From: Elusimicrobiota bacterium
GTDB lineage: Bacteria > Elusimicrobiota > Endomicrobiia > Endomicrobiales > JAPLKN01
Length of the DNA: 64,000 nt
Direction of reading: 5' to 3'
Assembly: GCA_042562855.1 (NCBI GenBank)
Contig: JBHPNE010000003.1
Span: 6,366 to 70,365 of the forward strand
Part shown: piece by piece, positions 1 through 64,000 of the stretch
Layout of the letters: each line of letters begins with the position of its first letter
Position numbering within the stretch: the stretch's first letter is position 1
Made by a program: the position numbers and the translations under genes
Notes under the pieces: generated by a model
The model's input: the letters and a program-made list of their open reading frames with translations, nothing else
What the model was told of the DNA's origin: nothing
Databases searched by the model: none

Positions 1-1
1 T

Positions 2-316
2 TCCTTTAACAATACAATAGTTACTATTACGGACGAGAAGGGGGCAACGTTAGCGTGGGCTTCCGCCGGGACAAATGGTTTTAAAGGCACAAAAAAAGGT
101 ACTCCATTTGCAGCCCAGATGACGGCATCATCAGCAGGAAAAAAAGCAGCTGACGCCGGCGTTAAGCAGATCACCGTTCTAGTTAACGGACCCGGACCGG
201 GAAGAGAAACGGCAATTCGTGGTTTGCAGGCTTCAGGGTTAACAATTACATCAATTAAGGATATAACACCTATGCCTCATAATGGGTGTCGTCCGCCAAA
301 ACCGAGAAGGGTATAA
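2..316 (+). CDS. rpsK: 30S ribosomal protein S11, 5' end cut by the window edge
   Basis: The frame is open from base 2. Translation [49 protein letters not shown]...CRPPKPRRV is the conserved S11 body. It is followed by rpsD-rpoA-rplQ. Confidence 0.95.
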
Positions 317-343
317 ATTGCAGTAAACGGAGGAATTAGATAA

Positions 344-967
344 ATGTCGCGTTATTTAGGTTCGGCTTGTAAACAATGTCGTCGTGAAAAAGACAAATTA
401 TTTTTAAAAGGCGAAAGATGTTTTACCGCTTGTGCTCTCGATGGCAAAAGGGGTAAGGGTCTGCCTGGTCAGCATGGACAAAAAAGAAAAAAAGAATCGA
501 ATTATGCAAAACACTTGAGAGAAAAACAGAAAGCTCGCAGGATTTACGGTTTAACGGAAGAACAGTTCCGTCATTATTTTGAAAGAGCCGACAGGATGAA
601 AGGCCTAACAGGTGAAAATCTTTTTAAGCTGCTCGAGCTTAGGCTTGATAATATAGTTTACCGTATGGGTATTATAACTTCAAGAAAAGCAGCAAGGCAG
701 ATGGTAGGCCATGGACTGGTATTGGTCAATGAAAAGCGCATTAATTTACCGGGTTATCAAGTTAAGCCCGGAGACAAAATATCCGTTAAGGAAAAAATGA
801 AGGAAAACGTTCTTGTAAAAAGATCCCTGGAAAAAGGAGATAAATTTCCTTCTTGGTTAAATTTTGACAAAACCAGCCTGATTGGGTCCGTAGTCAGCGA
901 TCCTCAAGCGGCAGAGTTTTCTCATCCAATAGACAGTCAGCTAATTGTAGAATTGTATTCGAAATAA
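344..967 (+). CDS. rpsD: 30S ribosomal protein S4
   Basis: 207 aa. Cys-containing N-terminus MSRYLGSACKQCRREK and an S4 RNA-binding domain (LDNIVYRMG...ARQMVGHG). GGAGG-like RBS and alpha-operon context. Confidence 0.97.
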   Translation: MSRYLGSACKQCRREKDKLFLKGERCFTACALDGKRGKGLPGQHGQKRKKESNYAKHLREKQKARRIYGLTEEQFRHYFERADRMKGLTGENLFKLLELRLDNIVYRMGIITSRKAARQMVGHGLVLVNEKRINLPGYQVKPGDKISVKEKMKENVLVKRSLEKGDKFPSWLNFDKTSLIGSVVSDPQAAEFSHPIDSQLIVELYSK

Positions 968-991
968 TAATTATCATAGTGAGGTTATAGA

Positions 992-1960
992 ATGAAAATG
1001 CCAGATTTAGAAAAATTGCGTAAATTGACGATTGATGAAAAAACCGCTACCTCCTCGTATGCTCGTTTTGTTGCCGAGCCTTTTGAAAGAGGGTACGGAC
1101 ACACTATTGGAAATGCTTTATGCAGGATTCTGCTTTCAAGTATTGAAGGTGCTGCAATTTCAGCTGTCCGTATTAAGGGAGCCATGCATGAATTTGCTGT
1201 CTTAAAAGGCGTTAAAGAAGATTCCGCCAGTATAATTTTGAACATCAAACAAATCAGATTGAAGATGTTCTCAGGCGGTTCTGAAACATTATTTTTGAAG
1301 GCAAAAGGTGAGGGGAAAATTACCGCAAAAGATATTGAAAAAAATGCAAACATTGAGATTTTGAATCCTGATCAGGAAATTGCCAACCTCGACTACGGCG
1401 GATCATTAGAGATAGAAATGGAAGTGTCTAAAGGCAAGGGATATGTAATGGCCGATGAGAATAAAACCGGAAAAAGTTCTGCCAATACTATGCTTCTTGA
1501 TACGCTTTTTTCACCAGTAGTAAAAGTAAATTATGAGGTAGAAGATTCAAGAGTGGAGCAGATAACAGATTATGACAGACTAGTTATTGAGATTTGGACT
1601 GATGGTTCTGTTGCGCCGGTTGATGCCCTGGCATACGCTGCAAATATATCAAAAAATTCAGTTTCAATATTTTCAGGACCTGAAACAAAAGAAGAGGTTA
1701 TTGAAAAAGATCCTGAACAGGAAAAATTAACAGCATTATTAGGGCAGCCTTTGGCAATTATGGATCTATCAGTCAGATCTGCAAATTGTTTACTTGCTGC
1801 GGGGCTTAAAACTGTTGGAGACCTCGTAACAAAAAATGAGGATGAAGTCTGCAAGTATAAAAACTTTGGCCAAAGATCAAAAAATGAGATAAATGATAAA
1901 CTTAAAGAGCTTGGGCTATCTCTTGGAATGACTATCGAAGAGGATAACAACAATGATTAA
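992..1960 (+). CDS. rpoA: DNA-directed RNA polymerase alpha subunit
   Basis: 322 aa. N-terminal domain motif FVAEPFERGYGHTIGNALCRILLSS and C-terminal HhH domain LSVRSANCLLAAGLKTVGDL. Confidence 0.97.
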   Translation: MKMPDLEKLRKLTIDEKTATSSYARFVAEPFERGYGHTIGNALCRILLSSIEGAAISAVRIKGAMHEFAVLKGVKEDSASIILNIKQIRLKMFSGGSETLFLKAKGEGKITAKDIEKNANIEILNPDQEIANLDYGGSLEIEMEVSKGKGYVMADENKTGKSSANTMLLDTLFSPVVKVNYEVEDSRVEQITDYDRLVIEIWTDGSVAPVDALAYAANISKNSVSIFSGPETKEEVIEKDPEQEKLTALLGQPLAIMDLSVRSANCLLAAGLKTVGDLVTKNEDEVCKYKNFGQRSKNEINDKLKELGLSLGMTIEEDNNND

Positions 1961-2306
1961 GAATTTGAACGGAAGAAAACTTTCTGTTACGTCTTCACAT
2001 AGGAAAGCTATGCTTAGAAATCTTACAACGTCTCTTTTCCAGCATGAAAAAATAAAGACTACATTACCAAAAGCTAAAGAACTTGTGAGATTCTCAGAAA
2101 AGCTTATAACATCAGCCAGACCCGCTGATTTGAATGCAAAAAAAGCAGTCGCCCGCGAGCTTAAAGACAAAGCTGTCATAAAAAAAGTTTTTGATGTGCT
2201 TGTTCCAAGATATGAAAAACGCAACGGCGGCTATACGAAAATATTTAGGCTTGGAACACGTATTGGCGATCGTGCTGAGATAGCTTTAGTGAAACTAATA
2301 AGCTAA
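1953..2306 (+). CDS. rplQ: 50S ribosomal protein L17
   Basis: 117 aa with [28 protein letters not shown], typical of L17. Overlaps the rpoA stop by 8 nt. Confidence 0.96.
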
Positions 2307-2323
2307 GCGTTAAATTAAAAAAC

Positions 2324-3355
2324 ATGTTTAATTATTTCTTCAGCCTTTTTTCAAATGATATGGGAATCGACCTGGGCACCGCAACGGTGCTCGTTTACGT
2401 TAAGGGTCAAGGGATAGTTTTAAGAGAGCCATCCGTTGTTGCCATAGAAAAAGAGAGTAGAAATATTTTAGCGATAGGGGCAGAAGCGAAACGGATGCTT
2501 GGCAAAACTCCTGCAGATATTATAGCTGTCAGACCTTTGAGAGACGGCGTAATTGCAGACTTTGAAGTAACCGAACGGATGATTCGCTACTTCATTAAAA
2601 AAGTACATAATCACAGAAGTTTGCTTCATCCGAGAATTGTTGTAGGTGTTCCTTCAGGAATTACAGAAGTGGAAAGGCGAGCGGTTCGTGAATCTGCAGA
2701 GCAAGCGGGAGCACGAGAAGTTTATATTATTGAAGAGCCCATGGCTGCTGCAATTGGCGCAAGAATACCTATTCAGGAGCCCGAGGGCAATATGATCGTT
2801 GATGTCGGCGGAGGTACAACCGAAGTGGCTGTCACATCAATGGGCGGTATGGTTGTCTCAAAGTCTATTGATGTTGCAGGTGATGAGATGGACGAAGCAA
2901 TTGTTCTTTATTTTAGAAGAAAATACAATCTTTTAATCGGAGAAAACACGGCAGAAGAAGTAAAGGTGAGAATTGGATCCGTTTTTCCATTAGAGGAAGA
3001 AACAAGCCTAGAAGTTAAAGGGCGCGATCAGGTGACGGGCTTGCCAAAAACAATAAGTATAACTTCAGAGGAAGTCAGAGCGGCATTATCTGAACCTATG
3101 AAGGCTATCATAGAAGTTATAAGAAATACTTTAGAAGAAACCCCTGCGGAGTTGTCCGCAGATCTAGTTGATAGGGGAATAGTTTTAGCAGGTGGAGGTT
3201 CTCTGTTGAGAGGATTTCCTGAATTACTAACTCAAGAAACAGAATTGCCGGCGAATTTGGCAGAGGATCCACTAACATGTGTTGCTAGAGGAACAGGAAT
3301 GTATTTAGAAGAAATGGATAATTTGCGCTCTTCACGAAAAAAAATTAGATTTTAA
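2324..3355 (+). CDS. mreB: rod shape-determining actin homolog MreB
   Basis: 343 aa with actin-fold motifs [21 protein letters not shown] and [11 protein letters not shown]. Confidence 0.97.
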
Positions 3356-3421
3356 ATTTCTTTGAGTTTTTCATATCTGTAAAACTTTCTTCCTTCATGG
3401 GTTTCATCTCATAGGAAGCCA

Positions 3422-4273
3422 ATGGAAGAAACAACGACCTCACGAAAATCAAACCTGACTTTTCTACTGCTAATAGCAATAAGCCTATTTTTTGTAACCG
3501 CGCATCTCACCGGTTATATATGTACAGTAAAAAGATTTCTTTTTTACATTGTTAATCCTGTGCCCTATATCGCAGATACAATAATCGATTCCGGTTACAA
3601 TGTATTAGAAAACATCAAAGAAATAGTTTCGGTTCATCAGGAAAACAAAGATTTAAGGGAAAATATTCAAAAGTATGTACTTGTTGAAAACGATTACAAA
3701 AATGTTAAAGAAGAAAATAAGATTCTGCGTAGAATAGTAAAATTTGCTGATCCAAGGGAAAGAAAAGCTGTTGTTGCACGTGTTATAAACAGAGAGTCGG
3801 ACAGCTGGTTTGAATGGGCTACAATAAATAAGGGTTTAAAAGACGGGCTATTTGAAGATGCCCCTGTTTTGATGCTGGTTGGCGAAAAACCCGTCGTTTT
3901 AGGTCGCACGTGGAAAGTATACGATAGTTTTTCTCAAGTTATTCTCATCACAAATGTTTTGTCTTCAATTCCTGCAAAAATAAAAAACCTCAATGAAGAC
4001 GGTTTAATTGACGGGCAAAATATCGATTCGGTTAAAATAAAATATTTATTACCCGATAGCAGGGTAGACGTTGGAGATGAGATTGTAACAAGTCCAATAA
4101 GTTCCATTTTCCCGCCTAACATACGCATAGGGTATATTTCTCGGCTTGATAAAGCCCAAAAGCATGCCTTAAGGTCTGCAGTTGTCAAAGTATCAGCAAA
4201 ATTAAATTCCATTAGAGAAGTTGTTATTCTTATTCCTGAAAAACAAAATAACAAAAGCGAGCAGAGCGAATGA
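3422..4273 (+). CDS. mreC: rod shape-determining protein MreC
   Basis: 283 aa with an N-terminal TM, a coiled coil (ENKDLRENIQK...EENKILRR) and a C-terminal motif VTSPISSIFPPNIRIGYI. Lies between mreB and mreD. Confidence 0.9.
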   Translation: MEETTTSRKSNLTFLLLIAISLFFVTAHLTGYICTVKRFLFYIVNPVPYIADTIIDSGYNVLENIKEIVSVHQENKDLRENIQKYVLVENDYKNVKEENKILRRIVKFADPRERKAVVARVINRESDSWFEWATINKGLKDGLFEDAPVLMLVGEKPVVLGRTWKVYDSFSQVILITNVLSSIPAKIKNLNEDGLIDGQNIDSVKIKYLLPDSRVDVGDEIVTSPISSIFPPNIRIGYISRLDKAQKHALRSAVVKVSAKLNSIREVVILIPEKQNNKSEQSE

Positions 4274-4794
4274 TTAGAATATTCGGTTATTTAACACTAT
4301 TTGTCATTGGCCTTATTGTTCAGTTCGTATTTACAAAGTATTTTGCACTCTATGGAATAGCTCCAAATTTTTTGTTATTGGCAGTTTTATTCGTCGGAAT
4401 AAAAAAAGGAGCTTTCCCGGGGCAAGTGTTAGGCTTTTCATGGGGATTATCCTGGGATGTGCTTGCAGTTGACCTTTTCGGTGTACATGCGTTTTTATTT
4501 ACGTGTGTAGGCTTTTTTTCAGGCAAGCTTAGCAGAAAATGGGATGAAGGCAAAGTCGGAACGCAGATGGTTGTTACTGGATTTGCCTCAATTACTTTTC
4601 TAATCGGTTTGAGCTTCTTGTACATGTTATTTGGAGAAAACAATTACACTATAAAGTTTAATTATATCGCTATTTCAAGAATAGTGCTTAATATGTTGTT
4701 GGCACCGCTGGTATTTAAAATCGGAGAAGTCATAAATGCGATGTTTGGAAGCAGGCATTCATTAAAATACAATATTGAAGAAAAAAATAGATAG
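4270..4794 (+). CDS. mreD: rod shape-determining protein MreD
   Basis: 174-aa polytopic membrane protein. Its start overlaps the mreC stop (ATGA), and it sits in the canonical position before mrdA. Confidence 0.8.
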   Translation: MIRIFGYLTLFVIGLIVQFVFTKYFALYGIAPNFLLLAVLFVGIKKGAFPGQVLGFSWGLSWDVLAVDLFGVHAFLFTCVGFFSGKLSRKWDEGKVGTQMVVTGFASITFLIGLSFLYMLFGENNYTIKFNYIAISRIVLNMLLAPLVFKIGEVINAMFGSRHSLKYNIEEKNR

Positions 4795-4811
4795 ATAAAT
4801 ATGAGTAAATT

Positions 4812-6578
4812 ATGGTATGGCAGCAGGTAGACAGGATAAATTATGAAGATTTTATTAAAAGATCAAAATTTATCCTATTTTTTATATTAATATTTTTTAT
4901 ACTGATATCTTTCAGGCTTTTCTTTCTTCAGGTCATAAAAGGCAAGTACTATTTCTCAATATCAGAACGTCAGCACACAAGTATTATTATCGAAAGGGCC
5001 CCTAGGGGGGAAATATACGATGTTAATGGTAATTTGCTTGTTCGCAACAAATCCGCTTTTGTTGTTTATTTTTATCCGTTCATTGAATCAAAAACATCTC
5101 CCGACGACATTGTCACGCAATTAAGCACTATACTGGGCAGAAACTTAAGAGTAAACATAAGAAGCGGCTGGCATATTGTAAAACTTGCAGATCTCTCCCG
5201 GGAAGAACTATTTCTTGTCCAGGAGAAACGTCTTTCAATTCCTGGCATTGCTGTTATTGAAGAGCCTGAAAGGATTGCAGAATTTCCGGAAACAACTTCT
5301 CATCTGGTGGGTTATTTAAGCGAAATTGCTCCGGATGAATTAAAAAGACTGTCACATGTGGGGTACCGAATCGGAGATTTGGTAGGCAGGGGAGGACTTG
5401 AACAGCAATACGATGGTCTCATTCGAGGCAAAAACGGCGGATGGAAGGTAGAAGTAGACGCACTGGGTAGGCAGCTTAAAATGCTTAAACACGTTACTCC
5501 TGTTAAGGGCAATAGGCTGTATACAACGATAGACTTAAAGTTGCAGGATATTTGCGCGGACGCGTTAAAAAACTCAAAAACGGGAAGAGGAGCGGTTATT
5601 GCGATGGACCCCAGATCCGGCGCTGTCAGAGCTTTTGTTTCCATGCCGGGATTTAATACAAATTTTTCAACAAGAAAAGAGTTTTATAAATATTTAGAGG
5701 ACGGAAACTACCCTTTCTATAACCGCGCAGTTCAGGCAATATATCCCCCCGGATCGGTATTTAAAATAATAACTTTTATTGCGGGCCTAGCGGAAGAAAA
5801 AATAAGTACAGAAGATAAATATACATGCAGAGGAAATTTTCGTTTAGGCAGGCAAAATTTTGCGTGTTGGCGGAAAAAATCGGGCCACGGCCAATTAGCT
5901 CTAATGCGAGCTTTAGTAGAATCTTGTAACGTATATTTTTATAATATTAGCTTAAAAATCGGCCAAAAGGCATTAGAAAAATGGGCGAGAAAATTTAATT
6001 TGGGGAAAAAGACAGGCATAGATATTCCATCAGAAAAGGACGGTTTAATTCCTTCCTTTGATTGGAAGCTGAATAAGAGAAAGGATACGTGGAAGTTGGG
6101 CGATACGGTAAATATGGCAATTGGCCAGGGTTCTGTGCTCGTTACCCCCATGCAAATGGCATCATTAATATCTACTGTTGCCAATGGGGGCACTATTTAT
6201 AAGCCGTATATAGTAGAAAAAATGCTGGACGATGAAGGAAATGTAGTAAAGGAATATGTTCCGGTAGAGTCAGGCAAAGTTCAGCTTACCGATGAAGTTT
6301 GGGACCTTTTACATGAAGGTCTTGAGAAAGTTGTTTCAAAGGGTACAGGCGGATGGTGCTATTTCAAAAATTTTATGATTGCCGGCAAAACAGGGACTGC
6401 CCAAAATCCCCAGGGCGATGATCATGCATGGTTTGTGTCTTATGCGCCGGCAGAAAATCCGGAGCTGGCTTTAGTGGTTTTGGTAGAAAATGGAGGCAGC
6501 GGAGGTTCCATAGCAGCACCCATTGCAAGAAAAATTTATTGGAAATATTATAGAGATAGAATTAAGAAAGGTAAATAA
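4812..6578 (+). CDS. mrdA: penicillin-binding protein 2 (elongasome transpeptidase)
   Basis: 588 aa with an N-terminal TM anchor and motifs SVFK (SxxK), SCN (SxN) and KTGTA (KTG). mreBCD lies upstream and rodA downstream. Confidence 0.93.
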   Translation: MVWQQVDRINYEDFIKRSKFILFFILIFFILISFRLFFLQVIKGKYYFSISERQHTSIIIERAPRGEIYDVNGNLLVRNKSAFVVYFYPFIESKTSPDDIVTQLSTILGRNLRVNIRSGWHIVKLADLSREELFLVQEKRLSIPGIAVIEEPERIAEFPETTSHLVGYLSEIAPDELKRLSHVGYRIGDLVGRGGLEQQYDGLIRGKNGGWKVEVDALGRQLKMLKHVTPVKGNRLYTTIDLKLQDICADALKNSKTGRGAVIAMDPRSGAVRAFVSMPGFNTNFSTRKEFYKYLEDGNYPFYNRAVQAIYPPGSVFKIITFIAGLAEEKISTEDKYTCRGNFRLGRQNFACWRKKSGHGQLALMRALVESCNVYFYNISLKIGQKALEKWARKFNLGKKTGIDIPSEKDGLIPSFDWKLNKRKDTWKLGDTVNMAIGQGSVLVTPMQMASLISTVANGGTIYKPYIVEKMLDDEGNVVKEYVPVESGKVQLTDEVWDLLHEGLEKVVSKGTGGWCYFKNFMIAGKTGTAQNPQGDDHAWFVSYAPAENPELALVVLVENGGSGGSIAAPIARKIYWKYYRDRIKKGK

Positions 6579-6580
6579 AT

Positions 6581-7927
6581 ATGCGGCCTATAGAAAGGAC
6601 ATTGTTTCGAAGATTTGTTGAAGATACAGACTGGGTATTAGTAGGCGTTGTGCTAATATTGCTCGTATCTGGTGTTTTGGGCTTGTTTTCTGCGACTTTA
6701 AATTTTGGTGATTCGGCAAAATACATGACAACACAACTGGTATCGATTGCCATAGGAATAGTGGGCTTTTTTATTCTTTTGTCTTTTAATTACCAAAATT
6801 TCAAATATTTTAGACCTTCTTTATATGTTCTTTCAATTATATTGCTTGGTTCAGTATTAATTTTTGGGACAACAATGAGGGGCACAAAAGGATGGTTTGA
6901 TTTAGGCTTTTTTTCTCTGCAGCCTGTAGAGCTTACTAAGATAATTTTTATTCTTGTTATTGCGGGGTATTTAGACCTAAAGGCGAGAGAAATCAGGAAT
7001 ATTTCGGTTTTGGTTATATCTTTGCTTTTCCTTTTTGGGCATTTGGTGCTTGTAATGATGCAGCCGGATTTTTCGTCCACCCTTTCATATCTGCCGATTA
7101 GTTTGGTGTTACTCTATATAGCAGGTGTCAATTCTGAATACCTCTTGAGCCTTATTCTTTTTGGCGCCATTGCGGTCGGTATACCGCTCATGAAAACATT
7201 TTTTAAACTTCAGCCGGATCTCTTAAATGTTTCGCCGATTTTACACTACCTGGTAAAATCAACAGAGCATTTTTTTGATGCTATTATTATAGTGTCGATC
7301 GTAATATTGTTGATATTTCTAATATGGTGGTTTTTGATAAGATTTAAGATAAATGTTCCGCTACTGTTTCCGATTATAATTTCGATTATTATTATCATGG
7401 GAAGCGCTGCATCAATGGTGGTTGAAAAGTCCATACGTGAGTATCAGCGTAAAAGGCTCATTGTTTTTTTAAATCCGGAAATTGATCCATTGGGTTCTGG
7501 CTACAATATAATACAGTCAAAAATAGCCATTGGTTCAGGGCGTATAACGGGAAGCGGATTATTTTCAGGAAAACAGACCCAGCTTGGATTCTTGCCTGAA
7601 CAGCATACCGATTTTATTTTTGCGGTTTTAGGGGAAGAAACGGGTTATTTGGTTTCACAGTTTTTGATAATTGTGTATTTTATACTTGTGTGGCGGGCTG
7701 TGGTAATTGCGCGCGACGCGCGGGATAGGTATGGCTCATATGTGGCCAGTGGCATAGCCACTATGTTTGCATTCAGCGGAATTATAAATATTGGCATGGT
7801 AATGGGATTGATGCCTACAACAGGACTGCCTTTGCCTTTACTTTCTTATGGCGGGTCTTCTATGGTATCGTCTCTTTGTGCAATTGGGCTTTTGTTTTCA
7901 ATTCACATAAGACGTTTTACAAATTAA
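6581..7927 (+). CDS. rodA: SEDS-family peptidoglycan glycosyltransferase RodA
   Basis: 448-aa polytopic protein with FtsW/RodA/SpoVE motifs (SGYNIIQSKIAIGSG, PEQHTDFIF, GLPLPLLSYGGSS). Longer than the ~370 aa usual for RodA. Confidence 0.92.
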   Translation: MRPIERTLFRRFVEDTDWVLVGVVLILLVSGVLGLFSATLNFGDSAKYMTTQLVSIAIGIVGFFILLSFNYQNFKYFRPSLYVLSIILLGSVLIFGTTMRGTKGWFDLGFFSLQPVELTKIIFILVIAGYLDLKAREIRNISVLVISLLFLFGHLVLVMMQPDFSSTLSYLPISLVLLYIAGVNSEYLLSLILFGAIAVGIPLMKTFFKLQPDLLNVSPILHYLVKSTEHFFDAIIIVSIVILLIFLIWWFLIRFKINVPLLFPIIISIIIIMGSAASMVVEKSIREYQRKRLIVFLNPEIDPLGSGYNIIQSKIAIGSGRITGSGLFSGKQTQLGFLPEQHTDFIFAVLGEETGYLVSQFLIIVYFILVWRAVVIARDARDRYGSYVASGIATMFAFSGIINIGMVMGLMPTTGLPLPLLSYGGSSMVSSLCAIGLLFSIHIRRFTN

Positions 7928-7996
7928 TGAAATAAAAAAAGAGGAAAATGATCCCAAGGGACAAATCCTATATGAAAAACATTTGGAGGAAATTTA

Positions 7997-9424
7997 GTGA
8001 AAAAAGAAATTATTGTTAATCGTGCAAGTGATGAGATTCGTGTTGCCATAATGGAAGACGGGAGACTCGTGGATCTTTTTATGGAAAGGAGGGAGTCGGA
8101 AAAAATTGTAGGCAATATTTATAAGGGCCGTGTTGTATCAATTCTACCAGGGCTTTCCAGCGCGTTTGTGGATGCAGGTTTGGATAAAAACATTTATCTC
8201 TCAATGGGAGATATAGTTACGGAAGAAAAAGGAAAAAACATTGAAAAAATGATCACGAAGGGCCAGGAAATACTTATTCAGGTTACCAAAGAGCCCATAA
8301 GCACAAAGGGAGCAAAGGGAACAATGGATATTTCGCTTCCCGGGAGACTTCTTGTTTACATGCCCTTTGACAAGCATGTGGGTGTATCAAAAAATATTAG
8401 TTCAAGGGAAGAGTGCGACAGACTGAAAAAAATAATCGAGGAAAAAAAAGATGAGTCTGCCGGAGGCTTTATAGCGCGTACCGAAGCTGAAGGGGCAACG
8501 GATAAAGAAATAAGGCGCGAAATGAAGTACTTGGCTAGACTGTGGGATTCAATTAATCAAAGAACAAAAAAAGCAAAGACCCCATCGTTACTGCATAGGG
8601 ACTTAGGGATAGTATTTCAGACAGTCAGAGATTTTTTTAACGAAGAAACGGATATCTTCTTAATAGATTCTCAGGAAGAATATAATGAGGTGTTAGGTTT
8701 TGTAAAAATTGTCTCGCCCGAACTTTCCGAAAAGGTCCACAGGCATACGGGAAAAACCAGTATTTTTAAAGCCTACGGGGCCGAGGAGCAGATAAAAAAG
8801 CTTAGCTCAAACCATGTAAATTTGCCGTCAGGCGGATACATTATTATTCAGGAGGCAGAGTCTCTTTGTGCGATAGATGTTAATACGGGGCGTTTCAAAG
8901 GCAAGCAGTCTCAGGAAGAAACTGTTACAAAGACAAATATAGAGGCCGCATGTGAAATCGCAAAAGAGATACGCTTGAGAAATATCGGCGGTATTATAGT
9001 TATAGATTTCATTGATATGAGAAGCTCTAAAAACAGGCAGAGAGTTTTGGAGACGTTAAAACTCGCAACAAAAGGCGATAAGGCAAAAATAAAGATATGG
9101 CCAATTACGAAATTAGGCCTTATTGAAATGACCAGGGAAAGAAAAAGAGAATCTTTACTTTCTCTTTTAGGCGAAAAGTGCCCCATGTGCAACGGTTCAG
9201 GGCTTGTCGCATCCAAAGAATCTCTTTTCCTAAATATCAATAACGAATTATCTCATTTAAAACTTAGCAGACACAGCGGAAAAGTACGCCTTAAACTCAA
9301 CCCGAAAGTCGCAGCATATTTTAATGAAAGGCTGCAAAGGCTAAAAAAATCCGTCGGAGCAGAAATTGAGATACAGACCGGCAATGATATTTCCTGGGAA
9401 GATTACCAGATAATAGTGGAATAA
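7997..9424 (+). CDS. rng: ribonuclease G (RNase E/G family)
   Basis: 475 aa with a GTG start behind GGAGG. S1 domain (VGNIYKGRVVSILPGLSSAFVD), catalytic core (CAIDVNTG, GGIIVIDFIDM) and zinc-link CPMCNGSG. Confidence 0.92.
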   Translation: MKKEIIVNRASDEIRVAIMEDGRLVDLFMERRESEKIVGNIYKGRVVSILPGLSSAFVDAGLDKNIYLSMGDIVTEEKGKNIEKMITKGQEILIQVTKEPISTKGAKGTMDISLPGRLLVYMPFDKHVGVSKNISSREECDRLKKIIEEKKDESAGGFIARTEAEGATDKEIRREMKYLARLWDSINQRTKKAKTPSLLHRDLGIVFQTVRDFFNEETDIFLIDSQEEYNEVLGFVKIVSPELSEKVHRHTGKTSIFKAYGAEEQIKKLSSNHVNLPSGGYIIIQEAESLCAIDVNTGRFKGKQSQEETVTKTNIEAACEIAKEIRLRNIGGIIVIDFIDMRSSKNRQRVLETLKLATKGDKAKIKIWPITKLGLIEMTRERKRESLLSLLGEKCPMCNGSGLVASKESLFLNINNELSHLKLSRHSGKVRLKLNPKVAAYFNERLQRLKKSVGAEIEIQTGNDISWEDYQIIVE

Positions 9425-9444
9425 ATTATTTAGAAGGAGGTTTT

Positions 9445-10095
9445 ATGTTTAAAAAAGGTCTATTGGTTTTTATGATTTTGGTTTTATCCGGAAGTATTAC
9501 CGTAGCACTTGCCGGCAGAGGTGGAAATAAGGCAAAGAGAGTAAGGCAAGGCGTGCAAAGCGGAGAGCTCACCCGCGTTGAGGCAAAAAAGCTAAAGCGG
9601 GAGGGAAAGCAAATTAAAAGAATGAAAAATAGAGCAAAAGCAGACGGTGTTGTAACCGAAGGGGAAAAACAAAGAATCAAAGCAAAAACCAAGGCGCATA
9701 GCAGACATATTTATAAAGAAAAACATGACGCTCAAAAATCGGGTAAAAAAGTTGTGGTAAATAAAAATGTTGTAGTCGTAAAACCCAAACACCGTAAAAG
9801 AGTTGTTGTAAACAAAAATGTAGTTGTTGCCCCGGCACCGGCCATGGTTGGAGTAAAAAAGGCCAAGAAGAAAAAAACCCAGATGCAAAGAATCAGACAA
9901 GGGATGAAAAGCGGAGAACTTACCGAATCGGAAGCAAAGGATCTTTTAAGAGGGCAAAAGGAGCTTCAAAAATTAAGAAATGATGCAATGTCCGACGGAG
10001 TCATGACGAAGCAAGAGAAAAAGCTGATAAATAAGAAAAGCAAGGCAGAAAATAAGAAAATTTATGCAGAAAAACACGATGCCGAAAAAAGATAA
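9445..10095 (+). CDS. secreted lysine-rich protein with two ~65-aa internal repeats
   Basis: 216 aa with a Sec signal peptide (...ITVALA) and AGGAGG RBS. Repeat motif R.RQG..SGELT..EAK.L...DGV.T..E....K.....IY.EKHDA.K occurs twice, separated by VVVNKNVVV x2. Confidence 0.8.
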   Translation: MFKKGLLVFMILVLSGSITVALAGRGGNKAKRVRQGVQSGELTRVEAKKLKREGKQIKRMKNRAKADGVVTEGEKQRIKAKTKAHSRHIYKEKHDAQKSGKKVVVNKNVVVVKPKHRKRVVVNKNVVVAPAPAMVGVKKAKKKKTQMQRIRQGMKSGELTESEAKDLLRGQKELQKLRNDAMSDGVMTKQEKKLINKKSKAENKKIYAEKHDAEKR

Positions 10096-10189
10096 ATTAA
10101 AACATTAATTTATCCCACAATTGTATTTGAATTACAGCCATTTTTCTTTTTACAAACACACCTATTAAATACCTTTAAAAACGAGTATA

Positions 10190-10214
10190 AAACAGGTATA
10201 TTCTATACCTGTTT
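10190..10214. promoter_or_regulatory. 25-bp palindrome AAACAGGTATA-TTC-TATACCTGTTT (candidate regulator site, alternatively a weak terminator)
   Basis: Perfect 11-bp arms read directly. It lies 9 bp upstream of a TTGACA box. The core CAGGTATA/TATACCTG recurs at 21212-21231, with half-sites at 17164-17256. Confidence 0.55.
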
Positions 10215-10222
10215 CTTAATTC

Positions 10223-10251
10223 TTGACAATACTTTAGAATATTGTTATATA
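10223..10251 (+). promoter_or_regulatory. sigma70-like promoter TTGACA-N17-TATATA for the ArsR-type gene
   Basis: -35 at 10223-10228 and -10 at 10246-10251. The sequence CTTAATTcTTGACAAT is shared 16/17 with 21247-21262. Confidence 0.55.
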
Positions 10252-10267
10252 CATATCATGCAGAGGT

Positions 10268-10291
10268 GTGCATATGCGCAGATATGCATAT
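10268..10291. promoter_or_regulatory. operator-like duplicated self-palindromic TGCATATG boxes
   Basis: gTGCATATGcgcagaTATGCATATGt sits just downstream of the predicted -10, inside the leader of the ArsR-type gene. Confidence 0.35.
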
Positions 10292-10348
10292 GTCAAGAGT
10301 TTTAAAACAAGAAAGCATTGATTCGGCATTCTGTTCGGAGATAAGGTT

Positions 10349-10633
10349 ATGGAAGATCAGGTAAAGGTAATAAAAACATTGTCTGAAAAAAACAGGTTCG
10401 CGGTATTTTCATTCCTTTTAGAACGCAAAAAGGAATACTGTGTGCTTGATATTGCTAAGGAAACAAACCTTAAACAGTACAATGTTTCCAGGTATTTAAA
10501 AGAGTTAAAAAATGCTGACCTGGTTACCGAAAAACGGAAAGGGCAGTTTGTTTATTATAAGGTAAACAAAGCCAAAAGCGCTTATGCTCAGAATTTAATG
10601 AATTGTCTAAAAGATATGAAAAAGACAGGTTAA
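10349..10633 (+). CDS. ArsR/SmtB-family winged-helix transcriptional regulator
   Basis: 94 aa. The pattern RFAVFSFLL...EYCVLDIAKETNLKQYNVSRYLKELKNADLVTEKRKGQFVYYKV matches the ArsR HTH plus wing. Only one Cys, so no obvious metal site. Confidence 0.8.
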   Translation: MEDQVKVIKTLSEKNRFAVFSFLLERKKEYCVLDIAKETNLKQYNVSRYLKELKNADLVTEKRKGQFVYYKVNKAKSAYAQNLMNCLKDMKKTG

Positions 10634-10702
10634 CGAAAGAAAAGGCAAAAGAGACCAAAAATATAGATTTTTGAATAGGTTTTTAAAATTGAATAATAGG
10701 CC

Positions 10703-10731
10703 TTGGCAAATCGGGGGGTGTAGACTATAAT
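10703..10731 (+). promoter_or_regulatory. sigma70-like promoter TTGGCA-N17-TATAAT for the first fibre operon
   Basis: -35 at 10703-10708 and a perfect -10 TATAAT at 10726-10731. A second weaker candidate, TTGACT-N17-TACAAA, lies at 10751-10779. Confidence 0.45.
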
Positions 10732-10884
10732 ACGCGTTGTAGCAAGAAAATTGACTCAAAAATGTTAAACTTTTACAAAAAATTTTGAAGTCTTATGCAG
10801 TTTTTTCAACTGCGGGTTGTATAAAGAACCCACAGTGTGATTTTTTTGAGTTATACATACGGAAAGATCAAGGAGACTACAAAT

Positions 10885-11088
10885 ATGCTAAAAGAGTTTC
10901 GTTTGCCAGAGGATTATGAATACCAGAAGGACTTGATTGAGCAGGCCACTCTCGATAATCCCCTGTACATATCAAGGAAATCCTTGCCAATAGTTTTGAC
11001 ATTGTCGTACGAAGTCAAGATCGTTCCCATGGAAGGGGGCGATCTTTTTTTAATATATATGGATTGTTACAATTCACTGGAAAGTTAA
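10885..11088 (+). CDS. small hypothetical protein (67 aa), first gene of the fibre operon
   Basis: ATG is 9 nt after AAGGAG (10870-10875). The ORF-track start at 10837 (GTG) lacks an RBS. No signal peptide and no recognisable family. Confidence 0.5.
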   Translation: MLKEFRLPEDYEYQKDLIEQATLDNPLYISRKSLPIVLTLSYEVKIVPMEGGDLFLIYMDCYNSLES

Positions 11089-11121
11089 AGAAGCAAAAAT
11101 AAAAAAAAGGAGGACAAGGCA

Positions 11122-12360
11122 ATGGGCACAAAAGTTTTTTCAAAGTTGCTTGTAGTTGTCATGCTCATTTCCGTTCCGCTGACTTTGGCCTATGCGGGAC
11201 TGAAAACTGACAACTTCGAAGCAACGTACGGCGTAGTGGCAGGTACCGGTACTTTTAGTAGCGGCATATCTGCTAGCACAATTTCGGTAACGTCCCAGAC
11301 AGGTTTCAGACTGGGTGTTTCGACGACAGCAGGATATGTTCTAACCACAGATGCAAACGGTGTGGGTACATGGCAGCCATCGGTAGCAGGAGTTTCAGAT
11401 CATGATGCTCTCACATCAACTGGGACATTAACACATCTTGAGCTTGAAGCCCAAATTACTGCTCTCGATGCATCCACAATCACGTTGAGGACCGATGTAA
11501 ATACCCTCGATGCGTCCACGCAAACGCTGAGTACGGCTGTAAGTAACAGGTTGCTAAATACCAGCGATACGTTGACGGGAACATTAACCGTAACGGCCGG
11601 TGTTGCAGCATCTACCGGTGTATTTAGCGGAACTTTAGACGCAGACACGCTTAATACCGGAAATGGCGATTATGAGCTTTTTGCTATGAATCAGGATGTA
11701 GAGACGACTGATGATGTGACGTTCAGCTCACTATCGGTTACCAACCTCGGTGGTTTCAGAATAGGAGTATCCACGACAGCTGGATATGTTCTAACCACAG
11801 ATGCAAACGGTGTGGGTACATGGCAGCCATCGGTAGCAGGAGTTTCAGATCATGATGCTCTCACATCAACTGGGACATTAACACATCTTGAGCTTGAAGC
11901 CCAAATTACTGCTCTCGATGCGTCCACAATCACGTTGAGGACCGATGTAAATACCCTCGATGCGTCCACGCAAACGCTGAGTACGGCTGTAAGTAACAGG
12001 TTGCTAAATACTAGCGATACGTTGACGGGAACATTAACCGTAACGGCTGGTGTTGCAGCATCTACCGGTGTATTTAGCGGAACTTTAGACGCAGACACGC
12101 TTAATACCGGAAACGGCGATTACGAACTTTTCGCCATGGATCAGGATGTTCAGACGACTGATGATGTAACATTCAGCTCAGCCACAATTACCAATACTCT
12201 TACAGCAAGCGGCGATCTAGCACTTTCTGCTACATCCACTGTTTTATACGGACCGGATGATACAGACGGCAGCTGGAAAACCGTAAGGGTCGGCAACGAT
12301 CTCGTAACATATCGTTACGATACCGATACTTGGGTAGAAAAATACAGGGTTATTCCGTAA
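11122..12360 (+). CDS. secreted fibre-like protein with an internal 150-aa tandem duplication
   Basis: 412 aa with AGGAGG RBS and signal peptide ...LTLAYA. Thr/Ala/Gly/Asp-rich, with two copies of FR.GVSTTAGYVLTTDANGVGTWQPSVAGVSDHDALT... Confidence 0.85.
   Translation: MGTKVFSKLLVVVMLISVPLTLAYAGLKTDNFEATYGVVAGTGTFSSGISASTISVTSQTGFRLGVSTTAGYVLTTDANGVGTWQPSVAGVSDHDALTSTGTLTHLELEAQITALDASTITLRTDVNTLDASTQTLSTAVSNRLLNTSDTLTGTLTVTAGVAASTGVFSGTLDADTLNTGNGDYELFAMNQDVETTDDVTFSSLSVTNLGGFRIGVSTTAGYVLTTDANGVGTWQPSVAGVSDHDALTSTGTLTHLELEAQITALDASTITLRTDVNTLDASTQTLSTAVSNRLLNTSDTLTGTLTVTAGVAASTGVFSGTLDADTLNTGNGDYELFAMDQDVQTTDDVTFSSATITNTLTASGDLALSATSTVLYGPDDTDGSWKTVRVGNDLVTYRYDTDTWVEKYRVIP
11302..12201 (+). 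repeat. 2 x 450-bp in-frame tandem duplication
   Basis: 11302-11751 versus 11752-12201. The core 11332-11663 versus 11782-12113 differs at only 3 positions (11472, 11562, 11598), all third-codon and synonymous. The edges are clearly more diverged. Confidence 0.97.
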
Positions 12361-12421
12361 ACGTAATTTCGCCGGGATTATTTCATTGTTTATCGTGAAA
12401 AATCCCGCAGAGGTGAAAGAA

Positions 12422-13024
12422 ATGTCTAGGATAAAAGGAAACTTAATAAACGAAAGATTCTTAAAAGTTCTTGCCAGTGGTGCAGGTTTTGCATTCGGCA
12501 GGAAACGTTTATTGTCTTATTCCATTTTATTCTTATTTACAGGAGTTTCTTTTGCTCTGATAATCGGCGGAGGATACATAGTTGAATTCGCAAGACTTGT
12601 TGGCAGCGGCGGCCAAAGGTTGGCCAGCTCCAATTACGTTTTAAACGGAGCGGGTATAGAGAGTATAGGAGGTTTATCAATGGCGGGCGGAGTGTACTCA
12701 ATAGATACCAGCCAATCAACAGGCGTTGCCAAACTAGAGGCGGATTTAACAATTGCCCATTGCTATCCGAATCCATACAAGCCTAACTCAGGGTTAGGCC
12801 ATAACAAAATAACGTTTTCGCATACCACAGCGTATACGAAACTTATGGTGTTTAATATAGCAGGAGAACTGGTTTACAGTACAGAAGCCGATACGCCTAC
12901 AGGCGAACTTGAATGGAATGTGCGAAATAATGCAGGCGAAAAAGTTGCCTCAGGCGTATATCTGTATCTGTTAACCGATAATGAAGGACACAAGAAAGTA
13001 GGCAAGTTTGCGATTTTGAGGTAA
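12422..13024 (+). CDS. membrane-anchored mini-protein ending in a T9SS-type / FlgD-Ig-like C-terminal domain
   Basis: ATG follows GAGGTGA (the ORF-track TTG at 12386 is less likely). Has a basic N-region plus one hydrophobic helix. C-terminus: YPNPYKP...ITF...LMVFNIAGELVYS...WNVRNNAGEKVASGVYLYLLTDNEGHKKVGKFAILR. Confidence 0.75.
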   Translation: MSRIKGNLINERFLKVLASGAGFAFGRKRLLSYSILFLFTGVSFALIIGGGYIVEFARLVGSGGQRLASSNYVLNGAGIESIGGLSMAGGVYSIDTSQSTGVAKLEADLTIAHCYPNPYKPNSGLGHNKITFSHTTAYTKLMVFNIAGELVYSTEADTPTGELEWNVRNNAGEKVASGVYLYLLTDNEGHKKVGKFAILR

Positions 13025-13042
13025 ATCCTAAACGGAGGAGAA

Positions 13043-14173
13043 GTGCAAAGGCTTGGTTGGTTATCATTACTCTTAATATCAGTCTTTTTTGCAAGCGTCC
13101 TTTATGCGGCGGCTCCTACAAGCTTCCGTTATCAGGGCACCTTGAAAGAGAATGAAAAAGTGGTAGATGGTACAAAAACCATGCGTTTCCGTTTTACCAA
13201 TTCTGACGGTTCAACACAGTATTGGACCAGCGGGAATGTTGCCGTTACAGTTACGGGCGGTGTTTTCAGTACTGAACTTACTCCGTCGGTAGACTGGAAC
13301 AATATCCCCGGAGGAGGCTATTATCTGGAAATATCCGTTGAGGGAGAGGTTCTTCTTCCGAGAGAAAAAGTTTTATCAAACATTTATTCGCTTCATGCAA
13401 GAAATATAGATGACGGTATTGTAACACAGGCAAAATTAGACACTGGTGTAGCTGCTCAGTTGAATCTTGGTACTCATATTGCGACCACCACTCTTAATAT
13501 GTCTAACCAGCAAATATCAAATGTCGGAGCCTTCCATTATCCTGTTGGGCATACTGCCGGAGATGTTTTGACCGTAGATGCCGCAGGTAATGCTTCCTGG
13601 GGTAACCCGGGAGTTGTAGCTGGTACAGGTGATAGTTTGGGAAGTCATATTGCAACAATGACTCTTAATATGGCAAATTTTGCCATAATAAATTCAAGCG
13701 GTTTCCAGATGACTACCGGTGCATCTTCAGGCTATGTTTTAACTTCAGACGGCGCAGGTTATGCAAGCTGGGCTGCTCCAACAGGCGACAGCTTGGGTAC
13801 ACATGTAGCAACTCAAACATTAAATATGTCGGGTTTTGGAATTTCCAATGCTGCAAGTTTCCAGATGACAACAGGTGCATCTGCAGGCTACATTTTAAGT
13901 TCTGATGGTTCAGGTAATGCAGCTTGGATTTCTACATCAACATTTGCCGGAGACAATTTCGGAAATCATGTAGCTACTACAACAGTAAACATGAGTAACA
14001 ATGACATAATCAATGTAAAGGATGTTAAATCCAGCACAACATCAGTTTTTTATTTAGGTGATGAAAACACCGACGGAACATGGAGATTTCAGGTGGACGG
14101 TAATGGAGATTTAATATTTGAAAAGAGAATTGGCGGATCCTATGTGACACAAACCACGATAGACGCGCCCTAA
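13043..14173 (+). CDS. secreted fibre-like protein with ~50-aa repeats
   Basis: 376 aa with a GTG start behind GGAGGAG and a signal peptide. N-domain: FRYQGTLKENEKVVDGTKTMRFRF...YLEISVEGEVLLPREKV. Then four units of G(D)sLG.H.AT.TLNMs...I.N...F.MTTGAS.GY.L.SDG.G.A.W. Confidence 0.85.
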   Translation: MQRLGWLSLLLISVFFASVLYAAAPTSFRYQGTLKENEKVVDGTKTMRFRFTNSDGSTQYWTSGNVAVTVTGGVFSTELTPSVDWNNIPGGGYYLEISVEGEVLLPREKVLSNIYSLHARNIDDGIVTQAKLDTGVAAQLNLGTHIATTTLNMSNQQISNVGAFHYPVGHTAGDVLTVDAAGNASWGNPGVVAGTGDSLGSHIATMTLNMANFAIINSSGFQMTTGASSGYVLTSDGAGYASWAAPTGDSLGTHVATQTLNMSGFGISNAASFQMTTGASAGYILSSDGSGNAAWISTSTFAGDNFGNHVATTTVNMSNNDIINVKDVKSSTTSVFYLGDENTDGTWRFQVDGNGDLIFEKRIGGSYVTQTTIDAP

Positions 14174-14218
14174 ATCTAAGGAAAATAATTTCATAAAAAT
14201 ATATACGGATAAAAATAA

Positions 14219-14989
14219 ATGAAATTTTACATTAAATCAATTCTTTACTTTTCCATATTATTTATAACTGGTTTAGCAAATGCAGGTTTTGTTTCAGACA
14301 GGGTTGGAGTAGGTATCGTAAATCCAAATGATCTGGAAGTAGCAGGCAGAATCACAGTGTCTTCTTTTACAATGACAACCGGGGCTTCCAGCGGTTATGT
14401 ACTCAGGAATAGTGTTGGTGGAAACGCATATTGGTGTGCCTGCGTGGCTATTAGTTCAACAAATACTTGGTCAGGGGGTAATACCTATTTGGGTGCTTCA
14501 ACGATGACGGCCTTGACTCTCGATACAATAAATCACAAATCGGCATTGATAACTATAGCAAACGACAGCAACGACTTTGTAACATCCGGGACAGGAAATA
14601 TTGGTATCTCTACGGGAGTTCCGCAGGCAAAACTTGATGTTAACGGAGCTGTTTTAAGCAACCAAACTATACTTTCAAATACAGACGGTGGTGCAACTTT
14701 AGATTTTACCGGGATCAACAGCTACATTTATTATTATAATGCAAACGGGGCGTCATCGCCAACCAATGTAACAGCAATTACCGGAGGGGAAGCAGGGCAA
14801 ATGGTTACATTTTTTTATTACAGAACTGCTAGTCCCACAAATAGAAATCTGACAATAGTGAACAAGGCAGGAGCTAATGGGATTGTAACCGGCACAAACG
14901 GTAATATAACATTAACTGCAAACGATGGAGGTTGCCTAATTCTATGTTTTAACGGCACATATTGGTATATTGTTAACGCTCAGCTTTAA
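14219..14989 (+). CDS. secreted fibre paralog, shared N-module plus tip type A
   Basis: 256 aa. Signal peptide ...GLANA is followed by GFVSDRVGVGIVNPNDLEVAGR...SSFTMTTGASSGYVL...STNTWSGGNTY...GNIGISTGVPQAKLDVNGA. Ends FNGTYWYIVNAQL. Confidence 0.85.
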   Translation: MKFYIKSILYFSILFITGLANAGFVSDRVGVGIVNPNDLEVAGRITVSSFTMTTGASSGYVLRNSVGGNAYWCACVAISSTNTWSGGNTYLGASTMTALTLDTINHKSALITIANDSNDFVTSGTGNIGISTGVPQAKLDVNGAVLSNQTILSNTDGGATLDFTGINSYIYYYNANGASSPTNVTAITGGEAGQMVTFFYYRTASPTNRNLTIVNKAGANGIVTGTNGNITLTANDGGCLILCFNGTYWYIVNAQL

Positions 14990-15003
14990 AATTAGGAGAT
15001 ATA

Positions 15004-15750
15004 ATGATTAAAAAAATACTGTTTATCCCATTTTTGTTCTTATTTGCTTCGCCTCTTATCGGAGGAGTTGTTTCAGATAGGGTAGGCGTTGGCAATGTTT
15101 CTAATCCGACGGATCTTGAAGTAAGCGGAAGGGTTACGGCATCCTCTTTTACAATGACTACAAACGCCGTAGATGGATATATTATTATTTCAGATGCGGA
15201 TGGAAACGGAACCTGGCAGGTACCATATGGATTTGCACTGCTTGCTTCAACAAACACTTGGACAGGGGGAAACACCTGGTTACTACCTTCAACAATGACG
15301 ACTTTAGCAGTGGATACAATCAGTCACAACTCAAAGTTGATAACAATAGCAAATGACGGAAATGACGTGGTAACCTCCGGAACCGGCAATGTCGGTATCG
15401 GCACAATAACGCCTCAGAAAAAACTTGATGTGGAAGGGGCCATAGTAAGTAAACAAAATACAGCAACACTGAATGGTACAGCAACTACAATAGATGTTGC
15501 AGATTGCAACAGCGTTAGCTTAACAGTGAATTCCAGCACAAATTTAAACGGATTCACAAATGGTGTAGCTGGCCAAACCGTTTGCATATTTAATACTTCC
15601 ACCACGAATAATGTGGTTTTGGTCAACCAAAACGCTACAGGTACAGGCATTACAACAGGCACAGGTGGAAATGTTACCGTTACTGCTGAGGGTGGAGCGG
15701 TCTTCACTTTTGATGGTACCTATTGGTATATGGTTGGTTTGCAGCAGTAA
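15004..15750 (+). CDS. secreted fibre paralog, shared N-module plus tip type A
   Basis: 248 aa with AGGAG RBS. Same module order as the 14219 gene and ends FDGTYWYMVGLQQ. Confidence 0.85.
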   Translation: MIKKILFIPFLFLFASPLIGGVVSDRVGVGNVSNPTDLEVSGRVTASSFTMTTNAVDGYIIISDADGNGTWQVPYGFALLASTNTWTGGNTWLLPSTMTTLAVDTISHNSKLITIANDGNDVVTSGTGNVGIGTITPQKKLDVEGAIVSKQNTATLNGTATTIDVADCNSVSLTVNSSTNLNGFTNGVAGQTVCIFNTSTTNNVVLVNQNATGTGITTGTGGNVTVTAEGGAVFTFDGTYWYMVGLQQ

Positions 15751-15779
15751 TTTAGAGTTTTGAAAATGGCATTAATAAA

Positions 15780-17084
15780 ATGAAAAAATTCAAAGTATTC
15801 ATTTTAACAATTTTTTTTTTAAGTATTAATTCTTCCCTCTTTGCCTATGCGGGAAGCACCGCGGCATCTTTCCTTAAAATCGGCACTGGAGCAAGAAACC
15901 TTTCGATGGCAGGCGTGGGCGCAGTAAGCAGAGACGTTAATGCCATATACTACAATCCTTCAGGTCTTTGCTTTGTGGAAGAACAGCAGTTTACATTCAT
16001 GCATCTTAAGTGGTTTCAGGATATAAACTATCAAAACCTTTCCTATGCCGCATGCCCTATTGGTGAACATCATTTCGGAGCATCCATCAATTACCTTTCC
16101 ATGGACGAAATAGAAAAATACGATGTCAACGATAATCCTTTGGGAAGCACCTACAGTCCGTTTGATTTCTCCGCTACGTTTGCTTATGCCACGCCCTTGC
16201 GCGAAGATTTCTTCGTCGGAGCAAATTTGAAATTCATCAGTTCTCAGATTGATGATACCAATGCCTGGACAATAAGCGAAGATCTAGGAGCAACATATAC
16301 GGGATTTGAAAAATTCACTCTTGGTGCATCAATACAAAATATCGGAGGCAGTTTAAAATATGTGGCGGAGGAGGAGAAGCTCCCCTTAAATTTAAAAGTC
16401 GGCGCTGAATATGTATGGGAATATAACGACAAAATAAAGCCTAAATTTTATATGGATATTAATCAGAGCACGGAACTGGACCCATACATAAATGTTGCAG
16501 GAGAGATGGATTTCAAACCCTCAGACAATGACAAAATGTCTTATTCGTTAAGGTTAGGTTACAGAACAAGGGACAGATACTCAAGCGGCGTGGGTTTTTC
16601 CGCAGGTGCTGGAATAGTTTTTGATAATATGGGCCTGGATTTTGCATGGGCTCCTTACGGTGAGCTGGGAGAAACTTACGGAGTATCCCTAAACTTTAAG
16701 CTGGGGGTATGTAAAGACAAACCGAAAAAGAAAGAGCGTCCGAGAGAAGAAGTTCTGGAAAAAAAGAAGGAAAAAAAGGAAAAAACCAAACCGGCGTCCG
16801 TTGTTTCCCTCAATTTGTCGGGCAAAGCTGAAACAGCCAGCTCTATACGCTGGAAATGGAATAAAATCTCAAGTGCCTCCGGATACCGTATTTACGATGG
16901 CAAAACGGACAAATTGCTTGCAGAATTTTCAGATAATAAGACTTCCTGGCTTGAGTTAAAGCTAGAACCTGAAATGGAATACAGCCGCTACATAAAAGCA
17001 TATTATGCCCAAGGCACAGCAAGAGAAAAATCCTCAAAGAAAATATCGGTCAAAACATCCGTCAAAAAATGGAAGTTCTTCTAA
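15780..17084 (+). CDS. PorV/PorQ-like outer-membrane beta-barrel fused to a Lys/Glu linker and an FN3-like domain
   Basis: 434 aa. After the signal peptide comes GSTAASFLKIGTGARNLSMAGVGAVSRDVNAIYYNPSGL, the hallmark PorV/UPF0164-type N-terminus. An alternating barrel-like body follows. The KE-rich linker is at ~16710-16790. The C-terminal SIRWKWNKISSASGYRIYDG...LEPEMEYSRYIKAYY is FN3-like. Confidence 0.7.
   Translation: MKKFKVFILTIFFLSINSSLFAYAGSTAASFLKIGTGARNLSMAGVGAVSRDVNAIYYNPSGLCFVEEQQFTFMHLKWFQDINYQNLSYAACPIGEHHFGASINYLSMDEIEKYDVNDNPLGSTYSPFDFSATFAYATPLREDFFVGANLKFISSQIDDTNAWTISEDLGATYTGFEKFTLGASIQNIGGSLKYVAEEEKLPLNLKVGAEYVWEYNDKIKPKFYMDINQSTELDPYINVAGEMDFKPSDNDKMSYSLRLGYRTRDRYSSGVGFSAGAGIVFDNMGLDFAWAPYGELGETYGVSLNFKLGVCKDKPKKKERPREEVLEKKKEKKEKTKPASVVSLNLSGKAETASSIRWKWNKISSASGYRIYDGKTDKLLAEFSDNKTSWLELKLEPEMEYSRYIKAYYAQGTAREKSSKKISVKTSVKKWKFF
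15811..15820 (+). repeat. T10 homopolymer inside the signal-peptide codons of the PorV-like gene
   Basis: Ten consecutive T read directly (codons ATT TTT TTT TTA). Confidence 0.95.
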
Positions 17085-17218
17085 AAAATTCCGTCTCACC
17101 GAAGACTAAAAAACCTCAAAAAAAACACAACTTCTATTGCGATTTTAATAGGTAGATAGCGATTATACCTGTTTATTTTTAAAAAATGGGACACGATATT
17201 CTTTTTTTAAAAAACAGC

Positions 17219-17247
17219 TTGAAAAACAGGTTAAAATATTATAGTAT
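17219..17247 (+). promoter_or_regulatory. candidate promoter TTGAAA-N17-TAGTAT of the large regulator gene, overlapped by AAACAGGT half-sites
   Basis: -35 at 17219-17224 and -10 at 17242-17247. AAACAGGT occurs at 17224-17231 (spacer) and 17249-17256 (around the expected start site). TATACCTGTTT is at 17164-17174. Confidence 0.4.
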
Positions 17248-17301
17248 CAAACAGGTCAGATATTAAACTGTTTTGCAAAAATGGGTATTTGGGGATAAAT
17301 T

Positions 17302-20300
17302 GTGAATACAAAAGACAACAAAAAGCAATCTTCACTCTGTTTCGAGGGGATGGAACATTCCGCTATAATTTATGAGACCGAAGCAGAACATAAAGCGGTA
17401 GTATCCAAGTGGATAGTTGATGGGCTAAAGCAAAAGAAAAAAGTTCTGTATATTTTGGATAATCACTCGCGGGAAACAATAACCGGCTATTTAAAAGAAT
17501 CCGGTTTAGACCTCAAACAATATCTCGACTCCGGCCAGCTGCAAATCATTCCTCAAAGCGAGCTTTATGTTATTGATGGAAACTTTGATCCCGACCGCAT
17601 AGTCAGCTTTTACAAATCAGAAATAAAGAAAGCAAAAGATTCACACTTTTCAGGAGTGAACATAAGCGTAGAAATGTCCTGGATGAAAAGTTTTAAACCA
17701 GGCGATGAGAGATTGCTATCTTACAGAATGAAAATGTCGGATTTAATTCAAGAAAGTAAGATTTCTCTCCTTTGTCAGTTTAATAAAAATACGTTTAGCG
17801 CAGAAATGCTTTTGGCTGTTATAAGGAACCATTCTACTTTGTTCATTGGCAGCGAAAAGATTTCAAATTTAGCATCTTTGTCGGCAGAAGAATACCCCAA
17901 TCCGGACTCCGCAGAAGCAATTCTATCTCATACTATCAAGTCGCTCATTGTACAAAAAAATGGGAAAGCAAGGTTCGAGGCGCTTGAAGATGAGTTTTTG
18001 AGTCTTGCCGAAGCTCAATCCATTTGGATTTGGGAAACAGACAAGGAGGGAATATATAATTACTCAAACACAAAGGTTAAGGATTTTTTTGGAATTGATA
18101 AAAATGAAATTGTAGGGAAAATTTCTTTTGACTTTTTGCCGGAAGCGTTTGCAAAAGCAGTAAAAATAACGTGTGAAGAGCTAATGGCAGGAAAGATGCT
18201 TCAGAAGCAAATAGAAAACAGAGTTTTAGACAAGGAAGGGCATGAAGTTTTCTTTGAGTCAACAATTTGTGTTTTATTTGACAGTGAAAGAAATCACAAA
18301 GGCTTCAGGGGTACCGTAAAAGACATTACGGAAAAAAAACACGAAAATGAACAAATAGAAAAAAATAAGGTCTTATTTGAAAATATTTCCAGAATGGCTC
18401 CCGTGGGAATTTTCCGAACTGATGAGCATGGACTATGCACATATGTAAATGAAAAATGGCTTGAAATTGCGTCTCTAAAGCCACAAGAAGCTTTAGGGGA
18501 AGGCTGGACAAACGGTTTATATCCGGAAGATAAGGAAACGGTTTTTAAGGTATGGGCAAATGCTATTAAAAACAATTATAATTTCAAACTGGAATACAGA
18601 TTCGGGAAACCATATTCAAAAATTACGTGGGTATTGGGCCAGGCGATGGCCGAAAAAGATTCAGACGGAAAAATAACCGGATATGTCGGTACAATAACGG
18701 ACATAACTGAACGGAAAAAATATGAAACGCAAATCAGCGAGTCCGAAGAAAAAATACGTACCATCATAGAATCTAACAGAGATATTATTTTTTCTCTCGA
18801 TTCCGGCGGTTTTGTAAAATATATCTCGCCTCAGATTTCTAAATACGGGTATAACGAAGAAGATTTGATGGAGCATAAATTCGACAAGTTTATTCACCCA
18901 CAGGACGTTGTTTCGGAATCTAATATCTTTAAACAAATCCTCGAGTTTGATTTGGCGACACCTCCGCATTCATTCCGGTTTAAGAAAAAGGACGGCCAGT
19001 TTTGTTATTTGGAGGCGTTATCTAGGAAGAGGGTGCTCGATAACGGATCTGTTGAAGTTATATCAACAGTGAGAGACGTTACTTCACGTATTCGCTCTGA
19101 AAAAGCCTTAAGCATAATAAATAAAACGTTTTTGTCTTTCGGGCCGAATCCTTTGGAAAATATCGGCCGCATGGCCCATGCTGCAGGAGAAATATTGGAA
19201 GCTGTATGTGTGCTTTATAACCGCAAAGAGGGGGATATGCTTCATACTTTAGCGGGCTGGCAGATTCCTCGGGATATGCCGCTTTCCGACAAGGGTAAGG
19301 GACATATTTGTTTTGATGTTATTGACAACGGCGGGGATGAGCCGTTTGTACTGGATAATCTTCAAGAATCGTCTTATATGAACACCGATCCTAACGTAAA
19401 AAAATACGGGCTTAAAACTTACGCAGGGTTTGCAGTAAAAGTTGGAACCCAGGCAGTAGGTGCTTTTGGGGCCGTTTATCAGGATGATAGAAAATTTGAA
19501 ACTTTCGAGCTTAGCATTTTAAAGATTATGGGATTGGCAGTCTCTATTGAAGAAGAGCGTTTAGCAGATAAAGATAAAATAGTCGAGACGTCCCGGCTTT
19601 TTTCTTCAATTACTCAGTTGGCTCCGGTCGGAATATACAGGAAGGATATTGAGGACAAATACGTATACACAAATAAACGATGGGGCGAAATTTCAGGGCT
19701 CTCGTGTGAGGAAGCCTTGGGAGATGGTTGGAAAAAGGCTTTGTATCCGCAAGATAAAAGCTATGTTGATAAAGAGTGGGAAAATTCGGTTGCAACAGGG
19801 AAACCGTACAGACTAGAGTACAGATTCCTAAGAACCGACGGAACAATATCCTGGGTATTAGACCGTTTATTGCCGGAAAAAGATAAAGAAGGGAACATTA
19901 CTGGATATATTGGCGCCATAACGGACCTTACAGGCATAAAAGAACTGAAAGCAAAACTGGATAAAAGCGAAGAAAATTACAAAAATATTTTAGAAAGTAC
20001 CGTGGATATTATTCAAGTTGTTGATTTCGACGGGACTATTAAATTTTGCAGCCCTCAAATTGAGCAGCTGGGCGATACTGTTGAGAATGCGGTCGGTAGA
20101 AATGTGGCTGAAATTGTTCATCCAGAGGACAGAAAAATGCTGTTTGATGCTTTTGAGAGTGTTGCAAAAGGCAATGATGGCGGAAGCGTTGTAGCACGTT
20201 ACAAAAAGCCGAACGGTGAATATGTATCTTTGGAAGGCTCCGGAAAGTTAAGCCGGGACAGGTTTAATAATCCGCAAATGACGGTTGTGTTAAGAGATGT

Positions 20301-21150
20301 TTCTGAGCGTATTGAATATGAAAAAAAGCTGGCGTTCAGGACAATTGTTATGGAGACTCAAATTCACCTATCTCCCGATGCTGTTTTGGTAGTGGACAGA
20401 GAAGCCAAACCATACCTTCATAACAAGAAGTTTATAGAATTATTTGATACCCCTGAGGACTTCTTGTCACAGAAGGGCCAAGAGAAGGTTTGGAAAATGC
20501 TTACGGAAAAAATTAAAGATCATGAAAGTTTTTTTGAGAAAATCAAGTATTTATATTCGCAGCCTAAAGAAGTCGGGTCTGGTGAGCTTGAAATGAAAAA
20601 CGGAATGTTCGTGAAATGGAATTCTGTACCACTTTTTGATAAAAAGAAGAATTTTAATTATGGCAGGGCATGGTTTTTTAGTGATATCACAAATTCAAAA
20701 AAGGAAAATTTGGATCTTTCTTTACTTTCAAAAAATCTTGAGAATAAAACAATAGCTTTAAAAGAGCTTCTTGCCCAGGTAGAGATAGAGAAAAAAGAAT
20801 TCGGAGAAAATTTGTTAAAAAATATAGAAAGGACTGCCCGTCCTCTCATCGGAAAGATAAGAAGAATGAAGGTTCCCAAAATCAGCAAATATCTTGAAAT
20901 GCTGGAAAAGGATCTGGACAATCTTGCATCTCCTTTCGGAAAGATAGTTGAATCTCCAAGGACCAGGCTTTCTCCTCGTGAAGTGGAAATTTGTAACATG
21001 ATACGAAATGGTTATAAGAATGCAAAAATTGCTAAGATCCTGAAGGTTTCAGGCCACACCATTCAAACCCATAGAAGGGCCATCCGAAAGAAGCTTGGCA
21101 TTGGCAGAAAAAAGATTAATTTATCCACCTATCTGCAGCAGGGCCATTAG
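17302..21150 (+). CDS. cytoplasmic MEDS - multi-PAS - GAF - PAS - LuxR/GerE HTH regulator
   Basis: 1282 aa with a GTG start. N-terminus is MEDS-like (HSAIIYETEAEHKAVVSKWIVDGLKQKKKVLYILD...). About six PAS-like units each end in ...DIT.RK-type motifs. GAF region around HAAGEILEAVCVLYN...GAFGAVYQD. C-terminal LSPREVEICNMIRNGYKNAKIAKILKVSGHTIQTHRRAIRKKLGI. Confidence 0.85.
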   Translation: MNTKDNKKQSSLCFEGMEHSAIIYETEAEHKAVVSKWIVDGLKQKKKVLYILDNHSRETITGYLKESGLDLKQYLDSGQLQIIPQSELYVIDGNFDPDRIVSFYKSEIKKAKDSHFSGVNISVEMSWMKSFKPGDERLLSYRMKMSDLIQESKISLLCQFNKNTFSAEMLLAVIRNHSTLFIGSEKISNLASLSAEEYPNPDSAEAILSHTIKSLIVQKNGKARFEALEDEFLSLAEAQSIWIWETDKEGIYNYSNTKVKDFFGIDKNEIVGKISFDFLPEAFAKAVKITCEELMAGKMLQKQIENRVLDKEGHEVFFESTICVLFDSERNHKGFRGTVKDITEKKHENEQIEKNKVLFENISRMAPVGIFRTDEHGLCTYVNEKWLEIASLKPQEALGEGWTNGLYPEDKETVFKVWANAIKNNYNFKLEYRFGKPYSKITWVLGQAMAEKDSDGKITGYVGTITDITERKKYETQISESEEKIRTIIESNRDIIFSLDSGGFVKYISPQISKYGYNEEDLMEHKFDKFIHPQDVVSESNIFKQILEFDLATPPHSFRFKKKDGQFCYLEALSRKRVLDNGSVEVISTVRDVTSRIRSEKALSIINKTFLSFGPNPLENIGRMAHAAGEILEAVCVLYNRKEGDMLHTLAGWQIPRDMPLSDKGKGHICFDVIDNGGDEPFVLDNLQESSYMNTDPNVKKYGLKTYAGFAVKVGTQAVGAFGAVYQDDRKFETFELSILKIMGLAVSIEEERLADKDKIVETSRLFSSITQLAPVGIYRKDIEDKYVYTNKRWGEISGLSCEEALGDGWKKALYPQDKSYVDKEWENSVATGKPYRLEYRFLRTDGTISWVLDRLLPEKDKEGNITGYIGAITDLTGIKELKAKLDKSEENYKNILESTVDIIQVVDFDGTIKFCSPQIEQLGDTVENAVGRNVAEIVHPEDRKMLFDAFESVAKGNDGGSVVARYKKPNGEYVSLEGSGKLSRDRFNNPQMTVVLRDVSERIEYEKKLAFRTIVMETQIHLSPDAVLVVDREAKPYLHNKKFIELFDTPEDFLSQKGQEKVWKMLTEKIKDHESFFEKIKYLYSQPKEVGSGELEMKNGMFVKWNSVPLFDKKKNFNYGRAWFFSDITNSKKENLDLSLLSKNLENKTIALKELLAQVEIEKKEFGENLLKNIERTARPLIGKIRRMKVPKISKYLEMLEKDLDNLASPFGKIVESPRTRLSPREVEICNMIRNGYKNAKIAKILKVSGHTIQTHRRAIRKKLGIGRKKINLSTYLQQGH

Positions 21151-21211
21151 CCGTAAAATTCCAAATTCGTAAAAACCCTGAAAATATTTTATCCTATTAA
21201 AAGTCAGTTAA

Positions 21212-21231
21212 CAGGTATATTTATATACCTG
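21212..21231. promoter_or_regulatory. 20-bp palindrome CAGGTATAT-TT-ATATACCTG
   Basis: 9-bp arms read directly, preceded by AA as at 10190. Lies 22 bp upstream of a TTGACA box. Confidence 0.55.
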
Positions 21232-21253
21232 ATAGGTACCAGATACTTAATTA

Positions 21254-21282
21254 TTGACAATTGATTGAAATTTCATTATATT
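21254..21282 (+). promoter_or_regulatory. sigma70-like promoter TTGACA-N17-TATATT for the paralog trio
   Basis: -35 at 21254-21259 and -10 at 21277-21282. CTTAATTaTTGACAAT matches the 10216-10231 module. Confidence 0.55.
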
Positions 21283-21315
21283 TACTGCATGTAGTAATAA
21301 TTGCAAAGGTATGTA

Positions 21316-22329
21316 ATGAAATTCTATTCTAAATGGTTGATACTGTTTTTAATAGTTTTATGCAGTAAAAATCTTTCCGCCGGTTTTGTTACCGATAAGC
21401 TGGGTGTAGGTACGGCAAATCCCACGGAAGTAGAAGTAATAGGCACTGTTAAAGCCTCTTCTTTTACAATGATAACAGGGGCCTCCGACGGATACATCCT
21501 TACCACTGATGCATCGGGCAACGGCACATGGCAAACAGCTTCTTTTCCTGATCCCGCACTTCTTATTAACTCAACAAATACATGGACAGCGGCAAACACC
21601 TGGCTTTCCTCATCGACATTCAATCAAAATTCGCTTGACAAGGATTTTCGCATAAAGGGACAGACCGATGCGAATTTGTTTTTCGCAGACGCCTCTGCCA
21701 ACCGCATCGGTATAGGGACCGATTCGCCTGTAGAAAAACTCACCGTTAACGGAAGGTTGGCAATAGCTGAAGGAGATCAGTGTGTCCCTTATTCAGGATA
21801 CGGAAACCTTTGCGTGGATAACGTTAATAAGCAGCTGTCTCATATGGAAGCTTTAGGCAGTATCGAGCTGATAACCCCAAGCTATGCTATTTTTCAGGAA
21901 CAGCAGCCGTCGGGAACTTCAGGCGGCGGATTTTCGGCAGGTTCATGGGTACAAAGAACTTTAAATACTACCATTGCTTCAAGAGGAACTAGCATAACCC
22001 GTTCCGGAAGCGATATAATTCTTTCTTCGGGTACCTACCAGGTAATGATAGAAGCGCCCGCTTACAGGGTAAATTTACATCAAACCAGGTTCTATAATGT
22101 TACGGACGGAGCTACGGCATTTTCCGGCAGTTCAGAATATTCAAGATCTTCGGCTGTGGGCGATTCTACCCCAAGCTTATTGCACGGAGCTGTAGTGATA
22201 ACGGATCAGAAAACTTTCAGGATAGAGCACCGGTGCGGAACCGCAAATGCTACTGACGGTTTTGGAAATGCGTCCGGATTCGGGGAAACAGAAGTTTATA
22301 CCTATTGTTTTATACAAAGGTGCAAGTAG
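21316..22329 (+). CDS. secreted fibre paralog, shared N-module plus tip type B
   Basis: The ATG at 21316 (MKFYSKW...) is preferred over the ORF-track TTG at 21301. Signal peptide ...NLSA, then GFVTDKLGVGTANPTEVEV...SSFTMITGASDGYILTTDASGNGTW...STNTW...NRIGIGTDSPVEKLTVNG. C-terminal tip contains SGTSGGGFSAGSWVQRTLN... Confidence 0.85.
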   Translation: MKFYSKWLILFLIVLCSKNLSAGFVTDKLGVGTANPTEVEVIGTVKASSFTMITGASDGYILTTDASGNGTWQTASFPDPALLINSTNTWTAANTWLSSSTFNQNSLDKDFRIKGQTDANLFFADASANRIGIGTDSPVEKLTVNGRLAIAEGDQCVPYSGYGNLCVDNVNKQLSHMEALGSIELITPSYAIFQEQQPSGTSGGGFSAGSWVQRTLNTTIASRGTSITRSGSDIILSSGTYQVMIEAPAYRVNLHQTRFYNVTDGATAFSGSSEYSRSSAVGDSTPSLLHGAVVITDQKTFRIEHRCGTANATDGFGNASGFGETEVYTYCFIQRCK

Positions 22330-22340
22330 AAGGGTAAAAA

Positions 22341-23354
22341 ATGAAGCTTAAAAATTTTATAATTTTAAATACAATAACTTTTCTTATTTTTTTCGTGCAA
22401 TTGCTTAATGCAGGAATAGTGACTGACAGGGTTGGGATCGGTTCTATAAGCGACCCGACAGATCTTGAAGTGTTAGGAAGAGTAACTTGCTCAACTTTTA
22501 CGATGACAACCGGAGTATCTGCGGGATATGTGCTTAAATGCGATGCAGCAGGAGCGGCATACTGGGCCGCAGCCGTTGACTGCAGTATTTTAAATGCCAC
22601 AAACACATGGACTGCACCCAACTCCTGGACATCTTCATCTATATTCAATGCAAATATGCAGGATAAGGATTTCAGGATAAAGGGGCAGTTAGACGCGGAT
22701 CTTTTCTTTGCTGATGCTTCTCAAAACGAAGTCGGTATTGGCACATCGGCTCCTCACGCAGAGATTACCTTAAACGGCCGGCTTGCATTGGCAGAAACTA
22801 CCGTACCGACTGCATCATCAGGATACGGAAAACTATTTTGCAAAGCAACTGACAGCCAGCTTTATTATCAGGACGGTACAGGAGATACTGTTCTAGTCAG
22901 CGGCCAGTTTGCTTCCATTGAAGACCAAAAAACATCAGGAACTAACGGCGGAACCTTTACCTCAGGTGCCTGGCAGACAAGGACTTTGAACGCAGTTCAG
23001 GCTTCACGTGGAAGCTTTTTTTCGCTTTCGTCAAACCAGGTTACTTTGGCCGCAGGAACATACAGAATAATGGCGTCGGCGCCGGCATATTACGTAGGGG
23101 CGCATAAATTGAGGTTACGAAATATTACAGACGGTACGACGGCTGTTTATGGCACAGCAGCGCTTTCAAATACTTCTACCCAGGCTTCTTCAGGAAGAAG
23201 TGTATGCCAGGGAATAGTTACCATTGCGGCCCAAAAGACTTTTGAAGTCCAGCATTATTGCGCGAGCACAAGAGCTACTGACGGTTTAGGGCAGGCGGCC
23301 GGTTTTGGCGATACGGAAATATATGCGATTTTATGCATACAAAAGATAAGATAG
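22341..23354 (+). CDS. secreted fibre paralog, shared N-module plus tip type B
   Basis: 337 aa with the same architecture. Tip: SGTNGGTFTSGAWQTRTLN...GTYRIMASAPAYYVGAHKLRLRNITDG...KTFEVQHYC...DGLGQAAGFGDTEIY. Confidence 0.87.
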   Translation: MKLKNFIILNTITFLIFFVQLLNAGIVTDRVGIGSISDPTDLEVLGRVTCSTFTMTTGVSAGYVLKCDAAGAAYWAAAVDCSILNATNTWTAPNSWTSSSIFNANMQDKDFRIKGQLDADLFFADASQNEVGIGTSAPHAEITLNGRLALAETTVPTASSGYGKLFCKATDSQLYYQDGTGDTVLVSGQFASIEDQKTSGTNGGTFTSGAWQTRTLNAVQASRGSFFSLSSNQVTLAAGTYRIMASAPAYYVGAHKLRLRNITDGTTAVYGTAALSNTSTQASSGRSVCQGIVTIAAQKTFEVQHYCASTRATDGLGQAAGFGDTEIYAILCIQKIR

Positions 23355-23400
23355 TGCGGTTTTTTATTCTATATAGTTTTAAGTTTAAAAGGCGAAAAAA

Positions 23401-24423
23401 ATGGAATTAATGAGAAAGTTTAAAATTTTTATTACCAGCCTTTTTATATTTTTAGTTTTAATAACAAATATTCTGCATGCGGGCATTACGACCGATAGGA
23501 TCGGCATAGGGTCGGTAAGTAATCCGACAGACTTAGAAGTCAGCGGAAAAATCACGGCTTCATCATTTACCATGACAACTTCTCCCACAAACGGTTATGT
23601 TCTTCAATGCGATGCTTCTGGAATCGCTTCCTGGGCGGATGCGTCTGACTGCAACCTTTTGACCATGGCAAATACTTGGACGGCACCCAATTCCTGGCTT
23701 TCATCTTCAACGTTTAACGCGAATTCCGGTGACAACGATTTGCAGATAAAGGGGCAAACCAATGCCAATGTTTTTTTTGCCGATGCTTCTTTTGACAGGA
23801 TAGGTGTGGGAACAGGAACTACGAATGAAAAACTTACCGTCAACCATCATTTTTCCCTGGTCGAAACCACCGTTCCGACCGCATCATCAGGATACGGAAA
23901 AATATTCTGTAAATCAAGTGATGGTCAGTTTTATTTTCAGGATGACTCCGGAGACACGGTTTTGCTTTGTAAACATTTTGTATCTATTCGGGACGAAAAA
24001 GCCTCGGGTACCGCCGGCGGAACTTTTACCTCAGGCGCATGGCAGACTAGGACTTTGAATGCCGTTCAGGCGGCAAGCGGAGACTTTTATTCGCTTTCGT
24101 CAAATCAGATAACTTTAGCGACGGGTACTTACAGAATTCTTGCATCGGCTCCTGCATATTATGTGGATTCGCATAAGGCAAGGTTTCAGAATGTTACCGA
24201 CGCAACAACAGCCATTTACGGTGCTTCTGCGTTGGCTAAGGCTTCGACTCAGGCTTCATCGGGAAGAAGTATTGTAATGGGGGTAATTACGATAGCTGCG
24301 CAAAAAACTTTTGAACTCCAGCATAGGTGTGCAACCACGAGAAATACAGACGGTTACGGACAGGCGGCGAATTTCGGCGAAACTGAAGTTTACTCGGCCA
24401 TCTGCATCATGAGACTAAAGTAG
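23401..24423 (+). CDS. secreted fibre paralog, shared N-module plus tip type B
   Basis: 340 aa, the closest paralog of the 22341 gene. Contains a T8 run at 23771-23778. Its stop codon lies inside the left REP-like hairpin. Confidence 0.87.
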   Translation: MELMRKFKIFITSLFIFLVLITNILHAGITTDRIGIGSVSNPTDLEVSGKITASSFTMTTSPTNGYVLQCDASGIASWADASDCNLLTMANTWTAPNSWLSSSTFNANSGDNDLQIKGQTNANVFFADASFDRIGVGTGTTNEKLTVNHHFSLVETTVPTASSGYGKIFCKSSDGQFYFQDDSGDTVLLCKHFVSIRDEKASGTAGGTFTSGAWQTRTLNAVQAASGDFYSLSSNQITLATGTYRILASAPAYYVDSHKARFQNVTDATTAIYGASALAKASTQASSGRSIVMGVITIAAQKTFELQHRCATTRNTDGYGQAANFGETEVYSAICIMRLK

Positions 24424-24438
24424 GGACAGCGCCTACTT
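24418..24438. repeat. REP-like hairpin, left copy (7-bp stem, 7-nt loop)
   Basis: Read directly. Contains the stops of the 23401 gene (+) and of the transposase (-). Confidence 0.9.
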
Positions 24439-25110
24439 TATGGCTTCTTTTCTCGGCCTTCCCATCTTTGGGGAAGTTAATTTCTTACCAAACTTATTTT
24501 CTAAGTTTTTAATAAATGCAGTAGCTCCAAAAGGCAGACCGGACAACGTGTGTTTTCGTATTGCAGTAACGGCATTCTCTTCTTCTTGCCCATCAATGTA
24601 TTTTTTCCATTTATTTATATTCATATCTAAATAACGAAAAATATTTTCCAATTTTATTTTAGGTACTCCCAAGCCGGTGTTAGCTAAGGCGCTAGACCAT
24701 TCCCAATCCCACGGTTTCTTAACTTGTTTTGATCGGACAGGGTTTTTCTCAATGTATCTTGCGGCGGAAAGTAAATGAATTTCATCCAAAACGCAAGAAA
24801 AAAACCGTCCTTGCCACAGATGACCGCAAGAATTATTTTTCCGATTAAAATATTGAGCATATTTCATGTGTGTTGCATTGAAAGTTCTTGAAAGAGAATC
24901 TTCTTTTGAGGGGATTGCTATAAAGTGGACATGATTACTCATAAGACAGTAAGATAAAATACTTAGTCCATATTTTTTGCTGTATTCGCCAATACAGGAA
25001 AGATAATATTTCCTGTCAATGTCATCGAAAAAAACAGTTTGTTTGTTGTTGCCCCGCTGTGTGATGTGATGGGGGAGGCCGATCGCTACAATTCTGGCTG
25101 TTCGTGGCAT
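24433..25110 (-). CDS. IS200-like / RayT-like HUH tyrosine (Y1) transposase
   Basis: 225 aa. N-terminal LPHHITQRGNNKQTVFF, HUH motif SNHVHFIAIP, and catalytic-Tyr region ARYIEKNPVR. Confidence 0.85.
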   Translation of the reverse strand: MPRTARIVAIGLPHHITQRGNNKQTVFFDDIDRKYYLSCIGEYSKKYGLSILSYCLMSNHVHFIAIPSKEDSLSRTFNATHMKYAQYFNRKNNSCGHLWQGRFFSCVLDEIHLLSAARYIEKNPVRSKQVKKPWDWEWSSALANTGLGVPKIKLENIFRYLDMNINKWKKYIDGQEEENAVTAIRKHTLSGLPFGATAFIKNLENKFGKKLTSPKMGRPRKEAIK

Positions 25111-25146
25111 AGAACTATTTTATGTTAAAAAAATATTTATGTCAAT

Positions 25147-25167
25147 AAGTAGGCGCTGTCCCTACTT
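25147..25167. repeat. REP-like hairpin, right copy (loop inverted relative to the left copy)
   Basis: Read directly. Contains the stop codon of the aminotransferase gene (-). Confidence 0.9.
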
Positions 25168-26346
25168 TATGGCTGCTTCAAGTCTGTCCAAGCCTTTTTC
25201 AATATTACTTTGAGAAGTTGCATAAGAAAGGCGCATATAACCGGGCGCGCCGAAAGGCTCACCCGGGACCACCGCGATTTTAGCGTTTTCAAGAAGATAC
25301 GTTGCAAAATCCATGCAGGTATTTATTTTTTTGCCTTTGTAAGTTTTGCCCAAGAGGCCTTTAATGTTCGGGAAAACATAGAATGACCCTTTAGGTTTAA
25401 AACATTTTATCCCTTCAATATTATTTAAGCGCTCAACAATGTAGTTTCTTCTTTTTTCAAATTCAATTCTCATTATTTCTATGCTGTCTTGAGGCCCGGT
25501 AAGAGCTTCGGTAGCAGCTTTCAAGGAAATTGACGTCGGGTTGGAAGTGGACTGGCTCTGAATTTTTGTCATAGCCGATACTATTTCCTTATTTCCCGCG
25601 GCATAGCCTATTCTCCAGCCGGTCATGGAGTATGATTTTGATACTCCGTTTATAACTACGGTATTATTTTTAATCTTATCGGAAATGCTTGCAATGGAAG
25701 TAAATTTAAAATTATCGTAAGTGAGCTTTTCGTAAATATCATCTGCAATTATCAGAATTTTATTTTTAACACAGATATTTCCTATTTCTTCCAATTCCTC
25801 TTTTGTGTATGCGCTGCCGGTAGGATTTGACGGGGAATTAATTACGATTGCTTTTGTTTTTTTTGTTATGGCTTTCAACAAATCTTTCGGCATAAGCTTG
25901 AATTCGTTTGATTCATTTGTTTTAACTATTTTCGGTTTTGCTTCCGATAACATCGCCATATCCGGATACGATACCCAGTAAGGGGCAGGAATTATAATTT
26001 CATTGCCTTTATCAAGAATTGCCTGGAACAGATTGTATAGGGAATGTTTTGCCCCGCATGAAACAATAATTTCATTTTGTTCATAATTGAGATTGTTATC
26101 TCTTTTCAATTTTTCTATAATAGCTGCCTTTAAGTCAGGAGTTCCGGGTACCGGGCAGTATTTGGTAAAGCCTTCATCTATGGCTTTTTTGGCGCATTGT
26201 TTGATATTATCCGGCGTGTCAAAGTCCGGTTCGCCGGCGCCGAAACTGATGATATCTATGCCTTGGGCTTTTAATGCTTTCGCTTTTGCTTCTATTGCAA
26301 GTGTTGGCGAGGGTTTAATCTTTTGAATTCGTTTTGCAAGTTTCAT
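25162..26346 (-). CDS. aspC: class I pyridoxal-phosphate aminotransferase (aspartate aminotransferase type)
   Basis: Start is the internal ATG (MKLAKRIQKIKPSPTLAIEAKAKALKAQGIDIISFGAGEPDFDTP) behind GGAG. The 12-codon ORF-track extension would run over the rplU promoter. PLP lysine context: VINGVSKSYSMTGWRIGY. Confidence 0.9.
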   Translation of the reverse strand: MKLAKRIQKIKPSPTLAIEAKAKALKAQGIDIISFGAGEPDFDTPDNIKQCAKKAIDEGFTKYCPVPGTPDLKAAIIEKLKRDNNLNYEQNEIIVSCGAKHSLYNLFQAILDKGNEIIIPAPYWVSYPDMAMLSEAKPKIVKTNESNEFKLMPKDLLKAITKKTKAIVINSPSNPTGSAYTKEELEEIGNICVKNKILIIADDIYEKLTYDNFKFTSIASISDKIKNNTVVINGVSKSYSMTGWRIGYAAGNKEIVSAMTKIQSQSTSNPTSISLKAATEALTGPQDSIEIMRIEFEKRRNYIVERLNNIEGIKCFKPKGSFYVFPNIKGLLGKTYKGKKINTCMDFATYLLENAKIAVVPGEPFGAPGYMRLSYATSQSNIEKGLDRLEAAIK

Positions 26347-26367
26347 GCAAGAATCTCCGTTTTTGTA

Positions 26368-26397
26368 TTGACATATCAACATGAATTTTGATATATT
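26368..26397 (+). promoter_or_regulatory. candidate promoter TTGACA-N18-TATATT for rplU-rpmA-obg
   Basis: -35 at 26368-26373 and -10 at 26392-26397, in the divergent aspC/rplU spacer. Confidence 0.5.
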
Positions 26398-26423
26398 ATA
26401 CGGATTATAAAGGAGCTAGTCAA

Positions 26424-26738
26424 ATGTATGCAGTCATAAAAACAGGCGGAAAACAGTATAAAGTAGAAAAAGGCAACAATATTTTAGTGGATAAGCTGTC
26501 TGCTGAATTGGGCAAGGATATTGTTATTGACGATGTTTTGCTAATTGGCGATGGCAAAAGTGCTACAATCGGAAAACCTACAATAAAAGGTGCAAGTGTG
26601 GTCGCAACTGTGGTAAATCAGACGCGTGCACCGAAAATCATTGTTTTTAAGAAACGTTCTAAAAAAGGATATAAGAAAACTCAAGGACACAGACAGAATT
26701 TGACCGAGATTCATATCAAAGATATTAAGTCGAAGTAG
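26424..26738 (+). CDS. rplU: 50S ribosomal protein L21
   Basis: MYAVIKTGGKQYKVEKG... is the canonical L21 start, 7 nt after AGGAG. The ORF-track start at 26388 is rejected. Confidence 0.95.
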   Translation: MYAVIKTGGKQYKVEKGNNILVDKLSAELGKDIVIDDVLLIGDGKSATIGKPTIKGASVVATVVNQTRAPKIIVFKKRSKKGYKKTQGHRQNLTEIHIKDIKSK

Positions 26739-26750
26739 AACAAAAGTAAC

Positions 26751-26767
26751 GCCAGCCAAAGGCTGGC
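26751..26767 (+). other. GC-rich hairpin GCCAGCC-AAA-GGCTGGC in the rplU-rpmA spacer
   Basis: 7-bp perfect stem with no U-tract after it. Function unknown (processing or translational-coupling element?). Confidence 0.3.
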
Positions 26768-26791
26768 ACGCCTTAAGAAGGGAGGAAGTAA

Positions 26792-27046
26792 ATGGCACAT
26801 GTAAAAGCGCAAGGTTCATCATCTAACGGACGAGATTCAGCGGGCCAGCGGTTGGGCGTAAAAGTCTTCGGAGATCAGAAGATCTCTGCTGGAGCTATAA
26901 TAGTCCGTCAACGCGGAACAAAATTTCATCCTGGTAGAAATGTCGGGATGGGGTCTGATTATACTATTTTTGCTAAAGCTTCTGGAACGGTGAAGTTTGA
27001 GAAGAAATCAGGGAATAAAAGTTATATTAGTGTTGTTCCAGCTTAA
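26792..27046 (+). CDS. rpmA: 50S ribosomal protein L27
   Basis: 84 aa. [27 protein letters not shown] is a typical L27 N-terminus. GGGAGG RBS. Confidence 0.96.
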
Positions 27047-27065
27047 AAAGTGTAGTGTTAACTAG

Positions 27066-28319
<1,254 letters not shown>

Positions 28320-28425
28320 TTGATTGCTGTAAATATTTTATTGTAGAATCCAGAAGGATTGACTAGTATAAACTTTTTATAGTAAAATCAACCGGTATAG
28401 AGATCCTAAAAGATGTGGAGGAAAT

Positions 28426-28857
28426 GTGGCTAAAAAAACATCAAAAAAATCAAAACCAAGAGTTTTTGAAAGGCATCCAGGCGAGCTTCCGATAAGAGTG
28501 AAAATCGGCAACAGTAAGTCCTACAAGGATGAGTTGATGAATAATATCAGCCTTGGCGGCATGTCTTTTAAGTCCAAGTCTGTTTTAAAAAAAGGCACAT
28601 TAGTAAAAATTAAGGCAAAAGTGGCGGATAATATACCTGAAGTGGAAGGAATTGTTGCATGGAGTAAAAAAAATAAAGGATACTGTGATATCGGTGTGGA
28701 ATTTTCTGAGACCGAAGCAAAGTTTGGAGTAAGAATACTTGAGCAGCTTTATAATATTGAAAATTATAAAAAAGATGTAAAAAAGAAAGAAGGGCGCGTT
28801 TTGACCGGCGAACAAGCAGCGCTTGAGTGGATAAGAAAATACGCCGGCGGTGTTTAA
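28426..28857 (+). CDS. PilZ-domain protein
   Basis: 143 aa with a GTG start 5 nt after [17 protein letters not shown]...[11 protein letters not shown] resembles PilZ RxxxR / DxSxxG elements, with the first motif degenerate. Confidence 0.6.
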
Positions 28858-28912
28858 AAACCTTTTCAAAAAATTCCTGCCTGAAAAATTACTTCAAAGG
28901 TTTGAGTATAGC

Positions 28913-29134
28913 ATGGTTAAAGAGTGTTCAAAGAATACAAATATTGAAAATTGTAATTGTACATACGAACCTTGCTCAAGAAAAGGTGTTTGCTGCGAGT
29001 GTATAAAGTACCATTGGTTTTCCTCAAAAGAAATGCCTGCTTGTTTTTTCCCTGAGAGTGCAGAAAAAACCTACGACAGGTCGCTGGAAAATTTTCTGGA
29101 TGTTTGGAATAAAAAGCTAAGGAAAAGTGAATAG
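28913..29134 (+). CDS. small cysteine-rich protein (DUF6485-like)
   Basis: [21 protein letters not shown]...PACFF cysteine pattern. The start is uncertain (ATG 28913, or GTG 28850 overlapping the PilZ gene). Confidence 0.55.
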
Positions 29135-29534
29135 GAAATTATTTTTATCATGGGGATCCGTCCTTTTGTGGATGGGTCTTATTTTTTATCTTTCAAACAT
29201 ACCGGGCTTAAAAACCCAATTGGGCGTGTGGGATCTGATATTTAGAAAACTTGCACACATGTTTGAGTTTGGAGTTTTGTTTCTTCTCTTGTTTAAAGCA
29301 TTTAGTGAAAGTATAAAAAAATATTCGTACACAAACTTGAATATTTTATCAGGCATAATTGCCGTAGTTTATGCCGTATCGGACGAGTACCACCAGTCTT
29401 TTGTGCCCGAGCGCGGGCCGTCGGTTTATGATGTGGGTATTGACGCTGTTGGCATATTGATTGCAGTAATGATTCTATGGTATTATAAGAAAAAACGGAG
29501 ACCAGATGAAGCTTGGCATAGTAGGACTTCCTAA
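29127..29534 (+). CDS. VanZ-family membrane protein
   Basis: 135 aa with 4 TM segments. Motifs [15 protein letters not shown] and [24 protein letters not shown]. Confidence 0.8.
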
Positions 29535-30597
29535 TGTAGGAAAATCTACACTTTTTAATGCAATAACGAAAGCGGGGGCAAATGTTGCAAATTATCCTTT
29601 TTGCACTATTGATCCGAATGTGGGCGTGGTGACTGTTCCTGATACAAGGCTCGATGAACTGTCAGAGATTATCAAACCCCAAAAGAAAGTGCCCGCGGCT
29701 GTTGAGTTCGTTGATATTGCAGGGTTGGTAAAAGGAGCATCCAAAGGAGAAGGTCTTGGTAATCAGTTCTTAGCAAATATCAGGGAAACAGAGGCAATTG
29801 TCCATGTGGTGAGATGCTTTGAGGACAAAAATGTTGCCCATGTTTCCGGGAAAATTGAACCAAAAAGTGATATTGAAACTATAAACACCGAACTTATACT
29901 TTCCGATATGGAAGCGCTGGATAAAAAAATACAGCGGCTTGAAAAAAACACCAAAACAGGCGACAAAGAAATAATTGCAGAAAAAGAATTTGCAGAGCGC
30001 TTGAAAAAACATCTTGAGGAAGGTAATCCCGCAAGAACTTTTGATTTAAGCGATTCGGAAAAAGAAATTATCAAGGAATATTTTCTTTTAACAATAAAAC
30101 CTATTCTTTATGCATGCAATGTAGCCGAAAGTTCTCTGCCCGCAATGGATAATGAATCCACAAGACTAGTTGCAGAAATTGCAAAAAAAGAAAATGCTTC
30201 GGCTGTCTCAATATGCGCAAAGATTGAAGCTGAACTGTCTGAGTTGTCCGAATCCGACCAAAAAACTTTTCTAAAAGACTTAGGTCTTAAAGAGCCTGGC
30301 TTAAACAGGCTTATTAGAACAAGTTATGATCTGCTTGGCTTAATGAGTTTCTACACTGCCGGAGAAAAAGAGTGCAGGGCATGGACCATAAAAAAAGGCA
30401 GCAAAGCGCCTGAGGCCGCCGGTAAGATTCATACAGACTTTGAAAAAGGATTCATCAGGGCTGAGGTGAGATCTTTTGATGATATAAAAAGACTTGGCGG
30501 TGACAAAGCGGTAAAAGATGCAGGGCTTTTAAGGTCGGAAGGTAAAGAGTATGTTGTTAAAGACGGAGATGTAATCGAATTTCTTTTTAATGTATAA
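29506..30597 (+). CDS. ychF: ribosome-binding ATPase YchF
   Basis: 363 aa. [29 protein letters not shown] and a C-terminal TGS-like FIRAEV...VKDGDVIEF. Confidence 0.96.
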
Positions 30598-30606
30598 GGT
30601 AAAATT

Positions 30607-31143
30607 ATGAAAAGCCTGGATAAAATATTTGCTGAGAGAAAAAGTATTAGAAAATATTTAAGCAAACCGGTTGAGAAAAAAAAGGTAGATGCGATATTAG
30701 AGGCTGCACGTATCGCGCCTTCTGCCTGCAATGCCCAGCCGTGGCGTATTGTTGTGGTTGGTGACAGGAAATTAAGATCGCAGATAGTCGTTGAGGGTTT
30801 CGGCGGTATGATCGTTCCTAATAAATGGGCGGGTACTGCTCCATTAATAATAGCCGTTTGCAGCGACAAAAAACTTTTTACGCATCACTTGGCAGAGAGA
30901 ATCCAGGGTGTTCAGTACCATCTGATTGATATAGGTATAGTAATGGAACATATGGCCCTAAAGGCTGCTGAACTGGGGCTTGGCACATGCTATATCGGCT
31001 GGTTTAAAGGCGAAGAGATAAAAAAAGTTTTAAAACTCCCCCTAACGTGGAAAGTGGAATGCCTTATGACTCTCGGATATCCGGATGAAAACCCAAAACC
31101 TACAAAAAGAAAGAAAATTTCTGAAATTTCTATTATTCGCTGA
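30607..31143 (+). CDS. nitroreductase-family protein
   Basis: 178 aa. RKSIRKYLSKPVEKKKVDAILEAARIAPSACNAQPWRIVVV is the classical nitroreductase N-terminal motif. Confidence 0.85.
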   Translation: MKSLDKIFAERKSIRKYLSKPVEKKKVDAILEAARIAPSACNAQPWRIVVVGDRKLRSQIVVEGFGGMIVPNKWAGTAPLIIAVCSDKKLFTHHLAERIQGVQYHLIDIGIVMEHMALKAAELGLGTCYIGWFKGEEIKKVLKLPLTWKVECLMTLGYPDENPKPTKRKKISEISIIR

Positions 31144-31528
31144 TCTTCAAGTAAACTTTTCTTGTCCTTGGTCCGTCAAATTCTGTAAAAAATACTCCCT
31201 GCCATGTTCCTAAAATGAGTTTTCCGTTTTCAAAGCCTAAGTTTTGAGAGGATCCCATAAGACTCGCCTTTATATGTGCTGCAGAATTGCCTTCCATGTG
31301 CTTGTAATTATTTTTTAGAGGGATGAGTTTATCCAATGAGGCTATAATATCCGATATTACATCTGGGTCGGCGTTTTCGTTGATGGTTATGCCGGCTGTG
31401 GTGTGGGGAATATAAATATGGCAAATTCCGTTTTTAACTTTTTGTTTTGAAATTATGTCTTGGATAACGGAGGTTATATCAACAAATTCACTGCGGTATT
31501 TGGTGCGAAGCGTAAATTCATGAGTCAT
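31133..31528 (-). CDS. yjbQ: YjbQ/UPF0047 family protein (secondary thiamine-phosphate synthase type)
   Basis: 131 aa. ICHIYIPHTTAGITINENADPDV...GNSAAHIKASLMG...LGTWQGVFFTEFDGPRTRKV. Confidence 0.88.
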   Translation of the reverse strand: MTHEFTLRTKYRSEFVDITSVIQDIISKQKVKNGICHIYIPHTTAGITINENADPDVISDIIASLDKLIPLKNNYKHMEGNSAAHIKASLMGSSQNLGFENGKLILGTWQGVFFTEFDGPRTRKVYLKISE

Positions 31529-32010
31529 TTTAGTATTTTAAAAACATCCTCAAGTATAACATCCGTGTCTACACAGCCGTCTTTGGATAAAGGCACAAAC
31601 TGGACTGCAATTTTTTTATCTTTCAAAAGTTCAATCGCTTGAGCCCCTTCAAAAAAGCAGGATATTCCCAATATTGCCTTGGGCTCGAATTCCGAAGTGA
31701 GCTTTTCTATGGTTTTTCCGCCTTTTAGTATAAACAAACCCTTATAACCCAGTTCTTTCGATTTTTTACTGATAGAGTTTATTTTGCATGCACCGCATTC
31801 GCTGCAGATGTAGTAGCTTCCGATTTCCTTGGCTTTGCATTTTTTGCTGTTTCTAAGGCAATGCGGTACGAAAATTATCCGTTCACTGAAGGGCACAAGG
31901 AGAAAATCCTTCTCCATTTTGGCGTTGCCTTTTTGGGTGATTCTTTTATTTAATTCTTCTTTGGTTTTTTTAGTAATTTTGCACAGTTTCATGATATGGT
32001 AATTTATCAA
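31525..32010 (-). CDS. DUF116-family Cys-rich protein
   Basis: 161 aa. VPHCLRNSKKCKAKE...YICSECGACKI cysteine pattern. Its stop overlaps the yjbQ start. The exact start is uncertain. Confidence 0.65.
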   Translation of the reverse strand: MINYHIMKLCKITKKTKEELNKRITQKGNAKMEKDFLLVPFSERIIFVPHCLRNSKKCKAKEIGSYYICSECGACKINSISKKSKELGYKGLFILKGGKTIEKLTSEFEPKAILGISCFFEGAQAIELLKDKKIAVQFVPLSKDGCVDTDVILEDVFKILK

Positions 32011-32075
32011 ATAACTATATTAAAATCAAATTTAGCGGGACTGTCACTGTTTTTCCAATCTGTCCTGAGGCTAAA

Positions 32076-32158
32076 GGGGCGCTTCCACCCCCTTTAAAAC
32101 CCCCGGAGTTCATTTTCTTTTTACGCGAAAAGAAAATGAACCAAAAGAAGCGCGCCCC
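32076..32158. other. candidate structured RNA element A (nested long hairpin)
   Basis: Outer pairing GGGGCGC/GCGCCCC (32076-82 with 32152-58), extended by TTC/GAA across a 2-nt bulge. It encloses a perfect 14-bp hairpin GTTCATTTTCTTTT-tacgcg-AAAAGAAAATGAAC (32108-32141). Confidence 0.35.
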
Positions 32159-32337
32159 TGTGAGCCATTCGCTAAAATTATTTTCTGCGGTTGCGGAACT
32201 TGTCCGCCTAGGGCGGACTTCGGACAGTCCTCACCGACTACTCCGAAAACAATTTCGCTCATTGACGGGCTCTAGGGGGTATAAAAGTCTTTGAAGTTAG
32301 CTGTTTGAAAACCCTATTTGAACTGCTTATGAGTGAG

Positions 32338-32442
32338 CATTTTTCAGGAGTATTCGGTTTTGCATGTTCGACGTGCCAAAGGCAAGGAAAAGTTTTTGGA
32401 CCCGATGTTGTTCTCGGGAAGTTTCAAAACCGCTGAAAAATG
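32338..32442. other. candidate structured RNA element B (multi-stem junction)
   Basis: CATTTTTCAG (32338-47) pairs with CTGAAAAATG (32433-42). CGGTTTTG (32355-62) pairs with CAAAACCG (32425-32). Inner hairpins are TGCC-AAA-GGCA (32374-84) and CCCGA-N8-TCGGG (32401-18). Confidence 0.35.
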
Positions 32443-32623
32443 TGAACGAATAGTTCATAAGGGCATATTTCTTTTGTAACTTTTCTTTGTATGCCCAAAG
32501 AAAAGTTTAATGAGGTTAGTTTTTTAAAAAATAGACTTTCATTGATAAACCTAAAAATCAACCTTGAGATGACAAATTGATATAAAATATAGTACAATTA
32601 ACCGACTTTTAGGGGTAAACTAA

Positions 32624-33697
32624 ATGAAGAAACTCAGCGTTAATTTAGGCAAAAGATCATATCCAATATTTATCGGACCGAAAATATCCGAACTAGGGCA
32701 TTTTTTAAGAAAAAGCGGTTTTTCAGGCAAAGTGTTTATTATTACAAATCCGACCGTTGCCAAACTTTATCTTGAAAAACTTGAAAAAAGCTTGGAAAAG
32801 GCAGGGTTTGATTTTAAGCACTATCAAATACCTGATGGCGAACAGCACAAAAATATGGAAACGCTTGAAAAGATATATAAAAGCGCTTCCATAAGCGGAA
32901 TTGATAGAAAGTCTTTTGTAATTGCATTGGGCGGAGGGGTGGTTGGTGATGTGGCCGGTTTTTTTGCCGCCACCTACATGAGAGGGCTTCAGCTCATCCA
33001 GGTGCCGACAACGTTGCTTGCTATGGTGGACTCATCGGTCGGAGGCAAAACGGGGATTGATCTTGGCGAAGGCAAAAATCTGGTGGGAGCTTTTTATCAG
33101 CCGAAAGCTGTGTGGATTGATACTTTGGCTCTTAAAACATTGCCCGAAAGGCAAATACGTAACGGCCTTGCTGAAGTTATTAAATACGGCGTTATAAAAG
33201 ATTCAAAGTTCTTTAGTTATCTTGAAAAAAACATAGTAAAATTTAAAAAAATAAAATCTGCAGAATGGGAAAAAATAATTTACCGGTGCTGTCAGATAAA
33301 AGCGCAAGTAGTGGAAGATGATGAAAAGGAACATAAGGGAATAAGAGAGGTCTTAAATTTCGGCCATACATTCGGCCATGCAATAGAGACCCTTACTAAG
33401 TATAAAAAATATTATCATGGCGAAGCGATAGCGTTGGGGATGAGTATAGCGGCGAAGCTTGCCGTAAAAAAAGGACTTTTTAGCGAGAAAGACCGGATGA
33501 GGCTAGATTCGCTTCTTTTAAAAACGGAACTTACCGGAAACAATAAGGCGAAATTTTCCCCGAATACCATGATACTTCTTATGCTCAGAGACAAAAAGGT
33601 AAGAGACGGAGTTTTAAGATTTGTTTTGCCGACAAAAATTGGCGAAGTGAAAATTGAATCGTCTATTCCCGTAAAACTTATACGTGAGGTATTATAA
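32624..33697 (+). CDS. aroB: 3-dehydroquinate synthase
   Basis: 357 aa. [39 protein letters not shown] and [12 protein letters not shown]. Confidence 0.95.
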
Positions 33698-33698
33698 A

Positions 33699-34136
33699 AT
33701 GACAAAAATTTTAGTTGTAAATGGACCGAATTTGAATTTGCTCGGGCAGCGTGAGCCCGATATATACGGCAATATTACCCTAAATGATATAGAAGCCCAA
33801 ATGTCTGCATTGGCAAAAGAACTCAAAGTTGAGTTAGAGTTTTTTCAGTCGGACTCGGAAGGCGAGATTGTAGAAAAAATCGGCAAATCTTCGAAAAATT
33901 TTCAGCATATAATAATTAACCCTGCGGCATATACCCATACATCTGTTGCGATTCGTGATGCAATCGTTGCAGCAGGATTACCTACAATAGAAGTTCACAT
34001 TTCAAATATTTATGGCAGGGAAGAATTCCGCCATAAGTCACTCATTGCTCCGGTGTGCAAAGGGCAAATCTCAGGATTCGGCCTTAACGGATATTTGTTT
34101 GCTTTGCGCGCGGTGTCTGAATCGGCAGGAAAATAA
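33699..34136 (+). CDS. aroQ: type II 3-dehydroquinate dehydratase
   Basis: [24 protein letters not shown]...[16 protein letters not shown]...EVHISNI. The ATG at 33699 lies 2 nt after the aroB stop, so the ORF-track start at 33684 is rejected. Confidence 0.95.
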
Positions 34137-34150
34137 CCCTTAAAAAAATT

Positions 34151-35170
34151 ATGTTTAAACAAAGAAGAAAAAAAATTACTGCAATTATGCATGTTGGTGC
34201 TTTGCTTGTTACGGACAAAAGTGACCTATTTTATTTAACAGGTTTGGACCTTGACGGCTACTGGATGCTTTTGACAGATAAAAAGACTTTTATCATTACA
34301 TCTGAAATGTTAACTAATCAGATAGGGAAACTTCTTCCTGAAATTAGAATTGTTTCTTCAAATAATTTTGTTGATGCGCTGAATACTCTAAAGCTGAGAA
34401 ATATAGGCCTAAACTTTGCAAAAGTAAACCAGCAAATTCTTGCCAAAATCAATAAAAAAATTAAAACTAAAGATACCGGGGATTTATTGGCAAGTTTGCG
34501 GTTAATTAAGGATGATGTGGAAATAAGAGATATTAAAAGCTCATGCGCCATAGCTTCGAAGGTCTTTAATAAGGTGAAAAAACTGGTAAAACCGGGTAAA
34601 ACAGAAATGGAAATTGCATTCAAAATTGAGGAATATTTTGCAAAATACAGCGTCAGACCATCCTTTACTCCGATAGTGGCTTCAGGGCCAAATACTGCTA
34701 GTCCGCATCATATCAGTTCAACGCGAAAGTTGAGGCCAAACGATACTGTCATGATAGACATGGGGTGCGTGTATAAGGGGTATTGTTCAGATTTGACAAG
34801 AACATTTTTTTTGGGTAAAATAACCAACTCGCAAAACAGTCTGTATTATGTATTAAAAAAGGCTCAAAACCAAGCCATAAAAAGAGTAAAAGAAGACATT
34901 CAAATAGGCGTAATAGATTCATGCGCAAGAGGCATAATTTCTGATGCCGGATTCGGAAAAAATTTTGTTCATTCTACCGGCCATGGCGTTGGAATAGATG
35001 TACATGAAGAGCCGAAAGTAAACAAGGCCAATAAAGGGTACTTGAAAGCTGGGATGGTAATAACTATTGAACCCGGAGTATATTTGCCTGACAAATTCGG
35101 CATAAGAATTGAAGATACGATACTGGTAACAAAAAAAGGTTGTAAAAATTTAACTGACAGCGCAAGATAA
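34151..35170 (+). CDS. pepP: M24-family Xaa-Pro aminopeptidase/dipeptidase
   Basis: 339 aa with metal-ligand context DMGCVYKGYCSDLTRTF, HSTGHGVGIDVHE and ITIEPGVY...IRIED. Sits in the aroQ-pepP-efp arrangement known from other bacteria. Confidence 0.85.
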   Translation: MFKQRRKKITAIMHVGALLVTDKSDLFYLTGLDLDGYWMLLTDKKTFIITSEMLTNQIGKLLPEIRIVSSNNFVDALNTLKLRNIGLNFAKVNQQILAKINKKIKTKDTGDLLASLRLIKDDVEIRDIKSSCAIASKVFNKVKKLVKPGKTEMEIAFKIEEYFAKYSVRPSFTPIVASGPNTASPHHISSTRKLRPNDTVMIDMGCVYKGYCSDLTRTFFLGKITNSQNSLYYVLKKAQNQAIKRVKEDIQIGVIDSCARGIISDAGFGKNFVHSTGHGVGIDVHEEPKVNKANKGYLKAGMVITIEPGVYLPDKFGIRIEDTILVTKKGCKNLTDSAR

Positions 35171-35184
35171 AAGGGGCAAAATAG

Positions 35185-35748
35185 ATGATTTCGACGTCGG
35201 AGTTTAAGAATGGGATATGTATTCTGGTAGATAAAGAGCCTTATCAGATTTTGTGGTTTCAAAACCACAAACCCGGTAAGGGGGGCGCTGTAATGCGCAC
35301 CAAAATGAAACATCTGAAAAAGGGGAGTATAATCGAAAGGACTTTTAAGTCGGGCGAAAAATTTGAACAGGTAAGTTTAACGAGGCAAAAAAAACAGTTT
35401 TTGTATGCAGACGGTTCGGACTATCACTTTATGGATATGGAAAGCTATGAGCAGATAAGTATTGAAAAAGAAAAACTGGGCAGAAGTGCCGATTTTTTAA
35501 CTGAGAACTTAGAAGTTCAGGCAATTTATTTAGACGGAGAATTAGTTAGCGTAGAGCTTCCGGTAACAGTTGAAATAAAAGTTACCCAAACCGTTCCGGG
35601 GATCAAGGGAGATTCTGTATCGAACATTATGAAACCGGCAACGGTTGAAACCGGCGCGGAAGTACAAGTCCCCCTGTTTATCAAGGAAGGGGATAAGGTT
35701 AAGATAGACACCAGAAGCGGCGAATATATTGAGAGAGTGAATTCTTAA
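35185..35748 (+). CDS. efp: elongation factor P
   Basis: 187 aa. MISTSEFKNGICILVDKEPYQILWFQNHKPGKGGAVMRTKMK. Confidence 0.96.
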   Translation: MISTSEFKNGICILVDKEPYQILWFQNHKPGKGGAVMRTKMKHLKKGSIIERTFKSGEKFEQVSLTRQKKQFLYADGSDYHFMDMESYEQISIEKEKLGRSADFLTENLEVQAIYLDGELVSVELPVTVEIKVTQTVPGIKGDSVSNIMKPATVETGAEVQVPLFIKEGDKVKIDTRSGEYIERVNS

Positions 35749-35765
35749 AACTTTAGAGGGAAAAA

Positions 35766-36206
35766 ATGAATAATGAAAAGATTAAAAAATTTCTAGAAGG
35801 ATTCCAGGAAACAGATATTGAGGAATTGAAAATTGAGTCTAAGGGGCAGAAGATTTATTTCCGTAAAAGCGAAGTTCCGGCCGTAAATATTCAGACCGAT
35901 GCTTCAAAAGCAAAAGCCCAAGCAGAGATGAACAAGATCAAACCTGTTAAGGCTCCCATGGTTGGGACTTTTTATCATTCAAGATCTGCAGATCATCCTC
36001 CCTTCGTGGTCAACGGGGACAATATAAAACCGGGCCAGAAAATCGGAATAATTGAAACAATGAAAATAATTAAGGATGTAACATCAAGTTTAGAAGGAAA
36101 AATTGTCCAGGTTTCTGTTAAGGACGGGCAATCCGTTGAATACGGCCAGGAGCTTTTTCTTGTAGATACAAGCATAAGCAAAAAAGAACAAAATGGGAAA
36201 AAATAA
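35766..36206 (+). CDS. accB: acetyl-CoA carboxylase biotin carboxyl carrier protein
   Basis: 146 aa. Biotinyl domain with IGIIETMKIIKDV (biotin lysine in the (E/A)MK context). Confidence 0.92.
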   Translation: MNNEKIKKFLEGFQETDIEELKIESKGQKIYFRKSEVPAVNIQTDASKAKAQAEMNKIKPVKAPMVGTFYHSRSADHPPFVVNGDNIKPGQKIGIIETMKIIKDVTSSLEGKIVQVSVKDGQSVEYGQELFLVDTSISKKEQNGKK

Positions 36207-36230
36207 GTTTAAATCAGGAGAAAATGAATA

Positions 36231-37580
36231 ATGTTTAAGAAAATACTTATAGCAAACAGAGGTGAGATTGCCTGCCGTGTAATTCGCGCATGCAGTGAGC
36301 TTGGCATTCAAACGGTTGCAGTACATTCAGAAACAGACAGGGAAAGCCTTCATGTACTGATGGCTGATGAATCAATTTGTATTGGCCCTGCCGCCGCATC
36401 TGAAAGCTATCTTAATATACCAAGCATAATCTCTGCGGCTGAAATTTCCGGCGCAGATGCAATACATCCAGGCTACGGCTTTTTGGCAGAGAATACATAT
36501 TTTGCAGATGTCTGCGAATCCTGCGGGATCAGATTTATCGGCCCCCACAAAGACTCGATCAACAAAATGGGCGATAAAATATCGGCTTTAGAAATTATGA
36601 GAAAAGCCGGTGTTCCAATTGTGCCGGGCTCAAACGGCCCCGTAGATCCGCAAGATCCGGAGCTGTTTAAGCTTGCAAAAAAAATAGGATATCCCATTAT
36701 GGTCAAAGCTACAGCGGGCGGCGGCGGAAAAGGAATGCGCGTGGTTATGTCTGAGGAAACGTTGAAGAATGCAATTTCTATGGCTCAGGCAGAATCGAAA
36801 GCAGCATTCGGAAATGATTCGGTATATATGGAAAAGTTTATTGAAGAGCCGAGACATGTCGAGTTTCAGATTCTCGGAGACCAGAAAGGCAAAGTTGTTT
36901 ATTTGCCCGAAAGAGACTGTTCTATTCAGCGGCGTCACCAAAAGTTGGTTGAGGAAAGCCCCTCTCCTTTTTTAGATTCGACTTTACGCAGGAAAATGGG
37001 AAAAGCTGCAAAAGCTGCGGCTGAGGCCGTAAATTATGTAACGGTGGGTACGGTGGAATTTTTAGTGGATAAAAAAGGGCATTTTTATTTTATGGAAATG
37101 AATACAAGAATCCAGGTTGAACATCCCGTAACCGAGGTTATTTCGGGGATCGACTTGGTGAAAGAGCAGATAAAACTTGCTGCGGGTGAACTTCTGACAT
37201 TTGATTCCGATGATATCCATATCAACAGCCACGCAATTGAATGCAGAATTAATGCCGAAGATGCGGAAAAGGATTTTATTCCGTCACCGGGGAAAATTAC
37301 AAAAGCTATAATGTCCGGCGGCCCCGGGATAAGGGTAGACACGCATGTTTATTCCGGTTACACAATTCCGCCTTTTTATGACAGCCTGATTGCAAAAATA
37401 ATTGCTTCAGGCAAAGACCGTAATGAGGCTATAATCCGTATGCAGAGAGCTTTGAAAGAAACCGTTATTGAAGGCATAAAGACAACTATTCCTATTCATA
37501 AAAAAATAATGGACAGCGATAAATTTAAAAAGGGCGATGTTACCACAGATTTCTTGCCTAAACATATTTTCGGGAGCTAA
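36231..37580 (+). CDS. accC: acetyl-CoA carboxylase biotin carboxylase subunit
   Basis: 449 aa. [35 protein letters not shown] and [14 protein letters not shown]. Confidence 0.97.
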
Positions 37581-37582
37581 AG

Positions 37583-38173
37583 ATGGGCGAAATAGTCCAA
37601 AAAGAAATAAAAAGTTTAATTGAAGAGCATATAAAAGTGAGCGAAAAGCTTCTCGACGAAAAAACTCTTTTGCTCATAGAAGATATTGCTGACATCATGG
37701 TGGACACATACAAGAACGGAAATAAAGTAATAGTCTTCGGTAATGGCGGTTCCGCTGCTGATGCACAGCACTTTGTTGCCGAGCTGGTATGCCGTTTCGA
37801 GAAAAACAGATCTGCTTTGCCGGCAATAGCTTTGACAACGAATACTTCGACTCTTACTGCAATAGGCAATGATTTTAGTTTTGATGATGTATTCAGCAGG
37901 CAAATCGCGGCATTTGCTAAAGAAAATGATTTAGTCATAGGTATTTCAACAAGCGGAAATTCTCCAAATGTTTTAAAGGCTATTGATGAAGCCAACCTCC
38001 TTAAAGCAAGGACAATTGGCTTTTCCGGAGAAAAAGGCGCTAAGCTAAAAGATAAAGTGGATAAATGCTTTTGCGCGCCGTCTACGGCTACTGGCAGAAT
38101 ACAGGAATGCCATATCCTTGTTATTCATATATTGTGCCGTTTGGTGGAAAATGCACTCTTTGCGGAAAAGTAA
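37583..38173 (+). CDS. gmhA: D-sedoheptulose-7-phosphate isomerase (SIS domain)
   Basis: 196 aa. VFGNGGSAADAQHFVAELVCRF...ALTTNTSTLTAIGNDFSFDDVFSRQ...ISTSGNSPNV. Confidence 0.9.
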   Translation: MGEIVQKEIKSLIEEHIKVSEKLLDEKTLLLIEDIADIMVDTYKNGNKVIVFGNGGSAADAQHFVAELVCRFEKNRSALPAIALTTNTSTLTAIGNDFSFDDVFSRQIAAFAKENDLVIGISTSGNSPNVLKAIDEANLLKARTIGFSGEKGAKLKDKVDKCFCAPSTATGRIQECHILVIHILCRLVENALFAEK

Positions 38174-38175
38174 AT

Positions 38176-38661
38176 ATGAAACCAGCAAAATTTCCTCATA
38201 AGGTATATACACGTAAGCCACTCCGCAAGATACTGCAGAGACTAAAAAAACAACGGAAGAAAATAGTTTTTACGAACGGCTGTTTTGATTTGCTGCATAT
38301 TGGACACATAAAGCTTTTTCAAAAAGCAAAAACTTATGGAAATGTATTGGTTATTGGTTTAAATTCGGATAAATCTATAAAAAGAATAAAAGGTTCAAAG
38401 AGGCCTTTGGTTACCGAATCCAAACGAGCGCAGGTTTTAGCGGCTTTAGAATGTGTTGATTATGTTGTGAGCTTCAATGAGGATACACCCAAGGAGCTTC
38501 TTAACGAATTAAAACCGGACATACTTGTTAAGGGCGGAGATTATAAGAGCCATGAAATAATAGGAAGAGATTCAGTAAAAAAGGTGGTAAGATTTCCGTT
38601 TATTAAAGGCAGTTCCACGACAAGTCTGATTAAAACAATTGTGAATAAATACAGTAGTTAA
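38176..38661 (+). CDS. D-glycero-beta-D-manno-heptose-1-phosphate adenylyltransferase (RfaE/HldE domain II only)
   Basis: Cytidylyltransferase motif FTNGCFDLLHIGHIKLF. The ATG at 38176 lies 2 nt after the gmhA stop. The ORF-track 38065 extension overlaps gmhA and is rejected. Confidence 0.85.
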   Translation: MKPAKFPHKVYTRKPLRKILQRLKKQRKKIVFTNGCFDLLHIGHIKLFQKAKTYGNVLVIGLNSDKSIKRIKGSKRPLVTESKRAQVLAALECVDYVVSFNEDTPKELLNELKPDILVKGGDYKSHEIIGRDSVKKVVRFPFIKGSSTTSLIKTIVNKYSS

Positions 38662-38662
38662 A

Positions 38663-39067
38663 ATGACAAAAAAAGAGTTAAAAAGATATTTCAGGATTTT
38701 TGATGCGAATCTCAATAGATGCAGAGAAGGTTTGAGGGTAATAGAAGACAGCGCAAGATTTGTTTTGGCGAAAAATTCGATATATAAAAGTGCCAGAAAT
38801 CTTAGACATAAGCTCGATTCGGTTACTCGGGATATTTATCCGGAGCTTTTAAAACAAAGGGATTCTGTAGCCGACTCAGGCCGCAAAATTAAAGAAGGAA
38901 AAAGAAATAATTTGGAAGCCGTTCTAGCAGCAAATTTTAGACGTGCGGAAGAATCTTTGAGAGTGTTGGAAGAATATAGCCGTATTGTAAAGCCTCAAGC
39001 GGGCCGAGAGATAAAAAATTTAAGATTTGCTGTTTATACGATTGAGAAAAAATTGTTACAGAAATAA
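38663..39067 (+). CDS. ThiD2-like domain protein (normally the N-terminal extension of long ThiE proteins)
   Basis: 134 aa. FRIFDANLNRCREGLRVIEDSARFVL... resembles the N-terminal region fused to thiamine-phosphate synthase in several anaerobes. Lies immediately upstream of thiE. Confidence 0.6.
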   Translation: MTKKELKRYFRIFDANLNRCREGLRVIEDSARFVLAKNSIYKSARNLRHKLDSVTRDIYPELLKQRDSVADSGRKIKEGKRNNLEAVLAANFRRAEESLRVLEEYSRIVKPQAGREIKNLRFAVYTIEKKLLQK

Positions 39068-39069
39068 TA

Positions 39070-39675
39070 ATGCCGAATTTGAAACTTTACTGTATTACAT
39101 ATGAAAAATCTGACGTTGCGTATGATAAGCAGGTTAAACAGGCATGTTTGGGCGGAGCTGATATAATCCAGTTTCGCTGGGGAAACCTTAAAGATAAAAG
39201 AGTTGTCGAGATCGGAAAAAAGATAAAGGATATTTGTAAAAGATTTAAAGTTCCTTTCATATTGAATAATAGAGCAGACTTGGCGAGCATCATTAATGCC
39301 GATGGAGTCCACCTGGGGCAGAATGATTTGTCCGTAAAGCAGGCAAGAGAAATACTCGGCAATAAAAAAGTAATCGGAGTTTCAGCATCAACGGTTAGTG
39401 CTGCTATTAAAGCGCAAAAAGACAGCGCCGATTATATTGGAGTAGGTGCAATCTATTCCACACCGATTAAACGCAATAAAAGCCCTCAAGGAACAGGCAT
39501 TCTGCCTAAGGTAAAAAAAGCTGTCAAAATTCCTGTTTTTGCGATTGGCGGAATTAATGCAGAAAATGTTTCTTGCGTAAGAGAAGGCGGAGTAGATGGT
39601 GTTGCTGTTATACGTTCGGTCTGCGGCTCAAAAAATATTGTTTCAGCGGCAAAAAAAATAAAACAAAAACTATGA
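39070..39675 (+). CDS. thiE: thiamine-phosphate synthase
   Basis: 201 aa. GGADIIQFR...DGVHLGQNDL...GVSAST...ADYIGVGAIYSTPIK...AIGGI. Confidence 0.92.
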   Translation: MPNLKLYCITYEKSDVAYDKQVKQACLGGADIIQFRWGNLKDKRVVEIGKKIKDICKRFKVPFILNNRADLASIINADGVHLGQNDLSVKQAREILGNKKVIGVSASTVSAAIKAQKDSADYIGVGAIYSTPIKRNKSPQGTGILPKVKKAVKIPVFAIGGINAENVSCVREGGVDGVAVIRSVCGSKNIVSAAKKIKQKL

Positions 39676-40934
39676 ATATAATTGATGTAGCAAAGAGCAA
39701 GAAAAATATTGGTGAGCTGGTGGCCATAGCCGAAAAAGAGAAAATATCTTTGGAAGTTCTCTATAACGGTATTGTTTCAGGGCATATTGCTGTGCCAAAA
39801 AATAAAAACCGCAATCTTAAAGAATGGGTAGCAATTGGCGAAGGTTTAAGGACAAAAGTAAATGCGAATATCGGAACTTCTCCCGATCATATATCCATTG
39901 ATGAAGAGATAGACAAGGTCGAAGCTTCTTTAAATGCGGGCGCAGATGCCGTAATGGATCTTTCGACTGGTGGAAATTTAAAAGAGATAAGAAAAATAAT
40001 CTTAAATAAATGTAGCGTTCCTGTCGGCACTGTTCCGATTTATCAGGTTGCATGCGAAACCGTTTCGAAGGGAAATAAAATTTCACAAATGTCGTCTTCT
40101 CATATGTTTGATGTTATTGAACAGCAGGCCGAGGAAGGCGTTGATTTTATGACAGTTCACTGCGGTGTGACGCAAGAAACGGTAAATGCTTTAGAAAGGC
40201 AGAAGAGATTAGTTGGCGTGGTAAGCCGCGGCGGATCTTTTTTAGTTAAATGGATAAATGCAAACAAAAAAGAAAATCCGTTGTATGAAAACTATGACAG
40301 ATTATTGGAAATAGCGAGAAAATATGAAGTTACTTTAAGTTTGGGCGATGGATTCAGACCCGGTTGCATGAGTGATGCTTCAGATGCTGCGCAGATTGCA
40401 GAATTGTCCGTTTTAGGCGAACTTGTTTTACGGGCAAGAGAAGCGGGGGTGCAGACAATAATTGAAGGGCCGGGGCATATGCCGCTTGATCAAATACAGT
40501 CCAATGTTCAGCTTGCAAAAAGATTAGGACACGGAGCCCCTCTATATTTTTTAGGACCGCTCGTCACAGATATTGCAGCCGGTTACGACCATATTACATC
40601 AGCTATCGGAGGTGCGGTTGCTGCATCCCATGGCGTTGATTTTTTGTGTTATGTAACATCAGCTGAACATTTGCGCCTGCCGGATGCAAAGGATGTTTAT
40701 GAGGGTGTAATTGCAAGTAAAATTGCAGCACATGCGGCCGATATCGTAAAAAATGTTTCCGGAGCAAGAGAATGGGATAATGAGTTTTCAAAATATAGAA
40801 AGGAAAGAAATTGGGTTAAACAGCAGAAGCTTGCATTAGACCCTGTAAAGTTTAAAAAAGAAAGAGAAAAAATGATGCCGCAAATAGAAGATGTGTGTGC
40901 TATGTGCGGAGAATTCTGTGCAATGAAGGACTGA
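39672..40934 (+). CDS. thiC: phosphomethylpyrimidine synthase ThiC (short form)
   Basis: The ATG overlaps the thiE stop (ATGA). Motifs MTVHCGV, IIEGPGHMPL and C-terminal CAMCGEFCAMK. The ORF-track 39573 extension is rejected. Confidence 0.95.
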   Translation: MNIIDVAKSKKNIGELVAIAEKEKISLEVLYNGIVSGHIAVPKNKNRNLKEWVAIGEGLRTKVNANIGTSPDHISIDEEIDKVEASLNAGADAVMDLSTGGNLKEIRKIILNKCSVPVGTVPIYQVACETVSKGNKISQMSSSHMFDVIEQQAEEGVDFMTVHCGVTQETVNALERQKRLVGVVSRGGSFLVKWINANKKENPLYENYDRLLEIARKYEVTLSLGDGFRPGCMSDASDAAQIAELSVLGELVLRAREAGVQTIIEGPGHMPLDQIQSNVQLAKRLGHGAPLYFLGPLVTDIAAGYDHITSAIGGAVAASHGVDFLCYVTSAEHLRLPDAKDVYEGVIASKIAAHAADIVKNVSGAREWDNEFSKYRKERNWVKQQKLALDPVKFKKEREKMMPQIEDVCAMCGEFCAMKD

Positions 40935-40941
40935 TAAATTT

Positions 40942-41883
40942 ATGCAGAAGAAATTTAAAGTAAGAGTACCTTCCACCAGCGCAAATCTTGGGCCTGGTTT
41001 TGATGTTTTGGGCGTAGCTTTAAAACTTTATAACGAAATAGAAGCAGTTTTTTTTAATAAAGAAATTTTAAATAATAAGAATTTCATTAGAATCCTTGGT
41101 GAAGGGGAGAATCTCCTTGCGACAAATGAAAAAAATATTGTCTGGCAGGCAATGAAGCAGACGTTCCGTGAAATTTACGGGCCCTCTTGGGAAAAAAAGT
41201 TTCCTTCTGAAAGATTTAGCATTTCAATGAAAAACGGAATTCCCATAGGTTCAGGGCTTGGTTCGAGTGCTGCGGCGTATTTGGGAGGAATTTTATTAGC
41301 CAATAAGATTGCGGGCAATAAGCTTTCGGTTTATGAAGTTATTTCGCTTGGTGCAAAACTGGAAGGGCATCCCGATAATATTGTGCCGGCATATTTCGGC
41401 GGTTTATGTGTATCTTTTTCTATTTCAAAAGGTATCAAATATTTACAGCTGAAAGCCCCGAAAATAAAGGCAGTAGTATGTACCCCGGATTTTAAACTTT
41501 CTACGGAAAAGGCGAGGAAAGTTTTGCCGAAGAATGTTCCTTTATCAAAGGCCGTGTTTAATGCAGAGCGGCTTGCAATGCTGATTTCTGCATTTGAAAC
41601 AAAAAAATATGAATATTTATCTCTGGCAATGCAGGATAAACTGCATCAGCCGTACAGAAAACATCTTATTCCAGGTATGAAGAAAGTTTTTCAGGCAGCT
41701 TTAAAAGCTGGGGCATATGGCGCCGCCTTATCAGGTGCCGGGCCGTCGATCATTGCTTTTACAAAGAAAAATAATTCCGGCAGAGTTTCAAAGAGTATGA
41801 GAAATGCCTGGAAAAATATTAAGATATCAAGCAGAAGTTTTATATTAGACTGTGATGTCGAAGGAGCAAAAATATGTCGTTAG
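40942..41883 (+). CDS. thrB: homoserine kinase
   Basis: 313 aa. VPSTSANLGPGFDVLG and the GHMP motif IPIGSGLGSSAA. Confidence 0.93.
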   Translation: MQKKFKVRVPSTSANLGPGFDVLGVALKLYNEIEAVFFNKEILNNKNFIRILGEGENLLATNEKNIVWQAMKQTFREIYGPSWEKKFPSERFSISMKNGIPIGSGLGSSAAAYLGGILLANKIAGNKLSVYEVISLGAKLEGHPDNIVPAYFGGLCVSFSISKGIKYLQLKAPKIKAVVCTPDFKLSTEKARKVLPKNVPLSKAVFNAERLAMLISAFETKKYEYLSLAMQDKLHQPYRKHLIPGMKKVFQAALKAGAYGAALSGAGPSIIAFTKKNNSGRVSKSMRNAWKNIKISSRSFILDCDVEGAKICR

Positions 41884-43112
41884 TTGTTATGAAATTTGGC
41901 GGATCATCAGTTGCTGATGCGGAAAAAATAAAAAACGTTGCATCACGCGTTGTTGAAAAAAGAAAGGCGGGAAACAAAGTCGTAGTTGTTGTTTCCGCTC
42001 CGGGTGATATGACGGACGATTTGATAGAAATGTGCGATAAAATAACTGATAGCCCTGATGATCGGGAAATGGACATGCTTCTTGCAACAGGAGAGCAGGT
42101 TTCTATCGCTTTGTTATCCATGGCTATAAAAGAATTGAATGAAGAGGCAATTTCTCTTACCGGCCCCCAAGCCGGAATATATGTTGATACGGCTCATACC
42201 AAAGCAAGAATAGTTGGAATTGTGCCGACAAAAATTCAAAAAGAGTTGTTGAGAAAAAAAATTGTTATTGTTGCAGGTTTTCAAGGAATAAATCCAAACC
42301 AGGATATTACTACCCTTGGACGCGGAGGCTCAGACTTGAGTGCCGTTGCCCTTGCTGCGGCATTAAAGGCAGACAGCTGTGAAATATACACTGATGTAGA
42401 TGGGGTATACACAACAGATCCTAGAGTCGTAAAAGATGCAAAAAAAATTAATTACATATCTTATGATGATATGCTCGAGATGGCAGGATCGGGCGCGCAG
42501 ATTATGCAGGCAAGAAGTGTTGAAGTCGGGAAAAAGTTCGGCGTAAACATACATGTGCGCTCGACTTTTTCAAAAGCTAACGGAACAATAATAACGGATG
42601 AGAAAAAAATAAAATCTTGGAGGAAGAAGATGGAAGAGGTTGTGGTGTCGGCAATAACATTTGATAGAAATCAAGTTAAAATGTCTGTAATAGATTTGCC
42701 AGATAGACCCGGTATCGCATCAAAAATATTCGGCGAGTTGGCAAAAAATGCGATTAATGTTGATATGATTATACAGTCCGCAGGCCAGGATGGTTATAAT
42801 GACATATCTTTCACCGTTCACCATTCGGATTTGAAAAAAACCCTGAGTGTTTTGGGGAAGGTAAATAAAACGCTTAAAGCAAAAGAAATTATATACGACG
42901 ATAAGGTTGCAAAAATCTCCATTGTCGGTGTAGGCATGAAAAGCCATGCAGGAGTCGCCGCGACAATGTTTGAAACGCTGGCTAAACAAAAAATTAATAT
43001 AGAAATGATATCAACAAGCGAAATTAAGGTTTCATGTATAATAAAGGTTGGTGAAATAAACAAAGCAGCACTCGCCCTGCATAAAGCATATGGGCTTGGT
43101 AAAAGAAAATGA
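41874..43112 (+). CDS. lysC: aspartate kinase with ACT domains
   Basis: 412 aa. VVMKFGGSSVAD, VVVVSAPGDMTDDL, TLGRGGSDLSA and two C-terminal ACT repeats. Confidence 0.95.
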   Translation: MSLVVMKFGGSSVADAEKIKNVASRVVEKRKAGNKVVVVVSAPGDMTDDLIEMCDKITDSPDDREMDMLLATGEQVSIALLSMAIKELNEEAISLTGPQAGIYVDTAHTKARIVGIVPTKIQKELLRKKIVIVAGFQGINPNQDITTLGRGGSDLSAVALAAALKADSCEIYTDVDGVYTTDPRVVKDAKKINYISYDDMLEMAGSGAQIMQARSVEVGKKFGVNIHVRSTFSKANGTIITDEKKIKSWRKKMEEVVVSAITFDRNQVKMSVIDLPDRPGIASKIFGELAKNAINVDMIIQSAGQDGYNDISFTVHHSDLKKTLSVLGKVNKTLKAKEIIYDDKVAKISIVGVGMKSHAGVAATMFETLAKQKINIEMISTSEIKVSCIIKVGEINKAALALHKAYGLGKRK

Positions 43113-44695
43113 AAAATAAAAAGATTGATTTATTGGACACAACTTTAAGAGACGGTTCCCAGAGTGCCGGCATTTCTCTTTCTGTTCAGGATAAAATAAA
43201 GATTGCTAAAGCACTGGATGATTTCGGTATAACCTATATTGAAGGAGGCTGGCCGGGGTCCAATCCCAAAGATGAATTATTCTTTAAAGAAGCTCAAAAA
43301 ATAAAATTTAAGAACTCTATGCTTGTTGCTTTTGGTTCTACCAGGCGCAAGGGAATAAAAGCAAGTGAGGATGGTAATATTCAGGCTTTGTTAAAATCTA
43401 AAGTCAAAGGGGTATGTCTTTTCGGAAAATCGTGGGATCTTCATGTAACGCAGGCTTTGAGAACAACCAATGAAGAAAATCTGGAAATGATTTCCGACAG
43501 CGTGTCATTCTTGAAGTCTAAGGGTATTAAAGTTATTTATGATGCAGAGCACTTTTTTGACGGATTTAAAAATAATAAAGATTATGCAATGGCTACATTA
43601 AAAGCGGCATCGGATGCCGGGGCAGTAAACTTGTGTTTGTGTGAGACTAATGGCGGAATGCTTCCTCATGAGGTTCAGCAGATTGTGCGTTATGTAAAAA
43701 AAGAAGTTCCGAACATTCCGTTGGGAATTCATGCTCATAATGATGCCGACTGTGCAGTAGGAAATTCAATTATAGCAGTAGAGGAAGGCGCAACGCTGGT
43801 TCAGGGAACAATGAATGGTTTAGGGGAAAGATGCGGTAATGCTGATCTTTGTTCAATAATTCCTGCACTGCAGTTAAGACTGGGATACAGATGTGTGTCT
43901 GATAAAAATATTTTAAAGCTCACTGAGCTTTCCAGATACTTTTATGAAATCGTAAATGTTATACCTCGTGATAATCAGCCTTATGTGGGATTGAATGCTT
44001 TTGCACATAAAGGCGGCATACATGTTTCCGCGGTCCAAAGAGAATCTAAAACTTATGAGCATATAAGGCCCCAGCAGGTAGGAAATGAGAGAAGAATTTT
44101 GGTCAGCGAGCTTTCGGGAAGAAGTAATATTTCATCGAAAGCAAATGAGCTGTCCCTTGATATTGAAAAGGACCCGAAAGCGGTAGCTAAAATAATCGAT
44201 ATCGTAAAAAGATTAGAACACGAAGGTTATCAGTTTGAAGATGCAAGCGGTTCATTTTCTCTTTTAACAAACAAGGCACTTGGCAAATATAAACCTTCTT
44301 TTGAATTGAAAGGTTTTAAAGTGAGCGTAGAAAAGGAAGAAAACGGCCATATGATATCTGAAGCAACGATAAAACTCAAAGTTGGGGATAAGGAAGAGCA
44401 TACAGTCGCCGAAGGTGACGGACCTGTAAATGCCTTGGACAACTCTTTAAGAAAAGCCTTGAAGAAGTTTTATCCTGAGATAAAGGAAGTTTCTTTGAGT
44501 GATTTTAAGGTAAGAGTAATAAACGCGGGCGCAAGCACTGCGGCAAAGGTGAGGGTGCTCGTGGAATCAAAAGATTCCAAATCTTCCTGGGGTACGATAG
44601 GCGTTTCAGAAAATATTATTGAAGCATCTTGGCAGGCACTTGCCGATGCATTAGAATATAAATTGATGAAAGATAAGATAAAAAGAAAAAAGTAG
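43109..44695 (+). CDS. cimA: (R)-citramalate synthase
   Basis: 528 aa. LLDTTLRDGSQSAGISLSVQDKIKIAKALDDFGITYIEGGWPGSNPKD plus a C-terminal LeuA-type regulatory domain. Length and N-terminus fit CimA better than LeuA. Confidence 0.8.
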   Translation: MKNKKIDLLDTTLRDGSQSAGISLSVQDKIKIAKALDDFGITYIEGGWPGSNPKDELFFKEAQKIKFKNSMLVAFGSTRRKGIKASEDGNIQALLKSKVKGVCLFGKSWDLHVTQALRTTNEENLEMISDSVSFLKSKGIKVIYDAEHFFDGFKNNKDYAMATLKAASDAGAVNLCLCETNGGMLPHEVQQIVRYVKKEVPNIPLGIHAHNDADCAVGNSIIAVEEGATLVQGTMNGLGERCGNADLCSIIPALQLRLGYRCVSDKNILKLTELSRYFYEIVNVIPRDNQPYVGLNAFAHKGGIHVSAVQRESKTYEHIRPQQVGNERRILVSELSGRSNISSKANELSLDIEKDPKAVAKIIDIVKRLEHEGYQFEDASGSFSLLTNKALGKYKPSFELKGFKVSVEKEENGHMISEATIKLKVGDKEEHTVAEGDGPVNALDNSLRKALKKFYPEIKEVSLSDFKVRVINAGASTAAKVRVLVESKDSKSSWGTIGVSENIIEASWQALADALEYKLMKDKIKRKK

Positions 44696-44704
44696 GAGGA
44701 CATT

Positions 44705-46354
44705 ATGCGCAGCAACGATATTAAAAAAGGAGCAGTTCGCGCACCGAACCGTTGTTTGGTTTATGCCACAGGAATCAGCGACAAGGATATAAATAAACCT
44801 TTCATAGGTATAGCATCGTCATTTACGGATCTTGTGCCAGGCCACATTGGCATGAGGGATCTTGAGCGTTATGCTGAACGCGGAATAGCTGCAGGAGGCG
44901 GAGTGCCTTTTATTTTCGGCGTTCCTGCTATTTGCGATGGTATTGCCATGGGCCATTCCGGCATGAATTATTCTCTCCCATCACGTGAGCTTATCGCTGA
45001 TGTTGTTGAATCGGTTGCAAATGCGCATAAGTTAGACGGACTTATTCTTCTCACCAACTGCGATAAAATTACTCCTGGTATGCTTATGGCGGCAGCAAGG
45101 TTAAATATTCCTTCAATTATTGTTACAGCAGGCCCGATGATGACAGGATATTTTCAGAATAAAAGGCGTTCATTGGTTAGAGACACCTTTGAAGCTGTTG
45201 GACAATTTCAGGCAGGAAAAATTGAGGAAGAGGAATTAACCCAGCTTGAAATGGCTGCATGCCCCGGCGTCGGATCTTGCCAAGGTCTTTATACCGCAAA
45301 CACAATGGCATGCTTAACGGAAACTTTGGGTATGTCTATGTCCGGCTGCGGAACGGCTTTGGCTGTGTCTGCTAAAAAAAGACGCATTGCATATGAGTCC
45401 GGAATAAAAGTTGTTGATTTAATAAAAAAACATATTACTCCCCGTTCTATCATGACAGACAAAGCATTTAAGAATGCAATCGTTGTGGATATGGCATTGG
45501 GGGGCTCAACAAATACAATTCTGCATTTGCCTGCTATTGCACATGAAGCAGGAGTAGAACTGCCTTTAGAATTGTTTGACAAGATTTCTAAAGAAGTACC
45601 GCATATAGCATCCCTTGAGCCGGCTGGTGACCACTACATGGAAGATTTGGAAAACGCGGGCGGTATCCCTGCGGTTTTATCGGCTCTGAAAAGCAAAATA
45701 TCTCCCAGCATGACGGTAAGCGGAAAAAATATTTCCGAGATTGCAAAGGAAAGCGAAGTTTTGGATACAGAAGTTATAAAAGTGAAAAATCCTTATCATA
45801 AGGAAGGCGGTATAGCAATATTAAAAGGTAACATTGCGCCGAACGGCTGCGTTGTTAAACAAGCAGCAGTCAGCGATAAAGTGAAAGTTTTTTCCGGACG
45901 CGCAAAAGTGTTTGATTCGGAAGAAGAAGCAATGAGCGCTATTGTTGCTAAAAAGATTAAAAAAGGCGATGTTTTAGTAATTCGCTATGAGGGGCCTAAA
46001 GGCGGGCCCGGTATGAGAGAAATGCTTAGTCCTACAAGCGCAATTCAGGGAATGGGTCTTGCAAATTCCGTGGCTCTTATTACGGACGGCAGATTTTCAG
46101 GCGGAACAAGAGGTCCGTGTATAGGACATGTATCGCCTGAGGCTGCAAGCGGCGGCCCAATAGCTGCTATTAAAGACGGCGATATAATACATATTGATAT
46201 AGCAAAAAGACAAATAAACGTGAGGCTTACCGATACTGATATAAAGGTGAGACTTGCAAAGTGGAAACAGCCGACAAATAAATTTAAGAAAGGCTATTTA
46301 AGCAGATATGCAAGGATGGTTAGTTCAGCGGATGAAGGAGCGGTATTAAAATAA
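44705..46354 (+). CDS. ilvD: dihydroxy-acid dehydratase
   Basis: 549 aa. [30 protein letters not shown] and [16 protein letters not shown]. Confidence 0.97.
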
Positions 46355-46375
46355 TTGTAACTTGGCGGAGTGTAT

Positions 46376-48103
46376 ATGATTAAAACAGGTTCTGAAATAT
46401 TTATTGATTGTCTGTTAAAAGAAAACGTTGAATATATTTTTGGTATACCGGGAGGAGTTCTAATCCCTATATTTGATAAACTTTATGGCTCAAAATTAAA
46501 ATTTATTTTAACCAGACATGAGCAGGGAGCAACTCATATGGCGGATGGTTATGCGCGGTCAACCGGCAAGGTTGGCGTTTGTTTAGCGACGTCAGGCCCC
46601 GGCGCTACTAATACCGTTACCGGTCTTGCAACGGCTCATATGGATTCTGTTCCTATGGTTTGTTTTACCGGGCAGGTTACAACAAGTTCAATTGGAAATG
46701 ATGCTTTTCAGGAAGCAGATATAACAGGCATTACAAGGCCCGTAACAAAACATAATTTTTTAGTTAAGGATATAAAAGATTTGGCAATAACCATCAGAGA
46801 AGCTTTTCATATTGCATCTACGGGAAGGCCGGGTCCGGTTCTTGTTGATATACCCGTTGATGTCCAGAAAGCCAGCATGGAATACGTTTGGCCCGAAAAA
46901 GTAGATATACCTTCATATAAACCGACGTATAAAGGGCATCCTGGCCAGATAAAGAAAGCTGCACTTGCAATAAATTCAAGCAAACAGCCTGTTTTGTATA
47001 TTGGCGGAGGAATTATTTCAAGCGGTGCAGAGTCTGAGGTGCTTGAACTTGCAAAAAAGTGCGAAATACCCGTAACATCAACTTTATTAGGGCTTGGTGC
47101 TTTCCCGGTAGATTCACCTCTTTATATGGGAATGCTCGGTATGCACGGTCTTTATCAGGCAAACATGGCTATGCAAAAAGCCGATCTTATTATTTCCGTC
47201 GGTGCACGGTTTGACGATAGGTGTACGGGAAAGGTTGATGCTTTTGCTCCGAATGCAAAAATAATCCATGTTGATATTGATCCGACATCTATATCAAAAA
47301 GTATTAGAGTGGATATCCCCGTTGTGGGGGATGCAAAAAAAATATTGGTCGAGCTAATAAAAAATACAAAAACGAATACACACAAAGATTGGATGAAAAA
47401 TATTAATAAATGGGCCAAAGACAACCCTCTTCTTTACAAAAACGATAATAGCTTGAGGCCGCAATATGTAATCGAACAGATTTCTGAAATTACGAAAGGC
47501 GAAGCTATAGCTGTAACGGAAGTAGGACAGCATCAGATGTGGTCTGCTCAATATTACAAGCCGAAAAGTTCGCGTCACTTTTTAAGTTCCGGCGGACTCG
47601 GCACGATGGGTTATGGTTTTCCTGCGGGGATAGGCGCGAAGGTTGCAAATCCTGACAAAGAGGTAATCGTAATTGCAGGTGACGGATCATTTCAGATGAA
47701 TATACAGGAATTGGCAACTGCTGTTATGAACAAGATAAACGTAAAAGTTGCGATCCTAAACAATAAATACCTGGGCATGGTAAGGCAGTGGCAGGAAATG
47801 TTTTACGATAAAAGATATTCCGGTACATGTTTAGGTAGAGACAACAAATGCCCTGAAATATGTAATACACCGGGACAGAAAGGATGCCCGGAATACAGCC
47901 CTGATTTTGTGAAAGTTGCCGAGGCCTACGGAGCGGTTGGCATTAGGGTAACGGATAAAAAAGATGTGGCAGCCACCTTGAAAAAAGCGTTTGCTACAAA
48001 TAAACCGGTGGTCATGGAATTTATGGTTGAACAAGAAGAAAATGTTTTGCCTATGGTTCCTGCCGGTGCCCCTTTAGACGACATTATAACAAGGCTTGCA
48101 TAA
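46376..48103 (+). CDS. ilvB: acetolactate synthase large subunit
   Basis: ATG 6 nt after GGAG (ORF-track GTG at 46370 is possible). TPP-enzyme motifs GIPGGVLIPIFD and GGLGTMGYGFPAGIGAK...GDGSFQMNIQEL. Confidence 0.95.
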   Translation: MIKTGSEIFIDCLLKENVEYIFGIPGGVLIPIFDKLYGSKLKFILTRHEQGATHMADGYARSTGKVGVCLATSGPGATNTVTGLATAHMDSVPMVCFTGQVTTSSIGNDAFQEADITGITRPVTKHNFLVKDIKDLAITIREAFHIASTGRPGPVLVDIPVDVQKASMEYVWPEKVDIPSYKPTYKGHPGQIKKAALAINSSKQPVLYIGGGIISSGAESEVLELAKKCEIPVTSTLLGLGAFPVDSPLYMGMLGMHGLYQANMAMQKADLIISVGARFDDRCTGKVDAFAPNAKIIHVDIDPTSISKSIRVDIPVVGDAKKILVELIKNTKTNTHKDWMKNINKWAKDNPLLYKNDNSLRPQYVIEQISEITKGEAIAVTEVGQHQMWSAQYYKPKSSRHFLSSGGLGTMGYGFPAGIGAKVANPDKEVIVIAGDGSFQMNIQELATAVMNKINVKVAILNNKYLGMVRQWQEMFYDKRYSGTCLGRDNKCPEICNTPGQKGCPEYSPDFVKVAEAYGAVGIRVTDKKDVAATLKKAFATNKPVVMEFMVEQEENVLPMVPAGAPLDDIITRLA

Positions 48104-48129
48104 GCTCACAGAGGTTGGAGGGTAATTAA

Positions 48130-48609
48130 ATGCGACATATAATATCAGCTTTAGTTGAGAATAAATTCGGTGTTTTAGCCCGAATATCTACACTTTTTGC
48201 TGCAAGAGGTTTCAATATAGACTCTTTGGCTGTTGGCGAAACTGAAAATCCCGATGTTTCCCGCATGACTATCGTTGTCAAAGGAGACGACAGAACCATT
48301 GAACAGGTTGAAAAACAGCTTAATAAACTGATCGATGTTATACGCGTTAATGATATTACTAAAAATCCTCATATTGAGCGTGATTTGGCATTGATAAAAG
48401 TTTCGTGCGATAAAAATAGCCGTTCGGAAATTATGCAGATTGCAGATATTTTCCGTTCAAAGATAATAGATGTAGCGGAAGATGCCGTAATAGTGGAAAT
48501 GACTGGAGATGAGGAAAAGGTTGAAGCAATTATTAAAATGCTCGAACCATTTAATATTAGAGAAGTATGCAGAACAGGCGTCATAGCTATGGCGCGCGGG
48601 GAAAAATAA
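48130..48609 (+). CDS. ilvN: acetolactate synthase small (regulatory) subunit
   Basis: 159 aa. MRHIISALVENKFGVLARISTLFAARGFNIDSLAVGETE (ACT domain). Confidence 0.95.
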   Translation: MRHIISALVENKFGVLARISTLFAARGFNIDSLAVGETENPDVSRMTIVVKGDDRTIEQVEKQLNKLIDVIRVNDITKNPHIERDLALIKVSCDKNSRSEIMQIADIFRSKIIDVAEDAVIVEMTGDEEKVEAIIKMLEPFNIREVCRTGVIAMARGEK

Positions 48610-48635
48610 ACAAATAAGAAACGGAGGTAGTACTG

Positions 48636-49646
48636 ATGAGTAATGAAAAACAAGCAAAAATGTATTATGACAAGGACGCAGATTTAAACGTATTGAAAGG
48701 TAAAAAAATTGCGGTTATTGGATACGGGAGCCAGGGGCATGCTCAAGCTTTGAATTTAAAAGATTCAGGGATTGATGTTATAGTATCAGAAATTGAAGGA
48801 ACTGATAATTACAAAAAATGCCTTGCTGACGGATGGAAGCCTCTAAAAGCAAATGATGCCGCAAAAGAAGCTGATTGGGTTCATATTTTAATCCCGGATG
48901 AGTTTCAGGCAAAACTTTGGGAAACGGACATAAAACCTAATATCAAGAAAGGCGCGGTTTTAAGTTTTTCTCATGGGTTTAATATACGTTTTAAAAGAAT
49001 TGTAGCACCGAAAGATATTAACGTTGTTATGATAGCTCCAAAGGGACCGGGCCATTTAGTTCGCCGCCAATTCACCGAGGGCAAAGGCGTTCCTTGTCTT
49101 TTTGCAGTTGAGCAGGATGCAACTGGTAATGCTAGAGATCTAGCTTTGGCTTTTTCAAAAGGAGTTGGCGGTACCAGGGGCGGATCTCTTGAAACAACAT
49201 TTGCCGAAGAAACTGAAACAGATCTTTTTGGAGAGCAGGCAGTGCTTTGCGGGGGAGTTGTTGAATTAATGAAAGCTGGTTTTGATACGCTCGTTGAGGC
49301 GGGCTATCAGCCGGAAATAGCATATTTTGAGTGTTTGCACGAGATGAAACTGATTATTGATCTTATTTGGGAAGGCGGAATAGGAAAAATGAATTATTCG
49401 ATTTCAAATACTGCTGAATATGGCGAATATATGGTCGGGAAAAGAATTATTACCGATGGAACAAGAAAAGAAATGAAAAAGGTTCTTGAAGAAGTTCGTT
49501 CCGGTAAATTTGCTAAACAATGGATTGAGGAAAACGAAGCCGGCAGGCCGACATTTAACAAGGCAAGAAAAGAAACAGAAGAACTTGTGGTTGAAAAAGT
49601 TGGAGCAAAGCTTCGTTCAATGATGTCTTGGACAAAGGGGAAGTAG
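48636..49646 (+). CDS. ilvC: ketol-acid reductoisomerase (class I)
   Basis: 336 aa. [26 protein letters not shown] and FSHGFNI. Confidence 0.97.
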
Positions 49647-49651
49647 AACTT

Positions 49652-50425
49652 ATGAATATGAACCTAAACATAAACATGACCAAGAAAAAAGCGAGAATAA
49701 TTTTTGCAGTGGTTGTCCTGGCTATTTTTTCTTACCTACTTTTTATTTGGACTATGGCTGCGATTGTCAGATCAAAAAATGAGGTAATAGTACCGGATAT
49801 AAAAGGAAAATCAGTTTATGAAGCTCTGTCTTTAGTTTCAGAACAGAACATGGGCTTGAAAAAACATGGCGAGGAGTTTGACGACAGTCTCCCTGCGGGA
49901 GTCGTTATTAAGCAGAGCCCCCCTTCAGGGCTGAAGGTAAAGGAAGGAAAAATCGTAAAAGTTGTCATTAGCCAGGGCGGAGAATCAGTTTTTGTGCCGG
50001 ACCTAATTGAACAGGAAGGAAGGGCATCTTCCATTCTTATACGTTCTTCGGGCCTTATCCTCGGCGAGGAAAACTCAAAGTATTCAGTTGTGTATAAAAA
50101 AGGCACCATTATTTCTCAGGACCCTCCTCCGGGAACAATTGTTGACAGGGATTCGATGGTGAATATTTTAGTATCTGCCGGAAAACCCCCGTCTAATATT
50201 AAGCTTATGCCGAAATGGGTAGGTAAAAACATAGCCCAAGTCAGCGTATGGGCTGATGACAATAATTTTGAATTACTTGTAAAAAAAGAAAATATTTCGG
50301 ATGCGGTAATGGGCGAAGTCTTAAGCCAAGACCCTGAACCGGATTCTAATTTGAAGAATAGAAAAATAATCAAAGTTATAATTTCGGGGATCGAGGAAGA
50401 TGTCAATACCGGACAAAAAATCTAA
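49652..50425 (+). CDS. membrane-anchored stand-alone PASTA-repeat protein
   Basis: One N-terminal TM, then three PASTA-like units (VPDIKGKS..., VPDLIEQE..., MPKWVGKN...). No kinase or transpeptidase domain. The ATG at 49652 is preferred over the ORF-track TTG at 49628. Confidence 0.75.
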   Translation: MNMNLNINMTKKKARIIFAVVVLAIFSYLLFIWTMAAIVRSKNEVIVPDIKGKSVYEALSLVSEQNMGLKKHGEEFDDSLPAGVVIKQSPPSGLKVKEGKIVKVVISQGGESVFVPDLIEQEGRASSILIRSSGLILGEENSKYSVVYKKGTIISQDPPPGTIVDRDSMVNILVSAGKPPSNIKLMPKWVGKNIAQVSVWADDNNFELLVKKENISDAVMGEVLSQDPEPDSNLKNRKIIKVIISGIEEDVNTGQKI

Positions 50426-51077
50426 AATTCTAATAGCTCCGTCTATTCTATCGGCAGATTTTTCTAATCTCTCAAGAGATATTGGTTTGGTAGAAAAAAA
50501 CGGCGCAGATTTGCTCCACATAGACGTAATGGACGGGCATTTTGTGCCGAACATTACTATTGGGCCGGTCGTGGTTAAGGATTTAAGGAAGATCTCTAAG
50601 TTATTTTTCGATGTTCATCTAATGATTCAGCGGCCCGATTTATACTGGCAGGAATTTAAAAATGCGGACGCAGGTTCGATAACATTTCATAGCGAAGTGA
50701 AGCTTAATAAATTAAACTTAATCAAAAAGATTAAAAAAGCGGGTTTAAAAGTAGGAGTTTCGATAAAGCCAAAAACGCCCGTTTCTCATATTGTTAAGCT
50801 TCTGCCTTATCTGGACTTAGTTTTAATAATGACGGTGGAGCCGGGTTTTGGCGGCCAGTCATTTATTTCTGCTACATTACCGAAGATAAAGAAAATAAAA
50901 AGTATTGTCGAAAACAATTTTTATAGTTGCGATATAGAAGTTGACGGCGGTATCAATAATAAGACTGCGGTTGAAGCCGTTAAAGCAGGTGCAAATATAC
51001 TTGTTGCCGGGAATACGATATTTAAAGCAGAAAATCCTGTAAAAGCGTTGAAAGATCTTAAAAAAGCTGTAAACTAA
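50400..51077 (+). CDS. rpe: ribulose-phosphate 3-epimerase
   Basis: 225 aa. IAPSILSADFSNL, LHIDVMDGHFVPNIT, MTVEPGFGGQSF and VDGGIN. Confidence 0.96.
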   Translation: MSIPDKKSKILIAPSILSADFSNLSRDIGLVEKNGADLLHIDVMDGHFVPNITIGPVVVKDLRKISKLFFDVHLMIQRPDLYWQEFKNADAGSITFHSEVKLNKLNLIKKIKKAGLKVGVSIKPKTPVSHIVKLLPYLDLVLIMTVEPGFGGQSFISATLPKIKKIKSIVENNFYSCDIEVDGGINNKTAVEAVKAGANILVAGNTIFKAENPVKALKDLKKAVN

Positions 51078-51083
51078 TATTTA

Positions 51084-51135
51084 AAAGAGCGGTTAAGACT
51101 TATTTTGATAATGCTTAATCGCTCTTTTTTCTATT
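51084..51135 (+). terminator. candidate intrinsic terminator after rpe
   Basis: AAAGAGCGGTTAAG (51084-97) pairs with CTTAATCGCTCTTT (51114-27), with one G-U pair. Followed by TTTCTATTTTT. Overlaps the 3' end of the convergent gene. Confidence 0.5.
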
Positions 51136-52086
51136 TTTGATAACTATATGGATGATTTCATTACTTGAAAAAAGCCTCATTGGCGGGCCCCAAAAGCCCG
51201 TACCCGAAGTAAGATATAAATAGGAATTGTTTTTCTTATAAAGACCGTAATTATATTTGAAAAACATTTTCAGAATTAAATCGGCTGGAGGGATCTGGCC
51301 TGCATGAGTATGCCCTGAAAGAACCAGATCTGCCCCATGTTGAGAAGCATCATCAAATATTTCAGGCCTGTGTGAAAGCAAGATATTAAACATATTCGGT
51401 TTGATAAGAGTTCTGTATTTATTTAATTCTACCGAAGTTTCAAACCTCTGAATTTCTGAGTCGTTAATTCCAATTATGTTTATTCTATCGTTAAGAGTTA
51501 CAAATTCATCAAGCAGTACAGCTATATTACAGTCCTTTGAGAATTTTATAAAATTATTAATCCCTACGTAATATTCATGATTACCGGTAACGGCATATAC
51601 CCCGTATTTCGATTTCAAACCTTTTAAAATGTTTGCAAATGAATCTGTTTTTGTAAGATTTGCATCTAAGACGTCCCCTGTAATTACAATAACGTCGGGA
51701 CTAAGATCATTGACTCTTTCTATTGTTTTTCTCAAACGCTTTGAAGATTTTGAATAATTGAGATGTAAATCTGAAAATTGTACGATGGAAAAACTACCCA
51801 CAAGTTTGTCGGATTCTAAAACTATTCGTTTTAAAGAAACTTTATGGTATTGATTAAAGAGTGAGTACGACGATAATAATAAAATTAACAAAGAGGAAAC
51901 TACAAAGGAATAATACCTAAACTTATAAGACCTGAAAAAAAGTACTAACAATGACCTAGCCAGAAATATTGTTACTGATATTGAAATAAGCCCTATCCAG
52001 AAGCCCCCAATAATTGCCAATATGTCAAAAAATGAACTATGGGGAATTCTGTCTAAGAATTCGCTTAAAGGAAATAAGAGAGCCAA
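51115..52086 (-). CDS. membrane-anchored calcineurin-like metallophosphoesterase
   Basis: 323 aa with N-terminal TM segments, then QFSDLHL, ITGDVLD, GNHEY, SHRP and SGHTHAG motifs. TTG start and no in-frame upstream ATG, so the start is uncertain. Confidence 0.85.
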   Translation of the reverse strand: MALLFPLSEFLDRIPHSSFFDILAIIGGFWIGLISISVTIFLARSLLVLFFRSYKFRYYSFVVSSLLILLLSSYSLFNQYHKVSLKRIVLESDKLVGSFSIVQFSDLHLNYSKSSKRLRKTIERVNDLSPDVIVITGDVLDANLTKTDSFANILKGLKSKYGVYAVTGNHEYYVGINNFIKFSKDCNIAVLLDEFVTLNDRINIIGINDSEIQRFETSVELNKYRTLIKPNMFNILLSHRPEIFDDASQHGADLVLSGHTHAGQIPPADLILKMFFKYNYGLYKKNNSYLYLTSGTGFWGPPMRLFSSNEIIHIVIKNRKKSD

Positions 52087-52222
52087 TAATAAAAAGACAG
52101 TTCTAAATATTGCACGCTGTTTTTGCTTAAGTCGATATTTTTAGTAATTACCTTATAAACATAAAAATGTATTAAAAAATATATTGATAAAACTATAGGT
52201 AAAAAGATAAACATAAAATGCA

Positions 52223-53410
52223 TTACTTTAAAAACCTCTTAGCGCAGCATGCGAGCATTAATATTAGTGCAAATACGCCGCCCGTAGTAATTGCGGTTTG
52301 TGCATCAGTTTTGTCGGATAAGAAACCCGCGATTAAACTTCCGATAGGGACAAATCCCATAAATGACATTACAAAAAAACTCATCACCCTACCTCTCATG
52401 GCGTTACTGGTTTCAAGCTGAATGAAAGTGTTTGAGAAGCCAATGTGCAGAAATCCGAGATATCCTAAAGCAACGAGAATAATTATTGCGATAAAAAAGT
52501 TTTTGATCAAAGCAAATATAATTACTAAAACGGCAAAGGAAACCGCTGAGCCGAATATTATTTTTTTAATTCCGGATGTGTCTTTTTTTGATACCATGGT
52601 TATGGCTCCAAACAATGCCCCAGCACCCATGGCGCCCATAAAAATACCAAGGCCCGATGCATCCATCAGATAAATATCTTTTACTATTACAGGCATCAGG
52701 ATAATCGGAAAGCCGGTCAGAAACCCGCTTATCGTCAATAATATCAGAGCAACAGAAATATTCGGATGAGTTTTTGTATAAGATATACCGGACAAAATCT
52801 TCTTAAAAAAAGATTCTTTTACATATTCAACACTCTTCCATAGCGGCTTAATCAAAATAATGGCAAATAGTACCGCAATAAAGCTTATGCCGTTTATAAG
52901 AAAGCAAAAACCTTCGCCATAAACAGAAATCAGTATGCCTGCAATTGCAGGGCCTATCATTCTTCCGGTGTTTAAAACTAGCGAATTCAACCCTATAGCG
53001 TTCATTAGGTCTTTTTTTTCTACCATATCTGCAACCAAGGACTGCCTGGCCGGCATATCTAAAGCGTTGATTATTCCCATAAATGCCGTAAGGCTTAAAA
53101 TATGCCAAACCTCAATATAATTCATAATAGTTAAGTACGCAAGAATTAATGCCTGTATCATTAAAAGAGCTTGAGTGAGTATTATTAGTTTTCTACGGTC
53201 AAAATGGTCGGCTATAGCACCGGCAACTGGTGAGAGAAACAAAATGAATATTTGGCTTAAAAAACCTACCATGCCAAGCAATATCGAAGACCCCGACACC
53301 CTGTAAATAAGCCACGGAAGGGTGGTCATCTGAATGAATGTGCCTGTATAGGATATTGTTTGTCCTATAAAAAACAATCTAAAATTGCTGTTTTTTAGTG
53401 ATCTTAGCAT
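52223..53410 (-). CDS. MFS transporter
   Basis: 395 aa with ~12 TM segments. N-terminal LKNSNFRLFFIGQTISYTGTF and GAIADHFDRRKL loop motif. Confidence 0.88.
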   Translation of the reverse strand: MLRSLKNSNFRLFFIGQTISYTGTFIQMTTLPWLIYRVSGSSILLGMVGFLSQIFILFLSPVAGAIADHFDRRKLIILTQALLMIQALILAYLTIMNYIEVWHILSLTAFMGIINALDMPARQSLVADMVEKKDLMNAIGLNSLVLNTGRMIGPAIAGILISVYGEGFCFLINGISFIAVLFAIILIKPLWKSVEYVKESFFKKILSGISYTKTHPNISVALILLTISGFLTGFPIILMPVIVKDIYLMDASGLGIFMGAMGAGALFGAITMVSKKDTSGIKKIIFGSAVSFAVLVIIFALIKNFFIAIIILVALGYLGFLHIGFSNTFIQLETSNAMRGRVMSFFVMSFMGFVPIGSLIAGFLSDKTDAQTAITTGGVFALILMLACCAKRFLK

Positions 53411-53550
53411 TATGTTTCCTTTATATTTATCCTACAGTTTTTACTACATTTGTTGCAAAATTACAAGCTTTGCAGAAAACAATACTCAAAAAACCATTGA
53501 ATTTAGCGAGAATTTATTATAAAATCAATGGGCTTAAGGTGTATACTACT

Positions 53551-53910
53551 ATGATCCAGCTAAAGAAAATATTACTGGTAGAAAACGAACCCGATACAAT
53601 AAAGATCACTGCTTTTAGATTGGCCCGAGCCGGTTATGAGGTAGTAATTGCCGAAAACGGTCTTATTGCGTTAGAAAAATTGCGGACAGCAAAGCCCGAT
53701 ATCGTTATATTAGATATGGATCTGCCTGTAGTAAACGGTTATGAGGTATGCAAAAAGATAAAGGCTGACGAGAATTTGAAATCTATCCCAGTGGTGGCCC
53801 TTGTTTCAAACGGAAATAAAATGCTAGAAGATTTAAGTATCGAGCATTATCTTTCTAAACCTTATGAACAGGACACACTCATAAATAAAATAAACAGCAC
53901 CATAAAATAA
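53551..53910 (+). CDS. single-domain response regulator (receiver only)
   Basis: MIQLKKILLVENEPD...DIVILDMDLPVVNGYEVCKKIK...PVVALVS...YLSKP. The ORF-track 53398 extension overlaps the MFS gene start and is rejected. Confidence 0.88.
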   Translation: MIQLKKILLVENEPDTIKITAFRLARAGYEVVIAENGLIALEKLRTAKPDIVILDMDLPVVNGYEVCKKIKADENLKSIPVVALVSNGNKMLEDLSIEHYLSKPYEQDTLINKINSTIK

Positions 53911-53911
53911 A

Positions 53912-55180
53912 ATGAGAACAAAAAGTAAAATTTCTTTTCTTGTAATCATCCTTATTCTTCTTTCATCTGCGGGTGCTTACGGGCTATATTATTTAAGCGG
54001 GCAATATGCGGCAATTTATTCCTTTGATTTCGAGACTAAGAAAAAAGAAAAACTAAACAAAATAATAGATGCTCAGTCTAAGCCAATTCATAAACTTGTA
54101 TCCAGTTATTCTCGCTGGAGTGAATTGGCAAGATTTATAAAAGACAAAAATTACAAATGGGCAAAAAATAATCTCACCATTTCTTTAAAAGCACTTGATT
54201 TGGATACTATATCCGTATATGATTCCTCCTATAATTTGGTTTATTTCTACTCGGTGCCGGGTAAAAATATGCTGAAAAATAGTCCTCTGCCTAAGAAAGA
54301 CCTTAAAAGCATATTTAACGACGGGAAAAAGCATTTTTATACAAAAAATAAAAATTTTGTTTTGGAAATTTATACAAATCAAATATACGGAAAATGGTAT
54401 GTTTCCGGGAAGTCAAAAGCTAAGGGCTATATCGCAGTTTCTAAAGTCGTGGATAAGTCTTACACCAATAATTTGTCCGGCTTGATGGATGCAGATGTAA
54501 AAATTAATCCGGCTTTAAAACTTTCAGATACTTCGGAAGACAATAAAATTGTCATAAGAAAAGAAATGAAATACTGGGACAAACGGACAGTGTCTTTTCT
54601 GGACATGGTATTTTCTGAACCATTATTGGCAAAAGCTTTAAGAAACAGCGATAGGATCCTAATGTTCGGTCTTGGGCTGGTGTTGCTTGCAATATTGTTT
54701 TTCAGCAGAGCTTTTACGAGATTTATGTTTTTACCGTTATCAAAAATACTTTATGGAATTAGAGAAAAATCTGACGAAAAGATAATTAAGTTAAAAAAAT
54801 CAAAATCAGAATTTGGAGAAATAGCAAATTTTGTGAGCTCAAAAATCGTAAAAGAAAGTCCAGCTGATACCAAAAGTGCTGTTCCTGTAAGTTCTAAAGC
54901 GTTTGTCGGCGAGAAAGAAAAAAATAATACACAAGAGCTCAATCAGCTTAAAGCTCAGGTTTCTAAAATAACTTCTCTTGAAGTAAGGACTTATTTGAGT
55001 TCGGTAAGAGAAGCGTTAAAAATATTGCTGGATGAAATGGCAGGTGAGATAAATGATGATCAGAAGGAATTTGTACTTTTAGCAAAAAGAAATGCTGATA
55101 AGCTGAATGTATTATTAAATGAAACAACAGATTCAAAGGTGATCAGCCCAGAAAATAATGAGCCAGATAAAATTACTTAA
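53912..55180 (+). CDS. membrane sensor with a CHASE4-like extracytoplasmic domain and a degenerate HisKA-like helix, no ATPase domain
   Basis: 422 aa with two TM segments. The periplasmic part (SRWSELARFIKDKNYKWAKNNL...LDLDTISVYDSSYNLVYF) looks CHASE4-like. C-terminal SLEVRTYLSSVREALKILLDEMAGEINDDQKEFVLLAKRNADKLNVLLNE resembles HisKA but has no His at the phospho-acceptor position. Confidence 0.55.
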   Translation: MRTKSKISFLVIILILLSSAGAYGLYYLSGQYAAIYSFDFETKKKEKLNKIIDAQSKPIHKLVSSYSRWSELARFIKDKNYKWAKNNLTISLKALDLDTISVYDSSYNLVYFYSVPGKNMLKNSPLPKKDLKSIFNDGKKHFYTKNKNFVLEIYTNQIYGKWYVSGKSKAKGYIAVSKVVDKSYTNNLSGLMDADVKINPALKLSDTSEDNKIVIRKEMKYWDKRTVSFLDMVFSEPLLAKALRNSDRILMFGLGLVLLAILFFSRAFTRFMFLPLSKILYGIREKSDEKIIKLKKSKSEFGEIANFVSSKIVKESPADTKSAVPVSSKAFVGEKEKNNTQELNQLKAQVSKITSLEVRTYLSSVREALKILLDEMAGEINDDQKEFVLLAKRNADKLNVLLNETTDSKVISPENNEPDKIT

Positions 55181-55198
55181 ATATGGTATAATTTAGTT

Positions 55199-55927
55199 AT
55201 GTTAAGAGTAATAGAAGATATTAAAACAATTTTTAAAAGGGATCCTGCGGCAAGATCTTTCCTTGAGGTTATTACTTGCTATCCGGGACTACACGCTGTT
55301 TGGATGTACAGAATAGCTCATGTGTTCTGGAAAATAAGATTGCGCTTGTTTGCAAGATTAATATCTCATGTGGGGAGATTTCTTACGGGCGTGGAAATCC
55401 ACCCCGGCGCAAAAATTGGAAGAAGATTTTTCATAGATCATGGTATGGGCATAGTTATAGGCGAAACAACAGAAATAGGAGACGATGTCCTGATTTACAA
55501 GGGTGTCGTTTTAGGCGGGACTTCATTGGAGAAGAAAAAAAGGCATCCCACACTGGGTAATAATGTGGTAGTGGGTACCGGTGCAATAGTTTTAGGCGCG
55601 ATAACTTTGGGGAATAATTCCAGGATAGGCGCCGGCTCGGTTGTTTTCCATGATGTGCCCGAAAACGCTACTGCTGTGGGTGTCCCGGCAAGAGTAGGTG
55701 TTGGTTTTACGTCTTCGGAACTGGAAGCATTGGAGCACGCCAAGCTGCCCGATCCTATAGCGGATGCAATAAGATTTGTCATGAAAGAACAGGAAGAGCT
55801 TGAAAAAAGAATTAAAAATGTTGAGCAGAAAGAGGGATTGAAGTCTGAAATAAACAAATACTTGGAAGAAAAAAAGGAAGAGATCAAAAAAGAGTTTGAA
55901 GACTGGTCAAAGGAAATAAAAAAGTAA
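55199..55927 (+). CDS. cysE: serine O-acetyltransferase with a Lys/Glu-rich C-terminal tail
   Basis: 242 aa. [54 protein letters not shown] and hexapeptide repeats. Confidence 0.93.
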
Positions 55928-55954
55928 CCCGCCTATAGAACATGTAAAAAAAGC

Positions 55955-57748
55955 ATGGCAAAATCTTTTAAATTTAAAAAACCTAAAAATCAAGATCCAG
56001 CCTCTTCTACAGATTGGATTAAATACATTCCTGTTGTATTATTTTCACTCCTTCTTTTTTTAGATCCTCTTTTCTTGGACATCAAATTAAGCAGGCCTAA
56101 ATTAATGCTTCTTGAACTGGGTCTGTACGGGATTGTTTTTTCCGTTATTTTTATTGATGCCTATTTTGGCCGTCTTGCTTTGAAAAAAACTCCTGCATTA
56201 ATTCCTGTGTTGCTTTATTTTACTGCAGTATCATTATTTTATATTTTCTCGCCGGACAAACCTGTGGCATTCAATGAATTTAAGAGAGCTCTCCTTTCGT
56301 GTATAGCATATATAGTAGCAGCAAACATTGTGAACTCCGACAAACAGAGGGCTTTTGTTCTTTGGGCATGGATTGGAGGGAGTTTCTTGGCAATATTATA
56401 CGGTGTAATGCAGCATTACGGCGGTTTCATGCAGATAATGGTCCCGAAAATGGACAGGGTAATGTCTACGTTTGGTAACCCAATATTTTTCGCCGTGCAT
56501 ATAGTTGCCGTTTTCCCGATAGCTTTAAGTTTGTTTTTAGTTACAAAATCCGTTAAAGCCCGCTGGTTTCTTTTTGCTTTTGTTGTCTTCGCACTATGGG
56601 CGTTATTTTATACAAAAACGCGGGCTGCATATATCGGCTTTGCGGTATCATTTATCGTGTTCATATGGCTGAATATTAAGTCGCGCAATATTAAGATAAT
56701 ATTTATATCCCTCATCATTTTGCTATCCGGTATTTTTGTATTCAGTACAAAAAGTATTTGGGCAAGGCAGCAAGCTCATGCGTTGATCTGGCGGGATACT
56801 CTGACGATGTGGTCTAAAACTCCATGGTTTGGTACAGGCCCGGGAACTTTCCCGATTTATTTTCCAGAATTTGCCTCAGATGAACTAAAAAAGGTCTGGC
56901 CTCAAGGAAAATTCATAGTAAACGACGCACACAATGAATATATACAGTATTTAAGTGAGACAGGAATAGTAGGTTTTGGAATATTTTTGCTCGTTTTATT
57001 GACGTTTTTTTTCTATGCAAATAAAACAATAAAAGTAATGGATGAAAAACAAAGAATAGTTGCGGTGGGGTTTATATCAAGCGTAATAGGTGTTCTTGTG
57101 CAGAATTTCTTTTCTGCAGACATGAGATTCATTATATCGGCGATTTATTTATTTATAGCTATCGGACTTTTAGAATCCTATAGAAACGAATATTTTATAA
57201 TCGATAAGATAGGCAGATATCCGAAATTTGCGATATTTTCTGCAATATGCGTTTCTGCGTTCTTTATCTTTCCGCAAGTGCCAAAACCATACCTTGCACA
57301 GAAAAAACTTGCCGCAAAACCTGACTTTTTTGATGAGAAAATACTGGAACCGGCAAAAACGGTTTCAGCGCTGCTTTCCATTGCCAAAAAACATCCCGAC
57401 CAGTCTTTGGTATATGAGAAATTGGGCTGGGTGTATTCGAAAGAAAAAAGATGGAATGAAGCAATTTCTAGTTATAAAAAAGCAGCAGAGTTAGACCCTA
57501 CTAATGCAGGGCCTCTCAATAATCTTGGGAATATTTATTTTTTAATTGGGAACAGGCAAAGTGCAATAGATTTCTGGGCACAATCGATTGCATTAAAGCC
57601 CTCTCAAATAGACAGCAGGTTAAATCTTGCAACCGCATATTTTCATCAGGGAAGACTAAAAGAATCTGTAGATCAGCTTAAAGAAGTATTGCGCATAGAT
57701 TCAGGCAATGAAAAAGCGATCGTAATGCTGAAACAAATGACGGAATAA
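55955..57748 (+). CDS. O-antigen ligase (Wzy_C)-like polytopic protein fused to C-terminal TPR repeats
   Basis: 597 aa. Multi-TM body with FYTKTRAAYIGF and WFGTGPGTF...NDAHNEYIQYLSETG. C-terminal TPR units (YEKLGWVYSKEKRWNEAISSYKKAAELDP...). Confidence 0.8.
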   Translation: MAKSFKFKKPKNQDPASSTDWIKYIPVVLFSLLLFLDPLFLDIKLSRPKLMLLELGLYGIVFSVIFIDAYFGRLALKKTPALIPVLLYFTAVSLFYIFSPDKPVAFNEFKRALLSCIAYIVAANIVNSDKQRAFVLWAWIGGSFLAILYGVMQHYGGFMQIMVPKMDRVMSTFGNPIFFAVHIVAVFPIALSLFLVTKSVKARWFLFAFVVFALWALFYTKTRAAYIGFAVSFIVFIWLNIKSRNIKIIFISLIILLSGIFVFSTKSIWARQQAHALIWRDTLTMWSKTPWFGTGPGTFPIYFPEFASDELKKVWPQGKFIVNDAHNEYIQYLSETGIVGFGIFLLVLLTFFFYANKTIKVMDEKQRIVAVGFISSVIGVLVQNFFSADMRFIISAIYLFIAIGLLESYRNEYFIIDKIGRYPKFAIFSAICVSAFFIFPQVPKPYLAQKKLAAKPDFFDEKILEPAKTVSALLSIAKKHPDQSLVYEKLGWVYSKEKRWNEAISSYKKAAELDPTNAGPLNNLGNIYFLIGNRQSAIDFWAQSIALKPSQIDSRLNLATAYFHQGRLKESVDQLKEVLRIDSGNEKAIVMLKQMTE

Positions 57749-59146
57749 ATGAGTAAATACATGGCCAAAAAGATTAAGTTATTTTTGATGTTGGTAGCAT
57801 GCAGTATTTTCATAAATGGATGTTCAATTCAAAAAACTATACAATCCAATCAGGCGTCCCCCGTTATGCTTGGCATTGAAAAGGATATGAAAGTTCCCGG
57901 TTACTGGATTAGTGTTCATCCATATCCGGATGTAAAACTCCTGGATAGAGAAGATATTGATGAAATAAATTCAAATATTGAAGAAGTACTTCAATCAACA
58001 ATAAACATAAAAGATCATTCGGAAATATTTCCATTGGGTGAGGTTATCCCCCAGATAAATAATCTTTATAAAAGTTTCACAAACAAAAAATACTACACAA
58101 CTGATGGGACAAGGGTGGATTCAGATTATTTTAAGAATATTGAGGAAAACATGAATCTTGGCTCTATCGGTCCTGGGGTAGAACTGAAATTTGGAATAAT
58201 AGTACACTATGCGGATCAGAGACTAATACCAACAAAAGATGCTCTTTCCCGCAAAAAAAGAAAAGCAAATTTTGATAGAGTTCAAAATAACTCGTTGGAC
58301 ATAGGGACCCCTGTAGTTATAAAGCATGTCAGTAAAGACGGAAAGTGGTATTATGCGGAAGGGCCTTCTAGTGCGGGGTGGATCGCAGAGGAAAATATTG
58401 TAATATGCAGCAGGGAAGAGACAAGAAAATTTTTAAAACAAAATCCTTTTATTGTTGTAACAAGTCCCAAAGCTCAAATATTTCTGGATGAGAATTTTAT
58501 TAATTATTATGACTATGTAAGAATGGGGGTAAAACTTCCTTTAATTAGACGGGAAAATGTGAAAGATAAATTAAAAATTGAAATACCTTCACGCGCAAAT
58601 AACGGTAAACTTGAGTTCAAAGAAGTATATATGAGCAGTAAAGAAGTAAACGACGGATACCTTCCTTACACGCCAAGAAATGTAATAAATCAGGCCTTCA
58701 AAATGATGAATGCCCCGTATGCATGGGGAGGCATACACGGTGAGCAGGATTGTTCGCAGTTTATACAGCAGGTATTTGCAACTTTTGGCGTGAATATGCC
58801 GAGAAACTCACTATCGCAGTCCAGTGTCGGTAAATTTGTGGGCGGCGAATGGAGCCAGAATACAAGCCCGGAGAAAAAGGTAGAAATTTTAGACAGGTAT
58901 GCGATTGGCGGAATTACAACTTTATATCTGGATGGCCATATTATGCTTTTTGTCGGTATGGTTGATGGGGTTCCGTATGTGATACATGAAATGTGGGGTT
59001 ATGGTGATAAAATCGGAAACGAGGAGATTGTGCGTATAGCAGGACGCGTAATAGTATCCAGTTTGTCTATAGGCGAAGGTTCTAAAAAAGGGTCTTTAAT
59101 TGAAAGAGTAAAAGCAATTAGAGTTATTGGAAAACAATTTAATTAA
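57749..59146 (+). CDS. lipoprotein with an SH3-like domain and a NlpC/P60 (C40) peptidase domain
   Basis: 465 aa. Lipobox-like LVACSIFINGCS. C-terminal NAPYAWGGIHGEQDCSQFIQQVFATFGVNMPRNS...GHIMLFVG contains the catalytic Cys and His context. Confidence 0.82.
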   Translation: MSKYMAKKIKLFLMLVACSIFINGCSIQKTIQSNQASPVMLGIEKDMKVPGYWISVHPYPDVKLLDREDIDEINSNIEEVLQSTINIKDHSEIFPLGEVIPQINNLYKSFTNKKYYTTDGTRVDSDYFKNIEENMNLGSIGPGVELKFGIIVHYADQRLIPTKDALSRKKRKANFDRVQNNSLDIGTPVVIKHVSKDGKWYYAEGPSSAGWIAEENIVICSREETRKFLKQNPFIVVTSPKAQIFLDENFINYYDYVRMGVKLPLIRRENVKDKLKIEIPSRANNGKLEFKEVYMSSKEVNDGYLPYTPRNVINQAFKMMNAPYAWGGIHGEQDCSQFIQQVFATFGVNMPRNSLSQSSVGKFVGGEWSQNTSPEKKVEILDRYAIGGITTLYLDGHIMLFVGMVDGVPYVIHEMWGYGDKIGNEEIVRIAGRVIVSSLSIGEGSKKGSLIERVKAIRVIGKQFN

Positions 59147-59864
59147 TATTCCATATCTTGTGCATTTGCGTAATGAAATGAACATTTTTTAAATACTGTT
59201 TTGCGATTTTAATAAAAGTAGAATATTTCGTAAGAAGAAGCTTACTATATGTTTTGTATCTGCCATCCGGCTGAAGCACACAGGGAATATTTACAGACAC
59301 AGATTTAACTAATCTCACAGCTTTTAAAATCTCATCCTTAGTACTTTTATTGCCAACAACTATTTTTACAAAGACATTCTTTCTTGCAGCTTTCAAAAAA
59401 TTTCTATGTTTGTGCCAGTTATTGGTTTTGCATGCCGACGGCAGTTTTATATCCATTGATGTTACATCAACCAGATGGCGAATACGCATAAAGTATTCAG
59501 GCATAGTTGCGTTTGTTTCTAAATATATTTTGAAAGCCGCTTTTCTTAAACTAGGCAATAACATCCGAAGAAATTTCCAATGCACAAGCGGTTCACCGCC
59601 GGTAAAAGCGATGGTAATAGGAAAAGTTTTCGGGAAAAAACGTTTATTTCTTTTTGCAATTTTATTAATACTTTCGATGAGTTGTTTGGTTGAAAGATAT
59701 TTAATTTTTTTGGCATTTTGCAATGTATCGCAATAGTTACATTTTAAGTTGCAGCCGTAAAAACGCACAAATATTTGAGGCTGAGTAACATAAATACCTT
59801 CGCCCTGAAACGAAAAAAATGTTTCTTGAATGGGAGCTTTTAATTGAGAAGTGTTGTTTGTCAT
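59139..59864 (-). CDS. queE: 7-carboxy-7-deazaguanine synthase (radical SAM)
   Basis: 241 aa. FSFQGEGIYVTQPQIFVRFYGCNLKCNYCDT. Lies next to queC and queD. Confidence 0.9.
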   Translation of the reverse strand: MTNNTSQLKAPIQETFFSFQGEGIYVTQPQIFVRFYGCNLKCNYCDTLQNAKKIKYLSTKQLIESINKIAKRNKRFFPKTFPITIAFTGGEPLVHWKFLRMLLPSLRKAAFKIYLETNATMPEYFMRIRHLVDVTSMDIKLPSACKTNNWHKHRNFLKAARKNVFVKIVVGNKSTKDEILKAVRLVKSVSVNIPCVLQPDGRYKTYSKLLLTKYSTFIKIAKQYLKNVHFITQMHKIWNIN

Positions 59865-59871
59865 GCAATTT

Positions 59872-60549
59872 TTATGCTAAAGGGTCCTGTAATTTAATTT
59901 TAGAAAAGCCTTTTGAACGGAATTTACATGAATCGCATATACCGCAGGGCTTAGCTTTTCCCGAATAGCATGACCAAGTATATTTATAAGGCACGTTTAA
60001 CCTTGTACCAAGTTTAAGAATTTGAGATTTATTTAAATATTGAAGGGGGGCTAGTATTTTTATGTTTAGTCCGAGAGATTTTAACAGTTTGTTCCAAAGT
60101 TTATAATAATTTGGCCTGCAGTCCGGATAACCGGAGTAATCCAGAATATTTGCTCCAATAAAAATCGTTGAAGCCTTTAACTCTTCAGCATAAGATAATG
60201 CATACGACAAAAAAATAGTATTTCTGCCCGGAACATATGTGGACGGTAATTTATTTAATTTAGACAGATCTTTATGAACCGGGATTTTTTTAGATTTATC
60301 AATTAGCGAACTGCTTTTCCATGGAAGATTAATAGTCAAGACTCTAAAAGGGATTTTTGCGGATTTAGCGATATTTTTGGCCGAACTTATTTCTCTAACA
60401 TGTTTTTGCCCATAATCGAATATCAGGCAGCGGCATAAATAATTTTTGCTTTTTGCATAATAAAGTACTGTCGATGAGTCTATTCCGCCGGAGAGCAAAA
60501 CAACAGCTTTCTTATTAGTTGAAGTTTTTGACATGTTATTTATTAACAA
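59872..60549 (-). CDS. queC: 7-cyano-7-deazaguanine synthase
   Basis: 225 aa. AVVLLSGGIDSST and C-terminal zinc Cys cluster SCYSGKAKPCGICDSCKFR. Confidence 0.94.
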   Translation of the reverse strand: MLINNMSKTSTNKKAVVLLSGGIDSSTVLYYAKSKNYLCRCLIFDYGQKHVREISSAKNIAKSAKIPFRVLTINLPWKSSSLIDKSKKIPVHKDLSKLNKLPSTYVPGRNTIFLSYALSYAEELKASTIFIGANILDYSGYPDCRPNYYKLWNKLLKSLGLNIKILAPLQYLNKSQILKLGTRLNVPYKYTWSCYSGKAKPCGICDSCKFRSKGFSKIKLQDPLA

Positions 60550-60901
60550 TTGCTGATGAGTTTTCGCTTTCCCAGACTTCTATCTCAAATACTTTTAAAC
60601 CTTTTGGAATTTTATTTGAGAGTTTATCAAAGATATAGGAAGCAATATTTTCTGCGGTTGGATTTATTTGTTTAAAAACAGAAGTGGTGTTTAGATCGTT
60701 ATGGTCCAATTCGTTTAATATTTCATTGAGGGTATGTTTTACGTCCTTAAAATCAATAAGTATTCCGTTTTTGAGTTTTTTCCCCAAAACGCAAGCTCTG
60801 ACTTTCCAGTTGTGTCCGTGAAGATTTTCGCATTTGCCTTTATATTCACGTAATGCATGTGCAGCAGAAAAGGATTTTGTTACATTAATTTTATATTGCA
60901 T
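60536..60901 (-). CDS. queD: 6-carboxytetrahydropterin synthase
   Basis: 121 aa. FSAAHALREYKGKCENLHGHNWKV...LDHNDLN. Confidence 0.93.
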   Translation of the reverse strand: MQYKINVTKSFSAAHALREYKGKCENLHGHNWKVRACVLGKKLKNGILIDFKDVKHTLNEILNELDHNDLNTTSVFKQINPTAENIASYIFDKLSNKIPKGLKVFEIEVWESENSSAIVNK

Positions 60902-60903
60902 TT

Positions 60904-61701
60904 TTATTCCAAATTCACTTTTTTTACTGACTTGATAATATGTTTTAAGAAACGCTGACCTAGGCTTTTGAATTTTTGTGGGGAATCACTTACAAAATAT
61001 TTATATTTACCGCGGGTTTTACTTTTTGCTCCGAGGTTGAGCCGGTCTAAAGTATTAAAAACTTCCCTTGCTGTAAATTCTGCAGAGTCAATCAAAACAG
61101 TATTCTTGCTTACTGTTTTTCTCAAAACTTCTTTTATTAACGGATAATGCGTGCATCCTAAAACCAAAGTATCAATGTTTCTAGCAATGAGGGGTTTTAA
61201 ATATTCTGAAGCTGTGATATTTGATACTTTGTGTGCAACCCATCCTTCCTCAACTATGGGAACAAAAAGAGGGCAAGCTTGAGAAAAAACATTTATTCCG
61301 GAACTAACAGATTTGATAGCATTTGCATATGAAGAACTTTTGATGGTACCCTCTGTACCTATTATTCCTATTCTTTTATTTCTTGTAGAGCTGATTGCGG
61401 CTTCTGCCCCAGGTATTATAACGCCGGTTATGGGAACATTGAACTTTTTCTTCAAGTACGGCAGGGCAAATGCGGATGCAGTGTTACATGCTACGACCAG
61501 CATTTTTATTTTTTGAGAAATAAGAAAATGAGATATGTCTGTTGAAAATCTCACCACAGATTCTTTGGATTTTGATCCGTATGGAACATGGGCAGTATCA
61601 CCGAAATATATGATATCCTCAGTCGGCATTAGAGCCATAATTTCAGACATTACGGTAAGTCCGCCAAGCCCTGAATCAAATATTCCTACAGGTCTTTTCA
61701 T
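60904..61701 (-). CDS. murI: glutamate racemase
   Basis: 265 aa. VGIFDSGLGGLTV, YFGDTAHVPYG, VVACNTAS and LGCTHYPL. Confidence 0.96.
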   Translation of the reverse strand: MKRPVGIFDSGLGGLTVMSEIMALMPTEDIIYFGDTAHVPYGSKSKESVVRFSTDISHFLISQKIKMLVVACNTASAFALPYLKKKFNVPITGVIIPGAEAAISSTRNKRIGIIGTEGTIKSSSYANAIKSVSSGINVFSQACPLFVPIVEEGWVAHKVSNITASEYLKPLIARNIDTLVLGCTHYPLIKEVLRKTVSKNTVLIDSAEFTAREVFNTLDRLNLGAKSKTRGKYKYFVSDSPQKFKSLGQRFLKHIIKSVKKVNLE

Positions 61702-63314
61702 TAGCTTCCTTTCTTGGATATGTAGTCTGATATGCCTTCATAAATTGAGCGTGCAATTTCGTCCTGAAATTCTGAAGTTTTCAATTTTTCTTCTTCTTTC
61801 GGGTTACTGATAAAAGCTGTTTCTATCAAAACTGCAGGCATTCCGGCACCGCGTAGTACAAAAAAACCTGCCTGCTTAACACCCCTGTTTTCAACATTGT
61901 TTTTTTCTTCAACATCAGTTGCGATATAACTGCTCACTTCAGAAGATTCATTAATAAACTCATTTACTGCCATGGACCAAAGGAGTGATTGGAGGGCAGC
62001 GCGTTTTTTGCTCGGTTTTCCTTCCAAATGCACAACTGAGTTTTCTAGCACAGCTGTTGCGGCTGCTTCAGAGTCCGAGGCATTTTCGGATAGGAAATAA
62101 ACCTCAAATCCCGATGTTCTTCTGTTTGCGTTGGCATTGCAGTGAACGGAAACAAAAAGATCTGCCTTTTCTTCGTTGGCCATATTGGTTCTTTCAACAA
62201 GAGGAATAAAAGTGTCGTCCTCACGGGTTAACAATATTTTATATTGTTTATCTTGTTCAAAAAGAGTTTTTAATCTTTTTACTATGGAAAGAACGATGTT
62301 TTTTTCCAGAGTGCCGTCGGGTCCGATAGCTCCGGGATCTTTTCCTCCATGACCAGCATCTAGGATTATCAGTTTTTTATTTTTTTTGCCCTTTTTCTTA
62401 GCCTTTTTGATTACTGGCATAGGGGTTAAAGTATTTTCGGTACCTATGGAGGAAGTAGTACCGGTAGGGATGTCTTTTTCGGGCTCCTTTGGCCCGAGAT
62501 TCTGAGTATTTACGGTATCCGGGGATTGTGGAACGCCCGCAAAAGGATTTCTTGGAATTCTTAAAATCAAGGTTTTTAAATTTTTACTAGTTTTAATCTC
62601 CTCAAGCTCGGCATCTTCAGTGCTATCTTCTAAATCAATATTTATTTCGGCCTGCCGGCCGTTGTTGGAAAGAGAAATTTTTCTTACAGTTCCGTCCCCG
62701 ACTTTGATTTTGCCGGACCTTGTAATGCCGCGTGCAAATGAAATAAATACTGCTTTTTCATCTTCTTTAGTGTCATGGCCCCATCTGTATGAAATATCCC
62801 CGTACATCTGTATTGAGATATTGGTAAAATCCTGACGGCTTGAAATCTTGGATACTCTGACATTTGCTTTTCTCACGATTTTTAAAATGTATGATTTTTC
62901 GTTGAAAGAAATTTTAGTCCTGGTAAAGTCCATGAAGTAATTGGACAAAATAAATTCCACGGGGATTAGTATGTCATTATCTTTGAGGCGGGCCGGTGCC
63001 TGAAGGCGTTTTTTTTGTCCATCAAAATGGACTCTAGTGCTTTTTGCAAAGATGTCTATTGTTTTATTGTCTTTTCTTAAAGAAACTTTTTCAGATATTT
63101 GGTGCCATTGGGTGCTTATTCCGAAAACATCTGCTATTTGTCTGACGGAAAAATAACTGTAACGGCCGTAAGAATATAGTTCTATCGGTTTTAGTGATCT
63201 TCCGTCGAAAATTGTGCGTACGTCTTTAATTGTCTCAGCGGGTAGCGGGCTGAAACACGCAGACAAAACGGCAAATATTGGAAAAATGATTTTCAAATAT
63301 TTTTTCTTTAACAT
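61701..63314 (-). CDS. N-acetylmuramoyl-L-alanine amidase with N-terminal stalk/AMIN-like domains
   Basis: 537 aa with a signal peptide. N-terminal copper-amine-oxidase-N-like fold (YFSVRQIADVFG...ILIPVEF). C-terminal Amidase_3 motifs ILDAGHGGKDPGA, FVSVHCNA and AVLIETAFISNP. Confidence 0.88.
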   Translation of the reverse strand: MLKKKYLKIIFPIFAVLSACFSPLPAETIKDVRTIFDGRSLKPIELYSYGRYSYFSVRQIADVFGISTQWHQISEKVSLRKDNKTIDIFAKSTRVHFDGQKKRLQAPARLKDNDILIPVEFILSNYFMDFTRTKISFNEKSYILKIVRKANVRVSKISSRQDFTNISIQMYGDISYRWGHDTKEDEKAVFISFARGITRSGKIKVGDGTVRKISLSNNGRQAEINIDLEDSTEDAELEEIKTSKNLKTLILRIPRNPFAGVPQSPDTVNTQNLGPKEPEKDIPTGTTSSIGTENTLTPMPVIKKAKKKGKKNKKLIILDAGHGGKDPGAIGPDGTLEKNIVLSIVKRLKTLFEQDKQYKILLTREDDTFIPLVERTNMANEEKADLFVSVHCNANANRRTSGFEVYFLSENASDSEAAATAVLENSVVHLEGKPSKKRAALQSLLWSMAVNEFINESSEVSSYIATDVEEKNNVENRGVKQAGFFVLRGAGMPAVLIETAFISNPKEEEKLKTSEFQDEIARSIYEGISDYISKKGS

Positions 63315-63323
63315 AGTAAATTA

Positions 63324-63703
63324 TGGAGGTGGCGGGAATCGAACCCGCGTCCGAAAGTATTTCAGTCAGGTTCCTACAGGTTTAGTTGGAAATGTTTTTT
63401 GTCTTAAAGCTGCTTTCCAACAAGATCACTCTAAGACTAGTTCCGTTATTGTTTCATTAAATTCAGACGGAACATGCTGAACATAACTAACCCACTCTTG
63501 ATGCTTTATCTCCCTAGTGGATGTCGGAAGTAAAGCATGGCTGCGTTAAGCAGCCAGTGGCATAACTCCGGAAAATCCGAAGCTGTTGCCAACAGGCATT
63601 AATTTTTTGCCGTTTTTAGTTTGGTCGATTTATACCGAGCCTTCGACCAACTCGGACCTGCCCCCTGTGCGTCAACTACCCTCGTCGAGACCTATTCACC
63701 CCC
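63324..63703 (-). ncRNA. ssrA: tmRNA (SsrA)
   Basis: The minus strand reads 5' GGGGGTGAATAGGTCTCGACGAGGG ... GGACGCGGGTTCGATTCCCGCCACCTCCA 3'. Has a 7-bp acceptor stem with a G3-U pair and a T-arm. Internal tag frame ...GGC AAC AGC TTC GGA TTT TCC GGA GTT ATG CCA CTG GCT GCT TAA (…GVMPLAA*). The 3' CCA is not encoded. Confidence 0.93.
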
Positions 63704-64000
63704 GGTGATAATTTCCTTCTTTTTCTAAAAAACTTCTGCATCAAAGTACGGCACTCTTTTTCAAGAACGCCGCCGGTTACTTTAATTCTATGATTTAAAT
63801 TTTTATTATCTGAAATATTTAGCACAGAGCCGCATGCGCCTGCTTTTTTATCGAATGCGCCAAAAACTATTTCTGAAACACGAGCCCAAACAGCGGCACC
63901 TGCACACATCGGACACGGCTCCACAGTAACATACAGCTTACAATCTTTTAATCTATAGTTTCCAATTTTCTTAGAAGCTTTTCGCAACGCAATTATTTCT
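63676..64000 (-). CDS. tadA: tRNA-specific adenosine deaminase TadA, 5' end beyond the window
   Basis: The frame is open to the window edge (…EIIALRKASKKIGNYRLKDCKLYVTVEPCPMCAGAAVWARV...). PCxxC zinc motif. The last 28 nt overlap the tmRNA 5' end. Confidence 0.88.
   Translation of the reverse strand, partial: EIIALRKASKKIGNYRLKDCKLYVTVEPCPMCAGAAVWARVSEIVFGAFDKKAGACGSVLNISDNKNLNHRIKVTGGVLEKECRTLMQKFFRKRRKLSPGVNRSRRG

What the first reader, a model, noticed from the sequence alone, without database searches (positions are those of the whole stretch)
10190..24445. Regulator-equipped locus of seven secreted fibre-like proteins with a PorV-like porin and a CTD mini-protein
About 14 kb sits between housekeeping blocks (rng on the left, aspC/rplU on the right). 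Its composition is visibly different from the flanks, with Thr/Gly/Ala-rich, G+C-richer genes.

Organisation:
- Operon 1 (10885-17084): a 67-aa protein, four signal-peptide fibre-like proteins, a membrane-anchored protein ending in a T9SS/FlgD-Ig-type C-terminal domain, and a PorV-like barrel.
- Operon 2 (21316-24423): three more fibre paralogs.
- Between the operons lies a 1282-aa MEDS-PAS-GAF-LuxR regulator.
- An ArsR-type regulator leads the locus.

The motif G-[YD]-[VI]-[LI]-x-x-[DS]-x-x-G-x-x-x-W occurs 10 times across the seven fibre genes.

There is no ATPase, no phage capsid, terminase or baseplate gene, and no integrase. The locus therefore reads as a cellular, inducible surface-fibre/adhesin set. 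Export or anchoring may use a PorV-like/CTD route outside Bacteroidota. I do not recognise this combination as a described system.
Basis: partly seen in the sequence, partly recalled or inferred. Interest (0 to 1): 0.85.

Follow-up and report, generated by a model that had tools for sequence, protein, structure and literature searches.

The report
Phage-like surface fibres with PorV anchor
A chromosomal gene cluster of an uncultivated bacterium (most likely Elusimicrobiota) encodes seven secreted proteins built from phage-tail-fibre parts. In related genomes such fibre genes sit next to an outer-membrane barrel and a tiny partner protein of the kind Bacteroidota use in type IX secretion, and this pair probably holds or exports the fibres at the cell surface.

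Summary

The barrel passes the PorV/PorQ family model (180 bits, cut-off 90). The mini-protein's C-terminal domain passes TIGR04183, and its model matches the PorZ C-terminal domain best.

The locus is not a prophage. It lies between mreB-mrdA-rodA-rng and aspC-rplU-rpmA-obg, and relatives carry the same module beside rng.

The fibres are chimeras. Each has a leader peptide and a cell-specific N-terminal module. Three also end in a TNF/C1q-like head that occurs in at least 558 viral contigs and in Sulfitobacter phage tail fibres.

The conserved core is a fibre of the g4 type, the CTD mini-protein and the barrel. These three lie together in every related contig that reaches far enough. Named relatives are all Elusimicrobiota.

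The regulators are not conserved with the module, and inducibility is not shown.

Best reading: these are surface fibres like the Bdellovibrio MAT fibres, coupled to a PorQ/PorZ-like barrel-CTD pair that anchors or exports them. It is a new variant of known kinds. The mechanism is inferred, not shown.

The parts
10349..10633 (+). g0: ArsR/SmtB-type regulator. It is adjacent to the module, but membership is not shown.
   Evidence: NF033788 scores 65.9 bits against a cut-off of 55 and PF01022 also matches. No counterpart exists in related loci.
10703..10731 (+). Promoter-like site (11 of 12 consensus positions) ahead of block 1.
   Evidence: This is a consensus match only.
10885..11088 (+). g1: 67-aa ORF with a strong Shine-Dalgarno sequence. 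It has no homologues and its function is unknown.
   Evidence: A terminator-like hairpin lies at 11017-11046 inside its 3' part.
11122..12360 (+). g2: 412-aa fibre. It has a leader peptide, two motif copies and a 450-bp near-identical internal tandem duplication. Its small C-terminal domain is shared with g4.
   Evidence: An orthologue in L015 is 36% identical over the full length.
12422..13024 (+). g3: CTD mini-protein of 200 aa (212 aa from the TTG at 12386). It consists of a basic/hydrophobic leader or membrane anchor, a conserved ~60-aa Gly/Ser linker, and a T9SS-type C-terminal domain (aa ~113-212, nt 12722-13021).
   Evidence: Profile hits: TIGR04183 27.8 bits (cut-off 23), PF13585 28.9 (cut-off 27), and 55.9 bits to the C-terminal part of the PorZ model. 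The AF2 model of the CTD has pLDDT above 90 and its best PDB match is PorZ 5m11 (E 1.2e-6). The family has 35 proteins of about 165-225 aa aligned here (39 search hits).
13043..14173 (+). g4: 376-aa fibre. After the leader comes a ~130-aa beta-rich N-domain (nt 13109-13492), then three motif repeats and a small C-terminal domain. This is the fibre type conserved with g3 and g7.
   Evidence: The N-domain has 4115 relatives at E<=1e-3, almost always at the N-terminus. Their C-terminal parts carry Collar, Peptidase_S74, YadA_head, Gp10_C, Peptidase_G2, Collagen or C1q.
14219..14989 (+). g5: 256-aa fibre with the shared N-module and a second type of head (ending ...GTYWYIV).
15004..15750 (+). g6: 248-aa fibre, a paralogue of g5 (46% identity).
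   Evidence: Its motif region has weak relatives in two viral contigs.
15780..17084 (+). g7: PorV/PorQ-family outer-membrane barrel (aa 26-307, nt 15855-16700), followed by a Lys-rich linker and a sub-threshold FN3-like C-terminal domain (nt 16812-17033).
   Evidence: NF033709 180.1 bits (cut-off 90). The PorQ model scores 125.8 and the PorV model 88.1, both below their equivalog cut-offs. PF19572 scores 43.2. fn3 scores 20.2 against a cut-off of 25.
17302..21150 (+). g8: 1282-aa MEDS, multi-PAS, (weak GAF), LuxR/GerE regulator between the two fibre blocks. It is not conserved with the module.
21254..21282 (+). Promoter-like site (11 of 12 consensus positions) ahead of block 2.
   Evidence: This is a consensus match only.
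21316..22329 (+). g9: fibre with a leader, the shared N-module, a shaft and a TNF/C1q-like head (nt ~21877-22326).
   Evidence: phrog_24210 E 8e-19.
22341..23354 (+). g10: fibre of the same build as g9 (head at nt ~22902-23351).
   Evidence: phrog_24210 E 9e-32.
23410..24423 (+). g11: fibre of the same build as g9 (head at nt ~23968-24420).
   Evidence: phrog_24210 E 1e-34. In the AF2 model the head has pLDDT above 95. Top PDB matches are the BclA C-terminal domain, F-BclA, the Bdellovibrio Bd2734 tip, TNF and C1q. The head superimposes on a viral protein at 0.9 A rmsd with 45% identity and is 46% identical to Sulfitobacter phage tail fibres.
24416..24476 (+). Two terminator-like hairpins at the end of block 2.
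   Evidence: These are consensus matches only.

Best explanation
This is a long-standing chromosomal locus of an uncultivated diderm, most likely Elusimicrobiota. It makes a set of Sec-exported, probably trimeric fibre adhesins assembled from phage-tail-fibre building blocks.

**How each fibre is built**
- A cleavable leader comes first.
- A cell-specific N-terminal module follows. In g4 this is a ~130-aa beta-rich domain. In g5, g6 and g9-g11 it is a G-hydrophobic-x-T/S-D...SSFTMTT...GYVLxxDxxGxxxW...NTWTxxNTW module. g2 shares the same leader/mature junction and carries two motif copies, and aligns only weakly with that module.
- A short shaft and an exchangeable head complete the protein. 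Three head types are present, one of them a TNF/C1q-like jelly roll that is common on phage receptor-binding proteins.

**The coupled pair**
The fibres are genetically coupled to two envelope proteins. g7 is a PorV/PorQ-family outer-membrane barrel with a periplasmic C-terminal extension. g3 is little more than a PorZ-like type IX C-terminal domain on a conserved linker.

**Proposed mechanism**
- The barrel binds the uncleaved CTD of g3, as PorQ binds PorZ and PorP/SprF bind type-B CTD proteins.
- This creates a fixed outer-membrane station that docks the conserved N-terminal modules of the fibres, or helps them out.
- The variable heads then point outward and bind different ligands such as glycans, other cells or a host.

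**What is shown and what is inferred**
- Shown: gene content, family memberships, folds of the head and the CTD, the chimeric nature of the fibres, and conserved synteny.
- Inferred: trimer state, surface exposure, the g3-g7 contact, docking of fibres on that pair, and the route across the outer membrane.
For: **1. Family calls**
- The barrel scores 180 bits on NF033709 (cut-off 90), and it scores higher on the PorQ model than on the PorV model.
- The g3 CTD passes TIGR04183 and PF13585.
- By structure the g3 CTD matches PorZ best, then PorU and the RemA CTD.

**2. Conserved linkage**
- A g3-like gene is followed directly by a PorV-like barrel, with a fibre gene beside them, in L012, L013, L017, L018 and L019. 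In L015 three fibre genes lie between the g3-like gene and the barrel.
- Two more cases are inferred from equal contig lengths of hits: 5489 bp and 6341 bp.
- L011 has two TNF-head fibres followed by the barrel.
- L015, from an NCBI 'Elusimicrobia bacterium' MAG, has orthologues of g3, g4, g2, g9-11 and g7 in one run.

**3. Cellular, not phage**
- The flanks are housekeeping genes.
- Relatives place the g3-g4 pair next to rng as well.
- The fibre N-module and the g3 family found no relative in the viral-contig (IMG/VR) pattern scans, whereas the head was found in at least 558.

**4. Export**
- All seven fibres and the barrel start with a basic/hydrophobic leader ending in A-x-A/G.
- Six fibres and their orthologues share the junction [AG]-G-hydrophobic-x-[TS]-D, which is absent from the 48 other window ORFs of at least 150 aa.
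- Several Cys residues in g10 and g11 are positionally conserved (a few also in g9), which would allow disulfides.

**5. Head fold**
- The head model has pLDDT above 95 and is TNF/C1q-like. Its top matches include BclA and the Bdellovibrio MAT tip Bd2734.

**6. Mosaic fibre family**
- The g4 N-domain family carries Collar, Peptidase_S74, YadA_head, Gp10_C, Peptidase_G2, Collagen and C1q tips.
- This mirrors the MAT description: a signal peptide, a conserved ~130-aa beta-rich domain and variable tips, with surface display shown and the anchor unknown (PMC10769870).

**7. Precedents for a barrel holding a CTD**
- PorP-PorE-PG1035 and SprF-SprB are further examples (PMC9143113).
- Relatives of g7 carry CarboxypepD_reg, OmpA or TPR extensions, which are the domain types of PorE (PMC5053529).
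Against: - No experiment or expression data exists, and no sequencing run could be found.
- The fibres themselves have no CTD, so they are not classical T9SS cargo.
- How g3's CTD or the fibres would cross the outer membrane without a Sov/SprA translocon is unexplained. The rest of the genome could not be searched for T9SS core genes.
- g3's N-terminus could be an uncleaved inner-membrane anchor. That would make g3 a trans-periplasmic tether rather than a surface protein.
- The shafts and N-modules were modelled with low confidence as monomers (pLDDT 40-55), so the trimeric state rests on analogy with TNF/C1q/BclA heads.
- The barrel is below the equivalog cut-offs for both PorV and PorQ. It also resembles FadL-like/UPF0164 barrels.
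- No sequence link was found between the g3 linker and the fibre motif.
- The sample of related loci is small: about 10 contigs, all metagenomic.
Confidence: 0.55

Rival explanations
1. The organism has a full or reduced type IX secretion system elsewhere in the genome. g7 and g3 are simply its PorQ/PorZ-like (or PorV-like) attachment parts. The fibres are exported or attached by that system, and the locus is an ordinary T9SS cargo island.
For: - g7 and g3 match T9SS families.
- L017 carries a 2758-aa fn3 + CHU_C protein followed by a PorV-like barrel, which looks like a classical large CTD cargo with a partner barrel.
Against: - None of the seven fibres has a CTD.
- g3 has no passenger domain.
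- The literature confines T9SS to the FCB superphylum (PMC12421860, PMC11205867).
- Full-text searches found nothing on T9SS in Elusimicrobia.
- No T9SS core gene is among the 27 window ORFs outside the locus that were scanned, and no ORF outside the locus is as large as Sov/SprA or PorU (largest 597 aa).
Confidence: 0.15
2. The barrel is a FadL/UPF0164-type transporter with its own small partner. The fibres are independent secreted proteins, and adjacency reflects shared envelope regulation rather than a physical link.
For: - g7 and its relatives also hit UPF0164 and Toluene_X/FadL models weakly.
- g7 is below the PorV and PorQ equivalog cut-offs.
Against: - A fibre gene lies beside the g3-barrel pair in every related contig that extends far enough. 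These relatives are divergent (31-56% identity) and the gene orders differ.
- The partner of the barrel is a T9SS-type CTD, which in known systems is a barrel-binding anchor.
Confidence: 0.1
3. The fibres stay inside the envelope, as periplasmic or inner-membrane-anchored structural fibres. g3 would span the periplasm from an inner-membrane helix to the barrel, forming an envelope-bracing structure rather than an adhesin.
For: - The g3 leader is modelled as a long helix (aa 11-39). Its cleavage site is not canonical in the window copy.
- Barrel relatives carry peptidoglycan-binding OmpA extensions.
- No outer-membrane translocon has been identified.
Against: - TNF/C1q-like heads, Collar, S74 and YadA-head tips are ligand-binding, outward-facing modules in phages, spores and Bdellovibrio.
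- Three head types and recent paralogue expansion fit diversification against external ligands.
Confidence: 0.1
4. The locus is a decayed prophage or tailocin remnant whose tail-fibre genes survived.
For: - The heads of g9-g11 match phrog_24210 'tail fiber' and Sulfitobacter phage tail fibres.
- A homologue of the head lies on a 129-kb phage contig that encodes a portal protein.
- A Y1 transposase gene abuts the locus.
Against: - There is no capsid, terminase, portal, tube, sheath, baseplate or integrase.
- All fibres carry leader peptides, which virion fibres lack.
- The N-modules and g3 found no relative in the viral-contig (IMG/VR) pattern scans.
- The module occupies the same chromosomal position next to rng in relatives.
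- Housekeeping genes flank it on both sides.
Confidence: 0.03

Closest known systems
Bdellovibrio bacteriovorus MAT (mosaic adhesive trimer) fibres (Caulton et al. 2024, PMC10769870)
   Same: - Both are cell-encoded, signal-peptide-bearing fibre proteins.
- Both have a conserved beta-rich N-terminal domain of about 130 aa directly after the leader.
- Both have swappable phage-type tips (S74, TNF-like, lectin-like).
- Both occur as multi-paralogue sets.
- The TNF-like tip of Bd2734 is among the top three PDB matches of the g11 head.
- In Bdellovibrio the fibres are surface-displayed and the surface anchor is unknown.
   Different: - The proteins here are much shorter: 248-412 aa against about 600-1100 aa.
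- They come from a different phylum.
- Two different N-modules are present.
- Homology of the g4 N-domain to the MAT N-domain could not be tested.
- The fibres are genetically linked to a PorV/PorQ-like barrel and a CTD mini-protein. The text passages of the MAT paper retrieved here name no surface anchor (it states that the anchor awaits identification), and 'PorV' does not occur in its held supplementary files.
- No predatory lifestyle is known for this organism.
T9SS attachment sub-complex PorQ-PorZ of Porphyromonas gingivalis (PMC10947112, PMC8545088)
   Same: - In both, a PorV-family barrel is paired with a protein whose type IX CTD is retained and binds the barrel.
- g3's CTD is closest to PorZ's by profile (55.9 bits) and by fold (5m11, E 1.2e-6).
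- g7 scores higher on the PorQ model than on the PorV model.
   Different: - g3 lacks the two beta-propeller domains of PorZ and is only a leader, a linker and a CTD.
- g7 is below the PorQ equivalog cut-off and carries a C-terminal extension.
- No Sov, PorU, PorK/L/M/N or A-LPS context is known.
- The host is outside the FCB superphylum.
PorP-PorE-PG1035 and SprF-SprB: type-B CTD proteins anchored on a cognate barrel encoded next door (PMC9143113; PorE: PMC5053529)
   Same: - The logic of an adjacent gene pair, 'CTD protein + its own outer-membrane barrel', used for cell-surface anchorage.
- g3 passes the type-B Pfam model CHU_C (28.9 bits, cut-off 27).
- Relatives of g7 are fused to CarboxypepD_reg, OmpA_C and TPR domains, the domain types of PorE.
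   Different: - The barrel is of the PorV/PorQ family, not PorP/SprF (TIGR03519 E 0.02).
- The CTD protein has no passenger.
- The presumed passengers, the fibres, are separate polypeptides.
Phage tail fibres with TNF/C1q-like distal domains (phrog_24210; Sulfitobacter phages pCB2047-A/C and NYA-2014a; Synechococcus phage S-RIP1)
   Same: - The last ~150 aa of g9-g11 are homologous: 46% identity by tblastn, and 0.9 A rmsd with 45% identity to a viral model.
- The GYVLTSDxxGxxxW motif also occurs in a phage fibre protein (L100).
   Different: - The window proteins carry leader peptides and an N-module that found no relative in the viral-contig scans.
- There is no virion gene context.
BclA / F-BclA collagen-like spore and Ena-fibre tip proteins of Bacillus
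   Same: These are the best PDB fold matches for the head: a trimeric C1q/TNF-like jelly roll at the tip of a surface filament.
   Different: - Sequence identity is only 14-18%.
- The window proteins have no collagen repeats.
- BclA sits in a Gram-positive spore context and uses a different attachment mechanism.

Membership tests
PorV/PorQ family outer-membrane proteins (NCBIfam NF033709; Pfam PF19572) | Profile score above the curated family cut-off | tested here: met
   NF033709 scores 180.1 bits (cut-off 90) and PF19572 scores 43.2 bits (cut-off 27).
PorV/PorQ family outer-membrane proteins (NCBIfam NF033709; Pfam PF19572) | Equivalog-level identity as T9SS PorV or PorQ | tested here: not met
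   The PorV model NF033710 scores 88.1 (cut-off 250) and the PorQ model NF033711 scores 125.8 (cut-off 220). g7 is a family member but not an orthologue of either.
PorV/PorQ family outer-membrane proteins (NCBIfam NF033709; Pfam PF19572) | 14-stranded FadL-like barrel fold | not tested
Type IX secretion system (as a system) | Genome encodes the Sov/SprA translocon, the PorL/M motor, the PorK/N ring and the PorU sortase | not testable with these tools
   - Only the 64-kb window is available.
- None of the 27 window ORFs outside the locus that were scanned is a T9SS component, and no ORF outside the locus exceeds 597 aa.
- The collection scans did not recover the source genome.
T9SS C-terminal sorting domain (type A TIGR04183/PF18962; type B PF13585) | Profile score above the cut-off | tested here: met
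   TIGR04183 scores 27.8 (cut-off 23) and PF13585 scores 28.9 (cut-off 27). PF18962 at 21.8 and FlgD_ig at 21.0 are below their cut-off of 27.
T9SS C-terminal sorting domain (type A TIGR04183/PF18962; type B PF13585) | Ig-like beta-sandwich fold like solved CTDs | tested here: met
   The AF2 model has pLDDT above 90 over aa ~130-200. Its matches are PorZ 5m11 (E 1.2e-6, 29% identity), PorU 6za2 and the RemA CTD 8gl6_D.
T9SS C-terminal sorting domain (type A TIGR04183/PF18962; type B PF13585) | The domain sits at the C-terminus of a cargo with a functional passenger domain | tested here: not met
   g3 and its 35 aligned relatives are about 165-225 aa: leader, ~60-aa linker and CTD only.
T9SS C-terminal sorting domain (type A TIGR04183/PF18962; type B PF13585) | The fibres, as presumed cargo, carry a CTD | tested here: not met
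   No CTD model hits any of the seven fibres at E<=0.1.
MAT (mosaic adhesive trimer) fibre superfamily | Signal peptide followed at once by a conserved ~130-aa beta-rich domain | tested here: inconclusive
   - g4 has a leader and a ~130-aa N-domain with 4115 relatives, almost always N-terminal.
- Homology to the Bdellovibrio N-domain could not be tested, because no Bd sequence or structure of that domain is available here.
- The other six fibres use a different N-module. Profile comparison of the two finds only the generic GIGTxxPxxKLxV motif.
MAT (mosaic adhesive trimer) fibre superfamily | Variable phage-type C-terminal tips (S74 or non-S74, including TNF-like) | tested here: met
   - The g9-g11 heads are TNF-like, and the Bd2734 tip is among the top matches.
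- Members of the g4 N-domain family carry Peptidase_S74, Collar, YadA_head, Gp10_C, Peptidase_G2 and C1q.
MAT (mosaic adhesive trimer) fibre superfamily | Trimeric fibre displayed on the cell surface | not testable with these tools
   Only monomer models are possible, and the shaft pLDDT is 40-55. No culture or expression data are available.
Prophage / phage tail-fibre module | Homology of the fibre to phage tail-fibre families | tested here: met
   phrog_24210 E 1e-34, tblastn 46% identity to Sulfitobacter phage tail fibres, and at least 558 viral contigs, all for the head domain only.
Prophage / phage tail-fibre module | Neighbouring virion, packaging, lysis or integration genes | tested here: not met
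   None was found in the locus or its flanks. The N-module and g3 found no relative in the viral-contig scans.
Known anti-phage defence systems (PADLOC) | Any locus protein matches a defence-system model | tested here: not met
   Only generic winged-helix matches to the two regulators appeared. The fibres, g3 and g7 had none.

The most novel reading that the evidence does not exclude
The g3-g7 pair may be a minimal, self-contained 'CTD-in-barrel' surface station that works without a type IX translocon in a phylum outside the FCB group. It may be the long-sought cell-surface anchor, or exit port, for MAT-type chimeric fibres.

In this reading the conserved N-terminal modules of the fibres plug into the g3 linker or the barrel loops, much as phage fibres plug into a baseplate. 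The cell can then exchange receptor-binding heads taken from phages.

If true, this would also suggest that the PorQ-PorZ and PorP-CTD anchoring parts of T9SS evolved from, or gave rise to, a simpler stand-alone fibre-anchoring device.
Probability: 0.25. Interest if true: 0.8.

Novelty: new variant of a known kind. Interest (0 to 1): 0.62.

Why it matters
- **A candidate anchor for MAT-type fibres.** Cell-surface fibres built from phage receptor-binding parts were described only recently, in Bdellovibrio, and what holds them on the cell is an open question. Here, in a different and uncultivated phylum, such fibres are consistently encoded with a specific barrel-CTD pair. This gives a concrete and testable candidate for that anchor or export step.
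- **T9SS-type parts outside their accepted range.** PorV/PorQ-type barrels and type IX CTDs appear to work together in a stripped-down form outside the superphylum to which T9SS is thought to be confined. This bears on how the T9SS attachment complex evolved, and on what the many 'PorV/PorQ family' annotations in candidate phyla mean.
- **Gene flow from phages to cells.** The locus documents flow of receptor-binding heads between phages and cellular adhesins.

Tried and rejected
- **Prophage or tailocin remnant: rejected.** There are no virion genes, the flanks are housekeeping genes, the fibres carry leader peptides, and relatives hold the module at the same position.
- **Defence system: rejected.** PADLOC gives no hits for the fibres, g3 or g7.
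- **g3 linker as a degenerate copy of the fibre motif: rejected.** An HMM built from the 10 motif instances finds nothing in the g3 family (best E 0.35).
- **The two fibre N-modules as distant homologues: not supported.** hhalign aligns only a 17-column GIGTxxPxxKLxV motif.
- **Regulators as part of the conserved system: not supported.** tblastn with ArsR, the 67-aa ORF and the MEDS-PAS-LuxR protein finds nothing in the related loci fetched by then.

**Searches that led nowhere**
- The window's own protein is not on record for contig look-up.
- The genome-contig scan with g7 returned one distant Bacteroidetes hit.
- The metagenome scan with the N-module returned only five loci.
- PDB sequence searches with g2, g4 and g6 gave no match.
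- No public sequencing run holds the locus.
- Rfam found only a tmRNA.
- Full-text searches on T9SS or PorV in Elusimicrobia found nothing relevant.
- The MAT paper's supplements hold no N-domain sequence.

Full report

Yes. The region 10.3-24.4 kb carries twelve + strand ORFs. Inside the two blocks (10885-17084 and 21316-24423) the gaps are only 11-61 nt. Each block is preceded by the best promoter-like match in the region, at 10703-10731 and 21254-21282, both 11 of 12 consensus positions. The second block ends in hairpin terminator-like sites. These are consensus matches only.

The motif G-[YD]-[VI]-[LI]-x-x-[DS]-x-x-G-x-x-x-W occurs exactly ten times in a six-frame scan of the whole 64 kb. 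All ten copies are in the seven fibre genes. BLASTP links the seven as paralogues.

The fibre genes are Thr/Gly/Ala/Ser-rich (for example 19.7% Thr in g2). This explains their modestly higher G+C, 0.43-0.47 against about 0.39.

The flanks are housekeeping genes:
- Left: mreB, mrdA, rodA and rng.
- Right: an aspartate aminotransferase, L21, L27, Obg, YchF, aroB, accC, thiC, thrB, an aspartate kinase, a citramalate synthase and ilvD.

An IS200-like Y1 transposase gene (24433-25110, minus strand) abuts the right end.

**2. The two envelope proteins**

*g7 (15780-17084).*
- It is a member of the PorV/PorQ family: NF033709 scores 180 bits (cut-off 90) and PF19572 scores 43 bits (cut-off 27).
- It is not an orthologue of either protein. 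The PorQ model scores 126 bits (cut-off 220) and the PorV model scores 88 bits (cut-off 250).
- After the barrel come a Lys-rich linker and a sub-threshold FN3-like domain.

*g3 (12422-13024).*
- It passes the type-A CTD model TIGR04183 (27.8 bits, cut-off 23) and the type-B Pfam model CHU_C (28.9 bits, cut-off 27).
- It aligns best to the last ~95 residues of the PorZ model (55.9 bits).
- An AlphaFold2 model built on 35 family members gives the CTD a pLDDT above 90.
- Foldseek ranks PorZ (5m11, E 1.2e-6, 29% identity) first. PorU and the RemA CTD also appear in the list.

g3 belongs to a coherent family; the 35 members aligned here are about 165-225 aa long and share one architecture. They have a basic and hydrophobic leader, a conserved ~60-aa Gly/Ser-rich linker (consensus ...MTGGDF...GDYxLxQSVGESVG...MSGGDYEL...) and the CTD, with no passenger domain.

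**3. The fibres are chimeras of cellular and phage parts**

*The heads of g9-g11.*
- The last ~150 residues match PHROG 24210 'tail fiber protein' (E 8e-19 to 1e-34).
- They are 46% identical to the tail fibres of cultured Sulfitobacter podophages.
- They occur on a 129-kb phage contig that encodes a portal protein and in at least 558 IMG/VR contigs. In every case only the head region matches, residues ~190-336.
- The AlphaFold2 model of g11 gives this head a pLDDT above 95.
- The fold is a TNF/C1q-like jelly roll. The best PDB matches are the Bacillus BclA and F-BclA tips, the Bdellovibrio MAT tip Bd2734, TNF-family ligands and C1q heads.
- Against predicted viral structures it superimposes at 0.9 A rmsd with 45% identity.

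*The N-terminal part.*
- The N-terminal ~150 residues shared by g5, g6 and g9-g11 found no relative in the IMG/VR pattern scan. Neither did the g3 family.
- This part comprises the leader, G-hydrophobic-x-T/S-D-R-x-G-I-G, SSFTMTT, the motif and NTWTxxNTW.
- The 14-aa motif on its own is a phage-fibre element. A viral contig encodes ...SFQMTTTPQDGYVLTSDADGNGTWQ... followed by collagen-like repeats, with no leader peptide.

*The leaders.*
- All seven fibres and the barrel begin with a basic/hydrophobic leader ending in A-x-A/G.
- Six of the seven fibres, and their orthologues elsewhere, share the junction [AG]-G-hydrophobic-x-[TS]-D. None of the 48 other window ORFs of at least 150 aa has it.
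- No dedicated signal-peptide predictor was available, so the leaders are read from the sequence.

*Head types.* Three are present:
- TNF-like, in g9-g11.
- A '...GTYWYIV' domain, in g5 and g6.
- A small '...TDGSW(K/R)...' domain, in g2 and g4.

*The g4 N-domain.*
- g4 has its own ~130-aa beta-rich N-domain directly after the leader.
- A library-wide HMMER search finds 4115 cluster representatives at E<=1e-3. The domain is almost always at the N-terminus, in proteins of 100-2800 aa.
- Among 80 of these, the C-terminal parts carry Phage Tail Collar (8), Peptidase_S74 (7), YadA_head (6), Gp10_C (4), Peptidase_G2 (2), Gp34_trimer, Collagen and C1q.
- This is therefore a large family of mosaic, phage-fibre-like secreted proteins.

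**4. Conservation and taxon**

The related contigs show the following gene orders.

| Locus | Gene order |
|---|---|
| L012 (NCBI GCA_041694835.1) | YadA-head + Peptidase_G2 fibre, g3-like (56% identity), PorV-like barrel (42-44%) carrying a CarboxypepD_reg extension |
| L013 | g4-like fibre (796 aa), g3-like, barrel with CarboxypepD_reg + OmpA |
| L017 | g4-like fibre, g3-like, barrel |
| L018 | g4-like fibre (869 aa), 90-aa ORF, g3-like, barrel with OmpA |
| L019 | fibre fragment, g3-like, barrel |
| L015 (NCBI GCA_026388075.1, 'Elusimicrobia bacterium') | g3-like, g4-like (42%), g2-like (36%), g9-11-like (43%), barrel (49%), a second g3-like, a second g4-like |
| L011 | two TNF-head fibres, barrel (53-56%) |

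- Two more co-occurrences are inferred from equal contig lengths of hits, at 5489 bp and 6341 bp.
- Relatives also place the module next to rng. L007 reads rng, g3-like, g4-like. A 13-kb ENA contig reads rodA ... rng, an S8 peptidase on the opposite strand, g3-like, and a 645-aa protein.
- The conserved core is thus a g4-type fibre, g3 and g7. The other fibres are lineage-specific additions.
- ArsR, the 67-aa ORF and the 1282-aa regulator have no counterpart in any related locus fetched by that point. 'Regulator-equipped' and 'inducible' therefore remain unsupported.
- In the regulator, MEDS, PAS and GerE are confirmed, and GAF is sub-threshold.
- Every named close relative of g3 and of the g4 N-domain is from Elusimicrobia, Elusimicrobiota or Elusimicrobiales MAGs. 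Named relatives of the barrel also include Desantisbacteria, Zixibacteria, Eisenbacteria and Marinimicrobia.
- The source organism is most likely an Elusimicrobiota bacterium. This is an inference from homologue names and synteny, since no rRNA gene lies in the window.

**5. How it most likely works**

*Shown.*
- The fibres are a Sec-type-leader-bearing, paralogous, head-swapping family made of phage-fibre parts.
- They are encoded together with a PorV/PorQ-family barrel and a PorZ-like CTD mini-protein.
- This linkage holds across divergent relatives.

*Established knowledge.*
- TNF/C1q/BclA-type heads are obligate trimers at the distal tips of fibres.
- In T9SS the CTDs of PorZ and PorU are not cleaved, and PorZ sits on the PorQ barrel (PMC10947112).
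- Type-B CTD proteins are held on cognate PorP/SprF barrels encoded next door. PorE ties that complex to the periplasmic side (PMC9143113).
- PorE is built from TPR, beta-propeller, carboxypeptidase-regulatory-like and OmpA_C domains (PMC5053529). Relatives of g7 carry three of these domain types (CarboxypepD_reg, OmpA and TPR) fused to the barrel.

*Inferred.*
- g7 binds the CTD of g3 and forms an outer-membrane station.
- The conserved N-terminal modules of the fibres dock on this station or leave the cell through it.
- The variable heads face outward and bind different ligands.

*The closest functional precedent* is the Bdellovibrio MAT family. Its members have a signal peptide, a conserved ~130-aa beta-rich N-domain and variable tips that include TNF-like and S74 domains. 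Surface display has been shown for them, and the surface element that holds them is explicitly unknown (PMC10769870).

*Weak points.*
- The fibres lack CTDs.
- No translocon is identified.
- g3's leader might be an uncleaved membrane anchor.
- The shafts modelled poorly as monomers.
- No expression data exist.

**6. Comparison, membership and novelty**

- g7 is a member of the PorV/PorQ family but not a PorV or PorQ equivalog.
- g3 carries a genuine type IX-type CTD but fails the 'cargo with passenger' criterion.
- The fibres meet the tip criterion of the MAT family. Homology of their N-domain to the MAT N-domain could not be tested.
- The prophage reading fails on gene context.
- Full-text searches found nothing on T9SS or PorV in Elusimicrobia. 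NCBI's pipeline nevertheless already labels such MAG proteins 'PorV/PorQ family' and 'T9SS type A sorting domain-containing'.

I therefore rate this as a new variant of known kinds: MAT-like chimeric fibres combined with a T9SS-type barrel-CTD anchor. It is not categorically new.

**7. Verdict**

The locus is cellular, the module is conserved, and the PorV/CTD calls hold outside Bacteroidota. The fibres, however, are phage-derived chimeras, the regulators are not part of the conserved system, and good precedents exist for both halves.
- Interest is 0.62.
- Confidence in the descriptive statement is about 0.85.
- Confidence in the anchoring or export mechanism as a whole is about 0.55, and in the stand-alone, T9SS-independent version about 0.25.

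Noticed in passing
window 11275-12024 (inside g2): A 450-bp tandem duplication. The copies at 11275-11574 and 11725-12024 are 93% identical, and 249 nt are identical. Each copy encodes one 150-aa unit of the fibre (motif plus a coiled-coil-like segment). This suggests recent length change of the fibre by unit duplication.
   Followed up: partly
window 24433-25110 (-): An IS200-like Y1 transposase gene lies directly at the 3' end of the fibre locus. PF01797 scores 54 bits. The REP-associated tyrosine transposase model scores 65.6 bits, below its cut-off of 80. The gene overlaps the terminator-like hairpins at 24416-24476.
   Followed up: partly
window ~10266-10296: An operator-like repeat of the ATGCATATG core (in GTGTGCATATGCGCAGATATGCATATGTC) lies about 55 nt upstream of the ArsR-type gene. 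It is a likely autoregulatory operator.
   Followed up: no
window 11017-11046: A strong terminator-like hairpin (12-bp stem followed by a T-run) lies inside the 3' part of the 67-aa ORF g1, between the block-1 promoter-like site and g2. It could act as an attenuator, or it could mean that g1 is a leader region rather than a gene.
   Followed up: no
window fibre genes g2, g5, g6, g9-g11; L005, L015, L016: These proteins share a leader/mature junction [AG]-G-hydrophobic-x-[TS]-D at residues 20-36, in six of the seven window fibres and in their orthologues. It is absent from the 48 other window ORFs of at least 150 aa. It could be a sorting or docking signal.
   Followed up: partly
L017 1-1410: The same contig holds a second 'CTD protein then barrel' pair: a 2758-aa fn3 + CHU_C protein followed by a 310-aa UPF0164/PorV-like barrel. 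Toxin-antitoxin genes (PhdYeFM/PIN, BrnT) lie nearby.
   Followed up: no
relatives of g7 (P0125, P0126, P0129, P0133, P0149, P0152, P0237; L012, L013, L018): PorV-like barrels outside Bacteroidota are often fused to CarboxypepD_reg, OmpA, TPR or HEAT domains. Three of these are the domain types of the separate T9SS protein PorE.
   Followed up: partly
P0003, P0005, P0019, P0052 (homologues of the g11 head): Some proteins are tandem arrays of two or three TNF-like head domains in one chain. This is unusual for a domain that normally forms a terminal trimer.
   Followed up: no
L012 2-877: In one relative, the fibre next to the g3/g7 pair has YadA-head repeats and a Peptidase_G2 autoproteolytic chaperone domain (the phi29 appendage type). 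The same barrel-CTD pair therefore accompanies quite different fibre types.
   Followed up: partly
window 63321-63703 (-): A tmRNA gene (Rfam RF00023, 157 bits).
   Followed up: no
window 9445-10095 (+): A 216-aa ORF lies between rng and the ArsR gene. It has only a weak, sub-threshold DUF533 match and no NCBIfam match (at E<=1e-12). Relatives have an S8 peptidase gene at this junction instead.
   Followed up: no

Follow-up and report, generated by a model that had tools for sequence, protein, structure and literature searches.

The window, that is, the whole 64-kb stretch of Elusimicrobiota DNA analyzed here, contains a locus whose left border is formed by housekeeping genes encoding PBP2, RodA, and RNase G, together with a 216-a.a. 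protein. Next to these lies a palindrome, S1 (positions 10190–10214), and the first gene 3′ of it (10349–10633, forward strand) encodes a 94-a.a. protein with an ArsR/SmtB-type helix-turn-helix (HTH) domain (Pfam HTH_5; NCBIfam HTH_metalloreg, 65.9 bits). No homologue of this protein was found in a collection of 5.8 billion proteins, and it was likewise absent from the assemblies index. The predicted 5′ leader of the arsR-type gene carries an inverted repeat of its own, TGCATAT-GCGCAG-ATATGCA, at +11 to +30 (10269–10288; this and the other palindromic elements are given without a strand), which occurs once in the window against 0.01 occurrences expected by chance and which also forms an RNA hairpin. 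A small open reading frame then separates the arsR-type gene from a series of forward-strand genes (11122–17084) encoding fibre-like secreted proteins rich in repeats, a protein whose C terminus carries a T9SS-type sorting domain, and an outer-membrane protein of the PorV/PorQ family (PorV_fam, 180 bits). Read-through from the S1 promoter probably accounts for the transcription of these genes, with the reach of that transcript made uncertain by a canonical terminator hairpin (11017–11046, followed by a T7 run) and a promoter-like site (10703–10731), both of which intervene.

A further regulatory gene of the locus (17302–21150, forward strand) encodes a one-component regulator of 1282 a.a., in which a MEDS domain and approximately seven PAS domains precede a C-terminal GerE/LuxR HTH. 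This protein is the predicted binder of S1 and of a second palindrome, S2, described below. MEDS, PAS, and GerE were the only domains identified by Pfam, with no autoinducer-binding domain, receiver domain, or phosphorylation site. Directly 3′ of the regulator gene are three paralogous genes (21316–24423, forward strand) for signal-peptide proteins of ~337–340 a.a., the predicted targets of the S2 promoter. The N-terminal domain of these paralogs is widespread, while their C-terminal domain is phage-tail-fibre-like (phrog_24210, E 8.7e-32); their nearest relatives have only the N-terminal half in common and come from contexts unlike this locus, including a phage. A Y1 transposase resembling REP-associated tyrosine transposases (RAYT-like; 24433–25110) marks the right-hand end of the locus; it scored 65.6 bits against a cut-off of 80. 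A search for orthologous loci suitable for footprinting of S1 and S2, conducted with protein homologues of the ArsR-type and fibre proteins, found none, given that the lineage has hardly been sampled.

Direct reading of the sequence confirmed a perfect inverted repeat in S1, as described in an earlier note on this DNA, with two arms of 11 bp arranged as AAACAGGTATA-TTC-TATACCTGTTT. Its core, GGTATATTCTATACC (10195–10209), reads GGTA-N7-TACC or, more fully, GGTAT-N5-ATACC, the operator pattern of the regulator family discussed below. The promoter proposed downstream is also present, consisting of a −35 hexamer TTGACA (10223–10228), 17 nt, and a −10 hexamer TATATA (10246–10251) that ends in A rather than T, all on the forward strand, with a predicted transcription start at ~10258. 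The gap between palindrome and −35 hexamer, previously given as 9 bp, is in fact 8 bp and is filled by CTTAATTC (10215–10222). This gap and the −35 hexamer belong to a 16-bp module, CTTAATTcTTGACAAT (10215–10230, forward strand), of which a near-identical version is found at S2. On this numbering, S1 is a predicted operator centered at about −56.

S2 (21212–21231) has arms of 9 bp, CAGGTATAT-TT-ATATACCTG, with the core arranged as GGTA-N8-TACC, and is a predicted operator centered at about −67.5. It begins 62 nt past the stop codon of the regulator gene (21150) and 85 nt ahead of the ATG at 21316. The palindrome is followed, in order, by ATAGGTACCAGATA, CTTAATTA, TTGACA (21254–21259), 17 nt, and TATATT (21277–21282). 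Within this stretch, a GGTACC (21235–21240) places a TACC one helical turn past the palindrome, aligned with the C-rich "TACCC" box of the family sites, and the shared module, here CTTAATTaTTGACAAT (21246–21261, forward strand), carries the −35 hexamer, the TTG of which falls at GGTA+40. The resulting forward-strand promoter matches the consensus at 11 of 12 positions and would start transcription at ~21289. The recurrence of the core and of a nearly identical −35 module at 21212–21262 is thus confirmed, although S1 and S2 are not isometric (N7 versus N8 between GGTA and TACC). The distances from palindrome center to −35 center were measured at 23.5 bp for S1 and 35.0 bp for S2, in agreement with the earlier estimates of about 23.5 and about 35 bp. 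The earlier proposal, based on these distances, that the two sites share one face of the helix is supported, with both promoters carrying half-sites at about −63 and about −52 relative to the predicted starts.

These features are not explained by chance. The window contains two matches to the pattern CAGGTATA-N2-5-TATACCTG, which was absent from all of 100 shuffles, and six copies of the 8-mer CAGGTATA, versus 0.98 expected. Perfect palindromes whose arms reach 11 bp or more were observed three times in the window, versus 0.37 expected. When the two promoter regions were anchored at CTTAATT, 36 of 60 bases were identical, compared to a background of 17.1 ± 3.6. Across the window, the S1/S2 core is found in three intergenic regions of the locus and once inside a gene. 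The third intergenic copy, S3 (17147–17174), lies upstream of the regulator gene and is degenerate, reading AATAGGTA-N9-TATACCTGTTT (GGTA-N11-TACC) followed by TTTATTTTT; its right arm matches that of S1 exactly, its stem is poor, and seven of the 8 nt past CCTG are T. Given the N11 spacing and the T-tract, we rejected S3 as a third operator; a weak terminator, or a lone or stray half-site, is a more likely identity for it than a family-type operator. A strong isolated half-site, AAAATGGGTATT (17278–17289, forward strand), lies just 5′ of the start codon of the regulator gene and, at 14.1 bits, is the third best in the window by a half-site position weight matrix (PWM).

With respect to the promoters, perfect TTGACA-N16-18-TAnnn[AT] occurs seven times in the window, four or five of these in intergenic DNA, which constitutes 6% of the window; this concentration of canonical promoters between genes indicates that the organism uses sigma-70-type promoters. 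A lenient promoter scan of the window showed no enrichment (41 matches versus 40.3 expected), such that the scan is informative for perfect −35 matches only. An Rfam search of positions 10000–11200 gave no match above chance.

The DNA-binding domain of the regulator is a generic LuxR/FixJ/NarL HTH, with PDB matches that include RhlR, SdiA, LasR, RcsB, NarL, and EL222. It was compared with PAS-LuxR regulators of the Desulfobacterales, to which the C-terminal 81 a.a. align without gaps at 40% identity, an alignment that takes in both the linker preceding the HTH and the tail IRKKxGI..NL.T.L. A profile of this subfamily, built without the window sequence, matched residues 1196–1280 of the regulator (E 4.4e-19) and no other open reading frame in the window. 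Searches of open-access text for the PAS-LuxR subfamily, MEDS-LuxR proteins, and Desulfobacula PAS-LuxR regulators yielded no relevant description, and this subfamily, which spans phyla, is apparently undescribed.

The link between this subfamily and the palindrome emerged from a scan of GTDB genomes for the exact pattern AACAGGTATA-N2-5-TATACCTG. At least 119 loci across all phyla were matched, mostly as random scatter, with 20 terminator-like cases among the matches listed, and the source genome was not among the matches listed. Also among them, however, were 10 loci in Desulfobacterales/Desulfobacula that represent one conserved locus with AACAGGTATA-TTT-TATACCTG. In nine of these the palindrome starts at the stop codon of the gene 5′ of it, and in one ~80 nt past it; that gene encodes a PAS+GerE regulator of ~295 a.a., while the gene 3′ of the palindrome encodes a PaaK-like ligase or a DctP solute-binding protein. 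We removed the ascertainment bias of such a pattern-based search by taking relatives of the C-terminal domain from metagenomes on the basis of protein alone, yielding 80 loci with 69 non-redundant regulators, and examining the 250 nt after each stop codon. GGTA-N7-TACC occurred 23 times 3′ of the 69 regulators (1.31 per kb) versus six times in the control DNA, 277 kb taken from these loci (0.022 per kb), an enrichment of ~60-fold. Of the other spacings, N6 occurred once and N8 not at all. The placement expected of a family site is 0–170 nt past the regulator stop codon and before the next gene on the same strand, as is the case for S2. While the flanks of the sites differ by clade (CAGGTAT, TGGGTAT, or GGGGTAT), the core and its spacing are constant. 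The genes downstream are not the same in all loci (PaaK-like ligase, DctP solute-binding protein, small PilZ proteins), which indicates that the site is tied to the regulator rather than to the target gene.

A PWM trained on these 23 sites, with the window excluded, gave S1 a score of 28.8 bits, close to the training median of 29.4 and within the range of the training sites (minimum 11.5), while the next best position in the 64-kb window scored 8.5 bits. The family consensus extends over 27 nt, ATAA[CT][AG]GGTAT-N5-ATACC[CT][GA]TTAT, and is followed by a fixed layout, with a C-rich TACCC box ~11 bp on, a ATATACCTC box ~11 bp further, and a nearly invariant TTG of the −35 element at GGTA+39 in 12 loci and +41 in 8 loci. 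This TTG is all that is conserved in the family −35 elements. A hexamer beginning with TA lies 17 nt past the −35 element in 19 of 20 loci, and most of the family −10 elements at this spacing end in A (TATTAA, TACAAA, TATAAA).

Both window sites depart from this family layout. S2 matches the promoter layout, with TTG at +40 (family +39 to +41), 17 nt, and a TA-initial −10 hexamer, and it can be aligned with the family architecture from end to end save for a 1-nt insertion in its spacer, by which N8, seen in 0 of 23 family sites, misses the N7 pattern by one base. S1 has the family core, but its −35 TTG lies at GGTA+28, which is 11–12 bp less than in S2 and the family, an offset unseen in the family that appears as a 13-column gap before the −35 element in the alignment. 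S1 also lies 7.1 kb upstream of the regulator gene, and thus not 3′ of its stop codon. The earlier note had taken S1 as the reference site, but the usual architecture of the family is that of S2, with S1 a variant one turn closer to the promoter.

Taken with the family comparison, which provides independent support for the earlier suggestion that the palindromes are operators of the LuxR-HTH protein of the locus, S1 and S2 are likely operators of the MEDS-PAS-LuxR regulator, through which it would control two sigma-70-type promoters. A dimer of the C-terminal GerE/LuxR HTH would recognize the inverted repeat AACAGGTAT-N5(6)-ATACCTGTT and, sitting on one face of the helix 5′ of TTGACA-17-TATAT[AT], would control transcription, with the MEDS and PAS domains setting the timing of dimerization and binding. 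Its targets would be the arsR-type gene, probably together with the fibre/PorV genes that follow, and the three tail-fibre-like genes immediately 3′ of the regulator gene. The analysis shows the sequence features themselves, the association of such regulators with such palindromes across the family, and their fixed phasing to the −35 element; binding of S1 and S2 by this protein, its mode of action, and the extent of the transcripts are what we infer from these. Activation by contact with RNA polymerase would be the most likely mode, given that the family −35 elements conserve TTG only, as is typical of activator-dependent promoters. Perfect −35 hexamers are unusual for such promoters, and with TTGACA perfect in both window promoters, activator dependence is not self-evident in the window itself.

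This property of the window promoters is also an argument for the leading alternative, in which a family-type PAS-LuxR protein binds the sites but represses or modulates strong promoters, or in which the sites are bound by a paralogous regulator whose gene lies beyond the window. We regard this as improbable, though it deserves more weight than the other alternatives. With their near-consensus sequences (TTGACA-17-TATAT[AT]), the two promoters should be able to fire unaided, and half-site-like sequences at 17224, 17249, and 17278 overlap the ribosome-binding region of the regulator gene, as well as a promoter-like element there, in a manner resembling autorepression. S1 and S2 themselves, however, lie wholly upstream of the −35 element and in helical phase with it, and the weak family −35 elements bear the signature of activation. 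Regarding a paralogous binder, the search for regulators covered 64 of the 76 kb of the contig, leaving some room for such a gene, yet the only subfamily member in the window is the one adjoining S2.

A role of the palindromes in RNA, as hairpins terminating the transcripts of 9445–10095, 15780–17084, and 17302–21150, with their recurrence reflecting a preferred terminator stem, appears quite unlikely, despite several features in its favor. On the coding strand, each of the three copies lies 60–95 nt past a stop codon; S1 was called terminator-like, with an 11-pair stem, the tail CTTAATTCTT, and five T in the 8 nt past CCTG, and its RNA fold (−13.8 kcal/mol, z = −4.6) is stable; S3 is followed by TTTATTTT; and the S1-type palindrome carries a T-rich tail, with a terminator-like appearance, in 20 of at least 119 unrelated genomes among the matches listed. 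Against this, the stems are AT-rich (G-C pairs at 3 of 11 positions in S1), S2 lacks a T-tract (tail ATAGGTAC) and has an unremarkable fold (z = −1.9), and the terminator at 11017–11046, GC-rich and followed by T7, shows what a canonical one nearby looks like. Moreover, a terminator would have neither its sequence nor its 5-nt center nor its spacing to the following promoter conserved between distant genomes. S1 may nevertheless serve a dual role, and S3 may act as a terminator. Binding of S1 and S2 by the ArsR/SmtB-type protein, which the earlier note had named as an alternative, found no support and is very unlikely. The gene for this protein does come first after S1, and ArsR-family proteins commonly autoregulate via inverted repeats near their own promoters. 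However, such operators usually overlap or follow the promoter, whereas S1 lies upstream of the −35 element; S2 adjoins the LuxR-type gene, 11 kb from arsR; and the first open reading frames after the 23 family sites, called from N-terminal sequences and, for three of them, Pfam, read as PaaK-like ligase, DctP-type, and PilZ-type proteins, none of them ArsR-like. The unique repeat in the leader of the arsR-type gene (10269–10288) fits a repressor operator better than S1 and is the better candidate for an autorepressor site of this protein. The presence of a RAYT-like transposase at the right edge of the locus raises the idea that S1 and S2 are REP-like mobile palindromes, the least probable of these alternatives by our estimate. 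The S1/S2 core is confined to the locus within the window, and the transposase gene is bracketed by an unrelated pair of palindromes, TAAAGTAGG-N7-CCTACTTTA (24416–24440 and 25147–25169; 23 nt, 100% complementary). With a different palindrome flanking the RAYT-like gene, we rejected a REP/REPIN origin of S1 and S2.

Having weighed these alternatives, we return to S1 and S2 as operators of the MEDS-PAS-LuxR protein and to the known systems they resemble. The two sites are very probably LuxR-type operators upstream of a sigma-70 promoter, a known kind of bacterial switch. They share with the class II sites of the quorum-sensing regulators LuxR, TraR, and LasR an inverted repeat of ~20 bp, a dimeric LuxR-type HTH, and a place upstream of a sigma-70 promoter. 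Lux boxes, however, are centered at about −42.5 and overlap the −35 element, and their regulators carry an autoinducer-binding domain, whereas the centers of S1 and S2 lie at about −56 and −67.5, and such a domain is absent from the regulator. The position of the sites and the Pfam content of the regulator thus rule them out as lux boxes, while the placement upstream of a sigma-70-type promoter proposed in the earlier note stands. With NarL/FixJ response regulators, the system shares the HTH fold and the occurrence of several half-sites along the promoter, the family here having TACC elements ~11 bp apart down to the −35 element. It differs from them in its half-site sequences and in that the window protein has no receiver domain or phosphorylation site.

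Closer by design is the light-activated LOV-HTH protein EL222, which joins a PAS-type (LOV) sensor to a LuxR-type HTH and in which a signal frees the HTH for dimerization on DNA. The subfamily profile matches the EL222 HTH (8a5r/3p7n; E 5e-6 to 8e-6), and a similar signal-driven release of the HTH for dimerization may operate in the window regulator, although EL222 has a single LOV domain, a flavin chromophore, and a different DNA target. The closest known design is that of the PAS-LuxR pathway regulators of Streptomyces (PimM, PteF, and CfaR), with an N-terminal PAS domain, a C-terminal LuxR/GerE HTH, and a palindrome at the promoters of neighbouring genes (PMC9774167). The likeness lies in the one-component combination of a PAS sensor with a LuxR HTH. 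The Streptomyces operator is a 16-bp CTVGGGAWWTCCCBAG in the −35 region (PMC9774167), from which S1 and S2 differ in both sequence and position, their core being GGTAT-N5-ATACC and its center lying ~35 bp 5′ of the −35 element in S2 and in the family, and 23.5 bp 5′ of it in S1. The window protein also adds a MEDS domain and approximately seven PAS domains, and it comes from the Elusimicrobiota, not the Actinomycetota.

Beyond the assignment of S1 and S2, we put forward, as a tentative proposal on which we lean slightly to the side of doubt, that the subfamily constitutes a compact cassette shared across phyla, comprising the regulator, a palindrome at or after its stop codon, TACC half-sites phased at ~11 bp, a −35 element reduced to TTG, and a single target gene or operon. 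In the window, the sensor would have grown to a MEDS domain and approximately seven PAS domains, and the cassette would have been duplicated onto a second promoter, one turn closer, and wired to tail-fibre-like surface proteins exported via a PorV-like channel. With the ArsR-type protein acting at the repeat in its own leader, the two regulators might together form a two-tier circuit.

The comparison yields a testable operator consensus and promoter architecture (−35 element at +39 to +41) for widespread PAS-LuxR regulators, and, with regulator, operator, and target in a fixed arrangement, it should be possible to predict regulons directly from metagenomes. A cassette this compact could also be tried as a portable switch, while the general understanding of LuxR-type regulation is unchanged. 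The window links a very large multi-PAS sensor to tail-fibre-like surface proteins in the Elusimicrobiota, a phylum for which, to our knowledge, there is almost no experimental genetics.

Two smaller observations concern the specificity of the HTH and the source organism. The recognition helix of the regulator, TIQTHRRAIRKK, resembles those of clades with TGGGTAT operators, whereas the operators in the window read CAGGTAT, like those of the EFYRKS clade; a simple code relating the recognition helix to half-site positions −2/−1 therefore does not hold for the window protein. Separately, the closest named homologues of the Obg protein are from Endomicrobium, Endomicrobiales, and Elusimicrobia, at 63–68% identity, in keeping with a divergent member of the Elusimicrobiota.

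Among the matches listed, a conserved PAS-LuxR cassette recurs in Desulfobacula and other Desulfobacterales (foreign loci L015, L041, L048, L093, L094, and L108) and at L023, L044, L053, and L117. The cassette begins with a PAS-LuxR regulator of ~295 a.a., and the palindrome AACAGGTATA-TTT-TATACCTG lies at or shortly past its stop codon. Two more phased TACC boxes and a TTG -35 element come next, ahead of a target gene that codes for a PaaK-like CoA ligase at some loci and a DctP TRAP solute-binding protein at others. The cassette looks like an uncharacterised switch for taking up or activating an aromatic or organic acid. The AACAGGTATA..TATACCTG palindrome is also found with flanking A-runs and T-runs in unrelated genomes, among them L009, L020, L054, and L058 (Flavobacteriaceae), where it resembles an intrinsic terminator working in both directions; a T-rich tail follows the palindrome in 20 of the 119 loci among the listed matches of the GTDB pattern scan. 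Out of context, the palindrome sequence alone is therefore not diagnostic.

Another clade of the regulator subfamily was noted on seven metagenome contigs (L128, L137, L151, L152, L157, L160, and L198), with the recognition helix TVKTHRRSIRKKL and the operator AATGGGTAT-N5-ATACCCATT. After the operator, this clade encodes a small protein (~120–130 a.a.); one of these is a PilZ-domain protein confirmed by Pfam, and the others have an N-terminal start of the same RxxxR type. A PilZ protein gene is present in the window as well (28426-28857), with no family site upstream of it.

Upstream of the window's own regulator gene (17085-17301) lie several half-site-like elements without the family geometry: TATACCTGTTT (17164-17174), two copies of AAACAGGT (17224 and 17249), and AAAATGGGTATT (17278-17289), the last directly ahead of the GTG start. 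These elements may serve in autoregulation of the regulator gene.

Within its predicted 5′ leader, the ArsR-type gene has a unique inverted repeat, TGCATAT-GCGCAG-ATATGCA (10269-10288; chance expectation 0.01), a candidate for either a leader hairpin or a site of ArsR autorepression. Between this gene and the first fibre gene is a stretch of 490 nt (10634-11121) with a near-consensus promoter (TTGGCA-17-TATAAT, 10703-10731), an ORF of 67 a.a. (10885-11088) that has a good ribosome-binding site, and, within that ORF, a canonical terminator comprising a 12-bp stem (11017-11046) then T7. The stretch had no match in Rfam, Pfam, or PHROG and may code for either a small protein or an sRNA.

At least five of the fibre-like proteins (11122-17084 and 21316-24423) have in common the N-terminal motif ...TDRVGVG..NPTDLEV.G....SSFTMTT....GYVL..D..G...W. 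Their N-terminal domain has hundreds of relatives and no Pfam family, with some relatives encoded in phage tail-fibre gene clusters (e.g., locus L004). The neighbours of the fibre-like genes encode a PorV/PorQ-family protein and a sorting domain of the T9SS type; type IX secretion is not known as a trait of the phylum Elusimicrobiota.

On the minus strand, a gene for a RAYT-like Y1 transposase (24433-25110; 65.6 bits to NCBIfam REP_Tyr_transpos, short of the cut-off of 80) has a copy of the palindrome TAAAGTAGG-N7-CCTACTTTA at each end (24416-24440 and 25147-25169); the two copies are inverted relative to each other, 23 nt long and 100% complementary. No further copies occur elsewhere within the 64-kb window, and the two form a REP/REPIN-like pair.

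Other palindromes include GATAAATTAA-AACA-TTAATTTATC (10091-10114), nearly all A+T and with perfect 10-bp arms, which overlaps the stop codon of a 216-a.a. gene upstream of S1, a predicted operator palindrome. Two long, perfect, A/T-rich palindromes with T/A runs and 6-nt loops (32108-32141, 14-bp arms; 32478-32507, 12-bp arms) both lie in the 600-nt intergenic stretch (32011-32623) that separates divergent genes. Finally, a tmRNA gene not called by ARAGORN was matched at full length by Rfam (157 bits) on the minus strand at 63321-63703.

Follow-up and report, generated by a model that had tools for sequence, protein, structure and literature searches.

What does an outer-membrane barrel of the PorV/PorQ kind do with an Ig-like module at its C-terminus, when its gene lies among genes for fibre-like secreted proteins? 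This is the question raised by one gene in the 64-kb stretch of DNA analysed here (hereafter, the window). Its product can be divided into five parts, namely a signal peptide, a hatch with its barrel, a Lys/Glu-rich linker, an FN3 domain and a short tail (Table 1). The ORF list gives for this gene exactly the coordinates that an earlier note on the same DNA had assigned to it, and the linker, which that note placed at about 16710-16790, agrees with the segment mapped here, where 21 of the 30 residues are charged (including 12 Lys and 6 Glu).

Table 1. The barrel gene, the parts of its product and the surrounding genes (window coordinates).
Feature	Coordinates	Strand	Remarks
Fibre-like secreted protein 1	11122..12360	+	internal 450-bp tandem duplication
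Small secreted protein with T9SS type-A-like CTD	12386..13024	+	proposed partner of the barrel; TIGR04183
CTD of the small protein	about 12761-13021	+	aa 126-212; alignment A4
Three fibre-like secreted proteins	13043-14173, 14219-14989, 15004-15750	+	between the CTD and barrel genes
PorV/PorQ-family barrel + Lys/Glu linker + FN3 gene	15780..17084	+	434 aa, ATG start
Signal peptide MKKFKVFILTIFFLSINSSLFAYA	15780..15851	+	aa 1-24; cleavage after AYA placed by eye; model helix 2-15
N-terminal hatch/plug	15852..15980	+	aa 25-67; motif FLKIG..GAR...NPSGL
Transmembrane beta-barrel	15981..16709	+	aa 68-310; pLDDT about 93-98 (AF2)
Lys/Glu-rich linker CKDKPKKKERPREEVLEKKKEKKEKTKPAS	16710..16799	+	aa 311-340, 30 aa
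FN3 domain	16800..17060	+	aa 341-427; own-subfamily AF2 fold, Foldseek, A3 profile
C-terminal tail VKKWKFF	17061-17081	+	7 aa after the FN3
MEDS + multiple PAS + LuxR-type HTH regulator	17302..21150	+	embedded in the cluster
Three paralogous secreted proteins with phage tail-fibre-like C-terminal domain	21301..24423	+	phrog_24210, E 8e-19 to 1e-34

By profile and by predicted model, the barrel is a member of the PorV/PorQ family within the FadL superfamily, with the N-terminal hatch as its plug. It is placed there because two family models score above their cut-offs, NCBIfam NF033709 (PorV/PorQ family; 180.1 bits, cut-off 90; aa 26-307, profile positions 1-325 of 326) and Pfam PF19572 (43.2 bits, cut-off 27), and because the PorV structures 6H3I and 8GL6 are its best matches, with FadL and TodX second. 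A profile of the 78 aligned family members (alignment A1) recovers PorV among the PDB sequences (6h3i_F, E 3.6e-44), and the full-length AF2 model, with pLDDT above 90 across aa 30-310, finds in Foldseek PorV 8gl6_F (E 3e-15, TM 0.66 by target length) and 6h3i_F as the best matches of the barrel, ranking TbuX, FadL and TodX behind them; F. johnsoniae PorV is the best match by model comparison. The mature N-terminus, which had been recognised from the sequence as that of a PorV/PorQ-type barrel, bears the family motif: FLKIGTGARNLSMAGVGAVSRDVNAIYYNPSGL fits the consensus GTxGAxFLKIGxGARxxAMGxAxxAxAxDxxAIYWNPAGL of the 78 members, in whose alignment L32 and N59 are invariant and F31, K33, I34, G35, P60 and G62 are conserved in at least 90%. 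The hatch is modelled as short helices with pLDDT above 90, and its NPx motif is the counterpart of the NPA motif of the FadL hatch, which is named in PDB titles. The earlier assignment to the family is thus upheld; calling the protein a PorV-type shuttle, however, says too much, as the PorV equivalog NF033710 reaches 88.1 bits where its cut-off is 250, while the PorQ equivalog NF033711, the highest-scoring of the equivalog models, gives 125.8 bits and also stays below its cut-off (220). The PorP/SprF model matches the barrel at E 0.02 only.

The C-terminal segment, previously described as FN3-like, is likewise a genuine FN3 domain and no chance pattern, as judged from profiles and from a predicted fold. 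Pfam fn3 (PF00041) scores below its cut-off on the query (17.1 bits, E 0.006, cut-off 25; aa 345-418, profile positions 5-77 of 84), and a word-index search with the segment alone gave no match, whereas an exhaustive phmmer search over 1.84 billion representatives did find relatives, 1653 proteins at E<=1e-3, of which 320 also reach E<=1e-10; among ten of these matches that were scanned, nine carry Pfam fn3 above threshold. The profile of this FN3 subfamily (A3) also matches canonical FN3 domains among the PDB sequences, those of RPTP-delta, titin, fibronectin and chitinase A1 (best E 6e-20). In the full-length AF2 model aa 320-434 fall below pLDDT 50 and the tail has no confident placement, because alignment A1 has no homologues in this region. 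Disorder was dropped as a reading of these residues, since with its own subfamily alignment the FN3 refolds confidently (pLDDT 87.9) as a seven-strand sandwich, for which Foldseek retrieves FN3 domains, 1fna (TM 0.78) among them. The FN3 subtype of the query is also plentiful in giant proteins.

In sequence comparisons the barrel-FN3 fusion is rare, not unique. The earlier note knew of no PorV-type protein with an Ig-like module; precedents are nevertheless found in P0154, P0155 and P0191, which contain full barrels by the barrel HMM (E 2e-88, 3.5e-87 and 1e-70, respectively), and in P0005, with a CarboxypepD_reg tail. In P0154 and P0155, FN3 repeats come after the barrel, of the WxW...YRIYD subtype also present in the query, and an OmpA peptidoglycan-binding domain closes the chain; P0191 likewise has this FN3 subtype behind its barrel, with an OmpA fragment encoded by the next ORF. 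P0155 has a barrel 44% identical to that of the query and the same Cys-PKKKE start of the linker, and carries three FN3 repeats before its OmpA domain. (Alignment A2, used as a search profile only, includes the P0154 and P0191 barrels joined to a later FN3 repeat, as two spliced sequences.) That the fusion could be an artefact, two genes joined by misassembly or sequencing error, is hardly credible to us: the assembly is of metagenome type and the window proteins are singletons at 90% identity, but the ORF is uninterrupted, and the order of barrel and FN3, with this very subtype, recurs in three independent proteins from other samples, one of them with a similar linker.

Other members of the family carry other tails: OmpA (P0013, P0029, P0117 and P0292), TPR (P0009, P0032 and P0117), HEAT (P0006), the Ig-like module CarboxypepD_reg (P0005) or a weak SH3 (P0010). 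In the query, Pfam and NCBIfam matched neither OmpA nor another domain recognisable as wall-binding. Most family barrels (141/171) end without any tail, so the barrel can fulfil its core role without one. The named relatives of the barrel belong to the Endomicrobiia and Elusimicrobia (35–39% identity), and our literature search found no description of PorV or the T9SS in Elusimicrobia, nor of PorV fused to periplasmic domains. A pattern scan of the genome collection with the single protein returned one distant Bacteroidetes locus.

On which side of the outer membrane does the tail lie? Most likely in the periplasm and not on the surface, as judged from relatives, because P0154 and P0155 place the FN3 between the barrel and OmpA, and because the other tails are OmpA or TPR. 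Three of the module types found as tails, TPR, CRD and OmpA_C, recur in PorE, a periplasmic lipoprotein that has a beta-propeller as its fourth domain and connects PorP with peptidoglycan (PMC7192894, PMC9143113). The earlier note had instead offered the FN3 as a docking platform for the fibres, a role that needs an FN3 on the cell surface, where it could arrive through an odd number of strands or through threading of the linker as in inverse autotransporters. In favour of such a location, the order of barrel, linker and Ig-like module is superficially that of intimin and invasin, and an invasin barrel appears at rank 47 of the fold matches; the gene is located among fibre genes; a naive count gives 15 strand runs in the DSSP string of the AF2 model; and the giant proteins with this FN3 subtype, including P0135 with its weak, sub-threshold Por_Secre_tail/FlgD_ig sorting-domain match, indicate that the subtype as such is not confined to the periplasm. 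However, two of these runs (111-114 and 120-125) look like a hairpin inside a single loop, so that 14 strands would remain and both barrel ends would face the periplasm; the conserved hatch occupies the lumen of this PorV-like barrel, as it does that of FadL and PorV; no inverse-autotransporter family of Pfam or NCBIfam is matched; and relatives that share the FN3 subtype have OmpA, a periplasmic domain, at their C-terminus. We regard a surface FN3 as very doubtful, and the periplasmic location that we prefer is suggested by homology and by an even strand count read off the DSSP string. For docking on the outer face, should there be any, the CTD of the small secreted protein, on the external loops of the barrel, would be a better candidate than the FN3.

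With the C-terminus of the barrel at the periplasmic side, linker and FN3 would form a periplasmic leg, spacer or adaptor, extended in the direction of the cell wall or of some partner in the periplasm. The query would then be the shortest form of the barrel-(FN3)n-OmpA architecture of its relatives, and a single-chain counterpart of the PorP-PorE bridge of the Bacteroidota, in which a barrel works with a TPR/CRD/OmpA protein. The same relatives also allow the protein to be seen as mainly a structural tether between outer membrane and cell wall, a decayed member of the barrel-FN3n-OmpA group that has lost its OmpA and whose FN3 is a remnant without a partner. P0155, so alike in barrel, linker start and FN3 subtype and yet endowed with three FN3 repeats and OmpA, fits this idea, as does the frequency of tail-less barrels. 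Nonetheless, the query keeps every core residue of the FN3 subfamily (I356, W358, W360, Y369, I371, D373, W390, E392, L395 and Y401), its confident fold argues for a maintained function, and the downstream gap of 217 bp is too small for an OmpA or FN3 remnant. Decay is, in our opinion, an unlikely though conceivable origin of the present form.

What, then, would a barrel with a periplasmic leg hold on its outer face? PorV is the carrier of type-A substrates in the T9SS. Type-A CTDs are bound by the extracellular loops of PorV (PMC10994853). In the window, a type-A-like CTD is found on the small secreted protein, which scores 27.8 bits with TIGR04183 (cut-off 23) and matches the CTD end of PorZ (E 2.6e-15); its true start codon probably lies downstream of 12386. 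In the window, 2.7 kb with three fibre genes separate the CTD gene from that of the barrel. Among related metagenome loci the arrangement is tighter and clearly directional: in 45 of the 66 loci with upstream sequence, the immediate upstream neighbour of the barrel gene is a same-strand ORF that ends in a CTD, and on the downstream side the count is 2 of 65, as scored with a CTD profile built iteratively from the loci themselves, for which this asymmetry serves as the control. L002, L004, L006 and L007 likewise have an upstream CTD-ending neighbour; in L002 (56% identity) and L006, this immediate neighbour is a homologue of the window CTD protein itself. P0005, one of the closest relatives of the query (42% identity) and the closest one with a long tail, is a case in point: 368 bp upstream of its barrel gene is encoded a protein 56% identical to the window CTD protein.

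By genome position, the barrel is thus associated with CTD proteins, a trait of T9SS carriers and anchors. We propose it as a carrier or anchor because its family, outside the Bacteroidota, typically lies downstream of a CTD-ending gene. As a dedicated device of this kind, it would hold the CTD of the small protein at the cell surface with its external loops, in the way that PorV holds type-A CTDs, PorQ holds PorZ and PorP/SprF holds type-B cargo; going by the gene neighbourhoods, the barrel probably holds the small sorting-domain protein of its own cluster.

The barrel could, by contrast, be a FadL-like channel for the uptake of hydrophobic compounds or lipids, unrelated to CTD proteins and with the FN3 as a mere periplasmic appendage. 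Such uptake is the role proposed for spirochaete UPF0164 proteins, and the barrel shows weak Pfam matches to UPF0164 and to Toluene_X. The NPx motif of the hatch is common to FadL; FadL, TodX and TbuX are the next folds after PorV; and the T9SS core genes (SprA/Sov, PorK/L/M/N, PorU and PorT) were not found within the 64-kb window. But a nutrient channel would not be expected to show directional synteny with CTD genes, the FadL models fall far short of the score of the PorV/PorQ family model, and sequence and fold both point to PorV as the closest structure; we consider an uptake channel quite unlikely. The best explanation as a whole, in which we have moderate confidence, is that the product is exported by Sec to the outer membrane and serves there as a carrier or anchor barrel standing on a periplasmic leg of linker and FN3. 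The lack of T9SS core genes in these 64 kb counts against this reading too, a translocon for the CTD protein being hypothetical, as do the fibre genes between the CTD and barrel genes and the want of a wall-binding domain in the query.

How does such a protein compare with known systems? PorV, PorQ and PorP are stand-alone barrels, and a separate PorE makes their link to the cell wall. (i) PorV (F. johnsoniae Fjoh_1555, P. gingivalis LptO; 6H3I and 8GL6) has in common with the query the barrel of the FadL superfamily and, in the hatch, the motif FLKIG...NPxG. The query barrel is shorter (aa 26-307 by the family model, compared with 345-402 residues in the PorV PDB chains), so its loops are shorter, and it adds a C-terminal linker and FN3 that are lacking in both the PorV equivalog model and the PDB chains. 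Its family is linked genomically to type-A-like CTD proteins, with the barrel gene abutting the gene for its putative cargo, whereas canonical PorV serves many cargoes. (ii) PorQ, the nearest equivalog (126 bits, under its cut-off of 220), resembles the proposed arrangement in that a single barrel would keep a stable hold on a single CTD protein, as PorQ does on PorZ within PorU-PorV-PorQ-PorZ, the attachment complex of P. gingivalis (PMC8754138). Here, however, the putative partner has about 180-210 aa and is no PorZ, the match being restricted to the CTD, and PorQ does not have the FN3 tail. (iii) PorP/SprF resembles the query as a cargo-specific barrel beside the gene of its CTD cargo, which forms with PorE a cargo-PorP-PorE complex (PMC9143113), and the periplasmic TPR, Ig-like (CRD) and OmpA modules of that system are the module types fused to the family of the query. 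Nevertheless, the barrel families differ, the CTD is type-A-like here and type B there, and the modules are fused to the barrel instead of residing in a separate lipoprotein; of them, the query has the FN3 only, without OmpA. (iv) OmpA-type two-domain proteins have the same order of barrel, flexible linker and periplasmic C-terminal module, and P0154, P0155, P0013, P0029 and P0292 do end in OmpA. Yet the barrel of the query is of the FadL/PorV type, not an 8-strand one, and its module is not OmpA.

One FN3 on one barrel would, taken alone, be of moderate interest. In this locus and its relatives, however, the barrel and what would be its link to the wall are combined in one polypeptide, as a periplasmic spacer with or without OmpA. 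Moreover, that in poorly studied phyla a PorV/PorQ-type barrel gene usually comes right after one CTD gene yields a testable rule for the pairing of carriers and cargoes. A CTD protein of about 180-210 aa and its barrel would make a small model pair for CTD recognition, and a handle on the evolution of the attachment side of type IX secretion.

The fibre genes around the barrel supply its possible clients. The proteins carry signal peptides, and the three encoded between the CTD and barrel genes have no Pfam or NCBIfam match and no CTD; fibres 3 and 4 are paralogous (46% identical), and comparison of the fibre proteins with PDB sequences gave chance-level matches only. These CTD-less proteins may attach through the small CTD protein. 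More broadly, PorV/PorQ-like barrels and the CTD proteins encoded upstream of them in non-Bacteroidota, of the Endomicrobiia/Elusimicrobiota-like kind, might work as self-contained modules of two genes for surface display, without the SprA translocon or the PorKLMN motor, some of them with a leg of their own (FN3, Ig-like, TPR or OmpA) in place of PorE; the tail-fibre-like proteins would here be displayed via a mini CTD adaptor. We put this forward as speculation, and the odds are against it.

A prophage was also envisaged for the fibre cluster and rejected, as it has no further phage-type gene and its flanks are housekeeping genes. The phage-like signals are limited to the tail-fibre tip domains and two sub-threshold matches, one to a tail needle in fibre 1 and one YmfL-like at 9445-10095 (28 bits, cut-off 90). 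A scan for promoters and terminators over 10-25 kb gave site counts no higher than in shuffled sequence, and operon boundaries are therefore not claimed. The position of the embedded MEDS/PAS/LuxR-type regulator is what would tie it to the barrel. Beyond it, the three proteins with tail-fibre-like C-terminal domains have their N-terminal ~150 aa in common with fibres 3 and 4.

The reading frame described in the earlier note is present, opens with an ATG and codes for 434 aa (table below), and its product was rightly taken for a PorV/PorQ-type barrel, not a FadL or OmpA one, passing the family model and having PorV as its best match by both sequence profile and fold: (i) NF033709, the NCBIfam PorV/PorQ family model, matched aa 26-307 over nearly the full profile with 180.1 bits (cut-off 90), and the Pfam PorV model was also above its cut-off (43.2 vs 27), with UPF0164, DUF5723 and Toluene_X (FadL family) as weak Pfam matches. 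(ii) A profile of 78 family members reached F. johnsoniae PorV (6h3i_F) at E 3.6e-44, and FadL and TodX at E values only near 0.1-0.7. (iii) The AlphaFold model obtained from the 78-member alignment has a pLDDT of 93-98 over the barrel, and its best structural matches are the PorV chains 8gl6_F (E 3e-15, TM 0.66 by target length) and 6h3i_F, followed in rank by TbuX, FadL and TodX. The DSSP string of the modelled barrel contains 15 strand runs, but runs 111-114 and 120-125 read as a hairpin within one external loop, which would leave 14 strands. All the NCBIfam equivalog models scored below their cut-offs (PorQ, 125.8 vs 220; PorV, 88.1 vs 250; PorV2, 64 vs 325). The protein is, then, a PorV/PorQ-family member inside the FadL superfamily and the orthologue of neither PorV nor PorQ; its nearest named barrel relatives come from Endomicrobiia and Elusimicrobia, and the label that databases already use for such proteins is 'PorV/PorQ family protein'.

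Parts of the barrel protein and genes of the surrounding cluster (nt, positions in the window)
Feature	aa	nt	Strand
ArsR-type regulator		10349-10633	+
Fibre 1		11122-12360	+
Small CTD protein		12386-13024	+
Fibres 2-4		13043-15750	+
Barrel protein	1-434	15780-17084	+
Signal peptide	1-24	15780-15851	+
Hatch segment (FLKIGTGARNLSMAG...YYNPSGL)	25-67	15852-15980	+
Beta-barrel	68-310	15981-16709	+
Linker CKDKPKKKERPREEVLEKKKEKKEKTKPAS (21 of 30 residues charged)	311-340	16710-16799	+
Beta-sandwich domain (FN3)	341-427	16800-17060	+
Tail VKKWKFF	428-434	17061-17081	+
MEDS-PAS-LuxR regulator, 1282 aa		17302-21150	+
Fibres 5-7		21301-24423	+

Taken alone, the C-terminal domain scored below the Pfam fn3 cut-off (17.1 bits vs 25; E 0.006), gave no matches in a word-index search and had the FN3 of Bacillus chitinase A1 as its best match in a single-sequence search of the PDB sequences (E 0.12); the full-length model is of low confidence here because the family alignment is empty over this region. 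With phmmer, searched exhaustively, 1653 proteins at E<=1e-3 were found among 1.84 billion representatives; many of these are giant proteins in which up to 26 stretches match, and Pfam fn3 was well above threshold in 9 of the 10 matches scanned. From these proteins 411 matching repeats were extracted, and the alignment of the query with 43 diverse repeats revealed a subfamily signature, S-I-x-W-x-W ... A-T-G-Y-R-I-Y-D ... W-x-E-x-x-L ... Y-x-R-Y-[IV]. The resulting profile matched, over the full domain and with E values down to 6e-20, the canonical FN3 of RPTP-delta, titin, fibronectin, tenascin and chitinase A1, while the model built with this alignment has seven strands (pLDDT 87.9) and only FN3 domains as top structural matches (e.g. 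10Fn3 1fna, TM 0.78). Both results bear out the proposed FN3-like domain: an Ig-type fold is predicted, and disorder is not.

The fusion is not unique: when the barrel HMM was applied to the 149 best FN3 matches, three had a complete N-terminal barrel of the same family. In P0154 (798 aa) the barrel is followed by four to five FN3 repeats and OmpA. In P0155 (698 aa), whose barrel is 44% identical to that of the query, a Cys-PKKKELEKP... linker, which begins, as in the query, at the Cys that follows the last strand, leads to three FN3 repeats of the query's subtype and OmpA. P0191 (594 aa) has three FN3 repeats after the barrel, and then a separate 49-aa OmpA fragment ORF on the contig, most likely a frameshifted tail. 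The barrel-FN3 fusion is rare but recurrent. Among 171 family barrels with a complete C-end, a set that takes in the three proteins added via the FN3 search, 141 end no more than 15 residues past the last strand, and a tail of more than 40 residues is present in 25; of 76 complete barrels sampled independently from metagenome contigs, three had such tails and none had an FN3. The tails of relatives found by barrel similarity correspond to OmpA (P0013, P0029, P0117, P0292), TPR (P0009, P0032, P0117), HEAT (P0006), CarboxypepD_reg (P0005), SH3 (P0010, weak) and long Lys/Glu/Ala helices (P0007, P0008). One metagenome barrel ORF (L042, 1-2838) extends 661 residues with no FN3 match in the extension. 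This stretch looks, by eye, like a thioredoxin-fold domain; it could stem from an assembly artefact or a read-through.

Where does the FN3 sit? The earlier note suggested a docking platform for the fibres, which would need an FN3 at the surface, and against this stand the homologous architectures, which point to a periplasmic tail. OmpA_C-like domains bind peptidoglycan (PMC7192894), so any module that separates the barrel from one of these domains must be periplasmic. Moreover, the TPR, CRD-like and OmpA tail types of this family also occur as domains of PorE, the periplasmic lipoprotein by which the PorP barrel is connected to the cell wall, and which consists of TPR, CRD and OmpA_C-like domains and, as the fourth, a beta-propeller (PMC7192894, PMC9143113). 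Finally, an even number of strands together with a periplasmic hatch would leave the C-terminal end of the barrel in the periplasm. Given the OmpA-ended relatives, the PorE-like tail types and the probably even-stranded barrel, the linker and FN3 of the query are probably periplasmic. Export of the FN3 in the manner of an inverse autotransporter is a formal alternative, against which speak the plugged lumen of the barrel, the absence of a match to inverse-autotransporter families and the relatives that end in OmpA. In the literature searched, we found no description of PorV/PorQ-type barrels with periplasmic tails.

The small CTD protein of the cluster, proposed as partner of the barrel, is above the cut-off of TIGR04183 (27.8 bits vs 23), with further matches to PorZ and PorU at their CTD ends. 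In it, about 65 residues separate a signal or anchor segment from the type-A-like CTD, and the TTG start of the ORF probably lies too far upstream, since homology starts at residue 48. At least three genomes (those of the window, of L002, 1028-1564, and of L006, 5-664) have such a miniature CTD protein conserved beside a tailed PorV/PorQ-type barrel. In L002 the homologue (56% identity over 169 aa) lies directly upstream of the gene for P0005, which is 42% identical to the query and, among the closest relatives, the closest one with a long tail; a fibre-like ORF immediately precedes the homologue. L006 has a related CTD encoded upstream of the barrel gene of P0010. In L004/L005 the barrel gene comes right after the end of the gene for a CTD-bearing propeller protein of 1058 aa, and in L007, from an Elusimicrobia genome, the gene for a CTD protein of more than 3000 aa overlaps the barrel gene start by 4 bp. 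The five CTDs are mutually alignable. The generality of the pairing was tested by searching the ORFs of 80 metagenome loci with family barrels with the CTD profile: a same-strand CTD-ending ORF abuts the barrel gene upstream in 45 of the 66 loci with upstream sequence and downstream in only 2 of 65, which makes the barrel family a conserved downstream partner of the CTD protein. In these loci the two genes overlap by a few bases at one extreme and lie about 170 bp apart at the other, and the cargo proteins, where uncut by a contig end, are mostly of about 340 to >1600 aa. The pairing echoes the Bacteroidota pairs SprB-SprF and PG1035-PorP (PMC9143113) and fits with PorV, whose external loops grip type-A CTDs (PMC10994853). 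Outside Bacteroidota, we found no description in the literature searched of PorV/PorQ-type barrels paired with type-A-like CTD genes. The single query gene is of moderate interest; the more interesting outcome lies in this family-wide rule and in the PorE-like legs fused to barrels.

The analysis establishes the family membership, the fold, the recurrence of the fusion and the synteny. In the arrangement that we infer, as regards CTD binding, the fibre link, the FN3 partner and the export route, the barrel would be inserted in the outer membrane, and its external face would bind the CTD of the small protein and hold it at the surface. The CTD profile search found a sorting domain in none of the fibres of the cluster, and these may assemble on the small CTD protein. 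The linker-FN3 leg, like a shortened version of the barrel-FN3n-OmpA proteins, would be a spacer or adaptor extending into the periplasm.

The genes of the cluster lie on the same strand with short intergenic gaps. The N-terminal 150 aa or so are shared by fibres 3-7 (3-4 encoded at 14219-15750), and 5-7 carry a C-terminal phage tail-fibre-type domain (phrog_24210, E 8e-19 to 1e-34). The latter three, encoded in tandem, are paralogues with 44-62% identity and all have signal peptides; their setting is chromosomal and non-prophage. Fibre gene 1 contains a tandem duplication (11275-12024, +; 450-bp spacing, 300 nt at 93% identity), as a result of which the protein contains a pair of nearly identical segments of about 150 aa, and the opposite strand a pair of identical ORFs. 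The mid-cluster MEDS-PAS-LuxR regulator is cytoplasmic; its MEDS domain is N-terminal and its LuxR-type HTH C-terminal, and it has five or more PAS domains. An IS200-like Y1 transposase (24433-25110, -) marks the cluster edge directly beyond the last fibre gene. The 64-kb window contains no T9SS core genes, its remaining content being housekeeping genes. A Lys/Arg-rich secreted protein (9445-10095, +) contains a motif of about 60 aa (GELT..EAK.L....K....) twice and has only weak matches, to DUF533 and YmfL-like. Elsewhere, an O-antigen-ligase (Wzy_C) domain is fused to C-terminal TPR repeats (55955-57748, +), and a 265-aa protein (49628-50425, +) has PASTA repeats as its only Pfam match at E<=1e-8. 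At 90% identity, MreB, RpoA, AccC, IlvD and EF-P of the contig each form a single-member cluster within a set of about 15 billion proteins, indicating a sparsely sampled lineage. The GC content of the window is about 39%.

Follow-up and report, generated by a model that had tools for sequence, protein, structure and literature searches.

We tentatively interpret the 20-bp palindrome in front of a trio of paralogous genes as the operator of a dimeric HTH transcription factor encoded in the same accessory gene cluster, lying where an activator would bind and with a LuxR-type protein as its likeliest binder; this is the explanation we prefer, at slightly less than an even chance. The palindrome is made up of CAGGTATAT (21212-21220), TT (21221-21222) and ATATACCTG (21223-21231), where positions are those of the window, by which we mean the whole 64-kb stretch of DNA that was analyzed. 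It can be extended to a 12-2-12 form in which 11 of 12 pairs are complementary, and 61 nt separate it from the end of the LuxR-type regulator gene. An earlier note on this DNA had described the palindrome, a TTGACA-N17-TATATT promoter and an ATG at 21316, all of which direct reading of the sequence confirmed, and had called the arrangement the second copy of a palindrome-plus-promoter module. The copy proved genuine in its arms, in its promoter and in the match of that promoter to the first one. The first copy, ACAGGTATA-TTC-TATACCTGT at 10192-10212, is here called module 1, and the copy in front of the trio module 2. Also present, as had been noted, is an extra half-site-like element, AGGTACC, at 21234-21240 on the 3' side of the module 2 palindrome; with the right arm of the palindrome this element makes up a further, overlapping palindrome of 5-3-5 geometry, TACCT-GAT-AGGTA (21226-21238).

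The window is chromosomal, with rpsD, rpoA, rplQ, mreBCD, PBP2, rodA and RNase G genes upstream of the cluster, and rplU, rpmA and obg, followed by aromatic amino-acid, ilv, thi and que genes, downstream. Between the RNase G gene and an aminotransferase gene lies the accessory cluster, which consists of an ArsR-type gene, a structural operon, a LuxR-type gene, the trio and a RAYT-like gene. Coordinates of the features discussed are collected in Table 1. The ArsR-type and LuxR-type genes are the only genes for DNA-binding regulators in the 64 kb. The product of the former scores 65.9 bits with NF033788 (cutoff 55) and also matches SmtB and CzrA; the HTH of the latter resembles dimeric DNA binders of solved structure, including the PAS(LOV)-HTH activator EL222, SdiA, NarL and RcsB.

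Table 1. Positions in the window of the palindromes, predicted promoters and genes of the accessory cluster.
Feature	Position	Strand	Description
CCTATTAAA copy, module 1	10161-10169	+	62 bp 5' of -35
Module 1 palindrome	10190-10214		AAACAGGTATA-TTC-TATACCTGTTT; perfect 11-3-11
Predicted promoter of ArsR-type gene	10215-10263	+	CTTAATTCTTGACAAT; -35 10223-10228; -10 TATATA 10246-10251; CATGCAG 10257-10263
Second, distinct motif: tandem ATGC-N8-GCAT palindromes	10258-10289		ATGCAGAGGTGTGCAT and ATGCGCAGATATGCAT; single occurrence in the window
ArsR/SmtB-family regulator gene (94 aa)	10349-10633	+	NF033788, SmtB/CzrA matches
Structural operon linked to the trio	11122-17084	+	412, 212, 376, 256, 248 and 434 aa; predicted promoter 10703-10731
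Third, imperfect palindrome	17147-17173		AATAGGTAGATA-GCGAT-TATACCTGTT; T-rich run 3' of it
Predicted promoter of LuxR-type gene	17219-17273	+	TTGAAA 17219-17224, N17, TAGTAT 17242-17247
MEDS-PAS(x5)-LuxR/GerE HTH one-component regulator gene (1282 aa)	17302-21150	+	domain matches
CCTATTAAA variant half-site, module 2	21193-21201	+	61 bp 5' of -35
Module 2 palindrome	21209-21234		12-2-12 form TAACAGGTATAT-TT-ATATACCTGATA; core 21212-21231
Extra half-site and overlapping 5-3-5 palindrome	21226-21240		sequence reading
Predicted sigma-70-type trio promoter	21246-21294	+	block CTTAATTATTGACAAT 21246-21261; -35; -10; CATGTAG 21288-21294
Paralog trio	21316-24423	+	21316-22329, 22341-23354, 23401-24423

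The motif is not a chance match. The pattern AGGTA-N3-13-TACCT occurs three times in the window (10194, 17150 and 21213) against an expectation of 0.32, none of 100 shuffles reached three, and all three matches fall in intergenic gaps of this one cluster. A scan of the 64 kb for the dimer, allowing up to three mismatches, returned sites at 10193, 17149 and 21212 and one weak match in coding sequence. The three gaps (10096-10348, 17085-17301 and 21151-21315) sum to 635 nt, or 1% of the window, and within them were found five of the six window copies of the 8-mer CAGGTATA (hypergeometric p about 5e-10) and five of the seven copies of the 8-mer AAACAGGT (p about 2e-9). Half-sites of the core AAACAGGTATA are nearly confined to the gaps before the ArsR-type gene, the LuxR-type gene and the trio, in an accessory cluster of 11 kb. 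The CCTATTAAA variant, which reads AATAGG on the minus strand and is a half-site with a C-to-T change, has only three copies in the window, one for each palindrome. Recurrence of a symmetric site beyond chance at the promoters of a linked gene set is expected of an operator, and such a site is what these gaps contain. The + strand copies of AACAGGT include some in coding sequence of the cluster (10391, 11545, 11995 and 13870), and 10 of the 16 copies in the window lie between 10.1 and 21.3 kb; those in coding sequence may reflect codon or amino-acid usage and not binding sites.

Among 2.9 million viral contigs there were 25 matches to the palindrome pattern, near a rough chance estimate, and no public sequencing run containing either module was found. 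No Rfam family matched in the cluster gaps. A literature search with the arm sequences retrieved unrelated primers only, and the literature on 'MEDS domain' together with LuxR held nothing usable about binding sites.

Both perfect palindromes lie 5' of good -35/-10 pairs with 17-nt spacers. The trio promoter, with TTGACA at 21254-21259 and TATATT at 21277-21282, matches the sigma-70 consensus at 11 of 12 positions, and the TTGACA-N17-TATATA of module 1 matches at 10 of 12, the conserved final T of the -10 being absent; each thus has the TTGACA -35, TATAAT-like -10 and 16-18 bp spacing of sigma-70-type promoters. Canonical -35/-10 promoters of this type appear to be a fair model for the organism, because four of the five 11/12 matches between 8 and 27 kb are intergenic and the fifth (26368) is at the first bases of the aminotransferase gene. 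If transcription starts near 21289, as predicted, the leader of the first trio gene would be about 27 nt long, in agreement with the roughly 30 nt proposed earlier, and an RBS-like AAAGG is found at 21305-21309. The predicted module 1 promoter would serve the ArsR-type gene, and the structural operon has a predicted promoter of its own.

The likeness of the two promoters extends beyond their hexamers. When anchored on TTGACA, the segments are identical at 35 of 56 ungapped positions, compared to a mean of 19.8 +/- 3.3 and a maximum of 28 for 351 other TTGACA-anchored pairs, and the frequency of 35 matches among random intergenic pairs is 3e-5. CATGYAG occurs at an equal offset 3' of the -10 in both, and the block CTTAATTNTTGACAAT is found in the window only at 10215 and 21246. 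That the promoters have a block in common was correctly observed in the earlier note, but the match is 15/16 and not 16/17. A similar division applies to the suggestion that the two transcription units were wired into one regulon by duplication: the 35/56 match fits common ancestry, but the relationship is not one of simple block duplication, because the distance from palindrome to -35 is 12 bp greater in module 2 than in module 1.

The gap that separates the PorV-like gene from the LuxR-type regulator gene contains a third palindrome, missed in the earlier note, with an exact right arm (TATACCTGT), two mismatches in the left arm and a spacer of 7 nt. Half-sites were also found in the promoter of the LuxR-type gene, where AACAGGT (17225-17231) falls inside the spacer and AAACAG-N13-CTGTTT (17249-17273), which has the same outer frame as module 1, spans the predicted start site; neither the half-site at 17225 nor the one at 17250 is part of a hairpin. 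Two patterns of conservation favor an operator: the arms are identical across copies while the spacers differ (TTC vs. TT), and at 17149 the left arm has diverged beside an exact right arm without compensating changes.

As an operator, the palindrome would present two inverted AAACAGGTATA half-sites 2-3 bp apart. The palindromes are centered at 10202 and 21221.5, which is 21 and 32.5 bp before the respective -35 hexamers, and from the predicted start sites the centers would be at about -56 for the ArsR-type gene and about -67.5 for the trio, positions that are 11.5 bp, or about one helical turn, apart. These are activator-type positions upstream of the promoter, and therefore binding would be expected to activate transcription or relieve silencing, not to block the promoter. 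The likeliest binder would be the MEDS-PAS-LuxR regulator, which is encoded between the two modules, and the half-sites in the spacer and at the predicted start site of its own gene might provide negative autoregulation. A signal perceived at the MEDS/PAS domains would then switch on the trio fiber genes and the ArsR-type sub-regulator, forming a small local regulon. Because the ArsR-type gene has a unique palindrome of its own, the AAACAGGTATA motif is left for the LuxR-type protein, and it is by parsimony alone that the site would be assigned to this protein over the ArsR-type one. The sequence itself shows the motif, its statistics and positions, the likeness of the promoters and the family link between the gene sets; that a protein binds, which factor it is, whether it activates or represses and where transcription starts are inferred.

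Operators of the LuxR/FixJ/NarL families share with the sites described here a two-fold symmetry of about 20 bp, a neighboring gene for a GerE-type HTH protein and a location 5' of a sigma-70 promoter. The arm TACCTGT agrees at six of seven positions with the NarL heptamer, TACYYMT, but the half-sites of NarL 7-2-7 sites have the opposite orientation. The lux box is a 20-bp palindrome near -42.5 with the sequence CTG-N10-CAG. The sites in the cluster are similar in size, but they differ from the lux-box type in their centers (about -56 and -67.5 vs. -42.5) and in their arms, CAG-N13/14-CTG. Sensing also differs, since the LuxR and NarL families use acyl-homoserine-lactone-binding or receiver domains and the regulator here has MEDS and PAS domains for this purpose. 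Proteins of the EL222 type dimerize on a symmetric site in response to a signal and thereby activate the promoter nearby. EL222 resembles the LuxR-type protein in having a PAS-family sensor fused to a LuxR-type HTH, and the two HTHs match (E 9e-5), but the protein in the cluster is 1282 aa long, with a MEDS domain at its N-terminus plus about five PAS domains, and the DNA motif is unrelated.

It is possible, though unlikely in our judgment, that each of the upstream genes (the 216-aa, PorV-like and LuxR-type genes) has in its palindrome a 3'-end RNA hairpin, acting as a weak intrinsic terminator or stabilizer that insulates the next promoter, and that the shared sequence reflects descent only. 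All three palindromes are found 60-100 nt after the stop codon of a co-directional gene, a terminator-type location that weighs against an operator. The gap between the 8-mers varies as well, being 3, 4 and 7 nt over the three sites; such variation would suit a rigid dimer badly, but as loop lengths these values are harmless to a hairpin, and no other argument for a hairpin over a rigid dimer is stronger. Stability is moderate for module 1 (-11.9 kcal/mol, z -5.9) and module 2 (-9.6 kcal/mol), module 1 passes a terminator pattern scan, and T-rich runs follow module 1 and the third site. In contrast, no T-tract follows module 2, where the bases read ATAGGTACCAG, and its fold is ordinary (z -2.25, with 7 of 200 shuffles equally stable). 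The stem of the third site is broken and uncompensated (-7.7 kcal/mol, z -1.8), and the half-sites in the core promoter of the LuxR-type gene are unpaired. Rho-independent terminators likewise have a perfect hairpin 3' of a co-directional gene, and module 1 has an A-run on one side and a T-run on the other, but the stems here are AT-rich with just three G-C pairs, and their arm sequence is conserved across sites; identical arms at three sites are not needed for termination. With three G-C pairs of 8-9 and no T-tract, module 2 does not qualify as a Rho-independent terminator and module 1 does so weakly; in other parts of the window, terminator scans gave results too near background to define the typical terminator of this genome. 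The earlier argument against a plain terminator role, which was drawn from the missing T-tract, is supported, and the conserved arm sequence argues the same way.

The preferred operator could also have the ArsR/SmtB-type protein as its ligand, in which case this protein would regulate its own gene and control the trio and the LuxR-type gene, but we regard this as quite unlikely from the layout of the sites. The classic ArsR/SmtB operator layout is 12-2-12, and autoregulation is the rule in the family. Module 2 has this geometry with 11/12 pairs, module 1 directly precedes the arsR-type gene, and membership of the gene product in the family is clear. However, ArsR/SmtB operators overlap the promoter, whereas neither palindrome overlaps a -35 or -10 hexamer; the -35 is 8 bp from the site in module 1 and 19 bp from it in module 2, with the site on the upstream side, where a repressor would be poorly placed, and the 12-2-12 geometry is found in module 2 alone, module 1 being 11-3-11. 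The start-site region, which is the conventional position of an ArsR-family auto-operator, is taken up by a separate palindrome, as the tandem ATGC-N8-GCAT palindromes cover the predicted start site and leader of the ArsR-type gene. These tandem palindromes are probably a second operator and are the more conventional candidate for the auto-operator of the ArsR-type protein.

We think it improbable that the palindromes are functionless leftovers of a duplicated promoter region, or of an inserted palindromic unit, that have not yet decayed. Shared ancestry is suggested by the 62% identity of the promoter segments, and a RAYT-type transposase gene is nearby. Independent insertion could explain why the palindromes have different offsets inside a near-equal frame, in which CCTATTAAA and the -35 are 62 bp apart in module 1 and 61 bp apart in module 2. 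The 9-nt arm pairs, however, are identical at 18 of 18 positions, and next to promoters of only 62% identity and intervening segments no more alike than expected by chance, the arms look selected. The remaining 53 kb of the window, moreover, lack the motif, and the hairpin that flanks the RAYT gene is a different, GTAG-containing one. An independent-insertion model was considered separately and rejected: with the palindromes removed, the frames aligned at about 5/19 positions by eye, which is the chance level.

It is extremely improbable that the palindromes are hix-, dif- or lox-like targets at which a site-specific recombinase would invert or excise the 11-kb segment between the modules, for although inverted 9-12-bp arms around a 2-3-bp center look like core sites, and two copies flank the accessory segment, a third and a fourth site fall inside it, the centers (TTC vs. 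TT) are incompatible with strand exchange, and no recombinase or integrase gene was found within the 64 kb.

REP elements were also considered and rejected. Like REP sequences, the palindromes are short and intergenic with a conserved stem and a variable loop, and a RAYT-like gene is 3 kb away, but they lack GTAG, do not flank the RAYT gene and are restricted to one cluster. The RAYT-like Y1 transposase gene (24433-25110; NCBIfam REP_Tyr_transpos 65.6 bits, under the cutoff of 80) has 21-nt hairpins of its own. These are exact, GTAG-containing copies of AAGTAGGGACAGCGCCTACTT at 24418-24438 (+) and 25147-25167 (-), two copies against 0 expected by chance; read on the + strand, the flanks form direct repeats (..CCTACTTTATGGCTKCTT) with the 7-nt loop flipped. 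The stop codons of the third trio gene, the RAYT gene and the aminotransferase gene are all within these hairpins, and A-I-K is the C-terminal end of both the RAYT protein and the aminotransferase.

Comparison with other genomes was limited by the distance of the relatives found. A scan of genome contigs with the LuxR-type regulator gave distant PAS matches only, and a metagenome scan with the trio alignment gave domain-level matches only, mostly phage-like, none of which had the motif. No close homologs came up in word-index protein searches with the first trio protein, the regulator or the ArsR-type protein, and no sister-strain contig was retrieved by exact look-ups of the first trio protein, L27 and L21. 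The best full-length homolog of the trio is P0140, at 42-43% identity, from locus L056 (GCA_026388075.1). This locus is the sole homologous cluster found and is a distant one, in which the genes are kept at 36-55% amino-acid identity and the palindrome is absent. Its operon encodes, in order, a CTD protein, proteins of 412 and 373 aa, a trio-like protein and a PorV-like protein, so the trio-like gene lies within the operon and needs no separate promoter. Because no regulator gene is aboard the 8.9-kb contig, the absence of the palindrome there is not a clean refutation of the shared regulon. Two intergenic gaps of the contig (JAPLKN010000003.1, 816-830 and 4230-4244) share an exact 15-mer, TTTTCGGGGATAGGC, as well as additional inverted segments; the repeated element differs from that of the window but occupies equivalent relative positions. 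The operon promoter of this locus starts with CTTGACAATA, as module 1 does.

The trio proteins have signal peptides and are 45-47% identical to one another. Their AlphaFold model is confident for residues 190-337 only, and as modeled this region is a C1q/TNF-like jelly roll, with the BclA-type tip domain 9h38 as its nearest match (E 1e-6). A Pfam-A search with the trio gave no match, but profile search placed the C-terminal head domain of 150 aa in 20,610 representative clusters, 2,388 of them at E<=1e-30. Proteins P0132-P0279 have a head domain of this type, and many of its occurrences are in giant repeat proteins and in phage tail modules. An N-terminal module of about 180 aa is common to the trio and the 256-aa and 248-aa proteins of the structural operon at 31-36% identity, so that five proteins of the cluster are built upon one module. 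The 256-aa (14219-14989) and 248-aa (15004-15750) proteins have a trio-like signal peptide and this module, which has the pattern AG-x-V-T/S-DRVGVG ... DLEV-GR-T-S-FTMTT, without the C1q-like head. The operon also encodes a PorV/PorQ-family protein of 434 aa (NF033709, 180 bits) and a 212-aa protein bearing a T9SS C-terminal sorting domain. Because the N-terminal module is common to both and the trio-like gene of L056 is inside the operon, the trio and the upstream operon belong to one system, for which coordinated control is plausible.

If the palindrome is an operator, it would provide a testable motif and a candidate regulon for the MEDS-PAS-LuxR class of regulators, few of whose targets are known. 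A further gain would be insight into how a lineage-specific surface-fiber system is switched on, the system in question comprising the PorV/PorQ-family protein, the protein with the T9SS sorting domain and the five proteins with the N-terminal module, three of which are C1q/TNF-headed. A more elaborate proposal, which we find conceivable but doubtful, is that the MEDS-PAS-LuxR protein of this uncultivated, T9SS-carrying lineage runs a feed-forward circuit through the AAACAGGTATA palindrome, repressing itself while activating both the ArsR-type sub-regulator and the trio. Were this true, it would be the first operator and regulon for a MEDS-domain LuxR-type regulator, and it would tie a very widespread, unnamed family of head domains, also found in phage tail fibers, to a T9SS-linked surface structure. 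Otherwise the arrangement of palindrome and promoter is conventional and implies no new principle; the element is of an ordinary kind, though real and statistically solid, and has an unusual regulator beside it in a lineage that is sparsely sampled.

Two further features of the window were noticed. The structural operon is preceded by a TTGGCA-N17-TATAAT promoter and a leader of about 300 nt (10703-11121), in which there is a 67-codon ORF with a strong RBS and an ATG at 10885. A strong terminator hairpin with a T-tract (11017-11046, -18.6 kcal/mol, z -5.2) is inside this ORF and before the gene for the 412-aa protein. No Rfam family matched this stretch, which could function as an attenuator, as a leader or as a small RNA. 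The other feature, and the sole Rfam match in the window, is a full-length tmRNA gene on the minus strand (63321-63703), which ARAGORN, reporting no tRNA or tmRNA in the window, did not return, but which matches RF00023 with 157 bits.
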